From positions 1 to 57,851 of the forward strand of contig JBDUEE010000024.1 in the NCBI GenBank assembly GCA_040002615.1: DNA of 57,851 nucleotides. Reading direction: 5' to 3'. The notes under the pieces are model-generated. The model did not search any database. It worked only from the letters and a program-made list of their open reading frames with translations, and was not told the DNA's origin. This DNA comes from Chloroflexota bacterium (lineage in GTDB: Bacteria > Chloroflexota > Limnocylindria > QHBO01). A program made the translations under genes and the position numbers. Of this stretch, positions 1 through 57,851 are shown one piece after another; the first letter of the stretch is position 1, and every line of letters begins with the position of its first letter.

Positions 1-75
1 TGAGCGTGGAGGATGGTATGTAGATATCGATCACAACCTTCCGACCAGACCGCCTCACCTACACTGCGCCGCAGC

Positions 76-1236
76 ATGATCCGGCTCGACGGCAACGAAC
101 GCCTGCTCATCGGCCTGACGCTGGCCATCAAGGTCACCGTGCTGGTCCTGGGGGTAGTGGCGTGGCAGCTGGTGCGCAGTGGCGAGGTCGCCTTCCCCGC
201 CCTCGAGCTGTGGGACCGATGGGACGCGCCCCACTACACCGACATCATCGTCTACGGCTACCGTGCCGTGGACCCCGGCAACCTGGTCGATCCCCATGGC
301 TACCGCCAGATCTACCCCGGCGACCTGGGCCTGTACATCGTCTTCTATCCCCTCTTTCCGTGGCTCGGCGCAGTGGTCAATGCGCTCATCCACCAGCCGG
401 TGTGGAGCGCCTTCATCGTGTCCGGCATCGCCTCCCTGTTCGTCGCGCCACTGCTGTATCGCCTGGTGCGCCACGACGAATCCCCGGATGTGGCGCTGCG
501 CTCGGCGTGGTTTCTGCTCATCTTCCCGACCGCTTACTTCCTGCACATCGGCTACACCGAGGCGCTGTTCATGGCGCTGGTGCTCGGCTCGTTCCTGGCC
601 GCGCGGACGGACCGATGGTGGCTGGCGGGTGCGCTCGGTGGCCTTGCCGCCCTGACCCGCATCAACGGCCTCGTGCTGCTTCTTGCGCTGCCTGTCGAGG
701 CCGCCACGCAGTGGTACATGCAGCCGCCCGAGGCGCGGCGCTTCCGCTCTAGGTGGCTGGCGATCGGCCTGGTGGGGATGGGGTTCGCCGTATACCTCGG
801 ACTGAACCTTGCCCTGTACGCGACGCCGTTCCAGTTCCTGCACGTCCAGCAGGAGCACTGGTTCAAGTCGCTGGCGTCGCCGGTCGACGCCATCAACAGC
901 GCGCTCGGCTGGTTCGGCAGCGAGAAGCCGGACGATGTCCTGATGTACGGGGTCATGGAACTGCTGTTCGTGGGGATCGGGCTGGGCGGTACGATCGTGG
1001 CCGCGTTCCGCTTCCGCCCCTCCTGGTTCGCCTGGATGGCGGGCAACCTGGTGCTGTTCTTGTCGACGTCGTTCCTGCTGTCGACCCCGCGCTACGCGCT
1101 GACCCTCTTCCCGCTGTTCGTGGCGCTGGCGCTGCCGACCCGCCGGACGTGGCTGCTGGTGGCGGTATCGGTGGTATCGATCGTCGGGTTCGTCTATTTC
1201 GCCTCGCGCTTCGCGACCGGCAGCTGGGCGTTCTGA
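76..1236 (+). CDS. Polytopic membrane glycosyltransferase, GT-C fold (PIG-V / mannosyltransferase-2-like family)
   Basis: ORF 13..1236 (407 aa). It has many hydrophobic segments. The early loop motif WDRWDAPHYTDIIVYGY is typical of PIG-V/GT76-like mannosyltransferases. The ATG at 76 (MIRLDG...) is a more plausible start than the first in-frame codon at 13. Confidence 0.55.
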   Translation: MIRLDGNERLLIGLTLAIKVTVLVLGVVAWQLVRSGEVAFPALELWDRWDAPHYTDIIVYGYRAVDPGNLVDPHGYRQIYPGDLGLYIVFYPLFPWLGAVVNALIHQPVWSAFIVSGIASLFVAPLLYRLVRHDESPDVALRSAWFLLIFPTAYFLHIGYTEALFMALVLGSFLAARTDRWWLAGALGGLAALTRINGLVLLLALPVEAATQWYMQPPEARRFRSRWLAIGLVGMGFAVYLGLNLALYATPFQFLHVQQEHWFKSLASPVDAINSALGWFGSEKPDDVLMYGVMELLFVGIGLGGTIVAAFRFRPSWFAWMAGNLVLFLSTSFLLSTPRYALTLFPLFVALALPTRRTWLLVAVSVVSIVGFVYFASRFATGSWAF

Positions 1237-1711
1237 GCGGCGGGCCGTGCCTGCCTCGCCGCGGCGACTTGGCCAGGTACCAACCAGGATCGGCTTATGC
1301 GGTGTGGACGTCGCAAACAGACATGGCACGAGGCTAGGCGCGCACGGATCGAGCGCGAATCGAGCGTCGCGCGAGGTCGTTGCAGCTGCCGCAGCAGGCT
1401 AAGCCGACGGTGATTGGTATGGAATGGGATGGGCCGCATCGTCGGGGCGGCACCACGCACGGACGCGCCATCAAGAATCCGGGCAACGAAATGTCCCGAA
1501 GGAACCGCGGCGACCGTTGATGTGATCTCCAGTCGGCCAGCTGCCCCTTCGGGACGACTGCAGCATGGCAGCCGCCAGGGCAGGGTGGCAAGGGGAGTTG
1601 TCCACGACTTCGGTGCGGATTGGGGTAGTTATCCACAGTTCGTCCCCGTATCCCGGATCGTACGGACCGATAGAACCTAGTGTCGGCCCAACTAGCTGGA
1701 GGACTCAAACG

Positions 1712-2242
1712 ATGCTCGCGCTAGCTCGCCGTCCCGCGTTCGACCCGCTCACCCTGCTTGCAGCCGGTGCGGCTGTCGCCCTGCTGCTGACGGCCGCGCT
1801 GCTCGCCGCGCCGCGCGACGACGCGGCCGACACCGTCCCGGTCGATATCTCCGGCTTTGCGTTTCAGCCGGGCAACGTGACGATCCGGGTCGGCGATACG
1901 GTCACGTGGACGCACAACGACGGCACCGCGCACACGGCCACCAGCACCGACGATCCGGCGCTGTTCGATGGCGAGATGGCGCCCGGCGAAAGCTTCTCCT
2001 TCACATTCTCTGATGCCGGGACCTTCGACTACATCTGCGAGATTCACCCGGCCATGCACGGAACGGTCGTGGTGGAAGCCGCGGCAGCGTCGCCCGGTGC
2101 GAGTCAGCTGCCGGACGGTGCCATGGCTCCCGGGAGTGGTGGCAAGACCTCGCTGGCGGTGGTGCTGGGGATTGGGCTGATTGCGCTCAGCCTGCTCGCC
2201 TGGACCGGCGCCGCATCGTATCGCGCACGGAGGACGCCCTAG
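1712..2242 (+). CDS. Membrane-anchored cupredoxin (amicyanin/pseudoazurin-like blue copper protein)
   Basis: ORF 1565..2242. The internal ATG at 1712 lies about 9 nt downstream of a GGAGGA. There is an N-terminal hydrophobic segment (LTLLAAGAAVALLLTAALLAAP). The type-1 Cu ligand pattern is present: TWTHNDGTAHTA ... YICEIHPAMHG (C-x2-H-x2-M). There is a C-terminal hydrophobic anchor. Confidence 0.8.
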   Translation: MLALARRPAFDPLTLLAAGAAVALLLTAALLAAPRDDAADTVPVDISGFAFQPGNVTIRVGDTVTWTHNDGTAHTATSTDDPALFDGEMAPGESFSFTFSDAGTFDYICEIHPAMHGTVVVEAAAASPGASQLPDGAMAPGSGGKTSLAVVLGIGLIALSLLAWTGAASYRARRTP

Positions 2243-3896
2243 CCGAGCGCGGCGACGCCGTGGCGCGGCGCGAGCCACCGATCGCCATGGCCTGCAGCGC
2301 GGGTAGGCGGTCGACCGATTCCCGCGTGTCGAGGGGCAGGCTGCCGGCCAGGTGGCCGTCCGGGCGGATGAGCCAGGCACGCGACCCGGCCGCGCCGTAC
2401 GTGTGCAGCAGCTCACCGGTCGGATCCTTTAGGACGGTCACGCCACGCAAGGGCGTGTCGGCACCAATGACGGCGATGCGGCACGGCGCCGGCCACGCCA
2501 GCCGGGCTGCCCGGATCGCCATCGCCGCCGCCGCCTGGCTGCCGGTGCGGCACACCAGCAGTGCCAGAAAGTCACCGCCGACCAGGTCGCGCAGGCGCGC
2601 GAGCGCGGCCTCCTCCGCACCCAGCGCGCTGCAGGACGCGTCCGGCGCGACCGCGCCATGCACCGGAAGGCGATCGTCGCCATGGTCCGGCGCCACAACG
2701 GGCGAAGACCGATACGTGTGCGGCTGTGACAGGCGCCCAGAGTTGACGCGGCGGCGCAGGGCGTCGAAGCGGACGCTGCCGCGCAGGATCGCGTTGCGCG
2801 CGGCCCGCCGCAGTGGCCCGCGCGGCACCATGAATCGCATGCTGGCGTCGGTGATCGCCAGGTTCTCGACGGCGGCCGCGCGACGTTCGGCCTCGTAGCT
2901 GTCAAGCAGCGCTTCAGGCGCCCGGCCGTCGAGCACCAGCGCAAGCTTCCACGCCAGGTTTTCGGCGTCGGCGGCTCCCGAGTTCAGGCCGCGGGCACCG
3001 AACGGGCTCATCAGGTGGGCGGCATCGCCGGCAAGCAGCGCCCGTCCGACGCGGAAGCGCGCCGCCAGGCGCTGGTGGAACCGGTAGGCGGTCACCCAGG
3101 CCAGCTCGTATTCGGTCTCCGGGCCCACCACCTGCCGGATCCGCCGATCAAGCGCGCCGGAGGCACGCTCGACGTCGACATCGGTCCCGGATGGGACCTG
3201 CCAGTCGATCCGCCACGTATCGTCCGGCTGGGGATGAACCAGGACCTGGCGGCCGGGATTCCAGGGCGGATCGAAGAAGAAGCGGCGCTCCCGCGGGAAT
3301 GGCAGCCGGGCGCGTATATCGCAGATCAGAAACAGGTCATCGTGGCTGTGGCCTGGAAATCCCATGCCCAGCAGCTGACGGACCGATGAGTGGGCACCAT
3401 CGGTCCCGACCGCATAGGCCGCATTCAGCTCGACCCTTCCCTCCGCCGTCTCGCAGCTGAGGCGGACGCCATCCGGGTCCTGGCGCAGGCCAACGAGCCG
3501 ATATCCCCATCGCACCTCGACGTTCGGAACCTCGCGCAGGCGCTCCAGCAGGAGCTCCTCGACCTCCGTCTGGTTGATGTTGACGAAGGGCGGGAAATGG
3601 TCCGCCTCGCTGCTCGGGAGGCGGATGCTGAACAGCTCGCGATCGCGAAAGTAGGTGCGTCCCAGGTCCCATTGCACGCCGCGGGCTGCCACCGTCTCGC
3701 CGACGCCCAGCCGTGCCCAGATCTCGAGCGTCTCGCGCTGCATGCAGAGCGCCTTCGATCCCTCGCCGGTGTGCCGGGGGTGCTGCTCAAGAAGGACGAC
3801 ATTGACGCCACGCTGCGCCAGGCGACCGGCCAGGGTCATGCCAATCGGTCCCGCACCCACCACGGCAACCTGGGCGTCGAGCGCAGGCATGCGCAC
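2187..3896 (-). CDS. FAD-dependent aromatic-ring monooxygenase (PheA/TfdB-type hydroxylase family)
   Basis: 569 aa. N-terminal Rossmann motif VAVVGAGPIGMTLAGRLAQRGVNVVLLEQ. FAD/substrate motif LAGDAAHLMSPFGARGLNSG. Long C-terminal thioredoxin-like extension typical of the family. Confidence 0.85.
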   Translation of the reverse strand: MRMPALDAQVAVVGAGPIGMTLAGRLAQRGVNVVLLEQHPRHTGEGSKALCMQRETLEIWARLGVGETVAARGVQWDLGRTYFRDRELFSIRLPSSEADHFPPFVNINQTEVEELLLERLREVPNVEVRWGYRLVGLRQDPDGVRLSCETAEGRVELNAAYAVGTDGAHSSVRQLLGMGFPGHSHDDLFLICDIRARLPFPRERRFFFDPPWNPGRQVLVHPQPDDTWRIDWQVPSGTDVDVERASGALDRRIRQVVGPETEYELAWVTAYRFHQRLAARFRVGRALLAGDAAHLMSPFGARGLNSGAADAENLAWKLALVLDGRAPEALLDSYEAERRAAAVENLAITDASMRFMVPRGPLRRAARNAILRGSVRFDALRRRVNSGRLSQPHTYRSSPVVAPDHGDDRLPVHGAVAPDASCSALGAEEAALARLRDLVGGDFLALLVCRTGSQAAAAMAIRAARLAWPAPCRIAVIGADTPLRGVTVLKDPTGELLHTYGAAGSRAWLIRPDGHLAGSLPLDTRESVDRLPALQAMAIGGSRRATASPRSARASSVRDTMRRRSRRAG

Positions 3897-3926
3897 GATG
3901 ATAGGCCTGCGGCGAGCGATGCGCCG

Positions 3927-4880
3927 TCAGGCGGTCAGCTGATCCCAGGTGGCGCGGTCGCGCTCAACGGTCCAGATGCGCGGGTGATCGATGCCGTCCA
4001 GCTCATCCCAGGCCCGCTGCACGTTGAACGGCATGGTGTGCTCGAAGATCGGGAAGGATCCATAGCGCGGGGCGAGAGCCGCATGCGTGGACCGATACGC
4101 CTCACGGGGCGTGCCACCGCTGTCGCGGACCGAACGTGTGCCGTCCAGGACGGCCGAGAGGAAGGACCGGGTGTCGTCGATGGCCTGGCCCACCGCCGCT
4201 CCCCGGACGACCGGGCCACGCCCACCGACCATCTGCCGAGCATCCAGCGCAGCTACGCGGTCCAGCGTGCTGGTGCGCCAGTCGCCGATGTGCGCGTCGC
4301 CCATGTACGGCGCGGCCTGCGCCTCCACCAGGTCCCCGGCGAAGCAGATGCGCTCCTTCGGCAGCCACACCACCAGGTCGCCGGTGGTGTGCCCACGCCC
4401 CAGGTAGCGCAGCTCGACGACCCGATTCCCCAGGTCCAGCTGCAGCTCCTGCTCGAACGTGTCGGTGGGCCGGGTGAGACCGGGAATCGTCTCGGCTCCC
4501 TCAAAAAGCCGAGGCATGCGCGCCTGCTCGCTAGCCCAATCCTGCTCACCCCGCTCCTCGATCAGGTCCGCCGTGCCCTGTGTGGCGATGATGCGCCGCG
4601 GGTTGAAGGCGCTGGCACCAAGGACTCGGACTGCGTGATAGTGCGTAAGCACCAGGTCCCCGAACGGCAGATCGCTCAGCGCCCGCACGATGTCGATCCA
4701 GCGCTCGGCCATGAATGGGGTGGCGCGCGCCTCGATCGCGAGGATGGCGTCGGTTCCGATCACGCAGCCCACGTTGGGGTCACCCTGCGCCGTGTACGCG
4801 TACACGCCGGGCGCGAGCTCCTCGAGCGTCGTCTCCTTCTGGGACAGATCTGCGCTTGACGCGAAGGGCTTGCTGCTCAC
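3927..4880 (-). CDS. MBL-fold metallo-hydrolase (variant first metal motif)
   Basis: ORF 3927..4997. Motifs seen: LVLTHYHAVRVLG, GRGHTTGDLVVWLP and FAGDLV. The GTG at 4880 avoids a 95-nt overlap with serA, but the start is uncertain. Confidence 0.75.
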   Translation of the reverse strand: MSSKPFASSADLSQKETTLEELAPGVYAYTAQGDPNVGCVIGTDAILAIEARATPFMAERWIDIVRALSDLPFGDLVLTHYHAVRVLGASAFNPRRIIATQGTADLIEERGEQDWASEQARMPRLFEGAETIPGLTRPTDTFEQELQLDLGNRVVELRYLGRGHTTGDLVVWLPKERICFAGDLVEAQAAPYMGDAHIGDWRTSTLDRVAALDARQMVGGRGPVVRGAAVGQAIDDTRSFLSAVLDGTRSVRDSGGTPREAYRSTHAALAPRYGSFPIFEHTMPFNVQRAWDELDGIDHPRIWTVERDRATWDQLTA

Positions 4881-4902
4881 GGCCCGATGATAGGCCGCCC
4901 GG

Positions 4903-6501
4903 CTAGAGCGGCGGCAGGTCCACCACCCGGGCGTCGCGCATGCCGGGCACGGCTCGCAGGCGGTCGAGCACCGCCTCTGGGACCGACGAGTCGACACTGA
5001 CGACCATCATTGCCTCGCCGGCCGCCGACAGGCGGGAGAGCTCCAGCGACGAGATATTCACGCCTGCCTCGGCAAGGGCCGTGCCGACCGACCCGACGAT
5101 CCCGGGCTGGTCGTGGTGGCGGGTGACGAGCATGAGGCCAGCCAGCTCGGCATCGATCTCGAAGCCATCCAACCCGGCCACGTGCGGCCGGCCGTGAGCG
5201 GTCGAGCCGGCCAGGCGCAGGACCGCCTTGCCCTCGCCGGCCTCGAGGGTGACCAGGGAGGCCCACGGGTCGGAGGCATCGGTCCGGGTCTCGCGAACGC
5301 TGAGCCCGCGCTCGCGGGCTACCAGGTCCGCGTTGACCGCGTTGACCCGCTGGTCGGTGACCGCCTCCAGGATGCCCGCCAGGGCGGCGGTGCGGATGGG
5401 CGAGCAGTCCCAGGCGGCGATCTCGCCGGCGTACGTCAGTGCGATGCAGTCGAAGGCGTCGGGCGACAGCTGGCGGGCCAGGATCGCCAGGCGGCGCCCG
5501 AGCTCGACGTACGGCCGCAGGCGCGGGACCACGTCCGGCGCTACCGAGGGCGCGTTGACCGCGTAGGTCGGGGTCAGGCCGGCCAGCGCCTCGAGGAGCT
5601 GTTCCGACATCTCGATCGCCACCCGGTCCTGTGCCTCGGCAGTCGATGCCCCGAGGTGCGGGGTGAGGACCGTGTTTGGCGCGTCGCGGAGCCGGTTGTC
5701 CGGCACCATCGGCTCTGTCGAGTAGACATCCACCGCTGCCCCTGCAAGGCGCCCGTCACGCAGGGCGGCGGCCAGGGCAGCCTCGTCCACGATCCCGCCG
5801 CGCGCCACGTTGAGGACGACGGCCCCCGGTTTCATGGCCTCCAGCTGCGCCTGACCGATGAGTCCACGCGTCTGCGAGGTCAGCGGTGTGTGGACGGTGA
5901 TGACGTCGGCGCGCAGCAGCAGCTCAGGCAGCCCGACCAGTCGCGCGCCGTGCTCGGACGCCTGCTCAGCGGTCAGATATGGGTCGTGGGCGATCACACG
6001 CATCTCGAAGGCGGTGGCACGGCGAGCCACGGCCTTGCCGATCTTGCCCAGACCGATGATGCCAAGCGTGCGATGCCGCAGCTCGGAGCCGGTGAAGCGG
6101 CCGCGCTCCCAGGCCCCGGCACGCAGCGAGGCATCTGCCGCCGGTATGCGGCGCAGCAGCGCCAGCATGAGGGCCATGGTGTGCTCCGCCGCGGCGATCG
6201 TGTTGCCGGTCGGCGCGTTGACCACCATCACCCCGGCCCGCGTGGCGGCGGCCAGATCGATGCGGTCGGTGCCCACGCTGGCGACTCCGACGACCGAGAG
6301 CCGCGGCGCGGCGGCGGCCAGCAGCTCGGCATCGACCCGCGTCTGCGAGCGGACCACGAGCGCATCCCAGCCGTCGGACGCCGCCAGCCGCTCCAGCAGG
6401 GCAGAGCGCGACAGGCCGGTGGCGATCGCCGTGTCATGGGCGGCGGTCAGGATCTCCAGGCCGGCCTTGGCGATCGGCTCGGCGACGAGGATGCGGGCCA
6501 C
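4903..6501 (-). CDS. serA: D-3-phosphoglycerate dehydrogenase (long form with ACT domain)
   Basis: 532 aa. NAD-binding motif GIIGLGKIGKAVARRATAFEMRVIAHDPY. D-isomer 2-hydroxyacid dehydrogenase core. C-terminal ACT-like segment LVTRHHDQPGIVGSVGTALAEAGVNISSLELSR. Confidence 0.9.
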   Translation of the reverse strand: MARILVAEPIAKAGLEILTAAHDTAIATGLSRSALLERLAASDGWDALVVRSQTRVDAELLAAAAPRLSVVGVASVGTDRIDLAAATRAGVMVVNAPTGNTIAAAEHTMALMLALLRRIPAADASLRAGAWERGRFTGSELRHRTLGIIGLGKIGKAVARRATAFEMRVIAHDPYLTAEQASEHGARLVGLPELLLRADVITVHTPLTSQTRGLIGQAQLEAMKPGAVVLNVARGGIVDEAALAAALRDGRLAGAAVDVYSTEPMVPDNRLRDAPNTVLTPHLGASTAEAQDRVAIEMSEQLLEALAGLTPTYAVNAPSVAPDVVPRLRPYVELGRRLAILARQLSPDAFDCIALTYAGEIAAWDCSPIRTAALAGILEAVTDQRVNAVNADLVARERGLSVRETRTDASDPWASLVTLEAGEGKAVLRLAGSTAHGRPHVAGLDGFEIDAELAGLMLVTRHHDQPGIVGSVGTALAEAGVNISSLELSRLSAAGEAMMVVSVDSSVPEAVLDRLRAVPGMRDARVVDLPPL

Positions 6502-6678
6502 CTGAGCGAGTGTAGCCGGGCCGGCTCCAGCGACGCGCGGCCTACATCGGGATGAGGATGGTGCCGATCATGATGGCCGCCGGGGCACCGATCGAGCCGA
6601 GCGGCGACATGGCGGACACCAGGCCGGTACGAATGGGGCAGGGTCCTATTGCCCGCCGTACGCCTAAGGTTGGCGACG

Positions 6679-7575
6679 ATGCGTCGATCTCGAGGCAAAA
6701 TCCTCCGCGCCCTCCTTGCAGGCGCCATCGCGGGAGTCTCCGTCGTGCCGCTGCCGGCCGCCGAGGCAGCGGCCAGCGTGCCTGCTGTCACGCTGGTTGG
6801 CGCCGGCGATATCGCGTCCTGCCGCTCGATGGGCGACGGGCAAACCGCCGCGCTCCTGGATGGTCTGAAGGGCACCGTTTTCACCACCGGTGACAACGCA
6901 TACGGAAACGGCACGCCATCGCAGTACAACAACTGTTACGGGCCGACCTGGGGCCGTCACAAGAGCAGGACCCGACCGACGCCCGGCAACCACGATTACC
7001 TGACCGAGGACGCCGCCGGCTACTTCGGCTACTTCGGCGACACGGCCGGCACGCCAGGTCGAGGTTGGTATGCCTACAACCGCGGAGCGTGGCGCATGTA
7101 TGCCCTGAACTCGAACTGCGACGCGATTGGCGGTTGCTGGGTTGGGTCGGCACAGGAGCGCTGGCTGCGGGCGGATCTGGCAGCGAATCCCCACGAGTGC
7201 GTGATGGCGTACTGGCACCATCCCCGCTTCAGCTCAGGCAGGCATGGCAACGAGCTTGTCGTCCGCGGCCTGTGGAAGACGCTGTATGCGGCGGGCGCCG
7301 ACATCGTGGTCAACGGCCACGATCACGACTACGAGCGCTTCGCCCCACAGGGCTGGAGCGGGACGGCAGACCCCGTGGGAATCCGCGAATTCGTGGTCGG
7401 CACCGGGGGTCGGGGCCATTACCCGCGAGCCACCGTGCAGCCGAACAGCGAGGCCTGGGATGAGACCTCGTATGGCGTATTGAAGCTGGTGCTCGGTGAC
7501 GGCTGGTATCGCTGGCACTTCATCCCAGCGGGCACATCAACGTTCCGCGACTCAGGTAGCACCGACTGCCACTGA
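6679..7575 (+). CDS. Secreted calcineurin-like metallophosphoesterase
   Basis: ORF 6649..7575. A signal-like N-terminus follows the ATG at 6679 (MRRSRGKILRALLAGAIAGVSVVPLPAAEAAAS). Metallophosphoesterase motifs GDIAS, GDNAY, GNHDY and NGHDHDYERF are present. Confidence 0.8.
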   Translation: MRRSRGKILRALLAGAIAGVSVVPLPAAEAAASVPAVTLVGAGDIASCRSMGDGQTAALLDGLKGTVFTTGDNAYGNGTPSQYNNCYGPTWGRHKSRTRPTPGNHDYLTEDAAGYFGYFGDTAGTPGRGWYAYNRGAWRMYALNSNCDAIGGCWVGSAQERWLRADLAANPHECVMAYWHHPRFSSGRHGNELVVRGLWKTLYAAGADIVVNGHDHDYERFAPQGWSGTADPVGIREFVVGTGGRGHYPRATVQPNSEAWDETSYGVLKLVLGDGWYRWHFIPAGTSTFRDSGSTDCH

Positions 7576-7580
7576 CGCCG

Positions 7581-9047
7581 ATGTCAGCTCGCGTGTACAG
7601 TCTTGGCCGGCATGTCCTTTGCAGATCTGTCTGGGCACCCATGATCCGACGTCACCTCATGGCGCTACGCATCGGCCTCATGGCCGTGGACGGGGCCGTG
7701 GCTGCCGCGGTCTTTCTGGTGGTTGCGGACCTGCGCTACCTGGATGGCGACGCATCCGCACTGTGGCGAGCGCTGGACTTCGAGCCGAGGCTCGCAGCTG
7801 TCCTTTTCGCCATGACCTGGGTGGTCGTGCTGTGGAGCTGCGGGCTGTACCGATTGACTCCTCGCTGGCGGGTCTGGAGCGAGGTGCGCGACATCGTCCG
7901 CGCAACGCTGCTGGTGATCGTGCTGGTCCTCTCCACGCTCTTCCTCACCAAGCAGACCGATGTCAGCCGCCTCTTCCTGGTGCTGCTTTTCATCGCCGAG
8001 CCGACGGTCACCCTGGCTGGGCGTCTCGCGGTGCGAGCCACCTTCGACGCGCTTCGTCGCCGCGGGCACAACGTTCGATTCATGATCATTGCGGGGACGG
8101 GGCAGCTTGCCCAGGACTTCGCCGATGAGCTCGAGCGGCACGATGGGCTGGGCATCCGCGTCATTGGCCACCTGTCAGCACCCGGTGAGCCTCCGTCGGT
8201 GGTGACGCGACCGATCCTGGGCGGGATCGACTCCATCGACAACATCGTGCATACCCAGGTCGTCGACGAGCTGGGGGTCTGCCTCCCGGAGAGCGCGTCT
8301 CGCTACCTGGAGCCGATCACCAGCATCGCGGCCGGGGAGGGCAAGACCGTGCGGGTGGCGGTCGATCCTGTTGACGAGCTTCCGGGCGCCGCGGAAGAAG
8401 TCTTTGACCGGTTCCTGGTGCGGTCGATCGTCAACGATGGCCACCGCGAGATCAGTCTCATCTTCAAGCGGCTGATCGACATCGCCGGATCGGCTATCGG
8501 ACTCGTGGTCCTGAGCCCTCTCTTCCTGGTCACGGCCGCGGCATTACGTGTCCTCGACAGCGGCCCCGTGCTGTACGGGCAGACACGCATCGGCCTCCAC
8601 GGGCGGCCATTCAAGATCTACAAGTTCCGCTCCATGGTTCCCGGTGCTCATGCGCGCCTCCGCGAGGTGCGCCATCTGAACGAGCGCAGCGGCATCGCGT
8701 TCAAGGCCACCAACGATCCCCGCATCACCCGCATCGGTCAGTGGCTGCGCCGCACCTCCATCGACGAGCTCCCGCAACTGTGGAACGTCCTGATCGGCTC
8801 GATGAGCCTGGTCGGCCCGCGGCCGCCGCTGCCGGAAGAGGTCGAGAAATACGACGTGTGGCATCGCCGACGCCTGTCAATGAGACCGGGAATCACCGGG
8901 CTATGGCAGGTCGAGGCGCGCCACGACCCGGACTTCGACACGTGGGTCCAGCACGACCTCGTGTACATCGACGACTGGTCGATCTGGCTCGACCTGAAGA
9001 TCCTGGCGAGGACACTCCCCGCCATGCTCGCGCACGGCGGACACTGA
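7581..9047 (+). CDS. Polyprenyl-phosphate glycosyl-1-phosphate transferase (WbaP/CpsE-type bacterial sugar transferase, priming enzyme)
   Basis: 488 aa. N-terminal TM segments. The C-terminal catalytic domain has [34 protein letters not shown] and [21 protein letters not shown]. An alternative ATG lies at 7641. Confidence 0.85.
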
Positions 9048-9052
9048 CGAAG

Positions 9053-9691
9053 TCAGGAATACCCGAGCTCTGCCAGCTTCGCGAGCACCTTGGCTGCCGA
9101 TTCCTCGGGCGACTCCGAACCGTCTGAGTGGCAGACGACCTCCGCGTTCAAAGGTGCCTCATACGGGTCATTCACGCCGGTGAAGTTCTGGATCTCCCCG
9201 GCCATCGCCTTGCGGTAGAGACCCTTGACGTCGCGGTCCGCGAGCACCTCGAGCGGCGCCTCGACATAAACCTCCACGAAGCGGCCGACGTTCGCTCGGA
9301 TCTGGTCGCGAATATCCCGGTAGGGGCTGATGGCGGCGGCGATCGCCACAACGTCGTTTCGCGACAGGACCTCGCACACCCAGCCAATACGCAGGATGTT
9401 CGTGTCACGATCTTCCTTGCTGAAGCCAAGCCCCTTCGACAGATGCGTGCGCACCGCATCGCCGTCGAGGACTTCGACCTTATCGCCCCGCGAGCGGAGC
9501 TCGGCCTCCAGGATGTGGGCGATCGTGCTCTTGCCGGATCCTGACAGGCCGGTGAACCAGATGGTGAAGCCCGTCGTCTCGCGATCGTGCCGCGTCCCGG
9601 CGCCACCGCCAAGGTGGATCGTCTCGCCGTGACGAGTGGTGGTCGTGGTCAGGTCGGGCGCCGGGGGCGCGGGTCGATCGGTCTCTGTCAT
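9053..9691 (-). CDS. cysC: Adenylylsulfate (APS) kinase
   Basis: ORF 9053..9910. The internal ATG at 9691 (MTETDRP...) is preceded by a GAAGGA-like RBS. P-loop [13 protein letters not shown] and LDGD are present. It lies immediately downstream of sat. Confidence 0.9.
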
Positions 9692-9720
9692 TCGTCCTTC
9701 GTGATAGCGGAAACTGTTGG

Positions 9721-10908
9721 TCAGCGCGCGCCGGCCGGCGTTCGATAGGCGTCGATCAGGATCTTTGCCACCTCCGGGCGGCTGAACTCCTGCGGCGGCA
9801 TCTCGCCGCTCGAAAGGAGCTCTCGGACCTTGGTGCCGGACAGGATGAGGTGCTGCTCGTCGCCGTGCGGACAGGTCTTGTAGGAGGCCATGCCTTCGCA
9901 GGCATGGCACCAGAACGTGTGCTCAAAGAAGAGCGGCGTGATCCCCAGCTCGTCCGGTGCGAACTCGTCGAAGATGAGGTGGGCGTCGTAGGTGCCGTAA
10001 TAGCTGCCCACGCCTGCGTGGTCTCGGCCCACGATGAAATGGGTGCAGCCGTAATTCTTGCGCGCGATGGCGTGGAAGATCGCCTCGCGCGGGCCGCCGT
10101 AGCGCATCGCGGCGGGGTACACACTGAGCAGGGTCCGATCCGCGGGGTAGTAGTCAGCCAAGAGCGTCTCATAGGCGCGCATGCGGACATCTGCCGGGAT
10201 GTCGTCCGACTTCGTGTCGCCCACCAATGGGTGGATCAGGAGGCCATCGGTGACCTCCAGTGCGACCTTGGTCAGGTACTCATGGGCCCGATGGATGGGG
10301 TTGCGCGTCTGAAAGCCCACCACCCGGCGCCAGCCCTTCTCGGCGAAGATCGCGCGTGTCTCGGCCGGCGAGCGGCGATGTCCCGGAAAGGGTGGGTCCG
10401 CCGGCCCGTTCAGCACCGTCGCGTCGCCGCCGAGGTAGACGTCGCCACCGGCATAGATGCGCGCCACGCCCGGGTGCGCCTCCTCGGTGGTTCGGAAGAC
10501 CTGCTGCGCCTCGTGCTGGGGATCGAAGGTGTACTTCTCGGCCAGATCGAGGATCCCGAGCATGCGACCCTCGTCATCGTTGAGGGCCACCTGCGAGCCG
10601 ATGTCGAGCCGATCCGCCTCTTCCTGACTGACGGCCAGGGTGATGGGAATCGACCACGGCAGGCCGTTCGCCAGGCGCATGTCGTTGACGACAGATTGGT
10701 AGTCTGCCTGGCCCATGAAGCCGGTGAGCGGGCTGAAGGCGCCATTGCCGATCAACTCGAGGTCCGACGCGGCGACGCTGGCGAGCGTGATCGACGGCAG
10801 CGACGCTGCGCGCTCAAGGGCGCTCTCTCGCTCGCTTCCGTGCAGTGCGCGGTCGATCAGCGAGCCGCCGTGCGGCGTCGAGGTCATGGTTGCAGGTGTC
10901 AAGGTCAC
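9721..10908 (-). CDS. sat: Sulfate adenylyltransferase (ATP sulfurylase)
   Basis: 395 aa. Signature motifs [15 protein letters not shown] and VGRDHAGVG. The GTG at 10908 is preceded by GGAG. An alternative ATG lies at 10887. Confidence 0.9.
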
Positions 10909-11132
10909 AACACTCCGTGTGGCGGCTGAGAGGGTGCACGCGTCGGGGATTCGCCTGCGCGCGGCATTCGGGGTCGGGCTATCTATCCTACCGCCTGCTC
11001 CCCGGTCCGTGCTGAACGGCCGAGGTCATCGGGCCGAGCGAGTCAGCGCATGGCGGCTACAATCCGGCGGTGCCGGCGGTGCCGGTCGAATGCGTTCGCA
11101 GGAGGATCTGGTTGGCCGTCGCGGCAAAGGAC

Positions 11133-12119
11133 GTGAGTGACATCGGCGAGGTCGTGCAGGCGCTGCGCGACGCCAGGCGCGTCACCGCGATCTGTCACGA
11201 GAACCCGGACGCCGACACCATCGGCGCCGCCGTCGCCGTCTGCATCATCGCGGAGCGGCTTGGCGCCGAGGCCGAGATCGTGAGCGCGGATGGCATTCCA
11301 CCGGTCTTCAGCTTCCTTTCGCACGTCGGCGGCGTCAGGCGCCGGCCGATGCTCGAGCCGGACCTCGCGGTCCTGTGTGACGCGGCAACCCTGGAGCGCG
11401 TTGGCCGGATCGCGCGCGAACAGGCGGACTGGTTCGCCAGCGCCAAGCTGCTGAATATCGATCATCATGTGAGCAGCAATCTCTTCGGCGACCTCAACCT
11501 CGTCGACTCGCGGGCCGCCGCAACCTGCGAGGTCGTGGCGCGGCTGGTGGACGCCCTCGGGATCGAGCTGGACGCAGAGCTCGCCACCCCGCTGCTGACG
11601 GGCATTGTCCGTGACAGCCACGGCTTCTCGGATCCGGCGACATCGGGCGACACGCTGCGAGCTGCTGCCCGCCTGGTCGACGCCGGCGCTCCCCTCGCGC
11701 TGATCCATCGCCTTATCCTGTCCGAGCTGCCGTTCCGCACCATGGCTCTGTGGGGCAAGATGCTGGCGGGCGTGGGCCAGGCCGGCGATGGGCGAGTCGT
11801 GCATGCGACGCTGACCCAGTCGATGCTCGACCAGACTGGCACCGAGCAGCATGACGCCGATGGCCTCGCCGAATTCCTGGCGAAGGCGAAGGGGGCCGAC
11901 GTGACGCTCCTGCTCCGCGAGCTGGGGCCGGCCGAGACGCGGGTCAGCGTGCGGACGTCCGAAGCCGTCGACGCGACCGCCATCGTGGCGCAGTTCGGTG
12001 GCGGAGGCCATGTGCGCCGAGCGGGATGCACGGTCCCTTGCCACGTCGATGAGGCGGTCGCCCTGGTCGTTTCCGCCAGCGTCGAGGAGCTGCCCCACGG
12101 ACCCGCTGCCGGCGCGTAG
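11133..12119 (+). CDS. nrnA: DHH/DHHA1 phosphoesterase (NrnA-like; candidate 3'-phosphoadenosine 5'-phosphate phosphatase / nano-RNase)
   Basis: ORF 11070..12119. The GTG at 11133 follows AAAGGA. Motifs seen: HENPDADTIGAA, LLNIDHH (DHH) and the DHHA1 motif FGGGGH. Confidence 0.7.
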   Translation: MSDIGEVVQALRDARRVTAICHENPDADTIGAAVAVCIIAERLGAEAEIVSADGIPPVFSFLSHVGGVRRRPMLEPDLAVLCDAATLERVGRIAREQADWFASAKLLNIDHHVSSNLFGDLNLVDSRAAATCEVVARLVDALGIELDAELATPLLTGIVRDSHGFSDPATSGDTLRAAARLVDAGAPLALIHRLILSELPFRTMALWGKMLAGVGQAGDGRVVHATLTQSMLDQTGTEQHDADGLAEFLAKAKGADVTLLLRELGPAETRVSVRTSEAVDATAIVAQFGGGGHVRRAGCTVPCHVDEAVALVVSASVEELPHGPAAGA

Positions 12120-12192
12120 CCAGGGAACGCCCGATGGTCGCGGTGGTCCGCTGACGGCCCCCCTCGACCGGGTCACGGTCTTCGCGCGGGCC

Positions 12193-13575
12193 TTGGCAAT
12201 CCTGCGGGCGCGCCGATGGCGCGAGTCATTGGCACTCGGATTGCCACTGGCGGCGCTGGGCGCCCTTTCCCTCTATCATCTCGGCGCTCCCAGCCTGTGG
12301 CGGGACGAGGTGGCCAGCGTGATCTTCGCCAAGGGATCGCTGCCGGAGCTGCTCACCATCGTGGGCCGCGATCGGGACGCGGTCGGCCTGGCCAACATGG
12401 CGACCTACTACCTGCTGCTCCACTTCTGGCTGTTCATCGGCGAGACCGAGGCTCGCATCCGGCTGCTGTCGGTGATCTTCGGAGTGGCCAGCGTGGTGCC
12501 GGTCTACTTCATCGCCCGCCGCCTGGCGGGCTGGCTGGCCGGCGGGCTGGCGGCCGGCATCTTCGTGCTGATCCCCTACGTCATCCACTACTCGCAGGAG
12601 GCGCGCGGCTACTCGCTGGCGATGCTGGTGGCCGGCTCGCTGACCTGGCTGCTGCTGATCGGTGTCGAGCGGCGCACCGTCTGGCCGTGGGCCGCCTACG
12701 GGCTGATTGCCGCGCTGGGCCTGTATGTCCACTTCTTCGTGGCGCTGATCGTGGCCGCGCACGGCCTGTGGGTGCTGGCCACCCGCTCGCTGCCGCCCTG
12801 GCGCAGCGCGCTGGCTGCCCTGCTGCCCATCCTGCTGGCGGCGGCCCCCATCCCGTTCATCATCGCCCAGTTCGGCGGCGGGCAGGAGTGGATACCGCCG
12901 TTGACGGTCTCGCAAGCGGCCACCAGCATCGTCTCGCTGGCCGGCGGGCTGCCACTGCTCCTGGCCATGGCCGTGCTCGTGGCAGTCGCCGTCATCACGA
13001 GATCCCGCGATTCCAGGACCTGGCTGATGATCGGGTGCATCGTCGCCACGATCGCTGGGGCGGCGCTGATCTCAATCGTCAAGCCGATGTTCGTCGGCCG
13101 GTACCTCATCGTCGTGCTGCCGCACGTCGCAGTCCTCATCGGCTGCGCCCTGATCGCCCTGCGCCCCATCATCCTGCGGGGCGCTGTGGTCGCCCTGCTG
13201 GCGGTGCTGCTGGGGGCAGCGATCCCGAGCGCGTACGCCGACCAGCACCAGCAGGATTGGCGGTCGGCCGGCACCTGGATGGCTGAGAGGGCGCAACCGG
13301 GCGACCGTATGATTGCCGGCAATGGACTGCGTTCGATTGCGTATTACCTTGGCCGCGTCGCCACCTCTCCCCTCCCTCGGTCGACGACGGCAGCGGCCGC
13401 CCTCGCGGATCCGACGGGCGGTCGCCTGTGGCTCGTATTGACCGGCCGAGCGGCGAACTCCCGGATCCGGAGCCGCCTTGTGGGCAGGTTCGTCGTCGAG
13501 GAGGAACGTGCGTTCGGCGCGGATCTGACGATCGCGCTCTTGGTCACGAAGCCGACGACGCCCGGCGCAAGCTAA
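12193..13575 (+). CDS. GT-C fold membrane glycosyltransferase (GT39 / ArnT-PMT-like), paralogue A
   Basis: ORF 11998..13575. It is polytopic and has a first-loop acidic motif SLWRDEVAS typical of GT-C enzymes. The start is uncertain: the ORF's first codons overlap nrnA by about 120 nt, and the TTG at 12193 is a guess. Confidence 0.6.
   Translation: MAILRARRWRESLALGLPLAALGALSLYHLGAPSLWRDEVASVIFAKGSLPELLTIVGRDRDAVGLANMATYYLLLHFWLFIGETEARIRLLSVIFGVASVVPVYFIARRLAGWLAGGLAAGIFVLIPYVIHYSQEARGYSLAMLVAGSLTWLLLIGVERRTVWPWAAYGLIAALGLYVHFFVALIVAAHGLWVLATRSLPPWRSALAALLPILLAAAPIPFIIAQFGGGQEWIPPLTVSQAATSIVSLAGGLPLLLAMAVLVAVAVITRSRDSRTWLMIGCIVATIAGAALISIVKPMFVGRYLIVVLPHVAVLIGCALIALRPIILRGAVVALLAVLLGAAIPSAYADQHQQDWRSAGTWMAERAQPGDRMIAGNGLRSIAYYLGRVATSPLPRSTTAAAALADPTGGRLWLVLTGRAANSRIRSRLVGRFVVEEERAFGADLTIALLVTKPTTPGAS
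12291..12884 (+). repeat. Direct repeat copy 1 (594 bp, near-identical to 13726..14319)
   Basis: Base-by-base comparison with copy 2 gives a constant offset of 1435 nt and no indels. Only 2 mismatches were found (ttcGccaaG versus ttcTccaaA near the 5' end). Similarity is sharply lost on both sides. Confidence 0.9.
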
Positions 13576-13591
13576 GCCAGTTCACGGCCAA

Positions 13592-15010
13592 GTGACCAGA
13601 GCTCGCTTCTCGGCGTGGCTTCCGCCTGGACTGAGGTCTCCATCCGTCACGTGGCTGCAGTGGCTGGGGCTGGTCCTCCCGATGCTCGCGCTCACGCTGC
13701 TGGCGTTGCACGACCTCGGCGCGCTCAGCCTGTGGCGGGACGAGGTGGCCAGCGTGATCTTCTCCAAAGGATCGCTGCCGGAGCTGCTCACCATCGTGGG
13801 CCGCGATCGGGACGCGGTCGGCCTGGCCAACATGGCGACCTACTACCTGCTGCTCCACTTCTGGCTGTTCATCGGCGAGACCGAGGCTCGCATCCGGCTG
13901 CTGTCGGTGATCTTCGGAGTGGCCAGCGTGGTGCCGGTCTACTTCATCGCCCGCCGCCTGGCGGGCTGGCTGGCCGGCGGGCTGGCGGCCGGCATCTTCG
14001 TGCTGATCCCCTACGTCATCCACTACTCGCAGGAGGCGCGCGGCTACTCGCTGGCGATGCTGGTGGCCGGCTCGCTGACCTGGCTGCTGCTGATCGGTGT
14101 CGAGCGGCGCACCGTCTGGCCGTGGGCCGCCTACGGGCTGATTGCCGCGCTGGGCCTGTATGTCCACTTCTTCGTGGCGCTGATCGTGGCCGCGCACGGC
14201 CTGTGGGTGCTGGCCACCCGCTCGCTGCCGCCCTGGCGCAGCGCGCTGGCTGCCCTGCTGCCCATCCTGCTGGCGGCGGCCCCCATCCCGTTCATCATCG
14301 CCCAGTTCGGCGGCGGGCACGGCTGGATCGGGGGGCTGACCGTGCAACGCGTCGTAGGCAGTCTCACCGCTCTGACCGGTAGCCCTTTCGTGCTGCTGGC
14401 AATTGGATTCCTGGCCACGATCGCGGTGATCGCCCGGCGAACCGATCCCTTGGCGTGGCTGCTTCTCGCAGCCGCCCTAACGCCGATTGCTATGGCAATC
14501 GGGATTTCAGTCGTGAAGCCGATGCTGGTGGCCCGCTATCTGGTCGTCTCCCTGCCAGCACTCGCCGCGCTGACCGCCGTGGGTCTGGTGAGTCTGCGAC
14601 CCAGCCTGGCACGATACGCAGCGCTGGCCGGGTTGGCTGTCGCGCTGATGGTCGTGGTCCCCGGGGCGTACAGCGACGGACGGCAGATGGATTGGCGGGC
14701 CGCGGCTCGCTGGATTGGGCGGGACGGCCTGACCAGCGATCGGATGATCGCACCGCGCGGGCACGAGTGGATCGCCTACTACCTCGAGCGCTTTGGCACG
14801 TCCAATCACGGCCGATTGACGACGGTTCGTCGCGCCCGGAGCCAGCAACCTGCCCGTCTGTGGGTCATCCTGATGGGCGGGCCTCAACAGCATCCCCCGG
14901 TGGCGTCGAAACTCGCGCCGGACTATGTCGTCGCGGCCACCCGAGCTTTCGGCACCCGGTTACGGCTGGTCCTGTTGCTGCACGACGACACATTTCCAGC
15001 CCGCGACTGA
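13592..15010 (+). CDS. GT-C fold membrane glycosyltransferase (GT39 / ArnT-PMT-like), paralogue B
   Basis: 472 aa with a GTG start. The central roughly 198 aa are identical to paralogue A. The N- and C-terminal parts are diverged. Confidence 0.7.
   Translation: MTRARFSAWLPPGLRSPSVTWLQWLGLVLPMLALTLLALHDLGALSLWRDEVASVIFSKGSLPELLTIVGRDRDAVGLANMATYYLLLHFWLFIGETEARIRLLSVIFGVASVVPVYFIARRLAGWLAGGLAAGIFVLIPYVIHYSQEARGYSLAMLVAGSLTWLLLIGVERRTVWPWAAYGLIAALGLYVHFFVALIVAAHGLWVLATRSLPPWRSALAALLPILLAAAPIPFIIAQFGGGHGWIGGLTVQRVVGSLTALTGSPFVLLAIGFLATIAVIARRTDPLAWLLLAAALTPIAMAIGISVVKPMLVARYLVVSLPALAALTAVGLVSLRPSLARYAALAGLAVALMVVVPGAYSDGRQMDWRAAARWIGRDGLTSDRMIAPRGHEWIAYYLERFGTSNHGRLTTVRRARSQQPARLWVILMGGPQQHPPVASKLAPDYVVAATRAFGTRLRLVLLLHDDTFPARD
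13726..14319 (+). repeat. Direct repeat copy 2 (594 bp, near-identical to 12291..12884)
   Basis: See copy 1. It lies in the same reading frame inside the second GT-C paralogue. Confidence 0.9.
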
Positions 15011-15064
15011 CGTCAAGGCCTCTGAACGACTCTGATACGATCGGCCGGTCTTAACGTTGCGGAG

Positions 15065-16657
15065 ATGTGTGTGAAGGAAGCAAGCGCCGCCGCGCAGATC
15101 CCACGCCAGCACCGGCGGCCGAGTGCCAGAGCAGCTCTGAAATCGTTGCTGCGGCCGTCTCGTTTCGCGGTGGTTGGCGTCATCGGCATCGGCGTCAATG
15201 CAATCGCGCTCGTCGCCTTCACGGAGGCGCTCGGACTGCACTACGCGCTATCGGCGGTCCTTGCGTCGCAGGTCTCGACCCTCAACAACTTCATCCTCAC
15301 CGAGCTATGGGTCTTCCGCGGGCGCGAATCCCGTCGCCACCCGGTCGTCCGCTACCTGAGCTTCAACGCCCTCAACGTGGCGACGCTGGCGGTGCGGGTG
15401 CCGGTCCTGGTGCTGTTCACCGAGTGGGTTGGATTGCACTACCTGGTCTCGAATCTGATCGCGATCGGCTTGACATTCGGCATCAGATACTTCATCGCCG
15501 AGAACTGGATCTGGGCCGGGCGCGATGCCCGCGACCAGTCGGCGCTTGGCGGCTGGTTCCACTACGACATCCACGGCCTGGCCCGGCTCCGATCGCGCAT
15601 CGCCCTGCCAGAGCTTGCCGCGTTCAACAGCACCACTCCGGTGCAACCTGACATCGTGGTCGAGCGGCACCGGGCCCTGGGCGGCTTCCTCCGACGGCGG
15701 CTGAGCATCACCGCGGAGGGCTCCGCCATCCACTACCGGGAGCAGCTCGGCGCGGGGGGCGTGGCTTTCGACGTCCACCTTGACGACGTGATCCGCGTGG
15801 ACGCCAACTGGCTGCTGGCCCGGTCGCACCACGTGCTCTACACCAACGTGGTCGAGCCGCTGCTGCGCTTCCTGCTCGTGAGTCGCGGCGCGGTGCTGCT
15901 GCACTGCGCTTCTGTCGATACCGAGCACGGCGCCTTGCTCCTGTCCGCACAGACCGATACGGGCAAGACCAGCACCCTGCTGCGCCTGCTGATGCATCGG
16001 TCCTGGGGCTTCTTGGGCGATGACATGGCGATCGTGCTCCCGGACGGATGGATCCTGTCCTACCCCAAGCCGATGACGCTCTCGTCGCACACGATGAGCG
16101 CAGTGAGCGACACCGTGCTCCCATTCGCCGACCGCTTCATGCTGGCCATCCGCAGCCGGGTGCATTCCAAGCAAGGCCGGTCGATCGGCCATGCGCTGAG
16201 CCGGCTGCCGATCCCCATCGTCAGCATCAACGCCGTGGTGCAGCTGCTGGTCCCGCCACCGAAGTATCACGTCACCTCTCTGGTCGACTGTGACATGGTC
16301 GACAGAGCGCCGCTGCACGCCGTTCTCCTCATGGAACGTGGGCACCCAGTCGTCGAGGACGTGGCCCTGGAGCCCGCCCTGGACGAGCTGATGGCCAACA
16401 CCGAGGATGCGTACACCTTCCCGCCCTTCGGCTGGTTTGCGCCGTACCTGCGCTTCGACGGCATGGACGTGGCCGCGCTGCGCGCGCGCGAGCGCGAGCT
16501 GTTGCGCTCGGCCGTTGCCCCGGTCTGGCGCAGCCGGCTACGGGTTGAAGGGCACGAATGGGCCGAGCTCATCCCGGCCCTGCTCGATGGCCGGGCGCAG
16601 ACCGTCGGTCCTCCGTCGAAATCCGAACAGGTTCGCGTGGGCACTCTGGCCGGGTAA
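15065..16657 (+). CDS. Fusion protein: N-terminal GtrA-like 4-TM domain plus C-terminal HprK/PEPCK-like P-loop domain of unknown function
   Basis: 530 aa. The GtrA-like part is RFAVVGVIGIGVNAIALVAF...LNNFILTELWVFRGR...YFIAENWIW (about nt 15150-15515). The C-terminal part has GAVLLHCASVDTEHGALLLSAQTDTGKTSTLLRLLMHRSWGFLGDDMAIV (P-loop about nt 15944-15973). This resembles the HPr-kinase C-terminal nucleotide-binding core. Confidence 0.55.
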   Translation: MCVKEASAAAQIPRQHRRPSARAALKSLLRPSRFAVVGVIGIGVNAIALVAFTEALGLHYALSAVLASQVSTLNNFILTELWVFRGRESRRHPVVRYLSFNALNVATLAVRVPVLVLFTEWVGLHYLVSNLIAIGLTFGIRYFIAENWIWAGRDARDQSALGGWFHYDIHGLARLRSRIALPELAAFNSTTPVQPDIVVERHRALGGFLRRRLSITAEGSAIHYREQLGAGGVAFDVHLDDVIRVDANWLLARSHHVLYTNVVEPLLRFLLVSRGAVLLHCASVDTEHGALLLSAQTDTGKTSTLLRLLMHRSWGFLGDDMAIVLPDGWILSYPKPMTLSSHTMSAVSDTVLPFADRFMLAIRSRVHSKQGRSIGHALSRLPIPIVSINAVVQLLVPPPKYHVTSLVDCDMVDRAPLHAVLLMERGHPVVEDVALEPALDELMANTEDAYTFPPFGWFAPYLRFDGMDVAALRARERELLRSAVAPVWRSRLRVEGHEWAELIPALLDGRAQTVGPPSKSEQVRVGTLAG

Positions 16658-16702
16658 CCCCTGGAAGCGGGAAGCAGAGCTGAATCAGGTAGAGTCCGCT
16701 TA

Positions 16703-18022
16703 ATGCAAACCACCATCCTGGGCGGTGGGTACGTCGGACTGGTGACCGCCGCCTGCCTGGCCCACCTCGGGCATTCGGTCACGATCATCGAGCCTGATCC
16801 GGATCGCCTCGAACCCATTCGCCGTGGCGCCATCCCCATCCACGAGCCAGACCTGGCGGGCCTGGTGGCGCAGGCTGTGCAGTCATCGGCCCTGCGCGCC
16901 CTGCCGACCATGGCGGAAGCGACTGGCGAGACGGACATCGTGCTGATGTGCGTGGGCACCCCGCTCCGTTCCGACAGCGAGCCCGATCTAGGCCAGGTGG
17001 AGGCCGCCTCGCGCGCCATCCACGTGCATGCCGGCGCCGCGCCAATCGTCATCCGCAGCACGCTGCCGTTGGGTGCCACGCAGCAGGTGGCCGCCTGGAC
17101 GGCCCGTGGCGACCTCACCGGCCTCGTGACGAATCCCGAGTTCCTGCGCCAGGGGAGCGCGGTCGCGGACTTCCTCAAGCCGACTCGGATCGTGGTCGGC
17201 AGCGACGGAGGGCGCGAGACGCAGACAGTGCAGTTGGTCCGCGACCTGTATGCCGGAATCGTGGCTCCGTTCATCGTCACCGACTACGCATCGGCCGAGA
17301 TGATCAAGAACGCTTCCAACGCCTACCTGGCCACGAAGCTGAGCTTCGTGAACGAGGTAGCGGACCTGTGCGAGGCGTACGGCGCCAACGTCGCGGATGT
17401 GATCCATGGCATGGGGCTCGACCCGCGCATCGGCAGCTCATACATGAGTCCGGGAATCGGATTCGGCGGCTCGTGCCTTCCCAAGGAGCTGGCCAACATG
17501 GTGCGGCTCGGGCGGCAGCGCGGCCTGGACACGCCGCTCATGGCGGGAGCTGCCCGGACGAACGAACTGCGAGCGGGTCGCATCGCCGACCGACTCGAAG
17601 CGCTCCGTGGTCCGCTCGCGGGGTGCCGCGTCGCGATCCTGGGCCTTACATTCAAGCCTGACACGGATGACACGCGCTACTCCCCCGCTATTGCGCTGGC
17701 CGATGAGCTCCTGCGCCGAGGTGCCAGTGTGGCGGCCCACGATCCAGTCCTGCCAACGGACTCCCCGGCAGTGCCACCCGCCGTCGAGCGCGCGGAGACC
17801 CCGGAGTCAGCCATCTCGGCCGCCGACCTGGTCCTGCTCGCCACTGCGTGGCCCCAGTACCTTGCGCTCGACTGGAGGCGCCTGGCGACCTCCGCGGCGA
17901 CGCCGATCGTCTTCGACGGAAGGGCCGTCCTCGATCGACCCGCGCTGGCGCACGCCGGATGGACGGTCCTCAGCGTGGGGATTGCTCACGGCGAACCGGT
18001 CGTCGAACCGGTCACTGCCTGA
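16703..18022 (+). CDS. ugd: UDP-glucose 6-dehydrogenase
   Basis: 439 aa. N-terminal ILGGGYVGLVTAACLAHLGH...IPIHEPDL. Catalytic Cys motif GFGGSCLPKE. Overall UDPG/MGDP dehydrogenase architecture. Confidence 0.85.
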   Translation: MQTTILGGGYVGLVTAACLAHLGHSVTIIEPDPDRLEPIRRGAIPIHEPDLAGLVAQAVQSSALRALPTMAEATGETDIVLMCVGTPLRSDSEPDLGQVEAASRAIHVHAGAAPIVIRSTLPLGATQQVAAWTARGDLTGLVTNPEFLRQGSAVADFLKPTRIVVGSDGGRETQTVQLVRDLYAGIVAPFIVTDYASAEMIKNASNAYLATKLSFVNEVADLCEAYGANVADVIHGMGLDPRIGSSYMSPGIGFGGSCLPKELANMVRLGRQRGLDTPLMAGAARTNELRAGRIADRLEALRGPLAGCRVAILGLTFKPDTDDTRYSPAIALADELLRRGASVAAHDPVLPTDSPAVPPAVERAETPESAISAADLVLLATAWPQYLALDWRRLATSAATPIVFDGRAVLDRPALAHAGWTVLSVGIAHGEPVVEPVTA

Positions 18023-18159
18023 CCCCTCGCCCGGTGCCCAATCGTTCGGCTCGCGTGAGCACGCTGCCGGGCTGACTCTCGGAAATCCTCCGTCGCCCCC
18101 GACCGGCGTACTTACGACCCATGGTGCCGTCAAACGTGGGCCGGCATGCTCATCTGGTG

Positions 18160-19911
18160 ATGACTCCCCGCGCCCGATCCACGCTGCTGGCGCTGGCGAT
18201 GCTGCTGGCCTGGGGCCTCGGCGGCTACGCAACCCCAGCGCCAGCCATCGGCGCGGGAATCACCCTGTACGTGGACGGCAAGCACGGCAGCGACAGCGAT
18301 ACCGGCCGCTCCTGGGACCGTGCATTCCGGACGATCAACCGCGCCGCGAGGGAGCTGCCGCGCGATTCACATGCGGCCGGTTGGACGGTCGTGGTTCGAG
18401 GCTACAGCGACTACGTCTACCGTGGGCGGCCGGTGCCGGGCGCCTACGACCGTGCCGGAACCGCCTCCAATCCGGTGATCTTCACCGCAGAGGGATGGGC
18501 GCCTGGAGCCACGAACTACGTGAAGCCGATCGTCTCGGGGGCACTCGTGGCACCCAAGGCTGGCCGATCCTGGCAGGACGACTCGACGTCAGATGTGTGG
18601 TGGACTGCCTGGGACGCGGCGCCGGCTGGATTCGATCGGTCCAAGCCGTACTCGAGCGCCGTCTTCCAGAACCGCATCGGGTTCCTGTGGCAGCACGCCA
18701 GCCTGGCCGACCTGCGCAACCGAGCAAGCCGCGGTGACGGCGGGTACTGGTGGGACTCCGGGGCGCATCGGCTGTATATCAGCACCCGCAGGGGCGTGGC
18801 CCCCAGCTCGGTAACGATCGACGTCCCGAACTACATGGGCTTCTACTTCACCGGATCGGCTGGCTCACGCTACATCTCTGTGCGTGGCTTCGTGGTGCAG
18901 CACACCTCGATGGGGATCACCTTCCACCTCGGTGCGGACCACAACTCGGCCTACGACAATATCGGCGTTGCCAACGTGCCCATGAGCTTCGGCACATCGG
19001 GACGCACCACCAACTCCGGCTTCGACCCAGCGGTCGCCAACGTCTTCCTCCGCAATTCCGCCTCGTACAGCACGCTGCAGGGCTTCAAGGTCGACGCCGG
19101 CTCGCAGGACACGGTCATCTGCCATAACACGGTCCGCCACAATGCGCTCCAGGGCATCAAGGTGCAGGGACCTCCAACTGCTTCCGATCCCCGCGTCACC
19201 AGCGGCACCGAGGTCTGCCACAACGTCCTCGCCGACCAGGACACGCAGCGGCCGGGACCTGGTCGCGCGGACGAGCGGCCAAACGGGCTGACGCTCTGCA
19301 ACGGTGCGCGCGGCACATACGTGCACCACAACACGATCCGGAGCAACGTCGTCGGTGTCCAGGTCAACCAGGGCGGGATCGGGAGCCCGATCACGAACAC
19401 ACGATTCCAGCGCAACCTGGTTTACGGGAACCGGTCTGTTGGACTGAGCCTGCGCGACGGGGTGGCGGATCGCCGGTCTGGCACCGGCTCGCTGCACGCA
19501 TCGTTCAATCTCTATTGGGACAACGAGATCGGGATACGCGTGCACTCAGGCAGCACGAACAAGATATTCGAGCATGAAACGGTGTACGAGAACCGGACCT
19601 CGGGATTCGTGATCGGCTGTGACTGCGCCTCCGCGCGGACCGAGGTGGCGGTCAGCGAGGGCCTGGTGACGCACAACGGCGCGTATGGGATCTGGATCGC
19701 CCCTGGCCAGGACGTCCGGCTGCGGTACCTGGGCATTTCGTCCAACAAGAGTGGCGCGGTTCTTGGCTCGGCCAGCAAGACGCGGGTCAACACTCGTGCT
19801 GCCGGCTACCTGTCCCGCGACCCAGCAACCGGCGAGTTCCTGAAGATCGGCCCCTCGTCGTTCCAGTACACGGCCGGCGTGGACGGCAAGCCGATCGGGG
19901 CACGCTACTGA
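18160..19911 (+). CDS. Secreted right-handed parallel beta-helix repeat protein (candidate polysaccharide lyase or C5-epimerase)
   Basis: ORF 18121..19911. A signal-like N-terminus follows the ATG at 18160 (MTPRARSTLLALAMLLAWGLGGYATPAPA). PbH1-like coils recur: HNTVRHNALQGIKVQG, HHNTIRSNVVGVQVNQ, QRNLVYGNRSVGLSLRD, LYWDNEIGIRVHS, VYENRTSGFVIG and VTHNGAYGIWIAP. Confidence 0.65.
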   Translation: MTPRARSTLLALAMLLAWGLGGYATPAPAIGAGITLYVDGKHGSDSDTGRSWDRAFRTINRAARELPRDSHAAGWTVVVRGYSDYVYRGRPVPGAYDRAGTASNPVIFTAEGWAPGATNYVKPIVSGALVAPKAGRSWQDDSTSDVWWTAWDAAPAGFDRSKPYSSAVFQNRIGFLWQHASLADLRNRASRGDGGYWWDSGAHRLYISTRRGVAPSSVTIDVPNYMGFYFTGSAGSRYISVRGFVVQHTSMGITFHLGADHNSAYDNIGVANVPMSFGTSGRTTNSGFDPAVANVFLRNSASYSTLQGFKVDAGSQDTVICHNTVRHNALQGIKVQGPPTASDPRVTSGTEVCHNVLADQDTQRPGPGRADERPNGLTLCNGARGTYVHHNTIRSNVVGVQVNQGGIGSPITNTRFQRNLVYGNRSVGLSLRDGVADRRSGTGSLHASFNLYWDNEIGIRVHSGSTNKIFEHETVYENRTSGFVIGCDCASARTEVAVSEGLVTHNGAYGIWIAPGQDVRLRYLGISSNKSGAVLGSASKTRVNTRAAGYLSRDPATGEFLKIGPSSFQYTAGVDGKPIGARY

Positions 19912-20816
19912 GCGGAACGCTCCTGCGGTAGCCAGCCCGCGAGCCTGCGACCGAGCAGCGCCTCCAGCCGCCGATTTCCCTGCGCCAGCTCTTCACGCAG
20001 CCGGGCGATCGCGTCCGGGCCCAGCGCCTCGCGCGGCGACGGCTCCGTGTTGAGCCGAACCGCCGAGCGATACAGGCGGCGACGCAATCGAGGTGGCGCG
20101 ACGCGGCGGCCCACCGAGCGAACCCATTCGGGCGGGTCATTGAGCGCGCGCCGCAGGAGTAGGCTCCGCGATCGCTTGCTGGCGTTTACGACGGCGAATT
20201 CCGGCTGGTGCGCCGGATCGAGTGACAGGAAGGCCAGCACGTCACGGTAAGCGGCGGAGGTATCGGCCCTGAAGTCGTCGTACACGATGACGTGCACGCC
20301 GCTGCGGCCGAAGCGATCGAGATAGCGCTCCAGCTGCTCGGCATAGGAAGCCACCCTCCGGTAGAGCATTCCTCGCGGGAAGTTGGCATGGGGCGGGATA
20401 CGACGACCCGCGGCGCGATCCTCCTCAGCCGCCAGCGCCTCCTCGAGAAGGAGATCCTCGTGACCGTTGTAGACGAATTGGCTGTGGAGCGACGCAATCA
20501 TCTCCACGGGGTCGCGGAGCATGGCAATGATGCGTGCATCGGGGACGGCGGCGTGGATCTCGTCGGCGGCGCGCTCCGAGTAGAGGTACCAGACGGACGC
20601 CTCGCCGATGCGGCTCCGCCCATCCGCGTTCGCAAAGTAGGACTCGTACTGCCCGGCGCTCGGTCGGCGGCGATACCGGAACTCCAGGTCGCTTCCGAAG
20701 TAGTGCGGCTCCTTCGGGTCCGACATCAGGACGTCGGGGTGCTGCGTGAGATACGCGTGCAGGGCGGTGGTGCCGCATTTCGGCGCACCCACGATGAAGA
20801 AGTTCGGCAGCGTCAC
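19905..20816 (-). CDS. Sulfotransferase (Sulfotransfer_1-like, PAPS-dependent), paralogue 1
   Basis: 303 aa. 5'-PSB loop FFIVGAPKCGTTAL lies at the extreme N-terminus. 3'-PB region MLRDPVEMIASLHSQ. No signal peptide. There is a 4-nt start/stop overlap with the upstream paralogue. Confidence 0.85.
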   Translation of the reverse strand: MTLPNFFIVGAPKCGTTALHAYLTQHPDVLMSDPKEPHYFGSDLEFRYRRRPSAGQYESYFANADGRSRIGEASVWYLYSERAADEIHAAVPDARIIAMLRDPVEMIASLHSQFVYNGHEDLLLEEALAAEEDRAAGRRIPPHANFPRGMLYRRVASYAEQLERYLDRFGRSGVHVIVYDDFRADTSAAYRDVLAFLSLDPAHQPEFAVVNASKRSRSLLLRRALNDPPEWVRSVGRRVAPPRLRRRLYRSAVRLNTEPSPREALGPDAIARLREELAQGNRRLEALLGRRLAGWLPQERSAQ

Positions 20817-21727
20817 GGCGCATCCGATGGCCGCAACCAGCCGCCCAGGTCGCGCCCGATCATCTCGCCCAACCGCATCATCTCCGGGCGCAGGTCATCG
20901 ATCAGTCGTGCCCGCAGCGCGGGGTCAAGTGCGGCGCGCGCCTGCCGCCGGGCGTTCAGTCGGGTGGCGGCCCGATAGAGACGCTTGCGCGTGGTACGCG
21001 GCAGGAGACGGCGAGCGGTGCCACGGATCCAGCCCGGCGGGCTCGCCACCAGGCGCTGCAGCATGCGACTTCGTGTTGTCTTGGCGGCATTGAGCACCTC
21101 AAGCCGTGGTTCGAAGTGGTCGTCCACGCCCAGGAAGCGGAACGTGCCGGCGACACTGGCGGCGGTATCGGCCTTGAAGTCGTCGAAGACGATCACGTGC
21201 ACCCGCTCGCGGCCCAACGCCTGGTGGTACCGAGCCAGTTGCTCGCAGAAGTTGACGGCCTCCCGGTAGAGGAGGCCCCGCGGGTTGTTGATGGCCGCCG
21301 GGATCCGCCTGCCTTCACGCCGATCGGCCTCCGCGGCGAGCGCCTCGCCAAATTCGGCGATCTCCTCGATGCCCAGGAACACCAGTTCGGCGTGCAGGGC
21401 CTGCATGACCTCCAGGGGGTTGCGCAGCATCACGATCGCCTGGGCCTGCGGCGCGAAATCGGCGATCTCGCGCGCAGCCAGGGTCGAGCGCAGGTAGCTG
21501 ACCGATGCCTCACCGATGCGGACGCCGGGTGGCGCCGACGCGAAGTTGGCCAGGTATTCCTCCAGGGTGAGCCGCGCGGTGTGGCGCGAGGGGCGGTCGC
21601 TGCCGAAGTAGTTCAGCTCCTTGATTGCCGGCATGAAGATGCCGGGGTGCTGTCGCAGGTAGTCGTGCAGCGAGGTCGTCCCGGACTTCGCCGCACCGAC
21701 GATGAAAAAGTCGGGCCGTGGGCTCAT
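20813..21727 (-). CDS. Sulfotransferase (Sulfotransfer_1-like), paralogue 2
   Basis: 304 aa. Motifs FFIVGAAKSGTTSL and MLRNPLEVMQALHAE. The C-terminal motif EMIGRDLGGWL is shared with the other paralogues. Confidence 0.85.
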   Translation of the reverse strand: MSPRPDFFIVGAAKSGTTSLHDYLRQHPGIFMPAIKELNYFGSDRPSRHTARLTLEEYLANFASAPPGVRIGEASVSYLRSTLAAREIADFAPQAQAIVMLRNPLEVMQALHAELVFLGIEEIAEFGEALAAEADRREGRRIPAAINNPRGLLYREAVNFCEQLARYHQALGRERVHVIVFDDFKADTAASVAGTFRFLGVDDHFEPRLEVLNAAKTTRSRMLQRLVASPPGWIRGTARRLLPRTTRKRLYRAATRLNARRQARAALDPALRARLIDDLRPEMMRLGEMIGRDLGGWLRPSDAP

Positions 21728-21737
21728 GGGACCGATG

Positions 21738-22886
21738 CTATCCGGATGCCGAGCCGGCCGCGCCGATGACTTCGTCGATCAGCTCCGCGTAACGCCGGAG
21801 CGCCTCCTGCGGAGCGAAGCGCTCCGATCGTCTCCGTGCGCCGGCACGCAGGCGCGCTGCGAGCTGCGGGTCGCGAAGGACGCGAAGGATCGCGGCCGCC
21901 AGGGCAGCCGGGTCGCGGGTCGGAACGAGGAGGCCGCTGCGCTCCGGCTCGATAATCTCGTCGGGTCCGAACTGCGAGTCGGTTGCGATGGCGACCGCTC
22001 CGACGCGCATGGCCTCGACCAGCACGAATGGAAAGGCCTCCCAGTCGGACGCCAGCACAAACACGTCGGCACGCCGCATGGCCGGGAATGGGTTCGGCAC
22101 GTGACCCGCCAGATGTACCGCATCCTTCAGGCCCAGCCGAGCGATCTCCGCCTCCAGCGCTGGCCGTTCCTCCCCCTCCCCTAAGATCACCAGCCGTGCG
22201 GGGACCTGGCGGTGGACGTCGACGAGCGCCTGAAACAGGACCGGATAGGCCTTCTGCGCCGTGAGACGCCCCACTGCTACCAGCGTGGGCCTCGGACCGG
22301 CGAACCACTCGGCTGGCGGATCCTCCTCCGTGAGGCGATCAACCTCCGGGTCGAAGGGGTTGTAGATAGTGCGCAGCCGATGGGGCGGCAGGTCAAGTTC
22401 TTGGATCATCGCGGCACGCAACCCTTCTGAGACGGGCACCACTGCTCCGACCCGCCGGTACAGGCGACGGGCGATCGCGAGCTGCAGACGTTTGCCGGGC
22501 GTGGCGCGCAGCGCATCCGGTGTGACGTGCTCGGTGGCGATGACGGGAATGCCCGATCGCTCCAGGGCAGACGCGCCGATGAGCAGCAGGTTCTGGTAGG
22601 TCATGAAGCCGATGGCGACGGCCGGTCTTCGTCTGCGCAGGTCCGCGGCCAGCCGCGCGAGCACCCGCATGAGGTCCAGACGCGACCGCTTCTCGAGCGA
22701 GCGAATGGGGACGCGGTCGGGCAGCTCCTCCACCACTGCCTGGTTCTCGTCGCGCCGGTGCAGCACCACGATCTCGGGCGCGTACCGATCCGGATCCAGT
22801 CCGCGCGCCAGGATGCTGACCAGACGCTCCATCCCGCCCTGGCGAATGGAGGGCACGAGGAAGAGGATTCGCCGCGGCTGTGTCAC
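21738..22886 (-). CDS. Glycosyltransferase family 4 (GT-B, Glycos_transf_1)
   Basis: 382 aa. It has VAVGRLTAQKAY and the EX7E-type motif SDWEAFPFVLVEAMRVG. Confidence 0.85.
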   Translation of the reverse strand: MTQPRRILFLVPSIRQGGMERLVSILARGLDPDRYAPEIVVLHRRDENQAVVEELPDRVPIRSLEKRSRLDLMRVLARLAADLRRRRPAVAIGFMTYQNLLLIGASALERSGIPVIATEHVTPDALRATPGKRLQLAIARRLYRRVGAVVPVSEGLRAAMIQELDLPPHRLRTIYNPFDPEVDRLTEEDPPAEWFAGPRPTLVAVGRLTAQKAYPVLFQALVDVHRQVPARLVILGEGEERPALEAEIARLGLKDAVHLAGHVPNPFPAMRRADVFVLASDWEAFPFVLVEAMRVGAVAIATDSQFGPDEIIEPERSGLLVPTRDPAALAAAILRVLRDPQLAARLRAGARRRSERFAPQEALRRYAELIDEVIGAAGSASG

Positions 22887-23791
22887 GACGGGGCGCGCCA
22901 GGCCGGCAGCGGGCGGCCCAGCAGGCGTTCCAGCTTCGCGACCTCTGGATCAAGCTCGGCGCGAAGCCGGTCGCGCAGCTCGGAGGTCAGCGCGACCCGC
23001 CCGGGCGTGGCGGAGTTGAGGGCGACGGCCCGGCGGTACGCGAGGCGCCGGAGAGGAGTCGGGACCGCCGCGCGCACCGCGCGCCGCAGCGGAGCCGGTG
23101 GGGCTGCCAGGAAGCGACGCATGAGCGCCGATCTGGCGCGCTTGTTCGGGTTGGCGTGCGGGAGAGGAATCTCGGGGCGCGGCGAGAGCCCCAGAAAGCG
23201 GACGATGGCGGCACAAGTCTCCTGGGGCCGATCGATCAGGTCATCGAACAGCAGCACATGGACGTGATCCGAGCCGAAGCGGTCGAGGTAGCGTTCCACC
23301 TGCTCGGCGTAGCGTACCGTGGCCCGGTAGCAGAGCCCGGCCGGGAAATGTGCCTCCGCTGGGATGCGTCGGCCGGCGCATCGGTCCGGCTCGGCCGCCA
23401 ACGCATCGGCGAAATCCTCCAGGTCCTCATTGCCGTCAAAGACGAACTCGGAGTGAAGGGCATACAGGGCCGCGCTCGGGTTCCGTAGGGCGATAACAAT
23501 CCGGGCATCGGGCCGCACCTCGGCGATCTCCCGTGCAGCGGCCCGGCTGAACAGGTACCAGACGTATGCGACGCCGCACAGGGAACCCGGCGGCGCGTCG
23601 CGGTAGAGATCCAGGAATTCCTCGGCCGTCCATTCCCGCCGGTGGCGGACGTCCAGGTCCTCTCCGAAGAACCACAGCTCCTTCTGCTCCGGTACGAAGA
23701 CCTCCGGGTATGCCGCCACGTACTCGTAGAGCGAGGTGGTCCCCGCCTTGGGCGCCCCGACGATATAGAAGTCGGGCCAACGGGCGGTCAC
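22883..23791 (-). CDS. Sulfotransferase (Sulfotransfer_1-like), paralogue 3
   Basis: ORF 22883..23869. The GTG at 23791 lies 4 nt after the upstream gene's stop. Motifs FYIVGAPKAGTTSL and ALRNPSAALYALHSE. Confidence 0.85.
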   Translation of the reverse strand: MTARWPDFYIVGAPKAGTTSLYEYVAAYPEVFVPEQKELWFFGEDLDVRHRREWTAEEFLDLYRDAPPGSLCGVAYVWYLFSRAAAREIAEVRPDARIVIALRNPSAALYALHSEFVFDGNEDLEDFADALAAEPDRCAGRRIPAEAHFPAGLCYRATVRYAEQVERYLDRFGSDHVHVLLFDDLIDRPQETCAAIVRFLGLSPRPEIPLPHANPNKRARSALMRRFLAAPPAPLRRAVRAAVPTPLRRLAYRRAVALNSATPGRVALTSELRDRLRAELDPEVAKLERLLGRPLPAWRAPS

Positions 23792-23795
23792 GCGC

Positions 23796-24701
23796 TCAGC
23801 TCCGGTCGGCGGCAGCCCACCACGTGCCGGCCAGGTCGCGGCCGAGCAACGCCTCCAGGCGCGTGACATCCGGTGCGAACTCGGCCCGCAGTCGCTCCCG
23901 GAGGGCCGGGCTCACCGGCGGGCGGTCCAGTCGCCGGCGGTTCGTGCGACGCAGCAGGCGCATGCAGGCGATGGCTATTCGGTCCAGACGGCTTACGGGA
24001 ACGGCTCGGTGCGGCAGTCGGCCGACGATGCGTGAGAGCAGCACACTGCGGGGCCGCAGGCTCGTGTTGTAGTGGCGAAATGAGGCCGGTTGGTAACCAG
24101 GGCTCAATTCCAGGAATGCGAGCAAGTGGGCGAACGTCTGTTGCGGCTCGGCGGCCAACTCCTCAGTGATGATGACGTGCACCCGTTCACGCCCGAAAGC
24201 ATCGAACCAGCGCGGCAGCATGTCGGCGTAGCGGACGCGATCTCGATAGCGGACGCTCGACTGGTCGCCGACGGTACCGAAGCCGGGGCGCGTGTGCTCG
24301 TCCGCCATGGCGTCGGCGAAATCGACCTTTGGCTCGACCCCCTGGGCGACGCGCATGCCGTGCAGCGAGTGCATCATGTCGACCGGGTTGCGCAGCATCG
24401 CCACGATGCGGGCATCTGGCGCGAATTCCCGAATCCGTTCGACCGCCTCCGGCGACTCCAGGTAGGAGGTCGACGCCTCGCCTACCTTCTTCGCATCGCC
24501 TGCATCCTCGAAGAGGGCCAGGTAGCGATCCATCGCATCCGGGAAGGGCATGCCCCGCTTCACGATCCGATCACCGGCGAAGAACTGCGGCTCCTTGACG
24601 CCTGCCAGGAAGACCTCCGGATGCCCCTGCAGGTAGTTGTAGAGCGAGGTCGTCCCGCATTTCGGGGCGCCGACGATGAACAGATCGGGGCGTCGCGTCA
24701 C
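23796..24701 (-). CDS. Sulfotransferase (Sulfotransfer_1-like), paralogue 4
   Basis: 301 aa. Motifs LFIVGAPKCGTTSL, MLRNPVDMMHSLHG and the C-terminal ALLGRDLAGTW. Confidence 0.85.
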   Translation of the reverse strand: MTRRPDLFIVGAPKCGTTSLYNYLQGHPEVFLAGVKEPQFFAGDRIVKRGMPFPDAMDRYLALFEDAGDAKKVGEASTSYLESPEAVERIREFAPDARIVAMLRNPVDMMHSLHGMRVAQGVEPKVDFADAMADEHTRPGFGTVGDQSSVRYRDRVRYADMLPRWFDAFGRERVHVIITEELAAEPQQTFAHLLAFLELSPGYQPASFRHYNTSLRPRSVLLSRIVGRLPHRAVPVSRLDRIAIACMRLLRRTNRRRLDRPPVSPALRERLRAEFAPDVTRLEALLGRDLAGTWWAAADRS

Positions 24702-24769
24702 GCTGGCTCCATGGCGAGTGAGTGGGCCGAGATTATAGGTAACATGGCGGTATGGAGCTGGGCCGCTGA

Positions 24770-25777
24770 GTGTCGATCGCGTTGGTAATGACCGTCCGGG
24801 ACGAGGTGGAGTTCCTCCGCAGCAACCTGCTGTACCACCACCATCTCGGGGTCGATATCGCCTACGTCTATGATGACGGCTCGACGGACGGCACCGCGGA
24901 GACCGTCGCCGACTTGCCCTTTGTGCGCATCCGCCAGACGGTGAAGGCCTCCTCGCTTGCCCCTGGTGAGCGAATCGACCCGGCCGATGAGTCAGAGCTC
25001 TACACCACGACTCGCCAGAACATCAACACCGGCCATGCGTTGGGCCGCGCCCGCGCCGACGGCATGACCTGGCTGCTGGCCATCGATGCCGATGAGCTGG
25101 CTTGCGTGGACATGGTCTCGCAGGAGGCCGGTGGCCTGGGACGGGCGTTGGGCACGGTGCCGAAGGAGGTCGAGGCGGTGATCCTGCGCCCGCTGGAGAT
25201 CGTCCAGCGACAGATAGCGTTCGATGACACGATGGCGCAGGAGACGCTCTTCAAGCGTGCGGACGTGGGGTTGAAGCACCTGACCTTCGATCCCTTCACA
25301 CGGACGACTCACAGCGTCCGCGGTGTGTACGGGCATACCGCCGGAAAGAGCGCCGTCCGCCTGGCGGCTAACCTGCGGCCGGAAACGGTGCATCGTTTCC
25401 GCCGGAGCGACGGGTCGCGACCGACCTCCACCGACCTCGGCTGGCTGCTGCACTATTTCTGCTACAGCTTCGAGGCCTTCGTGCGCAAGTTTCGTCTGTA
25501 CCGCGATCACCCCGACCGGCACCTCCACGGTCACGAGGTCCAGCTGCAGAAGCGGCTGTGGCGTGACGTCGTCAACCGGTCGGGCATGAGCGAGGAGGAG
25601 CTGCGCGACTACTACCAGCGGTGGGTCATGTTCGACGACCGCGAAATCGCCCGTCTCCGCCAGCGGCGGTGGCTGGGGATCGTGCCGCGTCCGCCGGCGG
25701 TGGTCGAGGTGACGGCGGCCCGCAGGACGTTCGCTGAGCTGCGGGCTCAGCCGGCCGAGCTGGCCGTCGGACGCTGA
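24770..25777 (+). CDS. Glycosyltransferase family 2-like (GT-A fold)
   Basis: 335 aa with a GTG start. N-terminal ALVMTVRDEVEFLRSNLLYHHHLGVDIAYVYDDGSTDGT. DxD-like motif AIDADE. Confidence 0.65.
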   Translation: MSIALVMTVRDEVEFLRSNLLYHHHLGVDIAYVYDDGSTDGTAETVADLPFVRIRQTVKASSLAPGERIDPADESELYTTTRQNINTGHALGRARADGMTWLLAIDADELACVDMVSQEAGGLGRALGTVPKEVEAVILRPLEIVQRQIAFDDTMAQETLFKRADVGLKHLTFDPFTRTTHSVRGVYGHTAGKSAVRLAANLRPETVHRFRRSDGSRPTSTDLGWLLHYFCYSFEAFVRKFRLYRDHPDRHLHGHEVQLQKRLWRDVVNRSGMSEEELRDYYQRWVMFDDREIARLRQRRWLGIVPRPPAVVEVTAARRTFAELRAQPAELAVGR

Positions 25778-26517
25778 GGGCGTCGCGCGACGTAGTCGGC
25801 GAAGCGGAAGTACTTCCAGTAGATGGCCCGATAGACGCGGATGATCCGCATCAGAACCTTGGACCAGGCTGGCACGCGTACTGGGCCCCACGACTCGGGA
25901 AAGCGGTAGCCCCACTGCTCCAGGTACGGGCCGAAGACCCACACCGCGCGCTTGATCGCCTCCGGTGTGTAGTAGCTCACGTAGCTGCGCTCGCGTCCCG
26001 GCGTGACGTTGACCGCCGGAAGGGGTCGAACAGGATCCAGGCCGATGCGTCGCAATGCCTGCGCGAAGTCTTCCTGCAGGTTCTCGAATCGCAGCACCAT
26101 GTCGATGCCTTCGTGGTCGAGGCTCGTCCAGGTGTCGTATGGCAGCAGGTACCAGTGCATCAGGAACTGCTCGAAGGTGGCGTTCCGTTGCTTCGTCCAG
26201 CTGTAGATGCGCCGCTCGATGCGGCTCGCCAGGGAGTTGCGAACCTGCACAGACCACGGATCGGTGAAATGGTCCTTGACGTTGTCCTTGATGTGTATGT
26301 AGCGGGTGACCGCCACGTCGAGCGGGTTGCGGATGCCGGAGAAGGCGAAGTAGGTCTTCTCGTCGTCCGTGGCCTGCCGCAGGAAGTCGCGGTAGGTGGC
26401 GTGCTTGCGGAGGATCGGCTCGGCGCCGTACATCTCTCGCAGCTCGCGACGGACGGCCGAAGACCCGGTACGGGGCACCTCGATGTACACGTAGCGATGC
26501 TCGTGACTGATCATCAT
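25747..26517 (-). CDS. Sulfotransferase of a second type (Sulfotransfer_2/3-like)
   Basis: 256 aa. 5'-PSB-like YIEVPRTGSSAV. 3'-PB-like GIRNPLDVAVTRY. Family-typical LRFENLQEDFAQALRRIGL. Its 3' end overlaps the convergent GT2 gene by 31 nt. Confidence 0.7.
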   Translation of the reverse strand: MMISHEHRYVYIEVPRTGSSAVRRELREMYGAEPILRKHATYRDFLRQATDDEKTYFAFSGIRNPLDVAVTRYIHIKDNVKDHFTDPWSVQVRNSLASRIERRIYSWTKQRNATFEQFLMHWYLLPYDTWTSLDHEGIDMVLRFENLQEDFAQALRRIGLDPVRPLPAVNVTPGRERSYVSYYTPEAIKRAVWVFGPYLEQWGYRFPESWGPVRVPAWSKVLMRIIRVYRAIYWKYFRFADYVARRPQRPTASSAG

Positions 26518-26553
26518 GACGATGCAGGTTAGCGGATGCGTCGGAGGAGCCGT

Positions 26554-27777
26554 TCAGCCGATGAGCCGAGCGGCCAGTGATCGATTGGCGTCGTAGACCT
26601 GCGCCAGGACGCGTTGGGCCAGGAATGGCTCCGCGGCATGCACGCTGGCCGTTCGGAGGGCACCCGTCGTTGACCCGAGCAGGCTGGCGATGGCCTCTGC
26701 CACCGCTTCGGGATCTCGCGCGATCGCCACCCGGCCGGCGCCAGAGCGATTGACGACGCCGGCGACCTCGCCGACATCAGTCGTCACGACCGGCAGCCCA
26801 CAGGCCAGCGCTTCCAGGCCGACCGTCGGTCCGGTCTCAAAGGCCGAGGTGATCAGCAGCGCATCGGCAGCATTCATGAGTCGAGCCACCGACTCACGCG
26901 GCAGGGTGCCCAGGAGGGTGACCGCTGCGCCGATTCCAAGAGCGCCCAGCTCCGAGCGCAGGCGACCCTCCAATCCGCCTTCCCCGGCTACCAGAAGGTG
27001 TATATCGGGCCGCCGGCGACGGAGCGCCGCAAACGAGCGGACGAGGAGGATCGGATCCTTCTGCCCATCCAGACGCCCCGCGTAAAGGAGCAGCGGCGCG
27101 GATGGACTGAACCCATGCGCCGTCGCCAGTTTCTCGCGCCAGGCGCGGATGTCCTCGGCAGATTCAGGGAAGAAGATGGCGGGGTCGACCCAGTTGGGCA
27201 GGAACTGGAACCGGTCAGCGACGTCGGAGAATCGCGCTCGGTAGTTCGCTGTGATCTCCTCGTTGACGACGAAGATCCGATCCATCCGGCGAAAGCTGCG
27301 CGCTTCGCTGAGCGCCAGCGGACCGGAGATGCCTGCCCATCGGCTCTCGCTGCCTGAGGTCGTCAGGTCGTCAACGCCAAGGTGAACGACCCGCCACATC
27401 GGTCCCGCCCGACGGATGGGAAGGTCCGTGAGCGGGCGGTGGAATGAGCTGACGACACCGGCGCCGAGCTCGCGCCCGTGTCGTGCCAGCGCGCCAACGA
27501 ACCGGGCCGCCAACGGGATCCTGCTGCGTCCTGAGCTTCGGCGGCGGACGACGGGCAAGAATTGAATCGCTCGCCCCTCGAGCTCGACCGCGGCCCAGCG
27601 CCAGGTCGGAAGTGAGGCGCTGATGCCGACCATCGAGACGTCGAAGTCAGCCGGCGCGTACTTCACGAATCCGCGCACGAAGGTCGCGATGCCGCCAATC
27701 CGCATCTCGCCAGCGTCCGCGGGCAGGAAGATCCGCACCGGAACGCGGCTCGACGCCGCGGCGGCCTCCTGCGTCAC
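26554..27777 (-). CDS. Glycosyltransferase family 4 (GT-B)
   Basis: 407 aa. Motifs LLLYAGRLDGQKDP and SAFETGPTVGLEALACGLPVV (the EX7E region). Confidence 0.85.
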   Translation of the reverse strand: MTQEAAAASSRVPVRIFLPADAGEMRIGGIATFVRGFVKYAPADFDVSMVGISASLPTWRWAAVELEGRAIQFLPVVRRRSSGRSRIPLAARFVGALARHGRELGAGVVSSFHRPLTDLPIRRAGPMWRVVHLGVDDLTTSGSESRWAGISGPLALSEARSFRRMDRIFVVNEEITANYRARFSDVADRFQFLPNWVDPAIFFPESAEDIRAWREKLATAHGFSPSAPLLLYAGRLDGQKDPILLVRSFAALRRRRPDIHLLVAGEGGLEGRLRSELGALGIGAAVTLLGTLPRESVARLMNAADALLITSAFETGPTVGLEALACGLPVVTTDVGEVAGVVNRSGAGRVAIARDPEAVAEAIASLLGSTTGALRTASVHAAEPFLAQRVLAQVYDANRSLAARLIG

Positions 27778-29321
27778 GCCTCGGCTTCGCGCGGGCGTTG
27801 CCAGGCGATGGACGCCACGATGCCGATAACAAGGACCATGAGATAGACACGAGATGGCGAGTTGAACATCGAGCTGGCCAGGGATTCAACGAGAGCCTGG
27901 GCGAAGAGCATGCCGGCAGCCAGGCGCAATATCCGCAATTCCTGGCCGTCGTCGCGGCCAACCTCGCGCCACAGCATCCAGCCCAGGGCGGCCAGGAAGG
28001 CCGCGTACCCGAGGAGGCCGATGATGCCCATCTCTCCGAGGATCTGCGGCCAGAACGTATCGGTGGCGGCCGTTGGATTCGGGGGTTTGAGACCGCGGAC
28101 CGTGTCCAGGCCGTATCTGGTGTACAGCGGGCTGTACTGCTGACGGCTCATCCAGCTGCCGAACCGACCCATGCCGCCGCCGAGCGGCAGGTAGTCTCTC
28201 GCGATCTCCACCGAACCCTCGTACAGGGCAAACCGGGCGCGGGCGTTCTCACCCTCGCCGGGAGGTTCCACGATCACCTCGCCGGGGGATGGCGTGGGCT
28301 CCAGTCCCGGCACGCCGATCCCATATTTCTCCAATGTCAGGTCATAGAGGCCGGTCAACAAGGAAAGGAACAGCACGAACAGCACCACGCCGCCCGCGGC
28401 GGCGGGAATCCAGGTGCGGACGAGCGATGACCAGCTGTGAAAGAGGCGCGGGGAGGCCACCAGCGCCGCGAAAGCCCCGGCGGTGAGCGCAAGGATCGCG
28501 CGGCGGCGCGCCGACAGGAACGGACCGGTGGCGACGACCAGCGAGACGAAGAGCCAGCGCAGCTGGCGGGTGACGAGGTAGCGGGCCAGCAGCAGGAGGG
28601 CGACAAAGGTCGTGAAGTAGCCGAACAGGGCCGGGTGGACGAAGACAGATTTGACGACGACGTTCTCGCTCCGAAGCCGCACATAGTGGTTGAGGTTTAG
28701 CAACTCCTGGAAGCGATCCGGGTTGAAGAGCTCGACCGCGCCGAGCATGGCCACGACCACGCCGGCCGCGATCACCACCCACAGCCCGGCTCGCGCTTCG
28801 GTGGCCGAGATGCGGCTCAGCATCACGATGTAGAAGAAGACGATCGCCTTGGCCAGCAGCAGCCCCGCAGGTACCCAGACTCCGACCGGCACGTGGGCCG
28901 CCAGGCTCGAGATCAGACCGGCCAGCACGGCGACCGCGATGGGCAGGTCGCGCGGCCACGACACCCAGGAACGCCAACGCGGCAGCGCGCGCCAGGCGGC
29001 TATAGGCGCCAGCAGGAGCAACGAGACCTCGTCGATACGCTTGATCGGTGCGCCGATATACCAGGCGGTGGTCTCGGAGAACATCATGAACACGGCCATC
29101 GCGAACAGTGCCTCGGCTGGCCGCCAGAGATAGGTCGCGGCGATCAGCAGTGCCCCGCTGACCGGGATGACCACCTGGCGCGCCTGGGCCGGCAGGCCAA
29201 CCGAGGACAGGAGCGTCGGCAGCAGGATCAGGGAGACCAGCAGGAGCGCTGTGCGCAGCACGATGCCCGCAGTCCCTTCCTGACCGATGGCGCTCAGCCA
29301 GCCGCGGCTTCGGACAGTCAT
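27774..29321 (-). CDS. Wzy-type polymerase / O-antigen-ligase-family polytopic membrane protein
   Basis: 515 aa with at least 10 hydrophobic segments. A large loop after the SARRRAILALTAGAF region resembles a Wzy_C-type domain. It has 4-nt overlaps with both neighbouring genes. Confidence 0.65.
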   Translation of the reverse strand: MTVRSRGWLSAIGQEGTAGIVLRTALLLVSLILLPTLLSSVGLPAQARQVVIPVSGALLIAATYLWRPAEALFAMAVFMMFSETTAWYIGAPIKRIDEVSLLLLAPIAAWRALPRWRSWVSWPRDLPIAVAVLAGLISSLAAHVPVGVWVPAGLLLAKAIVFFYIVMLSRISATEARAGLWVVIAAGVVVAMLGAVELFNPDRFQELLNLNHYVRLRSENVVVKSVFVHPALFGYFTTFVALLLLARYLVTRQLRWLFVSLVVATGPFLSARRRAILALTAGAFAALVASPRLFHSWSSLVRTWIPAAAGGVVLFVLFLSLLTGLYDLTLEKYGIGVPGLEPTPSPGEVIVEPPGEGENARARFALYEGSVEIARDYLPLGGGMGRFGSWMSRQQYSPLYTRYGLDTVRGLKPPNPTAATDTFWPQILGEMGIIGLLGYAAFLAALGWMLWREVGRDDGQELRILRLAAGMLFAQALVESLASSMFNSPSRVYLMVLVIGIVASIAWQRPREAEA

Positions 29322-30244
29322 TCGACTCCCGCCGGCAGCCAGGCGGCCAGATCGCGATCGATCAACGAGGCAAGCTTGCGCACCTCGGGGGCGAACTCCT
29401 CGATCAGCTGCGCGCGGAGCTGTGGGTCCATCTCCGCGCGATGACGCGCGCGGCTGTTGAGCTCCAGGAGTGCGCTGCGCGCACGATGCACCATCGGGAA
29501 GCGACGCAGGAGGCGCACGGCGCCAAGCAGCGTTCGGGGCGGCTGAAAGATCAGGCGTTGGAGGACGCTCGATCTGACCCGACGGTTGGCGTTCACCACC
29601 GCGAGCTGCGGCGTGAAAGACGGATCGACGCCAAGGAAGCGGAGGGTCGACTGGTAGACCTCGGCCGTCCGATCACGGAATTCATCGTAGAGGATGATGT
29701 GGATGCGGTCTCGACCGAAGGTGTCGTAGTAGCGCTCCACCTGCTCGGCGAAGCGCACGCTCTGGCGGTAGAAGAGGGTCTCGATGCGGATCGGGCCAGA
29801 CGGAAGCCGTTCACCGCGGCGTCGCATCGGCTCTGCCTCGAGGGCCCCGCCGAAGTCGGGGATGTCCTCCGCGGCATTGAACAGCATCTGGCTGTGCTGC
29901 GCGTGCATGACGTCGACCGGATTCCGCAGCATGACGATGATCTGGGCGTCAGGCCTGAACTCGCGGATCTCGTTCGCCGCGCAATGCGAGTAGAGGTACC
30001 AGGCCGATGCCTCGCCCACCCGCTGGCCCTCGCCCGCATCCTTGAAAAGCGACAGGTACTGGTCCAGCGTCATCCGACCATAGCGTCGAGTGAGGTCGTC
30101 GCCGAAGAAGAGGGGCTCCTTGTGAAACGGCATGAAGACCTGGGGATGCTGGCGCAGGTAGTCATACAGCGCAGTCGTGCCCGACTTGAATGCTCCAACG
30201 ATGAAGAAGTCGGGCCGGCGAGCCTGCGTCGAGGAGCGGTCCAT
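29318..30244 (-). CDS. Sulfotransferase (Sulfotransfer_1-like), paralogue 5
   Basis: ORF 29318..30316 with an ATG at 30244 (MDRSSTQARRPDFFIVGAFKSGTTAL). Motifs MLRNPVDVMHAQHSQ and the C-terminal SLIDRDLAAWL. Confidence 0.85.
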   Translation of the reverse strand: MDRSSTQARRPDFFIVGAFKSGTTALYDYLRQHPQVFMPFHKEPLFFGDDLTRRYGRMTLDQYLSLFKDAGEGQRVGEASAWYLYSHCAANEIREFRPDAQIIVMLRNPVDVMHAQHSQMLFNAAEDIPDFGGALEAEPMRRRGERLPSGPIRIETLFYRQSVRFAEQVERYYDTFGRDRIHIILYDEFRDRTAEVYQSTLRFLGVDPSFTPQLAVVNANRRVRSSVLQRLIFQPPRTLLGAVRLLRRFPMVHRARSALLELNSRARHRAEMDPQLRAQLIEEFAPEVRKLASLIDRDLAAWLPAGVE

Positions 30245-30284
30245 CAGGCTGATGATACCGAGGGATGGATTGTCCGCTGCCGCG

Positions 30285-31829
30285 TTACCGGACCTGCTCG
30301 ACGCGACGCCGCGCAAGAGGGTTGGCCTGGGCGGCGATCTTCAGGACGTCGCGGATCAGCTCGCGGTCGAGCAGCCAGAGCATGGCCAGGAACACGGCGG
30401 CCCCGGCCGGCACGAGGGTGGCGACGACTACGAGCGGCTCGCGGTCGCCCAGGACCATGCGCGATGCCAGCATGACTGCCGCCATGACCGCGGTGGCGGC
30501 CGCCACGCCCCGCATGTTCCCGAGGTACTCGGCGATCTGGATGCCGGCATGGCGGCGCATCCAGAACAGGTTGAGCGGCAGCAACAGGTAGGCCGGTACC
30601 ACGTACGCGGCGGCAACAGCGACGATGCCGAATGGGACCGCCACGACGAAGCCAATGACTGTGGCCACCGTGGTGAGCAGACGCAGCCGGAAGGCGACGT
30701 CTGGACGTCCAACCGCGTTCAGGAGAGCGATGCTGAGCGCCTGCACGGCGACGACCGGTCCGACCAGCAGCAGGACCATGGCGACCGGGCCGCTCTGCTC
30801 CCATCGGGCTCCGAAGAGGACCACGATGAGCTCGCCGGCGACGATCGCCAATGCAACATAGCCAGGGAGGATGACGGCGGCAGCGGCGGCGGTGACGCGG
30901 TTGTACGCGCGCCGCATGCGCTCGGGATCCTCTTGGAGTCGGCTGAAGACAGGAAACGTCATCTTGCGCGTGATCTGCACCAGCACGGCCTGGGTGGCCG
31001 TCAGGATGCGGTAGCCGACGACGTAGAACCCCAGGGTGCTGGTACCCAGAACTGCCCCGACCAGCAGGTTGTCGACGTTGCGGGTCATGAAGGTGATGAC
31101 ATCGCCGGCCATGACATGGATCCCGAAACGGAAGAGGCCGCCGAACGCTGCCCGCGACGCGCGGAAGGAAGGCCGCCACGGCGTGACCCACCACAGGGTG
31201 AGCACTGAGAAGACGGTCGAGGCGATCTGCTGTCCGACAAGGGCCCAGACGCCCATCCCCGCCAGCGCCATGACCACACCGACCACCCCGCCTCCGGCCG
31301 ACGCGGCGAGTGCCCGCAGCGAGAGGCTGCGGAACGCGAGCTGGCGACGCAGTAACGCGATCTGGATGGTGATCAGCGCGGCGGCGAGGAAGGTAGGCGA
31401 AAGCACCTGAAGGATCGGCTGCAGGCCAGGTGCAGCAAGAAGCGCCGAGATGGGACCGGCGAACAGGAACAGGAGCACGGTCAGAAGCCCACCGGTCAGC
31501 ACCGCCACCCAGAACGCGGTGTCGACCTGGATCGGCGTGATCTCGCGACGTTGGACGAGGGCGTCGCCCATGCCCTGGTCGACGATGAGCTGTGCGAAGA
31601 GGACGAAGACCATGGCCAGCGCCACCAGCCCAATGTCCTCGGGCATGAGCAGCCGAGCAAGCACCAGGAAGACCACGAGGTCGATCCCCTGCCGGCCCCA
31701 CGTCCCGATCAATGTCCAGGCAAGCCCGCTGGCGACCTCCTGCCGAAACTGCCGGCGTGACCGGCGCTCGCCGGAGGTCTGCTGCGGCGCGACCAGATTC
31801 GGATCGCCGCCGTCAGTAGGCTCGGACAT
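30285..31829 (-). CDS. wzx: Oligosaccharide-unit flippase (Wzx, MOP superfamily, Polysacc_synt)
   Basis: ORF 30285..31856. About 14 hydrophobic segments. The N-terminal region GLAWTLIGTWGRQGIDLVVFLVLARLL is typical of polysaccharide flippases. The start is either 31856 or the ATG at 31829. Confidence 0.8.
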   Translation of the reverse strand: MSEPTDGGDPNLVAPQQTSGERRSRRQFRQEVASGLAWTLIGTWGRQGIDLVVFLVLARLLMPEDIGLVALAMVFVLFAQLIVDQGMGDALVQRREITPIQVDTAFWVAVLTGGLLTVLLFLFAGPISALLAAPGLQPILQVLSPTFLAAALITIQIALLRRQLAFRSLSLRALAASAGGGVVGVVMALAGMGVWALVGQQIASTVFSVLTLWWVTPWRPSFRASRAAFGGLFRFGIHVMAGDVITFMTRNVDNLLVGAVLGTSTLGFYVVGYRILTATQAVLVQITRKMTFPVFSRLQEDPERMRRAYNRVTAAAAAVILPGYVALAIVAGELIVVLFGARWEQSGPVAMVLLLVGPVVAVQALSIALLNAVGRPDVAFRLRLLTTVATVIGFVVAVPFGIVAVAAAYVVPAYLLLPLNLFWMRRHAGIQIAEYLGNMRGVAAATAVMAAVMLASRMVLGDREPLVVVATLVPAGAAVFLAMLWLLDRELIRDVLKIAAQANPLARRRVEQVR

Positions 31830-31891
31830 GCGGGGGAGTTTAGTGGCACGCGGCACGGGGCTCGCAGCACCGAGCCCACGGGCAGGGCAAA

Positions 31892-33238
31892 ATGCTCGCC
31901 ATGCATTCGGGACAGTCGCGTGAGCCGCGCGTCGCGATCGTTGGACTTGGCTACGTCGGCGCGGTGACTGCCGCCTGCCTGGCTGACCTGGGCAGATCCA
32001 TCGTCGGCGTGGACGTCGACGCCCTCAAGGCGGAGGCGGTGGCGGCGGGCCGCTCCCCCATCGCCGAGCCGGGCCTGGCCGCGCTCGTGGCGGCCGGCGT
32101 CACGGCGGGGCGAATCCGTGTGGCGTCCATCGCCGAAGGCGTGGAGGCTTCCGACGTGGTCATGATCGCGGTCGGCACGCCATCGGCTCCCTCCGGGGCA
32201 CTCGACCTGACCGCGGTGCTGCGTGTGGCCGAGGAGATCGGCGCTGCGCTGCCGCGTGACGAGCAGTTCCGCACCGTGGTCATGCGCAGCACGGTGCTGC
32301 CGGGCACGACCGAGGACGAGGTGCGGCCTGTCCTCGAAGCCGCATCGGGGATGCGGGCGGGCGTCGACTTCGGCCTGGCGATGAATCCGGAGTTCCTGCG
32401 CGAGGGGTCGAGCATCGCCGACTTCCACGAAGCCTCCCGCACGATCATCGGCGCTAACGATGAGGCATCGGCCGAGCAGGTACGAGCGGCGTACGCGGGC
32501 CTCGCCGCTCCCTTCGAACTGGTACCCATCCGTACGGCGGAGATGGTGAAGTACACCGACAACGCGTTCCATGCCACGAAGATCGCCTTTGCCAACGAAG
32601 TCGCCTCGTTTGCGCGTGCCTTTGGCGTGGACGGACGCGAGGCGATGCGGCTGATGATGGCGGATGACCGGCTCAATATCTCGACCGCGTACCTTCGACC
32701 GGGCTTCGCGTTCGGTGGCTCCTGCCTGCCAAAAGACCTGCGCGCGATCACCGATCGAGCGCGCAAGGCCGATATCGACCTCCCGCTCCTCAACGCGGCG
32801 CTGGCCAGCAACGTGGCCCACTTCGAACGCGCTGTGCGACTGATCGAGGAAGCCGGCGGACGCAGGGTCGCATTGCTGGGCCTCTCATTCAAGTCATCCA
32901 CCGACGACCTGCGCGAGTCACCGGCCGTCGGGCTGGCCGAACGATTGCTGGGTCGCGGCTACCAGCTGGGCATCTATGACCCGGAGGTCCACCCGGACCG
33001 GATACGCGGCGCGAACAGGGCATTCATGGAGGTCCACCTCCCCCACATCGCCGGCCTCCTGTGCGGCAGCCTGGATGACGCACTGGCCGCGGCCGATACG
33101 GTCGTGGTCACTAAACGCTGGCCGGAACTCGATGCGCTGGCAGCACTCCTGGACGAGCGGCATCGGGTCGTTGATCTCGTCGGGCTCGAGGGCCTTGGCT
33201 CCGCACTCGCGAATCGGTACGCCGGCATCGGTTGGTGA
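31892..33238 (+). CDS. Nucleotide-sugar 6-dehydrogenase, AlgD-like (candidate GDP-mannose 6-dehydrogenase)
   Basis: 448 aa. Motifs VAIVGLGYVGAVTAACLADLG, AGRSPIAEPGL and PGFAFGGSCLPKDLRA. It resembles GDP-mannose dehydrogenases more closely than Ugd, but the substrate is not certain. Confidence 0.75.
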   Translation: MLAMHSGQSREPRVAIVGLGYVGAVTAACLADLGRSIVGVDVDALKAEAVAAGRSPIAEPGLAALVAAGVTAGRIRVASIAEGVEASDVVMIAVGTPSAPSGALDLTAVLRVAEEIGAALPRDEQFRTVVMRSTVLPGTTEDEVRPVLEAASGMRAGVDFGLAMNPEFLREGSSIADFHEASRTIIGANDEASAEQVRAAYAGLAAPFELVPIRTAEMVKYTDNAFHATKIAFANEVASFARAFGVDGREAMRLMMADDRLNISTAYLRPGFAFGGSCLPKDLRAITDRARKADIDLPLLNAALASNVAHFERAVRLIEEAGGRRVALLGLSFKSSTDDLRESPAVGLAERLLGRGYQLGIYDPEVHPDRIRGANRAFMEVHLPHIAGLLCGSLDDALAAADTVVVTKRWPELDALAALLDERHRVVDLVGLEGLGSALANRYAGIGW

Positions 33239-35322
33239 CCGCGCCGGACACTCCGCCTCCGGGTTCAGCTGCCGGTGAAGAATCGGCGTGGGACACCGCT
33301 GTCTCGACAGAGTCGCCAGCGCACTTCCGCCCCGACATCGAAGGCCTTCGTGCAGTAGCGATCCTCGCTGTCCTGGCCTACCACACCAGGCTCCCGGCCC
33401 TCGTCGGCGGATTCGTGGGCGTCGACGTGTTCTTCGTCATCTCAGGTTTCCTCATCACGGGATTGCTGCTGCGCGAGCTGCGATCGGCGGGCCGGATCGA
33501 TCTACCAGCCTTCTACGCGCGGCGGGCGAGGCGGCTGCTGCCCGCCGCGCTGGTCGTCATCGGCCTCACTGTCGCCGTGTCGGCCCTCGTCCTCTCGCCG
33601 GTGCGATTTCCAGGCGTCGCCGCCGACGGAGCCGCCGCCGCGCTGTATGTCTCGAATTACCGCTACGCGGTGATCGCAACCGACTACTTCGCCGCTAACG
33701 GTCAGCCGTCCCCATTGCTCCATTTCTGGTCCCTCGGCGTCGAGGAGCAGTTCTATCTATTCTGGCCGATCCTCCTCGTGGTGGCCGTCCGCATCCTGGG
33801 GTCCGCACGCCTCTGGCTGATCCTGGCGATATTAGCCCTCGGGTCGTTCGCTCTTTCCGTGGTCATCACCGACGTGGAAGCTCCCTGGGCCTTTTATTCG
33901 CTGCCAACCCGCGTTTGGCAGCTCGCGCTCGGCGGCCTCGTCGGCCTGATGGTGCCGGGGCTCGACCATCGAGTGCCCAGGCCCATCTTTGCCGCCGTCG
34001 GCCTGCTGGGCATTGCACTCATCGCGAGCGCAGTTGTCCTCATCGACGAGACGACACCGTTTCCGGGATACGCCGCGCTGCTGCCGGCCGTGGGCGGCGC
34101 CCTGGTCATCCTCGGCGGCCAGCACGCGGGGGTGATGCCAGGGCGCATCCTTGCGACGCCGCCATTCCGGTGGTTTGGCCGCATCTCGTACTCGCTCTAC
34201 CTCTGGCATTGGCCGATCCTGATCCTCGGTCCGATCGTCCTGGGCCGCGGCGGCCTTCGCGTGAGGGTCGCCCTTGCTTTGCTTTCCATCGGCGTTGCCG
34301 CCCTGAGCACGCGCTACGTCGAATCGCCGTTCCGCTTCGGCCGATGGCCGCGAACCAGCGGCCGCACGCTGCTCGCCTCCGCCGCCTGCTCGATGATCAT
34401 CTCCGGGGCTGCAGTGCTGGCCTCAACTAACCTCTCGCACACGGAGGCACAGGCTCCCACCCCAACCCTCGGACCCAAAACAGCGACACGGCCACAACTG
34501 CCGCATCCGCTCTTGTCCGGGCCGTTGCCGGCGGATCTCGCGCCGGCGCTCGCCGATGCCAGAGAGGATCGCGGAGACGTGCGAGGGGACGGCTGCGAAG
34601 CTCGTGTGACCGAATCAGCGATCCGCGACTGCGTCTACGGGTCGCCGACCTCATCGACCACGGTCGTACTGCTCGGTGATTCGCACGCGTCTATGTGGAT
34701 GCCGGCGATCCAGGCGATCGGGGATCAGCGAGGCTGGCGCATCGTGGCGCTGCTCAAGCCCGCCTGCTCGCCCGTGATGGTGACCGTGTGGGAACGCGCC
34801 TTGAATCGGGCGTTCCGCGAATGCGATGCATGGCGACAGGGCGCGCTGGCGCGGGTGCACGACGTGCATCCCTCGATCGTTTTCGTCACATCGTCGCGGA
34901 CTTATGACATCGTGGATGCAGACGGGAACCTCCTGAAATCGGACAGGGCCGGGCCGTGGAAGGCAGGGCTCGTTGCGCTCCTCCGTGAGCTGAAGCGCGA
35001 CAGCGACCGGGTGGTGCTCATCGGGGAGATACCTCGCCACCGGAGCGATCCGGTCGAGTGCCTGGCGTCCCGAGGGCTCCTGGAAGAGTGCGTTGCGCTC
35101 CGATCGCAGACGGTCCGCCAGAGTTACCAGGCGATCGAGCAGAGGGCAGCGGATAAGGCCGGCATCGACCTGATCGAGCCGGTTGACTGGCTCTGCCAGG
35201 AGCTCTCCTGTGCGCTGGTGCTTGACCAGTACCTCGTTTACCGCAGTCGCGGACACATCACCGCCACGGCTGCGCTGCTCTTGGCGCCACAGATGCGATG
35301 GGAACTCGATCACCACGGGTAG
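33235..35322 (+). CDS. O-acyltransferase, Acyl_transf_3 membrane domain fused to SGNH domain (OafA-like), copy 1
   Basis: ORF 33232..35322. Motifs FRPDIEGLRAVAILAVLAYH and FFVISGFLIT. The C-terminal SGNH-type block is VVLLGDSHASMW. GTGA start/stop overlap with the dehydrogenase. Confidence 0.85.
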   Translation: MTAPDTPPPGSAAGEESAWDTAVSTESPAHFRPDIEGLRAVAILAVLAYHTRLPALVGGFVGVDVFFVISGFLITGLLLRELRSAGRIDLPAFYARRARRLLPAALVVIGLTVAVSALVLSPVRFPGVAADGAAAALYVSNYRYAVIATDYFAANGQPSPLLHFWSLGVEEQFYLFWPILLVVAVRILGSARLWLILAILALGSFALSVVITDVEAPWAFYSLPTRVWQLALGGLVGLMVPGLDHRVPRPIFAAVGLLGIALIASAVVLIDETTPFPGYAALLPAVGGALVILGGQHAGVMPGRILATPPFRWFGRISYSLYLWHWPILILGPIVLGRGGLRVRVALALLSIGVAALSTRYVESPFRFGRWPRTSGRTLLASAACSMIISGAAVLASTNLSHTEAQAPTPTLGPKTATRPQLPHPLLSGPLPADLAPALADAREDRGDVRGDGCEARVTESAIRDCVYGSPTSSTTVVLLGDSHASMWMPAIQAIGDQRGWRIVALLKPACSPVMVTVWERALNRAFRECDAWRQGALARVHDVHPSIVFVTSSRTYDIVDADGNLLKSDRAGPWKAGLVALLRELKRDSDRVVLIGEIPRHRSDPVECLASRGLLEECVALRSQTVRQSYQAIEQRAADKAGIDLIEPVDWLCQELSCALVLDQYLVYRSRGHITATAALLLAPQMRWELDHHG

Positions 35323-35403
35323 GCCGCCGGGCCCTGGTCGAAGACCTGCCCGTAAGGCACGCGGCACCTGGGCTCGCAGCGCCGAGCCGACTGGCAGGGC
35401 ACA

Positions 35404-35740
35404 ATGCTCGCCATGCATCCGGGACAGTCGCGTGAGCCACGCATCGCGATCGTTGGACTCGACTACGTCGGCGCGGTGACCGCCGCCTGCCTGGCTGACC
35501 TGGGGAGGTCGATCATCGGCTGGCCAGCAATGCAGCCCACTTCCCTCATATCGCCGCCCCCTGTGCGGCAGCCTGGATGACGCATTGGCCGCAGCCGACA
35601 CGGTCGTCGTGACGAAACGCTGGCCGGAGCTCGATGCGCTGGCAGCACTCCTGGACGAGCGGCATCGGGTCGTCGACCTGGTCGGGCTCGACGGATTCCC
35701 GAGGCCGATGTCGAATCGGCACCTCGGGATTGGCTGGTGA
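35404..35740 (+). pseudogene. Remnant of a second AlgD-like dehydrogenase gene (internal deletion of about 1 kb, frameshift)
   Basis: 35371-35520 aligns with the promoter-proximal and 5' coding part of 31892..33238. About 35535-35740 aligns with its last roughly 200 nt, including the GTGA junction. The Rossmann GLGYVG has become GLDYVG. Reading from the ATG at 35404 stops at 35578-35580 after 58 codons because the 3' piece is out of frame. Confidence 0.85.
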
Positions 35741-37821
35741 CGCTGGCCGATAACATCCCCGCCGGATCCGCGGCCGGCGAGGAGTCCGCGTGGGATACCG
35801 CTGTCTCGACCGACTCTCCATCACACTTTCGACCCGACATCGAGGGGCTGCGAGCCGTCGCCATCCTTGCGGTGCTCGCATTTCACACACGGATACCCGG
35901 ATTCTCTGGCGGCTTCGTCGGTGTGGATGTCTTCTTTGTCATCTCAGGCTTCCTGATCACCGGGCTCCTGCTGCGCGAGATCAGGGCGAGCGGACGAATC
36001 GACCTAACCGTGTTCTATGCCCGCAGGGCCAGGCGGCTCCTGCCGGCCGCCCTGGTCGTGATCGCCGTCACCGTCGCTGTGTCTGCCGTGGTCCTCTCGC
36101 CGCTGCGCTTCCCGGCCGTATCCGGGGATGGGGCGGCAGCCGCGTTGTACGTTTCGAACTACCGCTACGCGCTCGTCGCGACCGACTACTTCGCCGCCGA
36201 CGCCCAACCGTCGCCGCTGCTGCACTTCTGGTCACTGGGCGTCGAGGAGCAGTTCTATCTGTTCTGGCCGATCCTGCTGCTGTCCCTCAGCCGTCTGCTC
36301 CCGATTCGGCGCTTCTGGCCAGCAATCGCCGTCATCGCACTGGCTTCCTTCGCCGCGTCGGTGCTGGTTACCAACATCGAGATGCCGTGGGCCTTCTATT
36401 CACTTCCCACTCGCGCGTGGCAGCTGTCACTTGGAGCGCTGGTCGCACTCGGGGTGCTCGCCCTCCCAAGCCACATGCCGCGATGGTTCGGGGGCGCCCT
36501 TGGCGCGCTCGGCTTGGCGATCATCGCCACCAGCGTGATCGCCATCAATCCCACGACCCCCTACCCCGGACTGGCAGCGCTGCTCCCTGCAATGGGAGCT
36601 GCGCTGTTCATCGTGGGCGGCGATCAGCCAGGTGCCCTGCCGGCCCGTTGGTTGGCCACTGGCCCGCCGCGCTGGGTTGGCCGCATCTCGTATTCGCTCT
36701 ATCTCTGGCACTGGCCGATTCTGATCCTGGGTCCGATCATCATCGGGCAGGGGGGCCTCCGGGTGCGCATTCCGCTCGCGCTCCTGTCGATCCTTGTCGC
36801 CGCACTGAGCACGCGGTTCATCGAGACGCCTTTCCGCGCACGAGTCTGGTCTCGCGCCAGCGGCCGCACCCTCGTGCTGGCCGCCTCATTCTCGGCGGCG
36901 ATCGCGGTCGCCTCGCTCGCCGCCGCGGCCGACTTCACCCGCGATGAGCACCAGACTCCGCTACCAACCCTGGGGCCCGTGACCTCCGTCAGGCCCCAGC
37001 TGCCCGAGCCGGTGCTGGCCGGTCCGCTGCCTGACGACCTGCAGCCGACGCTGCTTGACGCCCCCAACGATCGCGGTGCGCCGGGCCTGGAAGGCTGTCG
37101 GTCTGGGATAACCGAATCCACGTTGCGTGACTGCACATACGGCGACCCATCGGCGCCGACCGTGGTTGTGTTCGGCGACTCCCACGCCTCGATGTGGCTG
37201 CCAACGGTCAGGGCTCTCGCGGACGACGCGCCATGGCGGCTCGTGCCGCTCATCAAACCCGGCTGTTCGCCGGTCGACGTGACGATCTGGCGGCGCGAGC
37301 TGCAGCGAGCGTTCCGGGAGTGCGATGCCTGGCGCGGGCTTGCCCTGCAGCGCATCCGCGAGCTGCACCCGGCCATCGTTTTCGTCACCTCATCGCGCAA
37401 CTACCAGATCGCCGACGCCGCCGGCAACCTCATCGAATCGGACATATCGGAGCTGTGGCGCACCGGCCTGGTTGGAGTCCTTGACGAGCTGCGGCAGAGC
37501 AGCGATCGCGTCGTCCTCATCGGCGAAACGCCTCACTTTCGCGACGATCCGCTGGAGTGCCTCGCCGTCCAGGGCGTCGTTGAGGAGTGCGCCGAGCCAC
37601 GAGCCGCGCTCGTCAGCACCGCGTACCAGCGCCTGGAAGAAAGTGCCGCGCGGGCGGCCGGGGCCGACCTCGTCAAGCCGATTGATTGGCTCTGCCAGAA
37701 GAACACCTGCGCCCTGATACTGGACCACTACCTCGTCTATCGAAACCCTGGCCACCTGACCGCGACTATCACCACCGTGCTCGCACCACAGCTCAGATGG
37801 GCACTCGATCACGCGGGGTAG
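35737..37821 (+). CDS. O-acyltransferase, Acyl_transf_3 plus SGNH domain (OafA-like), copy 2
   Basis: 694 aa and collinear with copy 1. The same motifs are present (FRPDIEGLRAVAILAVLAFH, VVVFGDSHASMW). The two copies are clearly diverged at the protein level. Confidence 0.85.
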   Translation: MTLADNIPAGSAAGEESAWDTAVSTDSPSHFRPDIEGLRAVAILAVLAFHTRIPGFSGGFVGVDVFFVISGFLITGLLLREIRASGRIDLTVFYARRARRLLPAALVVIAVTVAVSAVVLSPLRFPAVSGDGAAAALYVSNYRYALVATDYFAADAQPSPLLHFWSLGVEEQFYLFWPILLLSLSRLLPIRRFWPAIAVIALASFAASVLVTNIEMPWAFYSLPTRAWQLSLGALVALGVLALPSHMPRWFGGALGALGLAIIATSVIAINPTTPYPGLAALLPAMGAALFIVGGDQPGALPARWLATGPPRWVGRISYSLYLWHWPILILGPIIIGQGGLRVRIPLALLSILVAALSTRFIETPFRARVWSRASGRTLVLAASFSAAIAVASLAAAADFTRDEHQTPLPTLGPVTSVRPQLPEPVLAGPLPDDLQPTLLDAPNDRGAPGLEGCRSGITESTLRDCTYGDPSAPTVVVFGDSHASMWLPTVRALADDAPWRLVPLIKPGCSPVDVTIWRRELQRAFRECDAWRGLALQRIRELHPAIVFVTSSRNYQIADAAGNLIESDISELWRTGLVGVLDELRQSSDRVVLIGETPHFRDDPLECLAVQGVVEECAEPRAALVSTAYQRLEESAARAAGADLVKPIDWLCQKNTCALILDHYLVYRNPGHLTATITTVLAPQLRWALDHAG

Positions 37822-39008
37822 CGCGACGAGCGCTGATCCTCGTCGAGGACCTGCCCGTCCCGTTCGACCGCCGGGTATGGAGCGAGGCGACGACCCTGCA
37901 GCGTGCCGGTTGGCGAGTGACGGTGGTGTGCCCGATCGGCGAGGACGCCCGGCGCTGGCACGAGCGGCGCGACGGGATCGAGATCTTCCGCTATCCGCTG
38001 CCGACCACGGCCGCAGGCCTGCTCAACCACGTCGCCGAATACGCCATCGCCATGCCCGCCTCGCTGATCCTGTCGCTGCTGGCCTGGCGTGGGCGGCGGT
38101 TCGACATCGTTCACGCCTGCAACCCGCCGGACTTCTTCTTTCCGATCGGCCGGCTCTTCCGTGCCCTCGGCTCCGCCTTCGTCTTCGACCAGCACGACCT
38201 GGCGCCGGAGGTGTACGTCGCGCAGGGTGGGCGCAAGGGCAGCGCGATCCATCGGTTCCTGCTGTGGTCTGAGCGGCAGACCTACCGCAGCGCGGACGGC
38301 GTGATCGCCACCAACGAAACGTACCGTCGCTTCGCCATCGAGCGCGGCGGAGTGGATCCGGAGCGCGTCAGCGTCGTGCGCAGCTCGCCGGATCCGTCCC
38401 GCATATTCCCGGTCGATCCGGACGTGGCGCTCAAGGGTGGCCGCCAATTCCTGGTCTGCTACCTCGGCACGATGGGGCCACAGGACGGGGTCGACCTCTT
38501 CGTCGAAGCGGCGCGCCATATCCTTGAGCGGATGCCTGGCGAGGTGCGCTTCGTGGCGATGGGCGGCGGCAACCAGCTGGAAACGCTGCGCGCCACCGTC
38601 CAGCGGCTTGGCCTGGCCGACGATGTGGAGTTCACCGGACGCATCTCGGACGAGCAGGTGCGCCGCATGCTCGCCACGACCGACGTGGCGATCAGCCCGG
38701 ACCCGGCGAACGACTTCAACGAGTACTGCACCATGAACAAGACCCTCGAGTACATGGCGATGGGCGTGCCGGCCGTTGCCTTCGACCTCGAGGAGACGCG
38801 GGTGTCGGCGGCAGATGCCGCCCTCTACGCCCCGCCCAACGACCCGGCTGCCATGGGCGATCTGGTGGTCGAGCTGCTGCACGACCCCGCGCGGCGAGCG
38901 GCGATGGCGGAGGCGGGGCGCCAGCGGATGGCAGGGCCGCTGGCCTGGCGGGTATCGGCAGAGAACCTCCTGGCCGCATACGACCGGGCCGCCGTGCGAC
39001 GCGGCTGA
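37797..39008 (+). CDS. Glycosyltransferase family 4 (GT-B, WbuB-like)
   Basis: ORF 37686..39008 with an ATG at 37797. Motifs ILVEDLPVPFDRRVWSEATTL, YLGTMGPQDGVD and NEYCTMNKTLEYMAMGVPAV. Confidence 0.8.
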   Translation: MGTRSRGVARRALILVEDLPVPFDRRVWSEATTLQRAGWRVTVVCPIGEDARRWHERRDGIEIFRYPLPTTAAGLLNHVAEYAIAMPASLILSLLAWRGRRFDIVHACNPPDFFFPIGRLFRALGSAFVFDQHDLAPEVYVAQGGRKGSAIHRFLLWSERQTYRSADGVIATNETYRRFAIERGGVDPERVSVVRSSPDPSRIFPVDPDVALKGGRQFLVCYLGTMGPQDGVDLFVEAARHILERMPGEVRFVAMGGGNQLETLRATVQRLGLADDVEFTGRISDEQVRRMLATTDVAISPDPANDFNEYCTMNKTLEYMAMGVPAVAFDLEETRVSAADAALYAPPNDPAAMGDLVVELLHDPARRAAMAEAGRQRMAGPLAWRVSAENLLAAYDRAAVRRG

Positions 39009-39024
39009 CGCGCATACTCGGGCC

Positions 39025-39561
39025 ATGGCCGATGCGCGTCCTCCGATCGAGGTGATCGTCGAGATCCCGTCCGGCAGCCGCAACAAGTACGAGTACGACC
39101 ATGCCGGGCATCGGTTCGTGCTGGACCGAATCCTGTACAGCAGCGTCCACTATCCGTGCGACTACGGCTTTATCGAGGGCAGCCTGGCCGATGACGGCGA
39201 TCCGCTCGATGTGCTGGTGGTGATCAGCGAGCCTACCTTTCCGGGCTGCGTGGTGCGGGCCCGGCCGGTCGGCCTGCTCGACATGAAGGACGAGAAGGGG
39301 CACGACTACAAGGTGCTGGCCGTCGCTCACGACGACCCGCGCTGGGACGGGACCGGCGGACTGCAGGACCTGTCACCGCATCGGCTGGTCGAAATAGAGA
39401 ACTTCTTCAAGATCTACAAAGCGCTGGAGGGGCGCGAGACCGATGTCTCCGGCTGGCTGGGCGTCGGCGAGGCGTGGCGGATCATCGATGCGGCGATGGC
39501 TGCCGGCCACCGCGGAACAGACAGCGCGGGCGAAGCCGCCAACCCCGGAACCTGGCGCTAG
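39025..39561 (+). CDS. ppa: Inorganic pyrophosphatase (family I)
   Basis: ORF 38776..39561 with an ATG at 39025. Motifs VIVEIPSGSRNKYEYD, YPCDYGFI, DGDPLDVLV and DEKGHDYKVLAV. Confidence 0.9.
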   Translation: MADARPPIEVIVEIPSGSRNKYEYDHAGHRFVLDRILYSSVHYPCDYGFIEGSLADDGDPLDVLVVISEPTFPGCVVRARPVGLLDMKDEKGHDYKVLAVAHDDPRWDGTGGLQDLSPHRLVEIENFFKIYKALEGRETDVSGWLGVGEAWRIIDAAMAAGHRGTDSAGEAANPGTWR

Positions 39562-40616
39562 GGCCTCAGGCTCGGCACCACGTCGTCAGGGCCCAGCAGG
39601 CTGCCCTGCGGCAGGTCGTGGGCGGCCCGCCGACCGATCACGTCGTCCAGCCGCTGCGGCGAGATGCCACCCGCCGGTCGCATCGCATCGAGGTCGGCGG
39701 CAATGAGCTCGGCGCCCGCGGCGACCGCGCGGGTGACGACCAGCGAGCGGCGTGCGAGCTGCCGTGCTTCCGCCTCCGCGGCCGCCGCAGCCTTGTCGCC
39801 TCCGCCACGGGCGTCGGCTGCCTGGCGCACCGCGACGACCATGGCGCCGAACTCGCCCGGATCCAGGCTGGCCTGGTGATCCGGGCCTGGCAGCGCACGG
39901 TCCAGGGTGAGGTGCTTCTCGATGACCGCTGCCCCCAGCGCCGCGGCGGCCACCGCCACGCCGATGCCGAGCGTGTGGTCGCTGTACCCGACCGGCACGC
40001 CGTAGCGGGCGCGCATGGCCTCCATGGCGAGCAGGTTCGCGTCGGCCGGCGCCGCTGGGTAGGCGCTGGTGCATTGCAGCAGCACCAGCGCAGGATCGCC
40101 GTGCGTCCGCAGGTCTTCCACGCTCGCGTCGATCTCCGACCACGACGCCATGCCGGTGGATAGCAGCACGGGCCTGCCAAGCGCGGCAACGGCGCGCAGC
40201 AGCACCAGGTTGGTCAGGTCGCCCGAGCCGATCTTGAACGCCGGTATGCCGAGAGTGGCAAGCAGCTGCACCGAGGCGAGATCGAACGGGGTGGAGAAGA
40301 AGACGATACCCCTCGCTGTTGCCCGCGCCTCCAGGGCAGGCCACGCATCGGCCGGCAGCTCAAGCCGGCGCAGCATCTCGAGCTGGGAGCCTGCCGGCGC
40401 CCGTTCCCGCTGGTAGGCAGCCTGCGGCGCGTCCTCGAAAACTACCGCGTCGGCCGAGAATGTCTGGAACTTGACCGCGTCGGCGCCCGCGCCGGCCGCC
40501 GCGTCAACGAGATGCAGCGCGACCTCGACCGACCCGTTGTGGTTCACACCGCCCTCGGCGATGACGAAGGGCGGCTCGTCCTCCGCGATACGCCGCCCGG
40601 CGATGTCGAGAGCCAT
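39558..40616 (-). CDS. neuB: Nonulosonic acid synthase (NeuB/LegI/PseI family, with C-terminal SAF domain)
   Basis: ORF 39558..40775. The ATG at 40616 lies just after the neuC-like stop. Motif PFVIAEGGVNHNGSVEVALHLVDAAAGAGADAVKFQTF. The C-terminal SAF-like segment is RRSLVVTRAVAAGAELIAADL. Confidence 0.85.
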   Translation of the reverse strand: MALDIAGRRIAEDEPPFVIAEGGVNHNGSVEVALHLVDAAAGAGADAVKFQTFSADAVVFEDAPQAAYQRERAPAGSQLEMLRRLELPADAWPALEARATARGIVFFSTPFDLASVQLLATLGIPAFKIGSGDLTNLVLLRAVAALGRPVLLSTGMASWSEIDASVEDLRTHGDPALVLLQCTSAYPAAPADANLLAMEAMRARYGVPVGYSDHTLGIGVAVAAAALGAAVIEKHLTLDRALPGPDHQASLDPGEFGAMVVAVRQAADARGGGDKAAAAAEAEARQLARRSLVVTRAVAAGAELIAADLDAMRPAGGISPQRLDDVIGRRAAHDLPQGSLLGPDDVVPSLRP

Positions 40617-40626
40617 GCGAGACGGG

Positions 40627-41754
40627 CTATTCATCGGCCTTACGGAGGAGTCGATCGTCGATGGGCTGCGCCGCGATGACGGACGCAAGCCTGGGCGCGG
40701 CCTGCCCGTCACCGTACGGCGACGTGCCAGAAAGGGAGGCGCGGAATTCCGGCGAGATAGCGCGTGCGATCGCATGCTCTATCGCTCGTTGCTTCGGTGC
40801 GGCATCCACGACGTTATCGCCCTGGAGCCGTCCTTCCTGACGACTCCCGATGTTCACGGCTGGGACCCGGAGCAGCGGCGCTTCGATGATCCCGGCGGAC
40901 GAATTGCCAACCAGCGCCGCGGCCGTGGCGAGGAGCACAGCGAAGTCCGGCCTGGGCACCGACGCATATGCGGGGATCCCGGCCGACCGCAGCTGCTCGG
41001 CCATCGCTCGTCCGCCGGCGTCCGTGTTTGGCAGGATCGCGAGCCGGGGCCGGCCGATCGCCGCGGTTGCCGCCAGCGTCTCCCGCATGTCTGCCGCAGC
41101 GTCGCGTGACGCGCGCGTCTCCGGGTGCTGGAGGATCAGGAGGTGACCGCCTTCGACCGGCAAACCGTACCGTCGGAGCACGGCTGCGGCGGGACGAGAG
41201 CTGAGATCCTCGAGGTCGTCCAGTCCAGGCGAGCCGGCCATGTGAATCCGCCAATTCGCTTCGCCCAGGCGCCGCAGGCGGTCGGCAGCGGCCTCCGAGC
41301 CAGGAAAGTGCAGGTGTGCCGCGCGCGTGATCATGTCGCGCTGGCTGTCGTCGACCGCGCCCAATGTCCTGTCGCCACCCGCAAGGTGGGCGACTGCCAC
41401 CGGGAAATGGATCGCGGCGAGGACAGCACCCAGCTGCTCGCCACGATCCCCCAGGACAAGCAGCCAATCGGGACGCTCGCGCCGCACGACCGGGGCGATG
41501 CCCTCGATCGCCGCACCCACGGCCCTTGCCATGTCCTCCGGCCCATCGCCCGGGGGGATGGTCGGCACTTCGGCCGCGATCTCGAATCCGGCCGAACGCA
41601 CCTCCCGCGCCGTATCACCGAACCCCTCAGCGAGATGCATCGCCGTGACCAGGAGCCTTGGATGAAGGTCGGGGTGCTCCGTGACGGCCCGGAGTACCGG
41701 CAGCCACAGCCCAAAGTCCGCACGCGTGCCGGTGACGATCAGCAGCTGCCGCAC
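40627..41754 (-). CDS. neuC: UDP-sugar 2-epimerase (hydrolysing), NeuC/LegG family
   Basis: 375 aa. Motifs LIVTGTRADFGLWLPVL, LVLGDRGEQLGAVLAA, VAHLAGGDRTLGAVDDSQRDMITRAAHLHF. Confidence 0.85.
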   Translation of the reverse strand: MRQLLIVTGTRADFGLWLPVLRAVTEHPDLHPRLLVTAMHLAEGFGDTAREVRSAGFEIAAEVPTIPPGDGPEDMARAVGAAIEGIAPVVRRERPDWLLVLGDRGEQLGAVLAAIHFPVAVAHLAGGDRTLGAVDDSQRDMITRAAHLHFPGSEAAADRLRRLGEANWRIHMAGSPGLDDLEDLSSRPAAAVLRRYGLPVEGGHLLILQHPETRASRDAAADMRETLAATAAIGRPRLAILPNTDAGGRAMAEQLRSAGIPAYASVPRPDFAVLLATAAALVGNSSAGIIEAPLLRVPAVNIGSRQEGRLQGDNVVDAAPKQRAIEHAIARAISPEFRASLSGTSPYGDGQAAPRLASVIAAQPIDDRLLRKADE

Positions 41755-41857
41755 TCAGGTCTCCGATCCGGGATGGTCGTCCACGATCACGCCGCTATCC
41801 TAGGTCTGCCCAGGCAACGGCATCCTTCCGTCATGCAGCGGGGCCCGACACGGGTGA

Positions 41858-42553
41858 ATGATGGAGTCCTACCGACGTGGCGCGCGCGTGGTCATCCTTG
41901 GTGCCGGCGGCCATGCTCGCGAAGTCCTCGATGTCTATGACGCCTGCAACGAGGCCGGATGGGGACCGCTCGAGGTGCTTGGCTTCCTCGACGATGACCG
42001 GCAACCTGGTGACAGGGTCAGCTCGCTCACGATTCTCGGCGGCATCGATTGGCTCGGCGACCACACCGATGTCCTTGCAATCTGCGGCATCGGCGACCCC
42101 GTGGTGCGTCGAAGAGTCGTGAAGCGCGCCGGCGAGCAAGGAGCCAGCTTTCACACGGTCGTCCATCCAACCGCACTGCTCACGAGCCGGGTGGAGCTCG
42201 GCCCGGGTTGCCTCATCACCGCTGGCTGCATCCTGACCAACGAAATCCAGCTGGGATCGCATGTACACCTCAACCTCGCCACGACGGTGAGCCACGATTG
42301 CCGCATCGGGGATTACGCGACCCTCGCACCGGGCGTGCACCTGGCAGGGAATGTCACGGTTGATCCGGGCGTCGACATCGGCGTTGGAGCGTCGGTGATC
42401 CAGCAACGGCGCATCGGAGCGGGCGCGGTCATCGGCGCCGGGGCCGTCGTGACAGACGACATCCCGCCCGACGCGGTGGCCGTCGGCGTCCCGGCCCGCG
42501 TGGTGAAAACGCGAAGCCCGGGTTGGGGAGACGTGGATCGAACAGGCGGCTAA
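41858..42553 (+). CDS. neuD: Hexapeptide-repeat N-acetyltransferase, NeuD/PglD/LegH family
   Basis: 231 aa. N-terminal Rossmann-like VVILGAGGHAREVLDVY. C-terminal left-handed beta-helix hexapeptide repeats (IGDYATLAPGVHLAGNVTVDPGVDIGVGASV). Confidence 0.8.
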   Translation: MMESYRRGARVVILGAGGHAREVLDVYDACNEAGWGPLEVLGFLDDDRQPGDRVSSLTILGGIDWLGDHTDVLAICGIGDPVVRRRVVKRAGEQGASFHTVVHPTALLTSRVELGPGCLITAGCILTNEIQLGSHVHLNLATTVSHDCRIGDYATLAPGVHLAGNVTVDPGVDIGVGASVIQQRRIGAGAVIGAGAVVTDDIPPDAVAVGVPARVVKTRSPGWGDVDRTGG

Positions 42554-43578
42554 CCGATGGTCGGCAGCTGGTCTGGGCGGAGCCACCCAGCGCGATCGAG
42601 AAGCTCGCGCAGCTCCGGCCGCGACAGGAGCGGCTCCTCACCACGGCCACCGTCAATCGCTCCACCGCGTCGATCGGCATGGGGTGGCCCGTGGACGACA
42701 AACATGCCGTCCACGTCCTCGGCCAGCCGCGCCTCGTCGTCGGTCAGCAGCATCTCGTGTCGCTTCTCTCCTGCCCTGGCGCCGATGGTCAGCACCTCGA
42801 TCTCGTCGGTGCGGAAACCGTACGTGGGCGCATACGCCTCGACCAGGACCTCCACCAGGTCACCCACACGCACGCGCGGCATCTTCAGGATGAAGACCTC
42901 GCCGCCCTGCATGCGGCCCATGGCATCGAAGCACAGCCGAACCGCGTCGTCGATCGGCATCATGTAGCGGCTCATCTCCGGGTCCGTCAGCGTCACCGGA
43001 CCGCCGGCCGCCACCTGGTTGCGGATGAGCGGCACCAGCGATCCGCGCGAGCCGATCACATTGCCGAATCGCACCGACGCGAAGCGGGTCGGGGCGGCGC
43101 CCTTGTACTTCTCCGCCGCGGACAGCAGCCGCTCCGCCAGCAGCTTGGTGGCACCCATCACGTTGGTCGGGTCGACGGCCTTGTCGGTGCTGATGCCCAG
43201 CACCCGCTCGACGCCGGCATCGAGCGCCGCCTCGACCACGTTCTGCGCGCCGCGCACATTGGTCTCGGTGGCCTCGAATGGGTTGAACTCGCAGGCCGGG
43301 ACGTGCTTCATGGCCGCAACGTGGAAGACGAGCTCGACCCCCGACATGGCCCGGGTCATCCGTTCGCGGCTGCGCACGTCGCCGATCAGCATCCGCAGCT
43401 CGGGAGCGTCGCGATGACGCTGCGCCAGGTCGAATTGCTTCGAATCGTCGCGGGACACAACGCGCAGGGCTCGTGGTCCCAGCGGCAGCAGGCTGGCGAC
43501 GATATGCGACCCGATCGAGCCCGTGCCGCCGGTCACCAGCACGGTGCGATCGCTGAACAGGGCGCGATGGTCGGTCAT
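42550..43578 (-). CDS. NAD(P)-dependent nucleotide-HexNAc 4,6-dehydratase (PseB/LegB/CapD-like, Polysacc_synt_2)
   Basis: 342 aa. Motifs VLVTGGTGSIGSHIV, HVAAMKHVPACEFNPFEATETNVRGAQNV and STDKAVDPTNVMGATK. Confidence 0.85.
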   Translation of the reverse strand: MTDHRALFSDRTVLVTGGTGSIGSHIVASLLPLGPRALRVVSRDDSKQFDLAQRHRDAPELRMLIGDVRSRERMTRAMSGVELVFHVAAMKHVPACEFNPFEATETNVRGAQNVVEAALDAGVERVLGISTDKAVDPTNVMGATKLLAERLLSAAEKYKGAAPTRFASVRFGNVIGSRGSLVPLIRNQVAAGGPVTLTDPEMSRYMMPIDDAVRLCFDAMGRMQGGEVFILKMPRVRVGDLVEVLVEAYAPTYGFRTDEIEVLTIGARAGEKRHEMLLTDDEARLAEDVDGMFVVHGPPHADRRGGAIDGGRGEEPLLSRPELRELLDRAGWLRPDQLPTIG

Positions 43579-44723
43579 GCCACCCCCTGGACGCGGGCGC
43601 TATCCACCAATGCATCGCACACGCGATCGATCTCGTCGTCGGTCAGGCGCGACGAGAACGGAAGGGCAAGTGTCGTCGAAGCAACCCGCTCGGTGACCGG
43701 GAAGTCGCCCGGGCGGTGACCGAAGCGCTCGCGATAGAACGGCTGCAGATGGATCGGGCTGAAATAGGGACGGCTCGCCACGCCGGCCGCCTCCAGCTGG
43801 CCGATGAGCCGATCCCGGTCGATCCTGGCATCGAGGCGGACGACGTACAGGAACCAGTCCACCTCGGCCTGCGGCAGTGGACGGGGCAGCCGGAGCCAAT
43901 CGCGGCCGGCCAGGCGCTGACCGTAGGCGGCGACCACGCGATCGCGGCCGGCCTTGAGCTCCGCCCGACGGCGCAGCTGAGCGACGCCAAGGGCCGCGCT
44001 CATCTCGTCGAGCCGGTAGTTGAAGCCAAGCTGGACGTGCCGCAGCCAGGTACCGTCATCGTCGCGACCCTGGTTTCGCATGCTGCGCATGCCGCGCGCC
44101 ATGCCGTCATCCGAGGTGACGACCATGCCGCCCTCGCCCGTCGTGATCTGTTTGTTGGGATAGAAGGCAAAGACCGAAATATCCCCCCACGAACCAACCG
44201 GCCGGCCGGCCACGCTCGAACCGAGTGCCTCGCATGCGTCCTCGACGACCCGCTGCTGCCTCGAGGCGGCCAGCGATGCGAGCTGGTCGAGCTGGCTCGG
44301 GTGGCCGAACACGTCGACCGGCAGGAACGCCCGGCTCCGGGTCGTCAGCGCCGCCTCCGCCCTCTCTGGATCGAGGCCAAGCGTCTCCTCCTCGATATCG
44401 GCAAAGACCGGGGTGGCACCCTCGAACAGGACGCAGTTGGCACTGGCCACGAAACTGAAGGGGGTGGTGACCACCTCGTCACCGGGACCGATGCCCAGCG
44501 CGCGGATGGCCAGGTGCAGTCCGGCGGTGCCGCTGCTGACAGCGATCCCGTACCGGTGACCGGCAAGCGCGGCGATCCCCTGCTCGAACTCCTCGACGAA
44601 GGGACCCATCGAAAGGACGTCGCTGTGCAGCACCTGGAGAACCAGCTCCTCTTCGAGCTCGCCGACATTCGGCTGGGCCAGGGGAATCTGCCGCCGGGTC
44701 GCGGGTCGTGCCAGGTCGGTCAT
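43575..44723 (-). CDS. DegT/DnrJ/EryC1-family PLP-dependent sugar aminotransferase (LegC/PseC/PglE-like)
   Basis: 382 aa. Motifs AVSSGTAGLHLAIRALGIGPGDEV and FAFYPNKQITTGEGGMVV (PLP lysine region). Confidence 0.85.
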   Translation of the reverse strand: MTDLARPATRRQIPLAQPNVGELEEELVLQVLHSDVLSMGPFVEEFEQGIAALAGHRYGIAVSSGTAGLHLAIRALGIGPGDEVVTTPFSFVASANCVLFEGATPVFADIEEETLGLDPERAEAALTTRSRAFLPVDVFGHPSQLDQLASLAASRQQRVVEDACEALGSSVAGRPVGSWGDISVFAFYPNKQITTGEGGMVVTSDDGMARGMRSMRNQGRDDDGTWLRHVQLGFNYRLDEMSAALGVAQLRRRAELKAGRDRVVAAYGQRLAGRDWLRLPRPLPQAEVDWFLYVVRLDARIDRDRLIGQLEAAGVASRPYFSPIHLQPFYRERFGHRPGDFPVTERVASTTLALPFSSRLTDDEIDRVCDALVDSARVQGVA

Positions 44724-44735
44724 GCGGTCGCCATT

Positions 44736-46190
44736 CTAGGCATGGCCCGCTCGCCTCACGCCCGCCAGCTCCAGGACCAGGCGCGCGGCACGCTCAGTCG
44801 AGCGGCCGTCCAGCGAACCCAGGCGCTCGGGCAGCAGCGCCCGCGCGCGCGCCACGGCCTCCAGGTGGATAGCCGGGTCGAGCAACGAACGCGCGGCCTT
44901 TACGGCAGACGCCTCGTCGCCGGCCGCGATGGCCAGACCATCGGCCGCAAAGTCGACTGGTGACGTGCCTCGCGGCGCGACCGTGATCGACGGCACTCCG
45001 GCGATGGCCGCCTCGTACACGCTGTTCGACCAGCCGGTGACCATCGCCCATGCGCCGGTCAGCTCGCGGTGCAGCCCGTCCCCAGCCGCAACGCGTACCT
45101 CAACACCGGCTGGCGCGTCGACGTCCATGCGGAACGTCCGCGGGTCGGCCGGGTGCCGGACGATGACCAGCTCCGCCGGCGTGGCAGCGCCCGCAACGGC
45201 CATGGCCCTGCGGAGGCAGAGCGCCAGCAGCTGCGAGGTCATGGAGCCCGTCACGTATTGCGCCGCGTACACGACCCGCCGCCTGCGATCCGGCGACGCG
45301 CTGGTTGCGGAGGCCGCAAACAACGGGTCGAAACGGGGAGCCCCAATCTCAACGATGCGCTCCGCGCCAACCCCCGCCTCACCAAGCACGGCCGCGGCGC
45401 GGCTGCCGTACACCGCCATCCGGTCGTAGCCTGCGCCCTGGATGGCCCACGCGTCGGTGGCCTCGGCGTGCGGCAGGTCGAGGCTCGGAACATCGAAGCG
45501 GTGCGCCACCGCCGGCAGCAGCCGCGCCCAGGTGCCGATCTCGTCGAAGGCCACCAGCAGGCCCGGTCGCCAGCGGCGCACCAGCCCGCCGAGCGCAACC
45601 GCGCCGAGCGCGATGCGCCCCAGCTCAAGGCGGGCGACGGTCATCGTCTCTGCAGCACGCTGCTGCCCCACAACCTCACGCCAGCTGCGGCCCGCATTGC
45701 CCGCGCGTGCCAGGACGCGGGCCTGGAATGCCGCCAGCGCGGGGATGCCCCGCGGGTCAACCAGGCGCACCAGCCGCGGAGCCACCATTCCGTGCGGAGG
45801 TGCGCCAGCCGCTGCACGCCCAGTACGGACCATCGCCAGCGGCACCGACTCCCGCCGGAGCCGGTCGCGTAGCCGCTCGATCACCGGGTAGTGGGTCGGG
45901 TCGCGCACCAGGACCACGATCGGTGCCGGGCCGGCGATCGGCACCTGCCAGCTGCCCAGGCTGACCGCGGCGGCCGCTGCCAGCCGCGCAACTGCAACCG
46001 CTGCCTGCGGCGATCCGGCTCGCCGGGCGATGGCAGGCGCATCATCCCGCAGAGCGAAGAAAAGCTGTTGCTCCAGCGCGCCGGCGAGATCAATGCCATC
46101 GATGGAGAGCAGCGCCGGCTCGTCGTGCGCCGTGACCTCAACGAGCGCGTGTGCTTCGCTGCGCGCGATCTCCGGCGTTGCTGGGCTCAC
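44736..46190 (-). CDS. Hypothetical protein, possible GT-B-fold enzyme (candidate nonulosonic-acid transferase or PseG-like hydrolase)
   Basis: 484 aa. It is translationally coupled to neuA upstream by a 4-nt overlap and lies 13 nt upstream of the aminotransferase. I recognised no family signature. The C-terminal half has ELVIVRHPADP and TGWSNSVYEAAIAGVPSITV, reminiscent of GT-B nucleotide-binding loops. Confidence 0.5.
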   Translation of the reverse strand: MSPATPEIARSEAHALVEVTAHDEPALLSIDGIDLAGALEQQLFFALRDDAPAIARRAGSPQAAVAVARLAAAAAVSLGSWQVPIAGPAPIVVLVRDPTHYPVIERLRDRLRRESVPLAMVRTGRAAAGAPPHGMVAPRLVRLVDPRGIPALAAFQARVLARAGNAGRSWREVVGQQRAAETMTVARLELGRIALGAVALGGLVRRWRPGLLVAFDEIGTWARLLPAVAHRFDVPSLDLPHAEATDAWAIQGAGYDRMAVYGSRAAAVLGEAGVGAERIVEIGAPRFDPLFAASATSASPDRRRRVVYAAQYVTGSMTSQLLALCLRRAMAVAGAATPAELVIVRHPADPRTFRMDVDAPAGVEVRVAAGDGLHRELTGAWAMVTGWSNSVYEAAIAGVPSITVAPRGTSPVDFAADGLAIAAGDEASAVKAARSLLDPAIHLEAVARARALLPERLGSLDGRSTERAARLVLELAGVRRAGHA

Positions 46191-46864
46191 CGCCGGCGGA
46201 CGCGTGACAGTCGGCGAGCCTCGGCCAGGTCGGCGGCAGTGTCGACATCCAGTCCGGACGCCTCGTCCAGCACGAGCCCGGCCGGCCGATCGTCGAGCAG
46301 CCGGCCCTCGTCGAGCAGATCACGGCGGGTCACGTAGATGCCGCCGGTCAGGCGCACAGCCGGCGGCGACGCCTGCCGCCGCGCGTCGGTGCCGCGGTCG
46401 ACCAAACGGACGCGGCCATTGGCCAGCATGCCGATCACACGGATCGGCATGCCCAGCCGGCAGACGCTGACTGCGCTGCGCACCAACGGATCGCCGAGCA
46501 GCGCGATCGCCGCGTCGATCTGCTCGGCGGTGCGCAGCGGCGCAGTCGGCTGCAGGGTGACCACCAGCTCGAACCGCTCCCCATGTGCCTCCGCCTGCTG
46601 CACCGCATGCTGAATCGCCGGCACGGTCGGTGAATCATCCTGCGCCAGCTCGCCCGGACGGGACAGCACCTCGACCCCGGCTCGCCGGGCGACGCGGGCA
46701 ACCGCCGCGTCGTTGGTGGAGACCACGACGCGATCGACGCTGCCGGCCGCCAGACCGGCGCGGATGGTGTGCACGATCATCGGGCTGCCGCCAACCAGCA
46801 GCAGATGCTTGCCGGGCAGGCCCCGCGAACCGGCCCGGGCCGGAATGACCGCCAGGGTTGACAC
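46187..46864 (-). CDS. neuA: CMP-nonulosonic acid synthetase (acylneuraminate cytidylyltransferase family, NeuA/LegF)
   Basis: 225 aa with a GTG start. The signature LAVIPARAGSRGLPGKHL is at the N-terminus. Confidence 0.85.
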   Translation of the reverse strand: MSTLAVIPARAGSRGLPGKHLLLVGGSPMIVHTIRAGLAAGSVDRVVVSTNDAAVARVARRAGVEVLSRPGELAQDDSPTVPAIQHAVQQAEAHGERFELVVTLQPTAPLRTAEQIDAAIALLGDPLVRSAVSVCRLGMPIRVIGMLANGRVRLVDRGTDARRQASPPAVRLTGGIYVTRRDLLDEGRLLDDRPAGLVLDEASGLDVDTAADLAEARRLSRVRRR

Positions 46865-46904
46865 GCCAGCATTCTAGGGTCGCTTCGCCTGCATACTCGC
46901 CGGC

Positions 46905-48377
46905 GTGAGCCCGAACATGGCCCGCAGTCCCGGAGCCGCCACCTGGCCCGCCGGCCTGGCGGTGGCGCTGACGCTGGCGGCCGTCGTCGGTGCGCAGCTG
47001 GCTCCTGCGCTCTTCTTCGCCGCTGGCGTGCTCCTGCTGGGCATGCTCGCCTATCTTTCCTGGCACTGGCCGCGTGCCATGCTCGTCCTGCTCATCCTGG
47101 CTCCCCTGCTCGATCGGTTCCTGATCAGCCTGGGAATTCCGGCTGGCCTGCGGCCGGCGACGACGTATGCCAGCGAGGCGCTGCTCCTTGTGGTTGGGGT
47201 GGCGGTGACGGTCGCTGCCGCGCGCTCGCGGCAGTTGATCCCGGCCTTGCGACATCCGGTCGTCGCCGGCCTGTGCGCGTTCGCGGTGATCGGGGCCGCG
47301 TCGGCCGTCCTGAACGGCGTGCCGCCGGCCGTGGCGGTGGCAGGCCTCGTCTTCACCCTCGACGCGGCGGTGCTCTTTGTGCTGCCTCGCCTCGTGCCCT
47401 TCGGCAACCGCGAGGCCGCCTGGGCAGTGATGGCGTTCGTGGGCGCGGCGGCAGCGGCCGCGCTGCTGGCCATGGGCCAGGTTCTCATCCATCCCAATTT
47501 CCTGGGCCTGGAGACCTTCGCCGGCCGCTTCAGCGAGGGTCAACGGGTGGCGTCGCTGCTGGTCAGCCCGAACCTGCTGGGCCTTCTGCTGGCGATGGCG
47601 CTGCCGTTCTCGCTGCTCGCCTGCCTGGAGACGGCCGGTCGCAGGCGATGGGTGGCGGGAGGCGTGGCGCTCCTGCTGTCGCTGGCCCTGCTCTACACCT
47701 TCTCACGTGGCGCCTGGCTGGCGCTTGTGCTGGCAACGGTGGTCGTCAGTGTCGTTGTCGAGCGCCGCGCGATCGCCCTGTTGGCCCTGATCGGCCTGCT
47801 GACCTTCGCCATCGCGCTGGTACTACCGCGTCACCTTGCTGACCCTCAACGAGGTGAAGAGCGGTTCGACCTGATCGCTGCCACGCTGGGGCGTCTCGAG
47901 GCACTCGGCGAGGGTGACCTGCGCGTGCAGTTCGTGGAGAACGCCACGCCGATCATCCTCGACCACCCGCTGATCGGCGCCGGGCCCGGCCGCTATGGCG
48001 GCGCGGTCGCGCGCACCTTCGGCTCACCGCTCTACCAGCAGTACACCGCCGGAACCGTTCCGGTCGGGCGAACGGTCGACAACTTCTGGCTGCATCTGTT
48101 GGTTGAGACTGGGGCCTTCGGCGTGCTGGCCTTCGCCGGAGCGATCGCGATCGGCGTAGCCGATGCGCTGCGAGCTGCTTCGAAATCGGCAGGATTGCGG
48201 CGCGCGTTGCTGGCGGGCATTGCCGCGGCGATGACCGTGGTGGCCATCGACTCGATCACGGAGATGGTGCTGGAGGGCAACAGCACAGCCTTCGCCGCAT
48301 GGTTCCTGCTGGGAATGGCGACGAGCCTGGTAGGGACTGCCGCAGATCGGGCGCCGGACGCGCCCGACGCTCAGTAG
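46905..48377 (+). CDS. O-antigen ligase / Wzy_C-domain polytopic membrane protein
   Basis: 490 aa with about 11 hydrophobic segments. It has the LLYTFSRGAWLALVLATVVV motif followed by a large loop characteristic of the Wzy_C/O-antigen ligase domain. Confidence 0.7.
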   Translation: MSPNMARSPGAATWPAGLAVALTLAAVVGAQLAPALFFAAGVLLLGMLAYLSWHWPRAMLVLLILAPLLDRFLISLGIPAGLRPATTYASEALLLVVGVAVTVAAARSRQLIPALRHPVVAGLCAFAVIGAASAVLNGVPPAVAVAGLVFTLDAAVLFVLPRLVPFGNREAAWAVMAFVGAAAAAALLAMGQVLIHPNFLGLETFAGRFSEGQRVASLLVSPNLLGLLLAMALPFSLLACLETAGRRRWVAGGVALLLSLALLYTFSRGAWLALVLATVVVSVVVERRAIALLALIGLLTFAIALVLPRHLADPQRGEERFDLIAATLGRLEALGEGDLRVQFVENATPIILDHPLIGAGPGRYGGAVARTFGSPLYQQYTAGTVPVGRTVDNFWLHLLVETGAFGVLAFAGAIAIGVADALRAASKSAGLRRALLAGIAAAMTVVAIDSITEMVLEGNSTAFAAWFLLGMATSLVGTAADRAPDAPDAQ

Positions 48378-48426
48378 GCTCCTCGCCCGCTGATGACCGC
48401 GCCGATGGTGCGCCGCAGGATGGCGA

Positions 48427-49791
48427 TCAGAACGCCTCGAGGTAGCGCTCGACCTCCCATGCCGTGACCTGCATGCGGTACTCGTCCCACTCTTCTGTCT
48501 TGGCCTCAACGAAGCGCTCGAACACGTGCTCTCCGAGCGCCTCGGCGATGACCTTGTCGCCCTGGAGCTCGTCGAGCGCCTCGCGCAGAGTGCCCGGCAG
48601 CTGACGGATCTTCCGACTGGCGAGCTTGGCGGCGTCGAAATGGTAGAGGTTCTCTTCGACGGGCTCGGGCGGGGTCAGCTTGCGCTCGATCCCATCGAGG
48701 CCCGAGGCGAGCATGCAGGCGAAGGCAAGATACGGGTTGGTGGAGGGGTCCGGGCAGCGCAGCTCGATGCGGGTCGAATTGAGCTGCCCATGGCTGATCT
48801 GAGGAATCCGGACCAGCGCTGAGCGGTTGATTCGTGCCCAGCCGATGTACACCGGCGCCTCGTAGCCCGGCACCAGCCGCTTGTAGCTGTTCACCAGCGG
48901 CGCCAGCACGGCGATCATGCCGCGCGCGTGCTCCAGCGTTCCGGCGATGTAGCTGCGTGCGGTGTCGGAGAGCCCGTAGTCGTCCTTCGCATCGGCGAAT
49001 GCGTTCTTGCCCTTCTTGATGTCCCACAGGCTCTGGTGGGTGTGCATCCCCGATCCGTTGATGCCGAAGAACGGCTTGGGCATGAAGGTGGCGTACAGCC
49101 CCTGCCGCGCCGCCACTGCCTTGAGCGTGGTCTTGAACGTGACGGCGTTGTCGGCCGTGCGCAGCGCGTCGGCGTACTCGAAATCGATCTCGTGCTGGCC
49201 GGTGGCCACCTCGTGGTGCGCCGTCTCGACCTTGATACCGAATGCCTCGAGGTCGTTCATCATCTCCTTGCGGACCTCCGTGCCAAGGTCCTCGGACAGG
49301 TCGAAGTAGCCGGCCGCATCGTGTGGAAGAGTCTCGACATCAGTTTCGCTGCGACGCAGGAGGAAGAACTCGAGCTCAGGTCCGGTGTTCAGGACATAGC
49401 CAGCCTTCTTCGCCTTATCCAATTGGCGGCGCAGGACCCAGCGCGGGTCCCCGGGGAAGGGATCGCCATTCGGCGTGAAGACGTCGCAGATGACCCGCGC
49501 CGCGCCGGTTGCGCGTTCACGTCCCTCGGCATCGTGGCCCGGTTCCCAGGGGATCGGCGCAAACGTGGCGAGGTCTGGCACCAGGAACATGTCGGACTCG
49601 GCGATGCGTGCGAAGCCCTCGATGCTGCTGCCGTCGAACCACTTTCCATGCTCCACCGCCTCCTCCAGCTGGTGCATCGGCACCTGGACCGATTTCACCT
49701 GCCCGACGATGTCGGTGAACTGCAGACTCACGAACCGCAGGTTGCGCTCCTCGGCCAGCTTGAGGGCGGCAGACAGCTCCTTGGATGGCAT
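48427..49791 (-). CDS. glnA: Glutamine synthetase, type I
   Basis: 454 aa. Motifs FDGSSIEGFARI, KPFFGINGSGMHTHQSLW and NSYKRLVPGYEAP. A GGAAGGAG RBS lies upstream of the ATG. Confidence 0.9.
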   Translation of the reverse strand: MPSKELSAALKLAEERNLRFVSLQFTDIVGQVKSVQVPMHQLEEAVEHGKWFDGSSIEGFARIAESDMFLVPDLATFAPIPWEPGHDAEGRERATGAARVICDVFTPNGDPFPGDPRWVLRRQLDKAKKAGYVLNTGPELEFFLLRRSETDVETLPHDAAGYFDLSEDLGTEVRKEMMNDLEAFGIKVETAHHEVATGQHEIDFEYADALRTADNAVTFKTTLKAVAARQGLYATFMPKPFFGINGSGMHTHQSLWDIKKGKNAFADAKDDYGLSDTARSYIAGTLEHARGMIAVLAPLVNSYKRLVPGYEAPVYIGWARINRSALVRIPQISHGQLNSTRIELRCPDPSTNPYLAFACMLASGLDGIERKLTPPEPVEENLYHFDAAKLASRKIRQLPGTLREALDELQGDKVIAEALGEHVFERFVEAKTEEWDEYRMQVTAWEVERYLEAF

Positions 49792-49900
49792 GCGGTGACC
49801 AGCTCCTTCCCGGTTGGGAACTTGTTTTGGGGACTCGGATCAGGCTACTGTTTTTCGCGTTCGGCGCGGGCTGCTGCGACCCAGCCGACGAGCAGACTTG

Positions 49901-49917
49901 TTGTGCAATCTGCACAA
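49901..49917. promoter_or_regulatory. Perfect inverted repeat TTGTGCA-ATC-TGCACAA, candidate operator upstream of glnA
   Basis: This 17-bp palindrome lies 110-126 nt upstream of the glnA start codon, in the 154-bp gap between the PucR-type regulator gene and glnA. It stands out as AT-richer than its surroundings. Confidence 0.3.
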
Positions 49918-49945
49918 TTCTCCCCATCAAGCCGTGAGCCGATTG

Positions 49946-51031
49946 TCATCGCTCGCCGTCGATGCTGAGCCGCTGCCGACTGGCCGGATGATCTGGCTTG
50001 TGGCGCGTGGCGGCATCAGCCTCCGCCAGGATGCGAAGCGCATCGGCTGGGCGGCGCGGGTCGAGACCTCGCTCAGAGGCCGCCCGGCGCAGCCGGTAAA
50101 GGACGGTGTTGCGGTGGACGCCAAGCTGTCGGGCGGCGGGTGCAACGCGCCCGTTGGAGCGGGCAACCGCCAGGAGCGTCGCATCCAGCGAATCAACGGC
50201 GCTCGCAGGCGAGTCAGCCGAAAGGCGCTTGAGCGACGGTCCGCCGGGTACCGCGGCTGACCGGGAGGGCGAAGGGCGACGCAGCAGGGCGCGGGCCGTG
50301 ACGGTCAGCGCGTCCGCCGCCACTTCGTCGGCAGCCGCCAGCGGCAGGTCGTCGAATATCCAGGCCGACGCCCCCGGTCGAATTCGGCGCTCCACCAGCC
50401 AGAGCCCCTCCCGGGCCTGCAGGGCTCCGTCGCGCCGCCCGTTGGTGGGGGTCGCCAGCAACCTCGCATGCAGGGCGGCGAAGCGCGCGGCCAGGGCCCG
50501 ACCGGCGGTACGTGGATGGAGGGCGCGCAGCTCGCCGTCGACCGTGATGGCGACACCCCTCCCGATGCGAGCCGCGATCAGCCCGGCCGGGGTCGCAAGC
50601 TGCGGATCGGCCAGCGCAGCCTCGGCACATGCCAGGCGCAGGTCGGTCGACAGCTGTCCCAATGCAGCCGACTCGTTTACCAGGTACTCAGCCGCCTCCG
50701 CCGCCAGCTGGCTTGCCCCGCGACGGCTGGCAAGCACGGGCAATGGATCATCAGCAGCCTCCGGCATCGCCCCATCGGGGCCGGCGAGAAACAACGCCAC
50801 CGGGCTGAGCTGGGCGTCACGCAGGGAAGAGAGCAGGTCGGCCAGCGACGGCACGCGGACCACCGCGCGATCGACCACGAGCAGCGTGCCGTCTGCCGGT
50901 TCCGGCAAATGCGGAGCTACCGCACGAGTCCGCTGTACGGTGCGTATCGGGCGCGACAGGTCCCGCGCCGAGCCGGAGATCAGCCGTGCTTCCGGGTCGA
51001 CGGCGCGCCACAGGTCGACAGCACTGGTCAC
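49946..51031 (-). CDS. PucR-family transcriptional regulator
   Basis: 361 aa. C-terminal HTH AARQLGVHRNTVLYRLRRA. The N-terminal region resembles a PucR/purine-catabolism regulatory domain. Confidence 0.75.
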   Translation of the reverse strand: MTSAVDLWRAVDPEARLISGSARDLSRPIRTVQRTRAVAPHLPEPADGTLLVVDRAVVRVPSLADLLSSLRDAQLSPVALFLAGPDGAMPEAADDPLPVLASRRGASQLAAEAAEYLVNESAALGQLSTDLRLACAEAALADPQLATPAGLIAARIGRGVAITVDGELRALHPRTAGRALAARFAALHARLLATPTNGRRDGALQAREGLWLVERRIRPGASAWIFDDLPLAAADEVAADALTVTARALLRRPSPSRSAAVPGGPSLKRLSADSPASAVDSLDATLLAVARSNGRVAPAARQLGVHRNTVLYRLRRAASERGLDPRRPADALRILAEADAATRHKPDHPASRQRLSIDGER

Positions 51032-51061
51032 GGGCCGCTGGATCGGTCCATCGGCCGCTCG

Positions 51062-52240
51062 TCAGGAATCTTCGGCAGCTGCGGCCAGGTCGGCGATCAG
51101 GTCATCGGGATCCTCCAGGCCGATCGAGATACGGACCATGCCGGGCGTCAGACCTGCCTGGGCAAGCTCCTCCTCGCTGAGCTGCCGGTGCGACGATGAC
51201 GCCGGGTGGCTGCACAGGGTCTCGGCGCTGCCCAGGCTCGTGGCGTGCACGGCAATTTCCAGGCGATCCAGGAAGCGCTCGCCTGCGGGGCGCCCGCCGG
51301 TCAGGTCGATGCTCATCATTCCCCCGGCCATACCGTCGCGCAGCGTGCGCTGTGCAAGCTCGTGCTGCGGATGCGACGCCAGGCCTGGGTAGTGCACGCG
51401 GGCGATGCCGCGCGATCCTTCCAGCGCACAGGCCACGGCCAGTGCGTTTGCCGAGTGCCTCTCCATGCGCAGCGCAAGGGTCTTGAGGCCGCGCAGGGCA
51501 AGGAAGGCCTCGAGCGGCGCCGCATTGCCGCCGGCGTTGATCACGATTCGTCGCGCGGCGCCCACCCGCTCCGCATTGCCCAGCAGCGCGCCACCGGTGA
51601 TGTCTGAATGGCCGCCGACATACTTGGTCGTCGAATGCACCACCAGATCGGCGCCGAGCGCCAGTGGGTTGGCCAGGTACGGCGAGGCGAAGGTGTTGTC
51701 GACCGCCACGACGACCCCACGGCGGTGAGCCATCTCCGAGAGTCCAGCGACGTCGCCCATGGCGGTGGTCGGGTTGCTGATCGTCTCGAGCCAGAGCAGG
51801 CGGGTCCGATCGCCGATGGCTGCCTCGACCGCCGACATATCGGTCGTGTCAACCGCGCGGACGTCGATGGCGGAGCGCGTCAGGATTGCCTGGGCCAGCC
51901 CGACCACGCCACCGTAGACCGCGCGCGGGATGATGACCTCGTCGCCAGCGCGGGCGGTTGACAGGATGACCGCGTGGATGGCCGCCATGCCCGATCCGGT
52001 GATGTGACAGGCTTCGGCGCCCTCCAGCTCGGCCAGCGCCAGCTCAAGCGCGGCGTGGGTCGGGTTCGAGTAGCGGCTGTACGAATGGCCCGGGCGCGAG
52101 AAGTCGAGCAGCTCTGCCAGCTCCTGCGCGCTGGACACCTCGAATGTGCTGGTCTGGTAGATGGGGACGTTGATCGGGGGCTGCGGTGCGGGCGGGACGC
52201 GGCTGGCCGCACGAATGGCACGGGTCGAGAAGCCGGGCAT
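51062..52240 (-). CDS. Cys/Met-metabolism PLP-dependent enzyme (cystathionine gamma-synthase/lyase or O-acylhomoserine sulfhydrylase family)
   Basis: 392 aa. Motifs PIYQTSTFEV, YSRYSNPT and VVHSTTKYVGGHSD (PLP lysine). Confidence 0.85.
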   Translation of the reverse strand: MPGFSTRAIRAASRVPPAPQPPINVPIYQTSTFEVSSAQELAELLDFSRPGHSYSRYSNPTHAALELALAELEGAEACHITGSGMAAIHAVILSTARAGDEVIIPRAVYGGVVGLAQAILTRSAIDVRAVDTTDMSAVEAAIGDRTRLLWLETISNPTTAMGDVAGLSEMAHRRGVVVAVDNTFASPYLANPLALGADLVVHSTTKYVGGHSDITGGALLGNAERVGAARRIVINAGGNAAPLEAFLALRGLKTLALRMERHSANALAVACALEGSRGIARVHYPGLASHPQHELAQRTLRDGMAGGMMSIDLTGGRPAGERFLDRLEIAVHATSLGSAETLCSHPASSSHRQLSEEELAQAGLTPGMVRISIGLEDPDDLIADLAAAAEDS

Positions 52241-52299
52241 GACCGCGCGAGTCTAGCAGGGCGTCCGCAGGCGGCCAGCGGGCGGGCTTCTCGGCTAGG

Positions 52300-53445
52300 A
52301 TGGGGACAATGGACTTGCTGCGATCGCGGACGACCATCGTCGTCGCCGCAGCCGTCCTCCTGATCGCGATCGTGGGGGCGGGCTGGCTGGCGTTCCGTGG
52401 ATCCCCAACTCCCACGCCGCAGCCCAGCCTTCAATCGACCATCACACCGTCGGCCTCGCCCAGCCCGACCCCCGTCCCCACGCCCATCCCCTCCATCACG
52501 CCCGAACCCGAGGCGCGCTGCCCGTTGAACGGCCTGGCCATGGCCAACCCGAACCGCCTGGACTTCCCCGCCTTGGCAGTGCAGATCGAGAACCACCCAT
52601 TGGCCAGGCCGGTCACGAACCTTGGCCGTGCCGACATGGTGGTCGAAGCCACCGTCGAGGGTGACGTGACGCGCTACACCGGCATCTATCTCTGCCGCAA
52701 GGTTGAGGGGCTGGTCGGACCGGTCCGCTCCGGCCGCTATTACAGCATCGACCTGTGGCAGGACCTGCACGTGCTCCCCTTCTTCTTCGGGGCCGAGACC
52801 GAGGGTATTCATCGCTATAAGCGGGCGCGGATGCCGTACGTGAATGGGATCCATGGCCACTGGCCGTACTTCTATCGATCCAGCGAGCGGCCGGCCCCAC
52901 ATAACCTGTACGCCAACCTGCGGCTGGTCCACAACGACTTCGGACGCAACGCCCGGCTCGATCAGCTGGCGAAGCGTGTCGGCAAGCTCCGGCCGAGCCT
53001 GAAGTTCAGTGAGGACGCGAAGCTGCCTCGCGGCCGTCGGGTGCACCGCGTCCAGCTCTGGACCAACAGCTACTGGAACTTCGGCTGGGAATGGGACGGA
53101 AAGCTCCAGGCGTGGAGACGCAACGAGGCCGGAATTGACCATGTCGATGCAGGCACCCACCGTGTGCTGGCAGCAACCAGCGTCCTGGTGCAGTACGTGC
53201 GCGAGGACATCGTCTATGCCGGCTCAGATCCGGGAGGATTCCCTCGGCGCTACCATCACCTGGTTGGACACGGCAAAGCCACGCTGTACGTTGGCGGAAG
53301 GGCCATCGCCGTGCACTGGTCGCGCAGGACGAAGAACGCCCCGACCCATTGGACCTATGTCCATGGCGGCGAGCGCGTCGTCCTGCGGCCAGGCGTGGTG
53401 TGGTGGGAGATCCTGCCGGTTTACACCACGGCCAGGGAGCACTAG
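52300..53445 (+). CDS. DUF3048-family secreted/lipoprotein-like protein
   Basis: 381 aa. N-terminal TM/signal segment (IVVAAAVLLIAIVGAGWLAF), then a Pro/Ser/Thr linker, then a core with PVTNLGRADMVVEATVEGDVTRYTGIY and RSGRYYS, typical of DUF3048. Confidence 0.65.
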   Translation: MGTMDLLRSRTTIVVAAAVLLIAIVGAGWLAFRGSPTPTPQPSLQSTITPSASPSPTPVPTPIPSITPEPEARCPLNGLAMANPNRLDFPALAVQIENHPLARPVTNLGRADMVVEATVEGDVTRYTGIYLCRKVEGLVGPVRSGRYYSIDLWQDLHVLPFFFGAETEGIHRYKRARMPYVNGIHGHWPYFYRSSERPAPHNLYANLRLVHNDFGRNARLDQLAKRVGKLRPSLKFSEDAKLPRGRRVHRVQLWTNSYWNFGWEWDGKLQAWRRNEAGIDHVDAGTHRVLAATSVLVQYVREDIVYAGSDPGGFPRRYHHLVGHGKATLYVGGRAIAVHWSRRTKNAPTHWTYVHGGERVVLRPGVVWWEILPVYTTAREH

Positions 53446-53458
53446 CCCGAGCGACGGC

Positions 53459-55042
53459 TCAATTTCCGCCGTCGCCGTTCGGCCGCGTCGGCGACAGGAA
53501 GGCATCCATGGCGCGCCGGATCTGGTGGTCCGGATCCATGTTGCGGCGGGCAGCGGCAATCTGGCGTCGCACCACCGTTGGATCCGCCTCCTCGTCGCCG
53601 AATCCCTCGTGCGGCTTGGCTGAGGCCATCACCGGCACGACCGGCGGGGGGGGCTCGACCCGGGGCTTCGGCTCGACGCTGAACGTCGCGCGCTCCGTGG
53701 CGACCGGCGTGGGCGGAACCTCGATCACCGGAGCCACGTCCACCGGCGGCTGCGGGGCCATCGCCTCAGTGAAAGCATGTGGAATGTCGGACGGCGGACT
53801 GAACGGTAGGCGGCGTGGGCGCGGATTGCCACTCACCTGGTTCTTGCCGAGTGATTTGGCCTGGTACATGGCCCGATCGGCGGCGATCATCAGTTCTTCG
53901 GCGCTGGTCCCGTCCTCCGGGCACGAGACAAGCCCGATGCTGACGCTGGTCAGCAGCTCCCCACCTCCGGCGGCCAATCCCATCTCCTCGGTGCCTGAGC
54001 GGATCTTCTCGGCGACCACGAAGGCGCCGGCAAAGTCGGTCTCCGGCAGGAGCACCAGGAACTCGTCCCCGCCATAGCGGTAGGCGGTGTCGACCAGGCG
54101 GATCGAGTGGCGGATGACCCCGCCCAGGAGGCGCAGCACCTCGTCGCCGCGGTGGTGGCCGTACGAGTCGTTCACGGCCTTCAGCCCGTCCAGGTCGATC
54201 ATCAGCAGGCAGAATCCACGCTCACTGCGCCGGGTGCGCTGGACCTCCTGCTCCAGGGTCGGAAAGAGCTGGCTGCGGTTGTAGAGGCCGGTCAGCGCGT
54301 CCGTACGCGACATCTGCAGCACGGTAGCCCGCATCCGGCGCTCGCCGGACGCGAAGACGCCGGCCACGTAGGCGAGCAGCCAGATGGAGCCGATCTGCAG
54401 GCCGAAGCGCAGGAGATCGGCGGTGGCATAGCCACCGAAGGCAGGATCCAGGCCCAGCACGCCAAGGTAGGCGAGCGTGGCCAGCATGGCGACCACCAGG
54501 GCGACAAGCCCGCCCAGCGCCAGGGCGACCGCCACCGCCACCAGGTTGTAGCCGAACACGAACGGCGAGGCGCCGAAGCCGGTGAGCGTGAGCAGCGCCG
54601 TGGTCAGGCCAATCGCCAGCAGCACCTCGAACGCGACGACCGGTCCGGATCGCAGGCGATCCGGGATCAGGTCATGCAGCAGCACGACGGCGCCGACCGC
54701 GACCGCGCCCAGCGCATAGATCGCTGCCTGGGTCGCGTCGTATGCGTCCGACAGGCCGACGCCGATCAGCACGGCAGCAATCGAGACCCACCACAGGACG
54801 CGGACGGCAGTGGCATACGACCCGCGGCCACGACGCTCAAGGGCAGCGGTGTCGACGTCGTACTTATCGGGCTGGACAACCGCCTCGCGCTCGTCCTCGA
54901 GCGGACCGACGCCGGCTGCCAGGATGCGCCGCGCACGGAATGCGGCCACCGCAGCGCCCGCCCCCAGCAGGACGGCTACGGCGGCGCTGACGAAGAGGAA
55001 GGTGAGTTCTGGTGGCACTTCGTCCTGGTGGCGGATGGGCAC
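53459..55042 (-). CDS. Membrane-bound diguanylate cyclase (GGDEF domain) with proline-rich C-terminal tail
   Basis: 527 aa. About 6 N-terminal TM segments. The GGDEF domain has DALTGLYNR, LLMIDLDGLKAVNDSYGHHRGD and RYGGDEFLVLL. The last roughly 150 aa are low-complexity and Pro-rich. Confidence 0.85.
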   Translation of the reverse strand: MPIRHQDEVPPELTFLFVSAAVAVLLGAGAAVAAFRARRILAAGVGPLEDEREAVVQPDKYDVDTAALERRGRGSYATAVRVLWWVSIAAVLIGVGLSDAYDATQAAIYALGAVAVGAVVLLHDLIPDRLRSGPVVAFEVLLAIGLTTALLTLTGFGASPFVFGYNLVAVAVALALGGLVALVVAMLATLAYLGVLGLDPAFGGYATADLLRFGLQIGSIWLLAYVAGVFASGERRMRATVLQMSRTDALTGLYNRSQLFPTLEQEVQRTRRSERGFCLLMIDLDGLKAVNDSYGHHRGDEVLRLLGGVIRHSIRLVDTAYRYGGDEFLVLLPETDFAGAFVVAEKIRSGTEEMGLAAGGGELLTSVSIGLVSCPEDGTSAEELMIAADRAMYQAKSLGKNQVSGNPRPRRLPFSPPSDIPHAFTEAMAPQPPVDVAPVIEVPPTPVATERATFSVEPKPRVEPPPPVVPVMASAKPHEGFGDEEADPTVVRRQIAAARRNMDPDHQIRRAMDAFLSPTRPNGDGGN

Positions 55043-55206
55043 AAATTCGGCAGGCAGCTGCTCGGAGCCGAGCCGGGGTAGTCTAAGGGTCCCAGCGGCG
55101 GGGGTGCAAAGGTACTAGCACACCGAACCCAACCGTAGTACCCACGGCGTGGCTCGCCGTCACCACAATCCGCTCATGCCCTGCTCGCAGGCCGAGCGAG
55201 TCCCGA

Positions 55207-55215
55207 TGCTAGAAT
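55207..55215 (+). promoter_or_regulatory. Candidate extended -10 promoter element TGCTAGAAT upstream of the LCP gene
   Basis: TGnTAnAAT-type match 19-27 nt upstream of the ATG at 55234, within the divergent GGDEF/LCP intergenic region. I saw no convincing -35 element. Confidence 0.25.
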
Positions 55216-55233
55216 GCCGATCCCGCCCGCCGA

Positions 55234-56751
55234 ATGTTGATACTCGTGCGCGGAAATCCTGGTGCAATGATCGATCGTCCGAGCTCCCGTCATCCGGCGC
55301 TCGCCGCTTTCTTGTCATTCCTCTTCCCGGGGCTGGGGCAGGCGTATGCCGGCAACCCGCGGCTGGCATCGATGTTCGCGCTGCCGGTCGTGGCGCTGAT
55401 CCTGGCCGGCATCATCGCGGCCGTGCTGGGTGGCCGCCAAACGCTGAACAGCCTCCTGTCGGCCTCATTCCTGACCGCGCTGATCGCGTTGGACGTGGCG
55501 CTGATGGCCTGGCGTCTGTTCGCCATCGCCGAGGTCGGACTCACCGCACCTCCGCCGGCGCCCGCGCCAGTGCCCGCCGGCGAGGTCACGATCAGCTCAA
55601 ACCGATCGGCGCCGGCACGCAGGGTCGGCAGCCTGGTTGTGGTGGCCGTCCTGCTGCTGGCCACGGTGGGCATGCATGCGTGGGCTGGTCTGCTCATCGG
55701 TCAGCTCAACACCACGCTGAATGATGTGTTCTCGGGCGGCGGCCACGGAGCCCCTCCTCCGGGAGGGCAGAACGGCGGACCGCTGAACGTGCCGGAGTAT
55801 GCATGGGACGGGACCCACCGGATCAACTTCCTGCTCCTCGGGATCGATGCCGGTGGTAACCGCAAGGAGTCCCTGACCGACACGATCCTGGCGGTAAGCG
55901 TCGACCCGGTCAGCAACACGGCGGTGATGATCTCGGTGCCGCGCGACACCAGCTTCGTGCCCCTGCCGGACCGAAGCGTGTATCCCGATGGGATCTATCC
56001 GAACAAGATCAATGCCCTGACGACCGAGGCCGGCGAAGACCCCGCGCGCTGGTGTCCGGACCTGGCCGCCGATGAAGGTGAGGCCTGCGGCCTGCGCACG
56101 CTGGAGCGCAGCGTCGGCCTGTACCTGGGCATCCCGATCCAGTACTACGCCACGATCGACCTGGAGGGATTCACGGAGCTGATCGACGCAGTCGGCGGAC
56201 TGACGCTCTGCCTGCCCGGCAAGCTGGTCGATCCCACCTACAGCGGGCCTGGCGACACTTGGGGCCATCGACGCGGCGTGGAGCTCGACGCCGGCTGCAT
56301 GCACTACGACGGTGTCTACGCGCTGGCCTATGCGCGGGCGCGCAAGGGCTGGATCGAGCTTCCGGACGGCACGGTGCAGCAGCAGGACGACTTCAAGAGG
56401 GCCGATCGTCAGCAGAAGCTGCTGCTGGTGCTGCGCGATGAGTTCGCTCAGCTTGATCTCTTGTTTGGGCTGCGCGACATGCTGGCCGCAATGGGCTCGA
56501 CGGTCGCCACGGACTTTCCACGCAGCCAGGCCGGCGACTTGGCCTCCCTGCTGCCGCTGATCACCAACCCGGACATCAATCGAGTGGTGCTCGACCTGCC
56601 GACCTTCGTCGACCCACCCGTCGACCCGCTGGCGAGCTACAAGCTGATTCCACGACGCGACAATATCCGCGCCAAGATGGAGCGCCTGTTCGGGCGCGAG
56701 AACCTCGAGGGCTGGTATATGGCCAGCAAGGCCGAGGGGCCGCAGGACTAA
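55234..56751 (+). CDS. LytR-CpsA-Psr (LCP) family glycopolymer-cell wall ligase
   Basis: 505 aa. N-terminal membrane region (LSFLFPGLGQAYAGN...). LCP core FLLLGIDAGGNRKESLTDTILAVSVDP and SVPRDT. An alternative ATG lies at 55267. Confidence 0.85.
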   Translation: MLILVRGNPGAMIDRPSSRHPALAAFLSFLFPGLGQAYAGNPRLASMFALPVVALILAGIIAAVLGGRQTLNSLLSASFLTALIALDVALMAWRLFAIAEVGLTAPPPAPAPVPAGEVTISSNRSAPARRVGSLVVVAVLLLATVGMHAWAGLLIGQLNTTLNDVFSGGGHGAPPPGGQNGGPLNVPEYAWDGTHRINFLLLGIDAGGNRKESLTDTILAVSVDPVSNTAVMISVPRDTSFVPLPDRSVYPDGIYPNKINALTTEAGEDPARWCPDLAADEGEACGLRTLERSVGLYLGIPIQYYATIDLEGFTELIDAVGGLTLCLPGKLVDPTYSGPGDTWGHRRGVELDAGCMHYDGVYALAYARARKGWIELPDGTVQQQDDFKRADRQQKLLLVLRDEFAQLDLLFGLRDMLAAMGSTVATDFPRSQAGDLASLLPLITNPDINRVVLDLPTFVDPPVDPLASYKLIPRRDNIRAKMERLFGRENLEGWYMASKAEGPQD

Positions 56752-57725
56752 CGGGTCGCGGCCGCCAGCCACACGGCCGCCAGGCCAAACAGCGCCGACA
56801 CCACCCACAACACGAACGTCACCTGGCGCTGGCCAAGCCCTCGAGCCAGCAGGCGATGGTGCACATGGCGCTTATCGGGCAGGAACACCGGGTGCCCGGC
56901 GGCGAGCCGGCGGACAATCACGCGACCCGTGTCCGCCAGCGGCAGGGCCAGCACCAGCAGCGGGATCCATGGCGCCATGCCAATTCGTCCGGCCTGGGTC
57001 AGGCTGATCGCCACCGCGGCCAGCAGAAATCCGAGCAGCATCGAGCCCGCGTCGCCCATGATGATCGAGGACGGCGGCAGGTTGAAGCGCAGGAAGCCCA
57101 GTACGCCACCTGCCGCCGCAGCCAGCACCGGCAGGATCGGGTCGGCGCTGCCGTGGATCAGGGCGATGGCGAAGAACGCCGCGATGCCGATCAGTGCCAC
57201 CCCGGACGCCAGGCCATCCAGCCCGTCGATCAGGTTCAGGGCATTGATGACGCCCACGATCCAGAACACCGTCACCGGCAGCGACCAGATGCCCAGCGCA
57301 ACGGAGCCCCAGGGCCCGTCCAGCCGATCGATCGACAGGCCCAACCCGTAGGCCACCAGCGCGATGACCAGCTGAGCCGACAGCTTGACCCTCGCGCGCA
57401 TGCCCTGCAGGTCATCCATCAGCCCCACGCCGGCGATCAGCGCCACGCCGACCAGGATTGCCGGCAAGTGGCCGGACTCGAGGCCGAGGCGGCGGCCGAC
57501 AAGGCGAGCCACGACCAGTGCGATCGCCATGCCCAGGTAGAACGCCGCGCCGATCGCGAAGCCTCCCAGCCGGGGCACCGGCACTTCACGCACCTTCCGC
57601 TCCTCCGGAAGATCCAGCAGACCGGCCCCGCGCGCGATGCCTCGCACCACCGGCGTCATCAGGATGGCCGCGGCGAACGCCACCACGAAGGCGGTCAGCG
57701 AGACCACGCCCACTGGCCTCCACAA
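56748..57725 (-). CDS. Polyprenyl-phosphate HexNAc-1-phosphate transferase (MraY/WecA family)
   Basis: 325 aa and polytopic. Signature VINALNLIDGLDGLASG. It belongs to the WecA/TagO-like size class. Confidence 0.8.
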   Translation of the reverse strand: MWRPVGVVSLTAFVVAFAAAILMTPVVRGIARGAGLLDLPEERKVREVPVPRLGGFAIGAAFYLGMAIALVVARLVGRRLGLESGHLPAILVGVALIAGVGLMDDLQGMRARVKLSAQLVIALVAYGLGLSIDRLDGPWGSVALGIWSLPVTVFWIVGVINALNLIDGLDGLASGVALIGIAAFFAIALIHGSADPILPVLAAAAGGVLGFLRFNLPPSSIIMGDAGSMLLGFLLAAVAISLTQAGRIGMAPWIPLLVLALPLADTGRVIVRRLAAGHPVFLPDKRHVHHRLLARGLGQRQVTFVLWVVSALFGLAAVWLAAATR

Positions 57726-57791
57726 CGGGGCGCGGATCTCGGCCAGCTCGGGCTCATGGGCTCCTCTATGTGTCCGGCTGAGCGATGCGAG

Positions 57792-57851
57792 TGGTCGGGG
57801 CGACTGGATTCGAACCAGCGACCTCCTGCTCCCAAAGCAGGTGCGCTACCA
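57792..57851 (-). tRNA. tRNA-Pro (anticodon UGG), partial: the 5' part lies beyond the window edge
   Basis: The reverse complement reads ...TGGTAGCGCA-CCTGC-TTTGGGA-GCAGG-AGGTC-GCTGG-TTCGAAT-CCAGT-CGCCCCG-A-CCA. The anticodon stem is 5 bp. The loop has U33, anticodon TGG and G37. There is a T-arm with TTCGAAT, an acceptor 3' strand, discriminator A and an encoded CCA. Confidence 0.85.

Follow-up and report, generated by a model that had tools for sequence, protein, structure and literature searches.

Sulfated Wzx/Wzy clusters are already known for synechan, Vibrio CPS, and Actinoplanes wps-1. Characterized or proposed bacterial clusters contain just 1 to 3 sulfotransferases each, in agreement with the preliminary description of the present DNA, which had spoken of one or a few. 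Furthermore, it has been stated, for a strain with a solved sulfated CPS structure, that PAPS genes beside sulfotransferases in a polysaccharide cluster are a hallmark of sulfated polysaccharide synthesis (PMC11641403). In the archaeal N-glycan of Halorubrum sp. PV6/HRPV-1, legionaminic acid already occurs together with GlcA and its sulfated form, and the earlier claim that the gene combination reported here had no described equivalent is therefore not fully supported.

Overview of the locus

We analyzed a window of 57,851 nucleotides from an uncultured soil/freshwater bacterium of Candidatus Limnocylindria (Chloroflexota). Genes were called by third-position GC, and all 46 were scanned against Pfam and NCBIfam. 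These scans bore out a gene inventory of the surface-glycan type at 6.6 to 48.4 kb (~42 kb; Table 1). The locus is an unusually sulfate-rich form of a rare, previously known bacterial cluster type. All of the gene families needed for the sulfated, uronic-acid-containing, O-acetylated glycan foreseen in the preliminary description were found, which supports the prediction that the locus has the full gene set for a PAPS-dependent, multiply sulfated glycan of the Wzx/Wzy type.

Table 1. Features of the glycan island in window coordinates (scores in bits)
Feature	Assignment	Position	Strand	Evidence
g6	Secreted calcineurin-like phosphoesterase, left boundary	6649..7575	+	Metallophos 36
g7	Large polyprenyl-phosphate glycosylphosphotransferase (PGT), WbaP/WcaJ architecture, priming	7581..9047	+	Bac_transf 227, CoA_binding_3; TIGR03025 391 (cut-off 295.6)
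cysC	APS kinase	9053..9691	-	P-loop GLSGSGKST; NF002059 269.6 (cut-off 244)
sat	ATP sulfurylase	9721..10908	-	ATP-sulfurylase 329, PUA_2; NF003166 574 (cut-off 387)
g10	DHH/DHHA1 phosphoesterase	11070..12119	+	Pfam DHH, DHHA1
g11	GT-C glycosyltransferase	11998..13575	+	PMT_2 32.8 (cut-off 26.1); ~9 TM segments; start probably downstream of 11998
g12	GT-C glycosyltransferase	13592..15010	+	PMT_2 33.1; ~12 TM segments
g13	GtrA-type four-helix membrane domain + HPr-kinase/phosphatase-like P-loop domain	15065..16657	+	GtrA_DPMS_TM 81
g14	UDP-glucose 6-dehydrogenase-like (Ugd/TuaD/AglM type)	16703..18022	+	Three UDPG_MGDP_dh domains; TIGR03026 378
g15	Secreted right-handed beta-helix protein	18121..19911	+	Beta_helix/NosD; N-terminal signal-like segment
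g16	Sulfotransferase 1	19905..20816	-	PF13469 61, PF00685 38
g17	Sulfotransferase 2	20813..21727	-	PF13469 43.7, PF00685 26.2
g18	GT4 glycosyltransferase	21738..22886	-	Glycos_transf_1 121, Glyco_transf_4
g19	Sulfotransferase 3	22883..23791	-	PF13469 52.6, PF00685 33.2; start from independent 302-aa call in L083 (ORF extends to 23869)
g20	Sulfotransferase 4	23796..24701	-	PF13469 57.6, PF00685 38
g21	GT2-type glycosyltransferase	24770..25777	+	PF13704 Glyco_tranf_2_4 52 (cut-off 27.5)
g22	Divergent probable sulfotransferase (PF03567-like)	25747..26517	-	Sulfotransfer_2 20.6, Sulfotransfer_1 19.8 (cut-off 22 for both)
g23	GT4 glycosyltransferase	26554..27777	-	Glycos_transf_1 107
g24	Polytopic membrane protein	27774..29321	-	~10 TM segments
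g25	Sulfotransferase 5, Wzx-adjacent type	29318..30316	-	PF13469 51, PF00685 43
g26	Wzx (MOP) flippase	30285..31856	-	Polysacc_synt_3 (PF13440) 278; NF007773 243 (cut-off 273)
g27	Nucleotide-sugar 6-dehydrogenase	31892..33238	+	Three UDPG_MGDP_dh domains
g28	AT3-SGNH O-acyltransferase	33232..35322	+	Acyl_transf_3 103, SGNH 104
Scar	5' and 3' remnants of g27-like dehydrogenase gene, internal deletion	35370..35694	+	Direct repeats 31858-32008/35370-35520 and 33054-33192/35556-35694, each 91% identical
g29	AT3-SGNH O-acyltransferase	35737..37821	+	Acyl_transf_3 99.5, SGNH 97
g30	GT4 glycosyltransferase	37797..39008	+	Glyco_trans_1_4 84.5, Glyco_trans_4_4; start from L082 call (403 aa)
ppa	Family I inorganic pyrophosphatase, housekeeping	39025..39561	+	Pyrophosphatase 177.5; 178 aa in L082
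g32	NeuB-family nonulosonic acid synthase	39558..40616	-	PF03102 297, SAF; TIGR03569 398.7 (cut-off 399.65); PseI 297 (cut-off 340)
g33	NeuC-type hydrolysing UDP-sugar 2-epimerase	40627..41754	-	TIGR03568 333 (cut-off 236)
g34	NeuD/PglD-family acetyltransferase	41858..42553	+	PglD_N, Hexapep; TIGR03570 212 (cut-off 161)
g35	UDP-sugar 4,6-dehydratase (Polysacc_synt_2)	42550..43578	-	PF02719 322; PseB 304 (cut-off 408)
g36	DegT-type sugar aminotransferase	43575..44723	-	PF01041 380; PseC 296, LegC 273 (each under cut-off)
g37	GT-B-fold enzyme, uncharacterised family	44736..46190	-	AF2 pLDDT 92, pTM 0.91; Foldseek GT-B fold
g38	CMP-nonulosonate synthetase (cytidylyltransferase)	46187..46864	-	CTP_transf_3 73; PseF 109 (cut-off 206)
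g39	Wzy_C (O-antigen ligase/polymerase superfamily) membrane protein	46905..48377	+	PF04932 61.8 (cut-off 31.7)

Sulfotransferases and PAPS supply

Six sulfotransferases had been proposed for the island. Five of these (g16, g17, g19, g20, and g25) exceeded the Pfam gathering scores for both Sulfotransfer_3 and Sulfotransfer_1, while the sixth, g22, fell just under the cut-off for both Sulfotransfer_2 and Sulfotransfer_1 and is a probable member. When every six-frame ORF was searched with HMMs of the two types, exactly 5 + 1 sulfotransferases came back and no further ones, and hhalign found no significant link between g22 and the other five. With g16 as the alignment reference, the other four paralogues showed 40 to 48% identity. 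Of the PAPS-binding and catalytic motifs, residues K13 (in the 5'-PSB motif GAPKxGTT) and K35-E36 (KExxFF), together with R101-x-P103 and H111 in the 3'-PB region, were invariant in all five, and the Ser following H111 was present in most but not all. In g22, P15-R-T-G-S19 and R63-N-P65 were invariant across four orthologues, which kept these PRTGS and RNP motifs at 61 to 81% identity.

The closest characterized relatives of the sulfotransferases are carbohydrate sulfotransferases, namely heparan sulfate (HS) 3-OST-1/3/5 and NDST1; a PDB search with g16 gave 3RNL as the top match (E=7.6e-39), followed by HS 3-OST-1. This relationship and charge density are the only likenesses to GAG systems. 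Neither a GAG-type synthase nor machinery for a hexosamine-uronate backbone turned up in the island, and the term "glycosaminoglycan-like" used earlier is thus apt for charge density only.

Each paralogue had its own orthologue in the related loci L001 and L002 at 68 to 84% identity, compared with 40 to 48% to g16 inside the window, which indicates that the paralogous sulfotransferases represent old specificities, each maintained separately. Their genes are interspersed with GT4, GT2, Wzy-like, and Wzx genes in an order common to L001, L002, and L083. The g25 type shows the widest conservation within the set, occurring in 11 related loci and beside Wzx in most of them.

As described previously, sat and cysC are present, both above NCBIfam cut-offs. 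From its domains, g10 is a candidate NrnA-type phosphatase for pAp (3'-phosphoadenosine 5'-phosphate); its top NCBIfam match, the NrnA oligoribonuclease/PAP phosphatase, scored 72 bits against a cut-off of 350. DHH genes of the g10 type adjoin cysC and/or sulfotransferases in L001, L002, L007, L013, L016, L017, L025, L028, L030, L084, and L088. The dedicated PAPS synthesis that had been suggested is only partly supported: in L084 and L088, DHH-cysC-cysND genes lie in this neighborhood with no sulfotransferase within 10 kb, and these genes may therefore have an additional role in general sulfur metabolism.

Assembly, uronic acid, and O-acylation genes

Pfam confirmed the three GT4, one GT2 (PF13704), and two GT-C (PMT_2) enzymes. 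The WbaP-type primer and Wzx were likewise upheld, by TIGR03025 and PF13440, respectively, and are the single PGT and single Wzx of the island. A Pfam scan of the window genes gave no Wzz/PCP chain-length regulator. As for the two Wzy/ligase-like proteins reported before, g39 is backed by its Wzy_C match, whereas g24, a candidate Wzy repeat-unit polymerase, had no Pfam or other HMM match. The g24 gene co-varies with the sulfotransferase/GT block (38 to 73% identity in L001, L002, L009, L030, and L077).

The Ugd-like and AlgD-like dehydrogenases were both borne out by their domains. The nearest solved relative of g27 is the GDP-mannose 6-dehydrogenase AlgD (PDB 1MFZ/1MV8) at 393.5 bits, versus 234.7 bits for the best UDP-Glc dehydrogenase, the next match. 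Both domains of the two proposed Acyl_transf_3-SGNH enzymes were also found in g28 and g29, which are 65% identical to each other. The g29 gene is the orthologue (98% identity) of the single AT3-SGNH copy in L082, a 98%-identical strain, and g28 is an extra cassette absent from that strain.

Nonulosonic acid genes

The six-gene nonulosonic acid pathway was confirmed by NCBIfam at the family level as NeuB/NeuC type, and gene content supports a predicted legionaminic/neuraminic-type pathway neighboring the sulfated-glycan genes. Because the dehydratase, aminotransferase, and cytidylyltransferase scored below equivalog cut-offs, these matches do not separate legionaminic acid from neuraminic or other nonulosonic acids. 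In all of the relatives compared (L082 and L084 to L088), the g37 gene is part of a nonulosonic acid operon. It had no match in Pfam or PDB sequences, and a PDB profile search gave no sialyltransferase. Its gene neighborhood, along with a motif resemblance, makes g37 a candidate CMP-nonulosonate transferase. Orthologues of g39 adjoin the nonulosonic acid core in L084 to L088 (47 to 62% identity).

Modularity of the locus

For comparison, we used 80 loci of ~20 kb, each centered on a relative of the window sulfotransferases. Most held one sulfotransferase; only three, all of the same lineage, held five or more. Two modules could be distinguished. The first, between glnA and ppa, is a conserved core of nonulosonic acid genes, Wzy_C, and g37, and the second, between ppa and serA, is a variable sulfation/GT block whose sulfotransferase count ranges from 0 to 7 among relatives. 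L085 and L086 have the core alone at the same chromosomal site, with ppa, which marks the junction of the modules, in the same position. Judged by gene order, the insertion that makes up the sulfation block is variable and lies across the housekeeping ppa gene from the core, and the neighborhood consists of separable modules rather than one fixed unit.

The island had been regarded as one genetic unit. That view is only partly supported, being at odds with the solitary core of L085 and L086 and with the gene calls, whose coding strand switches at least 11 times across the island, so that the island is not one operon. Since the core occurs without the sulfation block in L085 and L086, and L084 and L088 have PAPS genes but no sulfotransferases close by, linkage in the window is no proof of one product. 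In favor of the glycan predicted below, two compact, independent loci, L013 and L087, have their nonulosonic acid genes, Wzx, and sulfotransferases side by side (L013 also has the DHH, cysC, and PGT genes).

Predicted product and model for its synthesis

We consider it probable that the region is a Wzx/Wzy-type surface-glycan neighborhood that gives rise to an acidic heteroglycan with multiple sulfate groups, uronic acid, and O-acetylation, most likely along with a legionaminic-type nonulosonic acid. The gene content is observed, and from it we infer each of the following steps. PAPS would be made in the cytoplasm by sat and cysC, and g7 would prime undecaprenyl phosphate. The three GT4 enzymes and one GT2 enzyme would extend the repeat unit, with UDP-GlcA (g14) and GDP-ManA (g27) among the donors. 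A CMP-activated nonulosonic acid made by g32 to g36 and g38 would then be added by g37. The five paralogous soluble sulfotransferases and g22 would sulfate the lipid-linked unit, each at a position of its own; this is placed before flipping because the sulfotransferases lack TM segments and their donor, PAPS, is found in the cytoplasm. The pAp formed would be cleared by g10. Wzx (g26) would flip the unit and g24 would polymerize it, after which the AT3-SGNH enzymes would O-acetylate the glycan outside the membrane, where the two GT-C enzymes may also attach side branches from polyprenyl-phosphate sugars. Finally, g39 or a nearby LCP protein may link the product to an acceptor, either a protein or the cell wall; alternatively, the product may be released.

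Other genes of the island

The g15 protein is a candidate glycan-processing enzyme; it lacks the AlgG-type DPHD motif, and its distant homologues bear SLH domains. The g6 gene, which encodes one N-terminal TM/signal segment, is missing from L013. In the AF2 model of g13 (pLDDT 85), Foldseek matched the TM part to DPMS and the C-terminal part to HprK/P; the protein has 1,332 homologues and is conserved throughout the lineage.

Gene content and assembly machinery

The window has a G+C content of 68%, and spurious frames are abundant in its raw ORF lists. The gene set used here comprises 46 non-overlapping genes (g1 to g46) chosen by third-position GC, and all window proteins were annotated with Pfam and NCBIfam models. 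Nearly every item in the gene list of the preliminary description, position included, was borne out by these models.

Features of the window and the basis of their assignment
Feature	Coordinates	Strand	Assignment	Basis
g1	13-1236		GT87/PMT_2 GT-C; envelope gene left of the island	
g7			Large priming phosphoglycosyltransferase (PGT)	TIGR03025, 391 bits, above cut-off
cysC	9053-9691	minus	PAPS gene	P-loop GLSGSGKST
sat			PAPS gene	Pfam/NCBIfam
g11, g12			PMT_2 GT-C enzymes	Pfam
g13	15065-16657		GtrA-type four-helix membrane domain plus HPr-kinase/phosphatase-like P-loop domain	P-loop TDTGKTS
g14			Ugd-like dehydrogenase	Pfam/NCBIfam
g15	18121-19911		Secreted beta-helix protein	
g18, g23, g30			GT4 enzymes	Pfam
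g21			GT2	PF13704
g26			Wzx MOP flippase	Polysacc_synt_3, 278 bits
g27			Second nucleotide-sugar dehydrogenase	Pfam
g28, g29			AT3-SGNH acyltransferases	Pfam
g28 cassette	33232-35736		AT3-SGNH cassette, extra relative to L082	
g32-g36, g38			NeuB, NeuC, NeuD/PglD, 4,6-dehydratase, DegT aminotransferase, cytidylyltransferase	Pfam/NCBIfam
g39			Wzy_C protein	61.8 bits
g45, g46	55234-57725		LCP ligase (g45) and WecA/TagO-like GT4-family transferase (g46); envelope genes right of the island	
Partial tRNA gene	57795-57851	minus	Cut off at window end	Rfam RF00005, 41 bits; not called by ARAGORN

A Wzx/Wzy locus requires an initiating PGT and a MOP flippase, and both are present (g7 and g26). Two Wzy-like proteins had been counted: g39 has a Wzy_C match, but g24, with about 10 transmembrane (TM) segments, matches no HMM. 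The Wzy_C family takes in O-oligosaccharyltransferases and ligases, and the domain by itself cannot separate these from polymerases. In the 46-gene scan, the glycosyltransferases were limited to three GT4 enzymes, one PF13704 GT2, two GT-C enzymes, and the GT-B protein g37. A processive or paired glycosaminoglycan (GAG) synthase of the KfiA/KfiC, KfoC, HAS, or PmHS type, as needed for a hexosamine-uronate backbone, was not found among the window genes, and a Kps ABC exporter is absent from the window. Because no GAG synthase is present, this is not a GAG locus in the strict sense, and the earlier label "glycosaminoglycan-like" applies to charge density alone. The description of the second dehydrogenase as AlgD-like is supported, since g27 is much nearer to AlgD, a GDP-mannose 6-dehydrogenase (393 bits against the PDB), than to UDP-glucose dehydrogenases (235 bits). 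This suggests a glycan with mannuronic acid beside glucuronic acid.

The base composition of the island (65 to 70% GC) and its flanks (66 to 71%) gave no sharp foreign-DNA signature, and Rfam and tRNA scans found no match inside the island.

Five paralogous sulfotransferases and a probable, divergent sixth

Of the six sulfotransferases (STs) originally proposed, g16, g17, g19, g20, and g25 score above the Pfam cut-offs (43.7 to 61.1 bits against PF13469, cut-off 27; 26.2 to 43 bits against PF00685, cut-off 22) and carry the PAPS-binding residues. These paralogues have 40 to 48% identity to g16. Residues K13, G15, T16, and T17 of the 5'-phosphosulfate loop (GAPKxGTT), K35-E36 (KExxFF), and R101-x-P103 and H111 of the 3'-phosphate-binding region are invariant across all five. 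The PAPS-binding motifs align with their counterparts in the heparan sulfate (HS) sulfotransferase 3-OST-1, and K35-E36 aligns with its NEVHFF segment; we take the Glu of this segment to be the catalytic base. When a profile of the five was compared with the PDB, the best match was 3RNL, an uncharacterized bacterial sulfotransferase structure with no assigned substrate, which aligned over its full length with 230 bits. Next came HS 3-O-sulfotransferases 1, 3, and 5 and the N-sulfotransferase domain of NDST1, aligned over both PAPS-binding motifs.

The sixth protein, g22, is just 18% identical to the other five and stays slightly below the cut-offs of the Pfam Sulfotransfer models (20.6 and 19.8 bits, cut-off 22). 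Neither hhalign nor the PDB profile search linked it significantly to the main ST family. Its orthologues in four relatives share invariant PRTGS and RNP motifs and the same subthreshold Pfam matches. From these matches and motifs, g22 is probably a sulfotransferase. HMMs of both ST types, run over all six-frame ORFs of the window, found exactly five plus one. None of the six has a TM segment, and PAPS is made in the cytoplasm; thus, the STs would be expected to act there.

An alignment of the five paralogues, searched against 185,579 species-representative genomes, retrieved no fewer than 578 relatives from many phyla, with two uncultured Chloroflexota MAGs (78 to 79% identity) at the top. 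When all window proteins were compared with the fetched loci by tblastn, each ST paralogue had its own orthologue in the two syntenic relatives L001 and L002, with 68 to 84% identity. Each paralogue has thus persisted in its own right for a long time, a sign of differing specificities rather than redundancy. In a library of 1.84 billion proteins, the family comprises 11,016 clusters (50% identity) at an E value of ≤1e-30 and 35,432 at ≤1e-10. A family of this size suggests that bacterial glycan sulfation is much commoner than the literature says. Some members of this 3RNL-like, HS-3-OST-like family sit in fused proteins of 570 to 750 amino acids; nearly the whole family is uncharacterized.

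PAPS supply and possible pAp removal

The island had been credited with dedicated PAPS synthesis. Both sat and cysC are present; however, PAPS genes are resident in this neighborhood with or without nearby STs. In L084 and L088, the nonulosonic acid core is accompanied by DHH-cysC-transporter-cysND with no ST within 10 kb. The case for strict dedication is therefore weaker than it looks. In these two loci, cysC lies beside, or is fused to, a CitMHS/TrkA_C transporter and cysND (L084, 15264-19703; L088, 15156-17663), and the transporter may be a sulfate importer that is linked to the making of PAPS. We also considered ppa as a dedicated driver of ATP sulfurylase and rejected it, because ppa occupies the same NeuB-adjacent position in relatives without the sulfation block (L085 and L086).

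The DHH protein g10 scores 51 bits against Pfam DHH and 36 bits against DHHA1, and DHH and GGGH motifs can be recognized in its sequence. Among the NCBIfam models it comes nearest to NF053633 (NrnA oligoribonuclease/pAp phosphatase), at 72 bits and far below the cut-off of 350. A DHH gene of this type adjoins cysC or these STs in at least 11 loci. This repeated adjacency is good associative evidence for a candidate role of g10 in removing pAp, the by-product of sulfotransfer. A locus labeled Candidatus Zixiibacteriota (L016; DASRYM010000033.1) has sat and cysC 81 to 85% identical to those of the window, plus DHH, ST, and GT4 genes. Such closeness is surprising for a different phylum and may reflect mis-binning or recent transfer.

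The occurrence of PAPS genes without nearby STs, together with the lack of an assigned substrate for 3RNL, bears on whether a sulfated glycan is made at all. The STs could instead act on lipids, small metabolites, or peptides, with sat and cysC serving assimilation only. We consider this very improbable. The ST genes alternate with those for GT4, GT2, Wzy-like, and Wzx proteins, and most of 11 related loci keep the pairing of Wzx with ST. The nearest characterized relatives of the STs are carbohydrate sulfotransferases, and the 46-gene Pfam scan found no PAPS/APS reductase in the window.

Nonulosonic acid core and g37

All six enzyme families of the UDP-route legionaminic acid pathway are present and clustered (g35, g36, g34, g33, g32, and g38). 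The NCBIfam NeuC and NeuD models score above their cut-offs, NeuB falls just short (398.7 against 399.65 bits), and PseB, PseC/LegC, and PseF are below theirs. A NeuC-type epimerase and a PglD-type acetyltransferase in the core speak against pseudaminic acid. As an alternative to legionaminic acid, the gene set is also compatible with Neu5Ac and a separate 4-amino-6-deoxy sugar.

Within the core, g37 has no Pfam family match and no PDB sequence match. A g37 profile searched against all PDB sequences gave marginal matches to GT4 enzymes and epimerases alone (E ≥0.17), with no sialyltransferase among them, and we rejected g37 as a GT-B sialyltransferase (GT52/GT80/GT38-like) recognizable by sequence. 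An AF2 model of high confidence (pLDDT 92, pTM 0.91) has a GT-B fold, and its top Foldseek matches are UDP-GlcNAc 2-epimerases, TarL, and GT-B glycosyltransferases. The near-invariant motifs D216-E217-x-G219, H346-P347, and S388-N-S390 resemble, in our reading, sialyltransferase motifs. All g37 homologues whose context was sampled (L082 and L084 to L088) are embedded in nonulosonic acid operons. We therefore propose g37 as a candidate CMP-nonulosonate transferase, perhaps of a new family. A few members of the g37 family weakly match DUF6716, and L087 has a second g37 paralogue after Wzx.

Conserved core and variable block in relatives

Loci from relatives divide the 42 kb into two parts: a conserved core (g32 to g39) between glnA and ppa, and a variable block of about 32 kb between ppa and serA. 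L001 and L002 are syntenic with the window in the order cysC-sat-DHH-GT-C-GT-C-(g13)-beta-helix-ST-ST-GT4-ST-(ST)-GT2-g22-GT4-g24-ST-Wzx. Among the 80 loci compared, L001 and L009 have five STs and L002 has seven, and most others have one. In L086, the order is glnA-Wzy_C-cytidylyltransferase-PglD-g37-NeuC-DegT-dehydratase-NeuB-ppa-serA, so that the core stands alone, without ST, PGT, or Wzx; the layout of L085 is similar. In L087, the core is followed by ppa and then by Wzx, a WecG-type GT, and STs. L013 is compact, with nonulosonic acid genes-Wzx-ST-ST-g22-DHH-cysC-PGT-serA. Given this two-part layout, a dedicated role of ppa in aid of ATP sulfurylase cannot be upheld, and the view of the island as one genetic unit is supported only in part.

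The same layout raises the possibility of two or more glycoconjugates. The core would decorate an acceptor of its own, such as a surface protein or wall polymer, and the block between ppa and serA would make a sulfated uronic acid polymer without nonulosonic acid. We hold this to be a serious but less probable alternative. It would account for the solitary core between glnA and ppa/serA in L085 and L086, for a housekeeping gene, ppa, between the two modules, and for an ST number beside the core that ranges from 0 to 7. The two Wzy-like proteins can be divided in the same way, g39 going with the core and g24 with the sulfation block, and a recombination breakpoint and mosaic identity inside the island (see below) separate two strains. 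However, neither a flippase nor a large PGT belongs to the core in the window: there is one PGT and one Wzx in the island, and the Wzx gene lies in the sulfation block. Moreover, L013 and L087 are independent compact loci in which nonulosonic acid genes, Wzx, and STs lie side by side, which is in favor of one product.

Strain variation inside the island

The near-identical strain (L082/L083; metagenome contig, JGI 3300086397) carries the same six STs. It matches window positions 35537-56206 at 98.1% and then joins straight to 33773-32234 at 85.9%, which places a recombination breakpoint at about 33.8/35.5 kb. Because L082 joins 35537 directly to 33773, the g28 cassette is extra in the window. 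g28 shares 65% identity with g29. After it comes a scar in which the two ends of a g27-like dehydrogenase gene are left, 151 nt from the 5' end and 139 nt from the 3' end, with 91% identity to g27 in either case. Gene by gene, identity between the strains is mosaic across the island, from 86% to 99%: about 99% for g13 to g17 and g25, 95% for g27, 94% for g20, 93% for g21, 92% for g18, 90% for g19, and 86% for g12. The mosaic, noted for window positions 19905-33238 against L083/L082, indicates recombination tracts inside the island. Surface-glycan loci under diversifying selection typically show cassette exchange of this kind.

Proposed assembly and fate of the product

From the gene content we infer the following route to a single sulfated glycan. 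sat and cysC would supply PAPS, while g7, the GT4 and GT2 enzymes, and g37 would build the repeat unit on undecaprenyl phosphate. The soluble STs would sulfate the lipid-linked unit at several positions in the cytoplasm, and g10 would recycle pAp. Wzx would then flip the repeat unit, and g24 would polymerize it. Outside the membrane, the AT3-SGNH enzymes would O-acetylate the product, the GT-C enzymes may add branches, and g39 or the nearby LCP protein g45 would link the product to an acceptor.

From its sequence, the locus is compatible with a free, a wall-linked, or a protein-linked product. A glycan linked to an S-layer or other surface glycoprotein, or to peptidoglycan, rather than a free exopolysaccharide, is possible though on balance doubtful; since this concerns the fate of the glycan, it is compatible with one product or with several. 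In its favor, the core comes with a conserved Wzy_C protein in all relatives, the window encodes two GT-C enzymes of the PMT_2 type, and LCP and WecA/TagO-like genes lie 7 to 9 kb to the right. L082 and L085 share the LCP synteny. Distant g15 homologues (40 to 46% identity) have C-terminal SLH cell-wall-anchoring domains. Among the 46 window proteins, the Wzz/PCP and export proteins that free exopolysaccharide (EPS) systems usually have were not found (no Pfam match to the Wzz, GNVR, BY-kinase, or Poly_export families); in a monoderm, an outer-membrane exporter is not expected. There is also an archaeal precedent in the Halorubrum sp. PV6 N-glycan, Glc-GlcA-Man-sulfated GlcA-legionaminic acid (PMC6137143). 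On the other side, no acceptor protein was identified, Wzy_C is equally at home in a polymerase, and the separate Wzy-like g24 suggests long-chain polymerization.

Relation to known systems

The synechan xss cluster of Synechocystis sp. PCC 6803 is likewise a Wzx/Wzy-dependent heteropolysaccharide cluster with STs among its glycosyltransferases. Repeat-unit sulfation was inferred there, the number of ST genes matching the sulfate-to-sugar ratio, and, to the authors' knowledge, sulfotransferases occurred in no further bacterial EPS cluster (PMC8205485). However, xss has two STs against six in the window and lacks the PAPS genes, uronic acid dehydrogenases, nonulosonic acid pathway, and AT3-SGNH enzymes that the window has. 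In turn, its PCP/OPX export proteins and XssQ/R/S regulators were not found in the window, and its host is a diderm cyanobacterium rather than a member of the Chloroflexota.

In Vibrio sp. KMM 8419, the capsule region, whose sulfated structure is solved, has cysNDC and three STs over 80 genes, and the authors proposed PAPS genes plus STs as the hallmark of sulfated polysaccharide loci (PMC11641403). The region resembles the window in having second PAPS-gene copies beside STs, an acyltransferase, and glycosyltransferases. It differs in that its 80 genes make O-antigen too, export is by an ABC transporter (Kps), PAPS comes from cysDN-cysC instead of sat-cysC, and there is no nonulosonic acid pathway. 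Two further clusters, Wzx/Wzy-type or rich in GTs and noncyanobacterial, have HS-type ST domains: wps-1 of Actinoplanes missouriensis, with two STs, one of HS type, and a proposed sulfated exopolymer that is chemically unverified (PMC13390465), and a Pontiella sulfatireligans cluster with one ST, for which a sulfated exopolymer was also proposed (PMC7356697). Both lack PAPS genes and a nonulosonic acid module.

The closest chemistry is that of the N-glycan on the Halorubrum sp. PV6 S-layer glycoprotein and HRPV-1 VP4, with GlcA, sulfated GlcA, and a terminal legionaminic acid derivative (PMC6137143). It joins hexuronic acid, sulfated hexuronic acid, and legionaminic acid in one glycan, the combination predicted for the window. 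That glycan is archaeal, N-linked via Agl/AglB, and a pentasaccharide with a single sulfate rather than a polymer, and no correspondence between its sulfotransferase genes and those of the window is known. Our preliminary description knew of no described equivalent as one genetic unit. Sulfated clusters are known and the PV6 glycan has the chemistry predicted here, so this view is not fully supported. The window is an unusually ST-dense form of a known type of system in a lineage with nothing alike described, and our literature search found no paper linking Limnocylindria with sulfotransferases.

The class Limnocylindria of the Chloroflexota is abundant in soil and freshwater and still uncultured. 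We suggest, tentatively and as the less likely outcome, that its members wear a hypersulfated, uronic acid-based, legionaminic acid-capped coat with about one sulfate per sugar, set by five to six regiospecific STs per repeat unit. Such a coat would be a functional analogue of the sulfated, sialylated glycocalyx of animals, its ST set diversifying by cassette exchange like O-antigen serotypes, and would be the first genetic source of environmental "sulfated GAG-like plus sialic acid" signals. If the main prediction of a sulfated glycan holds, the locus would provide a set of regiospecific bacterial glycan STs with which sulfated polysaccharides could be synthesized enzymatically, and dense sulfation would count among the surface traits that diversify in a major soil lineage so far uncultured. 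Recent papers regard bacterial sulfated polysaccharides as essentially limited to cyanobacteria (PMC8205485, PMC13390465). In environmental biofilms, sulfated and sialylated polymers have been seen chemically without genes: "glycosaminoglycan-like" granular-sludge EPS from uncultured consortia contains nonulosonic acids and ester/N-sulfate in high-molecular-weight anionic glycoconjugates, with genes and producing organisms unknown to the authors (PMC10483923). That work is chemistry without genes, and the window is genes without chemistry. The locus and its syntenic relatives offer candidates in the HS-3-OST-like ST family, a resident PAPS/pAp cycle, and a GT-B family, as yet unnamed, that goes with nonulosonic acid operons.

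Further genes: g13 and g15

Database annotation assigns homologues of g37, g15, and g13 to Candidatus Limnocylindria or Limnocylindrales. The C-terminal P-loop domain of g13 was considered as a seventh, membrane-tethered ST and rejected on its HPr-kinase/phosphatase-like fold. The g13 family (1,332 matches) is highly conserved across Limnocylindria/Chloroflexota, and because the family is large and lineage-wide, g13 is probably a general envelope gene. Many family entries are labeled "dolichol-phosphate mannosyltransferase," yet they have no GT2 domain.

The gene g15 is conserved beside the ST block, and its product has no PDB sequence match. A role as an AlgG/AlgE-type mannuronan C5-epimerase was not supported: in place of DPHD/DPHE, the motif expected of such enzymes, it has GFDPA, with no invariant His there. 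In L085, a beta-helix protein is fused to a copper-binding domain.

Follow-up and report, generated by a model that had tools for sequence, protein, structure and literature searches.

A sulfation-linked paralogue of NrnA, predicted to remove pAp, in a putative sulfated-glycan island of Limnocylindria (Chloroflexota)

ATP sulfurylase, APS kinase and a DHH/DHHA1 phosphoesterase are encoded side by side in a 57,851-nucleotide stretch of DNA (the window) from an uncultured soil Chloroflexota bacterium of the class Limnocylindria. Here, we show that the phosphoesterase is a lineage-specific duplicate of the housekeeping NrnA and not the housekeeping NrnA itself. The core at 9053-12119 is best explained as a unit that handles the cofactor for a sulfated-glycan island, in which the phosphoesterase probably acts as a dedicated pAp 3'-phosphatase. 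While this kind of module is already known, the comparison of the two paralogues is the main new result.

The four genes named in the initial annotation, sat, cysC, the DHH/DHHA1 gene and that of a family I inorganic pyrophosphatase (ppa), were all found, with domain assignments above curated thresholds (Table 1). The sat product matches Pfam PUA_2 (1.7e-58) and ATP-sulfurylase (1.1e-98) and reaches 574 bits with NCBIfam NF003166 (cutoff 387), while that of cysC matches Pfam APS_kinase (1.4e-59), reaches 269.6 bits with NF002059 (cutoff 244) and has the P-loop GLSGSGKST. The longest open reading frame of cysC spans 9053-9910, and its likely ATG start at 9691 lies 29 nt past the sat stop; cysC orthologues in 28 related loci are 73-93% identical. 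That PAPS synthesis lies in the same window as PAPS-type sulfotransferases is supported by six candidates, five clear ones with a KxGTT 5'-PSB loop and a weak one with PRTGSS. ST3 possibly starts near 23791 and ST5 probably at M25, about 30244, and the weak sixth candidate is 58-76% identical in related loci. Neighbouring glycan genes encode a priming transferase, GT4/GT2/GT-C enzymes, Wzx/Wzy and a nonulosonic-acid pathway. The window also encodes an LCP ligase, identified with Pfam. A single polysaccharide locus contains the genes for ATP sulfurylase, APS kinase and sulfotransferases.

Table 1. Features of the sulfation module in the window
Feature	Coordinates	Strand	Length	Evidence
cysC, adenylyl-sulfate (APS) kinase	9053-9691	-	212 aa	APS_kinase domain and P-loop
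sat, homo-oligomeric ATP sulfurylase	9721-10908	-	395 aa	PUA_2 and ATP-sulfurylase domains
Divergent intergenic control region, common to sat-cysC and the DHH operon	10909-11111	.	203 bp	
Group-A DHH/DHHA1 phosphoesterase, sulfation-linked NrnA paralogue, proposed pAp 3'-phosphatase	11112-12119	+	335 aa	
Sulfotransferase ST1	19905-20816	-	303 aa	Sulfotransfer_3 2.3e-16, Sulfotransfer_1 1.3e-09; 5'-PSB loop GAPKCGTT
Sulfotransferase ST2	20813-21727	-	304 aa	Sulfotransfer_3 5e-11; PSB loop GAAKSGTT
Sulfotransferase ST3	22883-23869	-	328 aa (longest ORF)	Sulfotransfer_3 9.4e-14; PSB loop GAPKAGTT at residue 38 of longest ORF
Sulfotransferase ST4	23796-24701	-	301 aa	Sulfotransfer_3 2.7e-15; PSB loop GAPKCGTT
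Weak sixth sulfotransferase candidate	25747-26517	-	256 aa	Sulfotransfer_2 5.5e-4, Sulfotransfer_1 5.8e-4, both below gathering; PRTGSS loop
Sulfotransferase ST5	29318-30316	-	332 aa (longest ORF)	Sulfotransfer_3 2.7e-13, Sulfotransfer_1 4.8e-11; loop GAFKSGTT
ppa, family I inorganic pyrophosphatase	39025-39561	+	178 aa	PF00719 2e-52

The DHH gene had initially been given a GTG start at 11133, which is off by 21 nt: an AGGAGG Shine-Dalgarno sequence lies 6 nt upstream of TTG 11112, and both this sequence and the TTG start are kept in the closest relatives. Because the gene starts at TTG 11112, the divergent intergenic region is 203 bp long and not 224 bp (10909-11132) as first described. Alignment with relatives reveals two conserved blocks in this region. 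One, GGCTACAATCC at 11055-11065, holds a -10-like TACAAT at 11058-11063 on the + strand; the other, TATC(C/G)TA(C/G)CGCC near 10983-10995, has a -10-like TAGGAT/TACGAT on the - strand. The intergenic region gave no full sigma-70 match in a consensus scan and no Rfam match. The two blocks may have a promoter role, and sat-cysC and the DHH operon could be co-regulated through the common region.

Limnocylindria genomes encode two NrnA-type paralogues, group A, to which the protein of the window belongs, and group B. Both were found in the same genome in 14 MAGs, for example on a single 2.24-Mb contig (L018 and L064). Group B is the housekeeping copy, found in a nusA-infB-rbfA-DHH-truB-ribF-rpsO-pnp context in 42 of 42 loci, whereas group A never occupies the rbfA-truB position in its 43 loci. 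Instead, group A is divergent from sat, cysC, a DASS-like permease or cysDN, found within 3 kb, in 40 of the 43, the other three being contig ends. Such linkage to sulfate-activation or transport genes was seen in none of the 42 group-B loci (Fisher p = 2.4e-24, for loci that are not phylogenetically independent). Immediately next to group A and divergent from it lies sat in 18 loci, while the permease takes this place in 17 and cysC in one, and the linkage persists where CysD/CysN replaces sat and through several rearrangements. Sulfotransferases are found within 10 kb of group A in 26 of 30 long loci, compared with 0 of 32 for group B. The association of the DHH gene with sulfate activation, first noted in the window, is conserved across the class, and therefore pAp removal is the best reading of its role. 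In a neighbour-joining tree with TM1595 as outgroup, groups A and B form separate clades with bootstrap values of 68% and 84%, which amounts to moderate support for the split, and group A is the faster-evolving of the two. Identity is 49% between the groups and 27-29% to the outgroup.

The protein consists of an N-terminal DHH domain (PF01368, 1.7e-13, 51.4 bits against a cutoff of 28.1) and a C-terminal DHHA1 domain (PF02272, 1.2e-08, 35.8 bits against a cutoff of 25.9), both above gathering, and falls in the 310-340 aa range of stand-alone NrnA-type enzymes. Its sequence matches TM1595 (2e-34) and Rv2837c (7e-33) in the PDB. Foldseek with the AlphaFold model (pLDDT 88.4) gave TM scores of 0.76-0.80 to TM1595, MSMEG NrnA and DrRecJ-like and of 0.74-0.78 to B. 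subtilis NrnA. The protein has all of motifs I-IV (DxD, D, DHH, D) as well as the GGGH motif, and no variation was seen across 20 group-A sequences at H29, D33, D35, D90, D117-H118-H119, D168 and G297-G298-G299-H300.

Fixed differences of group A from group B include R167, D174 and R303. D174, six positions after the motif-IV Asp, aligns with W187 of Rv2837c (F162 of B. subtilis NrnA), which stacks the 3'-terminal base of dinucleotides (PMC5593865). At this platform position, an Asp is found in the window and 98% of group A and a His in group B and TM1595; the residue is Y, F, H, T or N in the nearest family clusters and, in this comparison, acidic only in group A. R303 (GGGGHVRRAG in the window) replaces the Ala of GGGH-x-x-A-(S/A)-G that is conserved in 134 of 137 aligned sequences, and R167 replaces the Thr before the motif-IV Asp. 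Among the 136 nearest full-length family clusters, the R167/D174/R303 signature occurs in one, which is the group-A cluster, while the RxSxR strand is common to groups A and B. In group A, the two-metal catalytic centre and the strand that binds the 5'-phosphate are retained, the platform residue for stacking of the second base in di- or oligonucleotide substrates has been lost, and two arginines have been gained beside the catalytic Asp and the GGGH motif. These changes fit a small, doubly phosphorylated mononucleotide as substrate. The loss of the platform argues for loss of nanoRNase activity and not directly for gain of pAp activity, because characterised NrnA enzymes retain the aromatic platform and nevertheless hydrolyse pAp. 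From the conserved linkage, these active-site changes and the precedent of the family, in which NrnA-type enzymes dephosphorylate pAp and complement cysQ (PMC9779919), we infer that pAp would be the substrate of group A.

The initial description of the protein as NrnA-like holds at the level of the fold: it shares the two-domain architecture (TM 0.7-0.8) and all DHH and GGGH motifs with B. subtilis YtqI/NrnA, Rv2837c/CnpB and TM1595. It is, however, a derived paralogue with altered substrate-contact residues, and was rejected as NrnA sensu stricto on four counts, namely its equivalog score, its position outside the rbfA-truB operon, the change of the platform residue (F162/W187) to Asp, and the change of the Ala in GGGH-x-x-A to Arg; the Thr to Arg change is a further difference. 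With the NrnA equivalog model NF053633, it scores 72.4 bits against a cutoff of 350, and group B at 99 bits is likewise below the cutoff of this narrow model.

In the mechanism that we propose, Sat would convert ATP and sulfate to APS and PPi, CysC would phosphorylate APS to PAPS, and five or six sulfotransferases of the island would use PAPS to sulfate the glycan that is built by the glycosyltransferases, Wzx/Wzy and nonulosonic-acid pathway encoded next door. Each sulfotransfer would set pAp free, and the divergently transcribed DHH/DHHA1 enzyme would take the 3'-phosphate off pAp to yield AMP and Pi, and so relieve product inhibition. PPi would probably be cleared by the ordinary family I pyrophosphatase of the cell, whose gene happens to be at the glycan locus.

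Ppa had been proposed as a dedicated accessory of sulfation, which the comparison with relatives does not support, as the gene, itself highly conserved, anchors a variable glycan locus. PF00719 matches over the full length (177.5 bits against a cutoff of 23.5), while NCBIfam equivalog models stay below cutoff (149 against 200). The gene begins 17 nt past the GT4 gene, with a start backed by many 178-aa homologues at 100% coverage. Its homologues are 77-93% identical among the best 120 matches, better conserved than the other module genes, and in relatives it keeps its position beside varying glycan genes, once 2.4 kb from cysDN-cysC. Unlike for DHH, no second copy was seen among the homologues and related loci compared, and ppa is probably a housekeeping gene and a peripheral contributor. 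The module had also been called self-contained, which goes too far. PAPS synthesis, DHH and ppa are indeed in the window, but the DASS-like permease with TrkA_C (RCK_C) domains that is part of the module in most relatives has no homologue there.

As first annotated, the window has no gene for PAPS reductase or sulfite reductase, and Pfam on GC3-supported ORFs together with a signature-motif scan found no CysQ either; no window ORF matched Inositol_P, the Pfam family of the IMPase-fold CysQ. It is plausible that the PAPS is meant for sulfotransfer rather than for assimilation, and it may serve both, since sulfite reductases (cysIJ/sir) are common in the lineage. As PAPS reductase also yields pAp, one could alternatively suppose that sat-cysC-DHH is mainly assimilatory, supplying a PAPS reductase encoded elsewhere whose pAp is cleared by DHH, and that its adjacency to glycan genes is synteny inherited next to serA. 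We consider this unlikely. A motif-level scan of 756 kb, comprising the window and related loci around the 43 group-A loci, found no cysH, sir or cysQ/IMPase motif, although cysH and sulfite-reductase genes are usually clustered with sat/cysDN. The invariant partners of group A are activation and transport genes, and sulfotransferases accompany most but not all long loci: three deep-branching ones (L033, L035, L041) have no homologue of the sulfotransferases of the window within 10 kb, and the downstream context of L041 is non-glycan. In L089, moreover, cysD-cysN-cysC lies beside serA with neither a group-A DHH nor a sulfotransferase within 7 kb, as an assimilatory role would allow. On the other hand, a convergent sulfotransferase directly follows DHH in 13 loci, and in eight loci (L020, L021, L022, L027, L030, L037, L040, L045) DHH has no flanking genes other than the permease and a sulfotransferase, with no sat or cysC within 10 kb in those that have full 10-kb flanks. 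Together with the six sulfotransferase candidates in the window, these arrangements speak against a mainly assimilatory role.

Still less probable is that the group-A enzyme is a second phosphodiesterase for dinucleotides or cyclic dinucleotides (pApA, pGpG, c-di-AMP) that does not act on pAp and, for example, tunes the permease by c-di-AMP signalling. In K+ transporters, RCK_C domains are known to act as receptors for c-di-AMP, the TrkA_C-bearing permease is the immediate neighbour in 17 loci, and among solved structures the closest relatives are TM1595 and Rv2837c/CnpB, which act as phosphodiesterases on pApA/pGpG and c-di-AMP. However, the window keeps the DHH gene without the permease, sat is the neighbour in 18 loci, the Trp of Rv2837c on which the second adenine of pApA stacks is replaced by Asp, and dinucleotide turnover is already covered by the housekeeping paralogue. 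Least probable of all is hydrolysis of PAPS or APS, for instance by a PAPS 3'-phosphatase as a safety valve against build-up of activated sulfate, which the two extra arginines would also suit, given the more anionic PAPS, and which the putative divergent co-expression with sat-cysC would fit as a homeostatic pair, but which would create a futile cycle; we know of no characterised NrnA-type enzyme that prefers PAPS. Degradation of both pAp and PAPS was speculated for the DHH enzyme of Pyrococcus yayanosii (PMC8268124), whereas the linked MtPAPP has high specificity for PAP (PMC10322725) and, in the analogous module of Cobetia, the CysQ slot is occupied by a pAp phosphatase (PMC11766843).

A pAp phosphatase within a sulfation unit has parallels in other organisms. 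The sulfated CPS cluster of Cobetia marina KMM 1449 encodes cysN/cysC, cysD, cysQ, a sulfate permease and sulfotransferases (PMC11766843). ATP sulfurylase, APS kinase, pAp phosphatase and transporter in a polysaccharide locus are four functions that the relatives of the window have as well. The pAp-phosphatase slot is here filled by an NrnA-derived DHH/DHHA1 protein of predicted function and in Cobetia by the IMPase-fold CysQ; Sat is homo-oligomeric, with CysDN in some relatives; the window lacks a linked permease; and the host is a Chloroflexota bacterium with an LCP ligase rather than a gammaproteobacterium with Kps export. In archaea, DHH/DHHA1-fold phosphoesterases are likewise linked to ATP sulfurylase and APS kinase, with adjoining sulfotransferases in some species: PYCH_17540 of P. 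yayanosii is a DHH-family pAp phosphatase in a sat/APS-kinase locus (PMC8268124), and the sat/APS-kinase-linked MtPAPP of Methanothermococcus thermolithotrophicus (PDB: 8A8K) is PAP-specific by experiment (PMC10322725). Sequence and structure place the protein of the window outside this archaeal type, with which it shares the gene location: it had no PDB match to MtPAPP even at E<=10, and 8a8k ranked 47th in Foldseek with a TM score of 0.40 and 13% identity. The Limnocylindria enzyme has a separate origin from archaeal PAPP, as a duplicate of the bacterial housekeeping NrnA. Rhizobial NodP/NodQ with NodH also tie a second, or dedicated, set for sulfate activation to a sulfotransferase pathway and not to cysteine synthesis, and Xanthomonas RaxP/RaxQ with RaxST are alike in this respect. 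What they sulfate is a lipo-chitooligosaccharide or a peptide and not a polysaccharide, and to our knowledge neither system has a linked pAp phosphatase.

Because the logic of the module is known from Cobetia and archaea, our results extend present knowledge rather than open a new area. Bacterial sulfated polysaccharides are considered rare, and the group-A signature in combination with sat/cysDN, cysC, the permease and sulfotransferases is a possible marker for sulfated-glycan loci in Chloroflexota metagenomes. Since the microbial making of sulfated products is known to be limited by PAPS supply and pAp removal, a compact and possibly pAp-selective phosphatase could also serve their engineering. 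Whether pAp hydrolysis by NrnA-type enzymes is a physiological role or a side activity is still debated. Housekeeping and sulfation-linked copies with distinct signatures in one genome offer a clean comparison for this debate, and the signature names three specific residues for mutation. It is conceivable, and we put it forward only tentatively, that group A is a neofunctionalised pAp-specific phosphatase without nanoRNase activity, in which R167, D174 and R303 set the substrate choice, and which was recruited independently of CysQ and archaeal PAPP to serve a heavily sulfated glycan of the cell envelope that contains nonulosonic acid, in a soil lineage that is abundant and uncultured. If this is true, the two long-debated activities of NrnA would be naturally separated within one genome.

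Genes in the window, whose G+C content is 65-71%, were called by third-position GC bias and annotated with Pfam. Pfam and the NCBIfam cutoffs confirmed that cysC, sat, the divergent DHH/DHHA1 phosphoesterase gene and ppa, observed in the initial annotation, are all real. As had also been observed, no PAPS-reductase, sulfite-reductase or CysQ-type domain was found in any ORF of the window by Pfam or signature motifs. According to the Pfam annotation, about 50 kb around these core genes form a glycan island, which encodes sugar transferases (a priming phosphoglycosyl transferase, GT-C/PMT_2, GT4 and GT2), Wzx, Wzy, two UDP-sugar dehydrogenases, an LCP ligase and a NeuB-type nonulosonic-acid pathway. 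Sulfotransferase genes are present in the island as well, five clear and one weak; a KxGTT 5'-phosphosulfate-binding loop is found in each of the five clear proteins, and PRTGSS in the weak one. Those homologues of the DHH protein or ppa that carry a name are from Candidatus Limnocylindria or Chloroflexota.

Positions and supporting evidence of features in the window
Feature	Position	Strand	Description or evidence
serA	4903-6501		
Calcineurin-like metallophosphoesterase gene	6649-7575		between serA and the priming transferase
cysC	9053-9691	-	NCBIfam 269.6 (curated cutoff 244)
sat	9721-10908	-	NCBIfam 574 (curated cutoff 387)
-10-like TACAAT	11058-11063	+	conservation
-10-like TAGGAT/TACGAT		-	conservation
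Weak sulfotransferase candidate	25747-26517		256 aa
515-aa ORF	27774-29321		no Pfam match
AT3-SGNH O-acyltransferases, tandem pair	33232-35322 and 35737-37821		696 and 694 aa
ppa	39025-39561		family I pyrophosphatase, 178 aa
Nonulosonic-acid pathway, complete-looking	39558-46864		NeuB, NeuC-like 2-epimerase, PglD-like acetyltransferase, PseB-like dehydratase, DegT aminotransferase, CMP-transferase
Right-end genes	53459-55042 and 55234-57725		GGDEF diguanylate cyclase, LCP (LytR-CpsA-Psr) ligase, MraY/WecA-like GT4
Partial tRNA gene, cut by the window end	57795-57851	-	Rfam RF00005, 41 bits

In the DHH protein, the GGGH motif and the full set of DHH-family catalytic motifs are present. Among solved structures its sequence comes closest to T. 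maritima TM1595 (2e-34) and M. tuberculosis Rv2837c/CnpB (7e-33), and its confident AlphaFold model (pLDDT 88.4) matches NrnA-type structures with TM 0.7-0.8. Against the NCBI NrnA equivalog model it scores 72 bits, the cutoff being 350. We rejected homology to the archaeal pAp phosphatases, as there is no detectable sequence relationship and MtPAPP (8A8K) is only a distant structural match (TM 0.40).

For the DHH gene the most likely start is TTG 11112, which is preceded by AGGAGG at a distance of 6 nt, and not at GTG 11133 as initially annotated; the TTG codon and its Shine-Dalgarno sequence are kept in the nearest relatives. With this start, the intergenic region shared by sat and the DHH gene is 203 bp long, and the 224-bp promoter region described earlier is not borne out. 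Comparison with relatives revealed two conserved -10-like blocks in this region, which suggests that sat-cysC and the DHH gene may be expressed in a coupled manner. A promoter and terminator consensus scan of 8900-12400 returned nothing, and an Rfam scan found nothing in the intergenic region, the partial tRNA at the far end being the sole match in the window.

One genome per GTDB species was scanned with the DHH query, giving 80 loci, and these were annotated by tblastn with the window proteins. The DHH loci split into two groups without overlap. Group A, to which the window protein belongs, comprises 43 loci including metagenome contigs, with proteins 55-80% identical to that of the window. 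In 40 of them sat, cysC, a DASS-like permease or cysDN lies within 3 kb, and the remaining three are contig ends with 93-1345 bp of upstream sequence. On its divergent side the DHH gene is directly flanked by sat in 18 loci, by the permease in 17 and by cysC in one, and 13 loci have a convergent sulfotransferase gene directly downstream of it. Long metagenome contigs with close homologues keep the order permease-cysC-sat divergent from the DHH gene, and in one lineage cysD-cysN stands in place of sat, with cysC and the permease retained and the DHH gene still divergent. One related locus (L004) has a gene of the PAPS_reduct family that was considered as CysH; this was rejected, since the gene encodes CysD and its partner is CysN, both above their equivalog cutoffs.

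Group B, the housekeeping paralogue, comprises 42 loci with proteins 48-55% identical to that of the window. All 42 lie within nusA-infB-rbfA-DHH-truB-ribF-rpsO-pnp, and none has a sulfur gene in its neighbourhood. Both types occur in 14 MAGs, for example on a single 2.24-Mb contig (L018 and L064 on CAWJZO010000001.1). Of the 30 long group-A loci, 26 have a sulfotransferase homologue within 10 kb, whereas none of the 32 long group-B loci has one. Three full-length exceptions (L033, L035 and L041) keep sat and/or cysC, and two of these still have glycan surroundings. Across several rearrangements, this specialised NrnA duplicate has stayed beside the genes for sulfate activation and transport.

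Some further features of these loci are worth recording. In L008 (8620-9906) and L016 (8759-9895), both group-A loci, a gene for a sulfatase-like protein with a CCPSKAS formylglycine-type motif and weak arylsulfatase NCBIfam matches is inserted between sat and the DHH gene, on the strand of the latter. Four otherwise typical Limnocylindria loci of group A or B (L024, L048, L070 and L043) come from MAGs labelled Steroidobacteraceae and Zixiibacteriota, which are probably binning or labelling errors. In three Limnocylindria loci (L064:13165-15924, L061:13291-15831, L075:13302-15962) the PNPase is 846-919 aa long. In L064 its profile match is split (positions 1 to about 260 and 472-900), and a DEDDh (DnaQ/PolC-type) 3'-5' exonuclease domain lies between the two RNase PH halves at residues ~283-470 (Pfam RNase_T 1.5e-20, NCBIfam NF005906 1.3e-39, PDB 2p1j 3e-21). 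This looks like an unusual PNPase-DEDDh fusion, in the housekeeping operon shared with the group-B NrnA.

In a bootstrapped neighbour-joining tree rooted with TM1595, groups A and B form separate clades (bootstrap 68% and 84%, respectively). Sequence identity is 49% between the groups and 27-29% between them and the TM1595 outgroup; it is 62% within A and 70% within B. Tree and identities together fit a duplication inside the lineage, with A changing faster. Fourteen positions are fixed differently between the groups, and alignment to solved homologues places three of them, R167, D174 and R303 of group A, at the active site. R167, the residue just before the metal-binding Asp in motif IV, corresponds to Gln in group B and to Thr in the majority of the family. 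Group B and TM1595 have His in place of D174, which aligns by HMMER with Rv2837c W187; this Trp is equivalent to BsNrnA F162 and stacks the 3'-terminal base of the dinucleotide substrate (PMC5593865). R303 stands where GGGHxxA has its conserved Ala, the residue at this position in 134 of the 137 aligned sequences. When 1.84 billion cluster representatives were searched exhaustively, 14,866 family members were recovered; of the best 150 of these, 136 are full-length, and only the group-A representative among them has the R167/D174/R303 combination.

How could these changes relate to sulfation? The paper on the BsNrnA structure shows that pAp binds to the DHHA1 domain by its 5'-phosphate and that its 3'-phosphate points towards the metals (PMC5593865). 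Loss of the platform for the second base, together with the positive charge gained near the metals and GGGH, would favour a small bisphosphate over oligonucleotides, so that the active-site changes in group A point the same way as pAp hydrolysis. Sat, CysC and PAPS-type sulfotransferases are encoded together in the window, and we propose that the group-A duplicate would hydrolyse pAp to AMP and Pi and could thereby relieve product inhibition of the sulfotransferases. It is plausible that the PAPS is used exclusively for sulfation, since sulfotransferase genes are adjacent and a signature-motif search of limited sensitivity found no cysH, sulfite reductase or CysQ in 756 kb. Exclusive use is uncertain, however, because sulfite reductases are common in the lineage and PAPS reductase also yields pAp.

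The proposed module for PAPS supply and by-product removal is on the whole supported in part, its genes being real and its claim to be self-contained overstated. Between cysC and the priming transferase gene, six close relatives (L001-L003 and L008-L010) encode a 576-612-aa DASS-like permease with TrkA_C domains. In the window the end of cysC is 5 bp from the convergent priming-transferase gene (9047-9053), and no homologue of this permease was found in the whole 57.8 kb. Lacking a gene that most relatives carry, the window is less self-contained than they are.

Nor is there support for ppa as a dedicated accessory enzyme. Its homologues are 77-93% identical among the best 120 matches, tighter than the DHH gene, and its neighbours differ in four relatives: Wzx and NeuB in one, metE and GT2 in another, nonulosonic-acid clusters on either side in a third, and in L089 the order serA-cysD-cysN-cysC-GH15-ppa, with ppa 2.4 kb from cysC. 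In L089 only cysD, cysN, cysC and the GH15 gene separate serA from ppa, and the two are ~7 kb apart, compared with 32.5 kb in the window. Our reading is that ppa is a conserved core gene at the border of a hypervariable glycan locus, of which serA and ppa look like the conserved anchors. The enzyme will hydrolyse PPi from Sat and from nucleotide-sugar synthesis.

Other genes bear on the glycan itself. The ppa genes of two relatives (L086 and L088) are flanked by the same nonulosonic-acid pathway as in the window, where this stretch also includes a 484-aa ORF without a Pfam match; the island glycan may be both sulfated and NulO-decorated. The AT3-SGNH pair, just upstream of the GT4-ppa pair, suggests O-acylation of the same glycan. 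A GT4 gene separates the 515-aa ORF from the weak sulfotransferase candidate; a similar pair (512 and 256 aa) is adjacent and directly 3' of the DHH gene in L004 (10996-13306) and L005. The metallophosphoesterase gene matches no NCBIfam model and occupies the same position in at least nine relatives (52-66% identity). The right-end genes hint that the glycan is cell-wall-attached, possibly under c-di-GMP control.

The logic of such a module is already established elsewhere. The sulfated capsule cluster of Cobetia marina has the same functional module, in the form cysNC-cysD-cysQ-sulfate permease (PMC11766843), and the capsule cluster of Vibrio sp. KMM 8419 holds second cysNDC copies (PMC11641403). 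In archaea, a DHH-fold pAp phosphatase unrelated to the window's DHH protein is encoded between sat and APS kinase (PMC8268124, PMC10322725). NrnA-type enzymes hydrolyse pAp and complement cysQ (PMC9779919), and we found no description in the literature of a bacterial sulfation-linked NrnA paralogue. While the kind of module is known, the new element is a paralogue that derives from NrnA and has an active-site signature specific to its clade, and the paired A and B paralogues offer a direct test of how NrnA-type enzymes discriminate between pAp and nanoRNA.

Follow-up and report, generated by a model that had tools for sequence, protein, structure and literature searches.

Five paralogous PAPS-type sulfotransferases in a candidate sulfated-polysaccharide locus of a Chloroflexota bacterium

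The window, the whole stretch of 57,851 nucleotides analysed here, comes from an uncultured, soil-type, Limnocylindria-like Chloroflexota bacterium and carries five sulfotransferase (ST) paralogues inside a sugar-polymer gene cluster (Table 1). All five ORFs of about 300 aa in the original prediction are present, each of them on the minus strand, a detail it had not given. ST1–ST4 and one GT4 gene form a tightly packed five-gene unit, and ST5 belongs to an upstream unit with the order Wzx–ST5–Wzy-like–GT4b–ST6-like. The stop codon of ST2 overlaps the start of ST1 in a GTGA at 20813-20816, and that of ST3 overlaps the start of GT4a in another at 22883-22886. The gap between ST4 and ST3 is 4 nt (23792-23795), also as predicted, and that between GT4a and ST2 is 10 nt. 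As a gene layout, this packing is compatible with the proposed translational coupling. The starts of ST3 and ST5 (GTG at 23791 and ATG at 30244) are internal to the longest ORFs, and both fit the alignment. Coding in the ST frames is supported by their GC3 of 0.82-0.86. In the divergent intergenic region upstream of ST4, a consensus scan found no sigma-70-like site.

Table 1. Features of the sulfotransferase locus, in window coordinates
Feature	Position	Strand	Basis and remarks
Initiating polyprenyl-phosphate glycosylphosphotransferase	7581..9047	+	Pfam Bac_transf 1e-67; NCBIfam EPS_sugtrans 391 bits > 296 cut-off
CysC, APS kinase	9053..9691	-	Pfam APS_kinase 1.4e-59; NCBIfam 270 bits > 244 cut-off; ATG start 9691
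Sat, ATP sulfurylase	9721..10908	-	Pfam ATP-sulfurylase 1e-98 + PUA_2; NCBIfam 574 bits > 387 cut-off
NrnA-like DHH/DHHA1 phosphoesterase, candidate PAP phosphatase	11070..12119	+	Pfam DHH + DHHA1
Nucleotide-sugar 6-dehydrogenase 1 (uronic acid supply)	16703..18022	+	Pfam + NCBIfam
Secreted right-handed beta-helix protein	18121..19911	+	Pfam Beta_helix + NosD; convergent with ST1, 7-nt overlap
ST1	19905..20816	-	303 aa; PF13469 61 bits, PF00685 38 bits
ST2	20813..21727	-	304 aa; paralogue
GT4a glycosyltransferase	21738..22886	-	Between ST3 and ST2; Pfam Glycos_transf_1 3.5e-35 + Glyco_transf_4
ST3	22883..23791	-	302 aa; GTG start, upstream GGAG
ST4	23796..24701	-	301 aa; most divergent paralogue; first gene of five-gene unit
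Presumed promoter region, ST4 / GT2 gene	24702..24769		68 bp; gene layout
GT2-like glycosyltransferase	24770..25777	+	Opposite to STs; Pfam Glyco_tranf_2_4 1e-13
ST6-like, divergent sulfotransferase candidate	25747..26517	-	256 aa; sub-threshold Pfam Sulfotransfer_2 + Sulfotransfer_1, E ~6e-4
GT4b glycosyltransferase	26554..27777	-	Pfam Glycos_transf_1 1e-30
Multi-pass membrane protein, candidate Wzy-type polymerase	27774..29321	-	Position + synteny; ATGA overlap with ST5
ST5	29318..30244	-	308 aa
Wzx-type MOP flippase	30285..31856	-	Pfam Polysacc_synt_3 1e-82
Nucleotide-sugar 6-dehydrogenase 2	31892..33238	+	Pfam + NCBIfam
AT3-SGNH O-acyltransferase a	33232..35322	+	Pfam
AT3-SGNH O-acyltransferase b	35737..37821	+	Pfam; repeat finding; tandem paralogue of a
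GT4c glycosyltransferase	37686..39008	+	True start probably downstream of 37821

Over about 300 aa, the proteins are 40-48% identical to ST1, a similarity far above chance, and 56 columns of their alignment are invariant. The family HMM scores each of them at 448-512 bits and detects no other ORF of the window at E<=1e-10, and repeat finding at the DNA level groups the N-terminal regions of all five into one family (65-71% identity). The three shared motifs described originally are real, but had been written slightly too strictly: the N-terminal loop reads FYIVGA in ST3 and LFIVGA in ST4, and the C-terminal tails vary (LLGRRLAGW, MIGRDLGGW, LLGRPLPAW, LLGRDLAGTW and LIDRDLAAW).

Both Pfam sulfotransferase models score above threshold in every copy, and sequence and fold searches of the PDB agree with a PAPS-type sulfotransferase assignment. 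The narrower label Sulfotransfer_1 stands insofar as PF00685 (Sulfotransfer_1) exceeds its gathering threshold in five of five, but Sulfotransfer_3 (PF13469) scores higher. Against the PDB, a profile of the five sequences matched 3RNL best (E=3.8e-67, residues 3-302), followed by HS3ST1 (1e-15), NDST1 (3e-13) and then HS3ST5 and HS3ST3A1. The AlphaFold2 model of ST3 (pLDDT 94.4) likewise had 3RNL as its top Foldseek match (E=7e-18, TM 0.85), ahead of the heparan sulfate (HS) 3-O-sulfotransferases (3-OSTs; ~1e-10, TM ~0.72). Profile and structure searches thus lead to PAPS sulfotransferases and not to another P-loop family. They also bear out the suggested likeness to the HS enzymes, 3-OST and NDST being the nearest solved structures after 3RNL, with an aligned Glu base. 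The protein family to which the STs belong is very large.

K13, T16, T17, E36, D43 and R101 are common to all five proteins, so that each retains its catalytic Lys, its Glu base and its 3'-phosphate Arg, and no copy has the look of a pseudo-enzyme stripped of its base or PAPS contacts. In the HMM alignment, the invariant E36 coincides with the Glu of the 3-OST-1 segment NEVHFF, reportedly the catalytic Glu90 (Edavettal et al. 2004). Position 109, canonically a 3'-phosphate-binding Ser, is Ser in ST1 and Ala in ST2, ST3 and ST5. Within the family, Ala recurs at this position as a stable natural variant (31 of 114 sequences; five of the six members of the ST2 clade). ST3 has GVAY where the family has the GEAS motif. 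A search for signal peptides and transmembrane segments found none in the five STs, and the PAPS-binding loop begins at residue 4-11, which together suggest a cytoplasmic location.

The ST6-like protein contains the motifs PRTGSS and RNPLDVAVT. Its AF2 model (pLDDT 85.5) retrieved PAPS sulfotransferases for nearly all of its top 16 Foldseek matches, with a best E of only 0.018; it is probably a sixth, divergent sulfotransferase outside the ST1–ST5 family.

Around the STs, the genes make up a Wzx/Wzy-type frame that includes two sugar dehydrogenases. The flippase reached 243 bits with the NCBIfam MOP flippase model, under its 273-bit cut-off. The candidate polymerase has a weak NCBIfam HpsL match, no Pfam match and no similarity to XssF, and is only tentatively called Wzy. 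The beta-helix protein, for which no PDB sequence match was found, is possibly a polymer-modifying enzyme. The same window holds a PAPS module (9053-12119) composed of Sat, CysC and the NrnA-like protein, the last matching Rv2837c/NrnA structures over its full length (E=7e-33). Together with the ST6-like protein and the homology to XssA, none of which the original prediction had named, this module provides the strongest evidence from context. The occurrence of PAPS and sulfotransferase genes in one locus has been called a hallmark of sulfated polysaccharide synthesis by authors whose own sulfated capsule was structurally proven (PMC11641403).

Related Limnocylindria-like genomes carry the cluster in synteny, with paralogue-specific orthologues and copy numbers that differ between genomes. 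In a neighbour-joining tree, built without support values, each of the five STs has its own orthologue clade, in keeping with the earlier view of old paralogues rather than a recent amplification; the ST5 clade includes L001, L009, L077, L047 and L050. The ST1 orthologues of L001 and L002 are 78-79% identical to ST1 (dN/dS 0.15-0.17), ST2 has a dN/dS of 0.19, and the values for all ST copies lie at 0.15-0.19, next to 0.15-0.25 for the neighbouring GT4 genes. Twelve positions are fixed within orthologue groups and differ between them. Given these clades, dN/dS values and group-specific positions, all copies appear to be maintained. ST4 is absent from L001 and present twice in L002, so not every copy is essential; ST3 appears frameshifted in L001. 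Among the neighbours, GT4a is kept in L001, L002, L007 and L009, the GT2-like gene is syntenic in L001 and L002, the ST6-like gene in these two and L009, and the beta-helix gene in these two and L007. The PAPS module accompanies the cluster in several relatives; the NrnA-like gene is linked to Sat–CysC in L001 and L002, and to the cluster in L007, L030 and L077, where the stretch fetched held no Sat–CysC.

Five STs and a probable sixth in a sugar-polymer cluster beside sulfate-donor genes make it probable that the cell produces a heavily sulfated surface polysaccharide. We favour, with rather better than even confidence in the explanation as a whole, a reading from sequence in which the five STs are soluble, cytoplasmic PAPS-dependent carbohydrate sulfotransferases of the same subfamily as XssA and 3RNL, and part of a Wzx/Wzy-type locus making a sulfated polymer. 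PAPS would be made by the locus's own Sat and CysC, and the repeat unit would be assembled on a lipid carrier by the glycosylphosphotransferase, three GT4 enzymes and one GT2 enzyme, with uronic acids supplied by the two nucleotide-sugar dehydrogenases. At the cytoplasmic face, ST1–ST5, and probably the ST6-like protein, would each sulfate one defined hydroxyl (or amine) of the lipid-linked unit with PAPS as the donor, Lys13 acting as the transition-state stabiliser and Glu36 as the general base, and the by-product PAP would be hydrolysed by the NrnA-like phosphoesterase. The sulfated unit could then be flipped by Wzx, polymerised by the Wzy-like membrane protein and O-acylated outside the membrane by the AT3-SGNH enzymes. 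The predicted product is a densely sulfated, acidic surface polymer made with roughly one sulfotransferase per glycosyltransferase. The acceptor is probably a polysaccharide, and sulfation presumably precedes flipping.

That each paralogue modifies one position of one repeat unit, as originally proposed, is plausible and agrees with the purifying selection seen in all copies and with the group-specific residues. The ST data themselves would fit several acceptor glycans just as well, and we consider it unlikely that the paralogues serve at least two different glycans of the region. Candidates would be the Wzx/Wzy polymer, a nonulosonic-acid-containing glycan (39558-48377) and GtrA/PMT_2 glycans transferred outside the membrane: the window encodes a second Wzy_C protein and a full NeuB/NeuC/PseB-like/DegT/CMP-transferase set (nonulosonic acid pathway), as well as three PMT_2 genes, a GtrA fusion, an LCP protein and a WecA/TagO-like GT4-family transferase. 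ST5 and the ST6-like gene also lie in another transcription unit than ST1–ST4, and in Vibrio sp. KMM 8419 a single large locus has different sulfotransferases assigned to the capsule and to the O-antigen (PMC11641403). However, ST1–ST5 and the ST6-like gene are interleaved with a single GT/Wzx/Wzy-like set within 10.4 kb, this block travels together in related genomes, and the nonulosonic acid genes are 10-17 kb away.

Less probable still is that only one or two copies sulfate and the others are isoenzymes for other conditions, serotype-like accessories or non-catalytic binding proteins. The variable complement in L001 and L002, the Ala109 in three copies and the small effect of xssE loss in Synechocystis (PMC8205485) would fit such redundancy. 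Against it, every copy has its catalytic Lys, Glu and Arg intact and is constrained much like the neighbouring GT4 genes; Ala109 is fixed across whole orthologue clades and is therefore not a recent lesion; and L001 is by its naming a long-read assembly, so that its ST3 frameshift may be a sequencing error. It is quite improbable that the STs act instead on glycolipids, glycoprotein glycans, peptides or small molecules, in the manner of NodH, Stf0 or the glycopeptide-antibiotic sulfotransferases. Lipo-oligosaccharides and glycolipids are indeed the acceptors of characterised bacterial enzymes in the wider clan (PMC11625862), and ST1 has a weak NCBIfam match to NoeE, but no lipid, NRPS or PKS genes lie nearby, the ST genes sit in the midst of GT, Wzx and Wzy-like genes, and their closest characterised relative, XssA, comes from a polysaccharide pathway.

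XssA, from the synechan (xss) cluster on plasmid pSYSM of Synechocystis sp. PCC 6803, has the same Pfam profile as the STs, and its full-length alignment with the ST profile takes in the C-terminal tail (hhalign probability 99.6, E=2e-24, 30% identity). Deletion of xssA abolishes synechan, the sulfated exopolysaccharide of a Wzx/Wzy cluster (PMC8205485, PMC13125312), which suggests that XssA sulfation precedes polymerisation and export. In the xss cluster, eight glycosyltransferases go with a single XssA-type gene and the distant sulfotransferase XssE, and PAPS genes are not among the genes listed for it, whereas the Chloroflexota locus, from another phylum and without the XssQRS regulator, has five XssA-type enzymes and a divergent one for about five glycosyltransferases, with Sat, CysC and the NrnA-like gene linked. 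The closest solved structure by both sequence and fold, 3RNL (Alicyclobacillus acidocaldarius, structural genomics), resembles the STs in its PKxGT loop, in KExxFF, GEAS and LRNP, and in a C-terminal RDLxxW tail; it is a single uncharacterised protein, and we found no paper in the literature describing its substrate.

The XssA/3RNL subfamily is a bacterial sister of the animal HS 3-O- and N-sulfotransferases. In HS biosynthesis, one polymer is modified by several paralogues, among which its positions are shared out. The STs have their PAPS loops, and their Glu base with its ExHFF context, in common with the animal 3-OSTs and the NDST domain; however, identity is only ~18-20%, the acceptor-binding K123 of 3-OST-1 is Ala in the STs, and the bacterial proteins are extended by a basic C-terminal region of ~90 aa. 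The animal enzymes, moreover, reside in the Golgi lumen and modify a polymer that is already complete.

Among other bacterial loci, the Wzx/Wzy cluster wps-1 of Actinoplanes missouriensis encodes WpsH, annotated with a heparan sulfate sulfotransferase domain, and a second sulfotransferase of Gal/GlcNAc type; WpsH is needed for the surface-matrix phenotype, and sulfation is putative (PMC13390465). This pairing, likened by gene description, parallels ST1–ST5 and the ST6-like protein, with one copy of each type instead of five and one. The capsule locus of Vibrio sp. KMM 8419, also non-cyanobacterial, combines PAPS genes and several sulfotransferases with a sulfated polymer proven by NMR (PMC11641403). 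Its export is of the ABC-transporter (Kps) type, it has cysNDC instead of Sat, and its three sulfotransferases, likened to the STs by locus description, are scattered over ~80 genes. The rhizobial and mycobacterial NodH, NoeE, Stf0 and KpsS belong to the same clan and are PAPS-dependent enzymes acting on sugars (PMC11625862), but they are distant single-gene relatives with lipo-oligosaccharide or glycolipid acceptors, and the only match, to NoeE, is weak and covers the P-loop alone. Cluster-encoded sulfation has already been described, and the Chloroflexota locus is a system of a known kind, as an example unusually rich in sulfotransferases.

Five paralogous predicted sulfotransferases of about 300 amino acids, ST1 to ST5, are encoded in the window. 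The original prediction had placed five open reading frames here without stating the strand, and all of them were recovered at the expected positions on the minus strand. The junctions it had listed were confirmed too, with GTGA shared by neighbouring genes at 20813-20816 and at 22883-22886, and a gap of 4 nt at 23792-23795. The three shared sequence motifs it had listed are also present, although the patterns as written were slightly too strict. The five proteins align from end to end with 56 invariant columns and show 40-48% identity to ST1. An HMM built from them scored each member at 448-512 bits and found no further family member in the window at E≤1e-10. The GC content at the third codon position is 0.82-0.86 in the five frames, consistent with coding.

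Coordinates of the sulfotransferase genes and of neighbouring donor-supply and glycan genes in the window
Feature	Coordinates	Strand	Remarks
CysC (APS kinase)	9053-9691	minus	above NCBIfam cut-off
Sat (ATP sulfurylase)	9721-10908	minus	above NCBIfam cut-off
NrnA-like DHH/DHHA1 phosphoesterase	11070-12119	plus	divergent from Sat-CysC
Two tandem PMT_2 (GT-C fold) genes	11998-13575, 13592-15010		
GtrA-type transmembrane domain fused to P-loop domain	15065-16657	plus	weak resemblance to HprK-related kinase A
Secreted right-handed beta-helix protein	18121-19911	plus	convergent with ST1, 7-nt overlap
ST1	19905-20816	minus	ORF listing and direct reading of minus strand
ST2	20813-21727	minus	ORF listing and direct reading
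GT4a (GT4 glycosyltransferase)	21738-22886	minus	between ST3 and ST2
ST3	22883-23791	minus	ORF listing and direct reading
ST4	23796-24701	minus	ORF listing and direct reading
ST6-like, 256 aa	25747-26517	minus	3' end overlaps convergent GT2 gene by 31 nt
Candidate Wzy, 515 aa	27774-29321		membrane protein
ST5	29318-30244	minus	ORF listing and direct reading
Nonulosonic (sialic-like) acid pathway	39558-48377		NeuB-type synthase, NeuC-type 2-epimerase, PseB/LegB-like dehydratase, DegT aminotransferase, CMP-sugar synthetase
Wzy_C protein	46905-48377		17 kb from candidate Wzy
GGDEF diguanylate cyclase, LCP (LytR-CpsA-Psr) ligase, WecA/TagO-like Glycos_transf_4 gene	53459-57725		right end

The sulfotransferase genes are intermingled with those for GT4, GT2, Wzx and Wzy-like proteins. 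The interval from ST4 to ST5 holds a divergently transcribed GT2 gene, the second GT4 gene (GT4b), the multi-pass membrane protein that is the candidate Wzy, and the ORF of the ST6-like protein, while a Wzx flippase gene is located upstream of ST5. Given this gene order and the ATGA overlap of ST5 with the Wzy-like gene, the genes form two tight units, Wzx-ST5-Wzy-like-GT4b-ST6-like and ST4-ST3-GT4a-ST2-ST1. A scan of 18000-33000 for promoters and terminators yielded nothing resembling a promoter, and terminator-like sites were fewer than in shuffled sequences, an uninformative outcome for this high-GC organism.

All five proteins passed the Pfam gathering thresholds of two sulfotransferase families, with 44-61 bits against PF13469 (Sulfotransfer_3; cut-off 27), the better match, and 26-43 bits against PF00685 (Sulfotransfer_1; cut-off 22). 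The best PDB match of the five-sequence profile was 3RNL from Alicyclobacillus acidocaldarius (E=3.8e-67, residues 3-302), for which a literature search found no paper, followed by heparan sulfate 3-O-sulfotransferase 1 (1e-15), the NDST1 sulfotransferase domain (3e-13), 3-OST-5 and 3-OST-3. The fold search gave the same order: the AlphaFold2 model of ST3, the sole paralogue modelled (pLDDT 94.4), matched 3RNL first in Foldseek (E=7e-18, TM 0.85) and then the 3-OSTs (about 1e-10, TM about 0.72), and the top 50 PDB rows were all sulfotransferases. The Pfam, profile and fold searches thus rule out a non-sulfotransferase P-loop family, an alternative that the original prediction had raised, and place ST1-ST5 in the PAPS-dependent sulfotransferase clan, with a corresponding predicted activity.

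The residues that bear on catalysis are retained in all five copies. The 5'-phosphosulfate loop G-A-x-K-x-G-T-T, in which x is variable, carries Lys13 in each of them and in 110 of 114 family sequences. Glu36, within a K-E-x-x-F-F segment, and Asp43 are likewise common to the five and occur in 111 and 104 of the 114 sequences, respectively, and all five share Arg101 of the 3'-phosphate motif. The HMM alignment pairs Glu36 with the glutamate of NEVHFF in 3-OST-1, which we take to be the catalytic base Glu90, an assignment reportedly due to Edavettal et al. in 2004. Eight positions further on, at position 109, ST1 and ST4 carry Ser; ST2, ST3 and ST5 carry Ala. The family sequences divide into 83 with Ser and 31 with Ala at this site, and Ala109 is fixed in the ST3 and ST5 orthologue groups and present in five of the six ST2 members, indicating a natural variant rather than decay. 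The idea of pseudo-enzymes lacking the catalytic base or PAPS contacts is not supported, since every copy keeps the Lys, Glu and Arg and has a low dN/dS; the Ser-to-Ala exchange at position 109 in three copies is the one remaining point. The acceptor-binding position K123 of 3-OST corresponds to Ala73 in all five proteins, which therefore form a sister bacterial subfamily and are not orthologous to the animal enzymes.

The nearest named proteins and genomes belong to Candidatus Limnocylindria and other Chloroflexota. The family comprises 11,016 representatives at 50% identity (E≤1e-30), and relatives occur in hundreds of species genomes from many phyla, with genomes labelled Brocadia, Kuenenia, Competibacteraceae and Truepera among many others. 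The sulfotransferase block is syntenic in six related loci (L001, L002, L007, L009, L030 and L077). Linkage to Sat and CysC is conserved in L001 and L002 and was seen only there; the NrnA-like gene is linked to the polysaccharide cluster in both of these and in L007, L030 and L077, and other flanking genes are also shared. In a neighbour-joining tree computed without support values, each window paralogue clusters with its own orthologues, and dN/dS is 0.15-0.19 per sulfotransferase against L001 or L002, similar to that of the adjacent glycosyltransferases. These results indicated that the paralogy is old and that every copy is under purifying selection. Recent amplification, already discounted by the original prediction, is ruled out by the separate orthologue clades and the level of identity to ST1.

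The copy complement varies among the relatives: L002 carries an extra ST4-like gene (5137-6033 and 6117-7010), ST4 is missing in L001, and L007 and L009 have a different divergent copy. The ST3 orthologue of L001 (7020-7921) is split into two frames, a break that could reflect either a genuine pseudogene or an error in long-read sequencing. Among the best 80 loci of a species-genome scan, a sample biased to close relatives of ST1, 59 had one member of the family and no second within 10 kb, and only five had at least four, the labelled ones being Limnocylindria-like. A tblastn search of plasmids with ST1 returned 221 records, with the catalytic core widespread in Rhodobacterales and Sinorhizobium, and none of the records covered at least 80% of ST1 in one place. 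A MAG labelled Actinoplanes sp. (L011) bears a three-copy locus near-identical in layout and tree position to those of two Truepera MAGs (L004 and L006), suggesting mis-binning or recent transfer. An exact match to the protein is present in the samples SRR34294543 and SRR26386605. A recent comparative-genomics paper on Limnocylindria mentions neither sulfotransferases nor capsules.

The neighbouring Sat, CysC and NrnA-like proteins can, by their predicted roles, make the sulfate donor and remove its inhibitory by-product. Along its entire length, the NrnA-like protein matches structures of the NrnA/Rv2837c oligoribonuclease/PAP phosphatase. That a sulfation locus is linked to a predicted PAP phosphatase that is NrnA-type rather than CysQ-type may merit attention.

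The ST6-like protein is probably a sixth sulfotransferase, of another lineage than ST1-ST5. It scored just below the Pfam thresholds for Sulfotransfer_2 and Sulfotransfer_1 (20.6 and 19.8 bits versus 22) and contains a PRTGSS loop and the motif RNPLDVAVT (RNPxxxxxT). Its 337 homologues are nearly all labelled hypothetical and come mostly from Chloroflexota. A PDB sequence search returned no match, and Foldseek matches of its model (pLDDT 85.5) were nearly all PAPS sulfotransferases, though weak (best E 0.018, TM at most 0.41).

The assembly machinery includes an initiating phosphoglycosyltransferase (glycosylphosphotransferase) above the Bac_transf/EPS_sugtrans cut-off and a Wzx flippase matching Polysacc_synt_3 at 1e-82. 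The candidate Wzy had no Pfam match. The region also encodes two nucleotide-sugar 6-dehydrogenases, two AT3-SGNH acyltransferases and a third GT4. Between the two AT3-SGNH genes lies a nucleotide-sugar dehydrogenase remnant (35370-35694), which shares 91% identity with 31858-32008 in its 5' part and with 33054-33192 in its 3' part; it was left behind when dehydrogenase and acyltransferase were duplicated in tandem and an internal deletion followed. The beta-helix gene also adjoins the sulfotransferase genes in L001, L002 and L007, and its product, without a match in a PDB sequence search, could be a lyase, hydrolase or C5-epimerase acting on the polymer.

Other glycan genes flank this region. 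The two PMT_2 genes share a 300-nt stretch of 99% identity (12280-12579 versus 13715-14014), whereas the pair are only about 50-60% alike in related genomes, a pattern suggestive of a recent gene-conversion event or a partial duplication. The GtrA fusion, kept in L001, L007 and L009 at 73-78% identity, might act as a kinase on glycans or lipid carriers. Besides its biosynthetic genes, the nonulosonic acid region holds two unassigned ORFs (41831-42586 and 44736-46190), and its Wzy_C protein is O-antigen-ligase-like. With this pathway in the same region, a glycan specified there may be sulfated and sialylated at once. The genes at the right end hint that a polymer made by this region is attached to the cell wall, perhaps under c-di-GMP control.

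The PAPS loop of ST1-ST5 starts within the first dozen residues, so the enzymes are expected to be soluble and cytoplasmic. PAPS synthesis is also cytoplasmic, and from this shared compartment we infer that sulfation precedes the Wzx flip: the sulfotransferases would modify the polyprenyl-diphosphate-linked repeat unit, which Wzx would then translocate, the same order as proposed for synechan of Synechocystis. XssA, a sulfotransferase of the synechan (xss) cluster on plasmid pSYSM, aligned with the five-sequence profile over 259 columns (residues 11-280 of 301, C-terminal tail included; hhalign probability 99.6, E=2e-24, 30% identity), whereas XssE was merely a distant relative (probability 79). 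Deletion of xssA abolishes synechan accumulation (PMC8205485; PMC13125312), which fits, by analogy, sulfation ahead of polymerisation and export. The full-length homology and this phenotype together point to ST1-ST5 as XssA-type polysaccharide sulfotransferases. Acceptors other than glycans seem unlikely given this homology and the polysaccharide gene context.

That each paralogue would modify a different position of one repeat unit, as the original prediction proposed, belongs to the favoured reading, beside which two other arrangements are less likely. Twelve alignment positions are constant within orthologue groups and different between them, and lend slight support to differing acceptor specificities. 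They include positions 75, 79, 107, 113, 117, 143, 146, 155, 213, 222 and 233, and some of them follow GEAS in a stretch that corresponds to an acceptor-contacting part of 3-OST. Some copies may instead be redundant or accessory, in line with the variable complement of the relatives and the Ala109 variant. The enzymes may also serve more than one glycan, as the window further encodes the nonulosonic acid pathway with its Wzy_C protein, three PMT_2 enzymes and the GtrA fusion. Extending the position-specific reading, it is conceivable, if rather doubtful, that soil and freshwater Limnocylindria-type Chloroflexota build a heparin-like uronic-acid surface polymer with about one sulfate per sugar, whose pattern is set by five to seven position-specific XssA-type sulfotransferases, with strain gain and loss producing a variable 'sulfation code' and a dedicated Sat-CysC-NrnA set for PAPS supply and PAP removal.

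Among bacteria, sulfated polysaccharides have often been called exclusive to cyanobacteria (PMC8205485; PMC13390465), a view contradicted by the sulfated capsules of marine Proteobacteria (PMC11641403). The present locus is a concrete and complete predicted gene set in another, uncultured phylum, covering the making and the recycling of the donor, five XssA-type enzymes with one divergent enzyme, and assembly machinery. It is also relevant to environmental biofilms, whose sulfated glycosaminoglycan-like polymers still lack an explanation; in granular sludge, such material has been detected chemically, without known enzymes. If the 'sulfation code' reading were true, no enzymatic sulfation system so far described from bacteria would be denser, and the locus would be a candidate source of that material. 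Regiospecific paralogues would provide a compact toolbox for the enzymatic sulfation of designed polysaccharides; otherwise, the locus is just another predicted sulfated-glycan cluster.

Cluster-encoded sulfation is already known: it has been described in Synechocystis (PMC8205485) and proposed in Actinoplanes (PMC13390465), and for a Vibrio capsule whose structure was solved by NMR, PAPS genes and sulfotransferases occur together in the locus (PMC11641403). The sulfotransferase family itself is very large, Pfam-detectable and represented by a solved structure. As compared to the synechan cluster, the ST6-like protein showed no similarity to XssE, nor the Wzy-like protein to XssF, and this locus has far more sulfotransferases per glycosyltransferase. 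Synechan carries two sulfates per eight sugars (PMC8205485); the polymer predicted here, from five to six sulfotransferases and five cytoplasmic genes of glycosyltransferase type, would bear far more sulfate per sugar. The locus is thus distinctive in its phylum, its count of XssA-type paralogues, its high ratio of sulfotransferases to glycosyltransferases and its conserved Sat-CysC-NrnA module.
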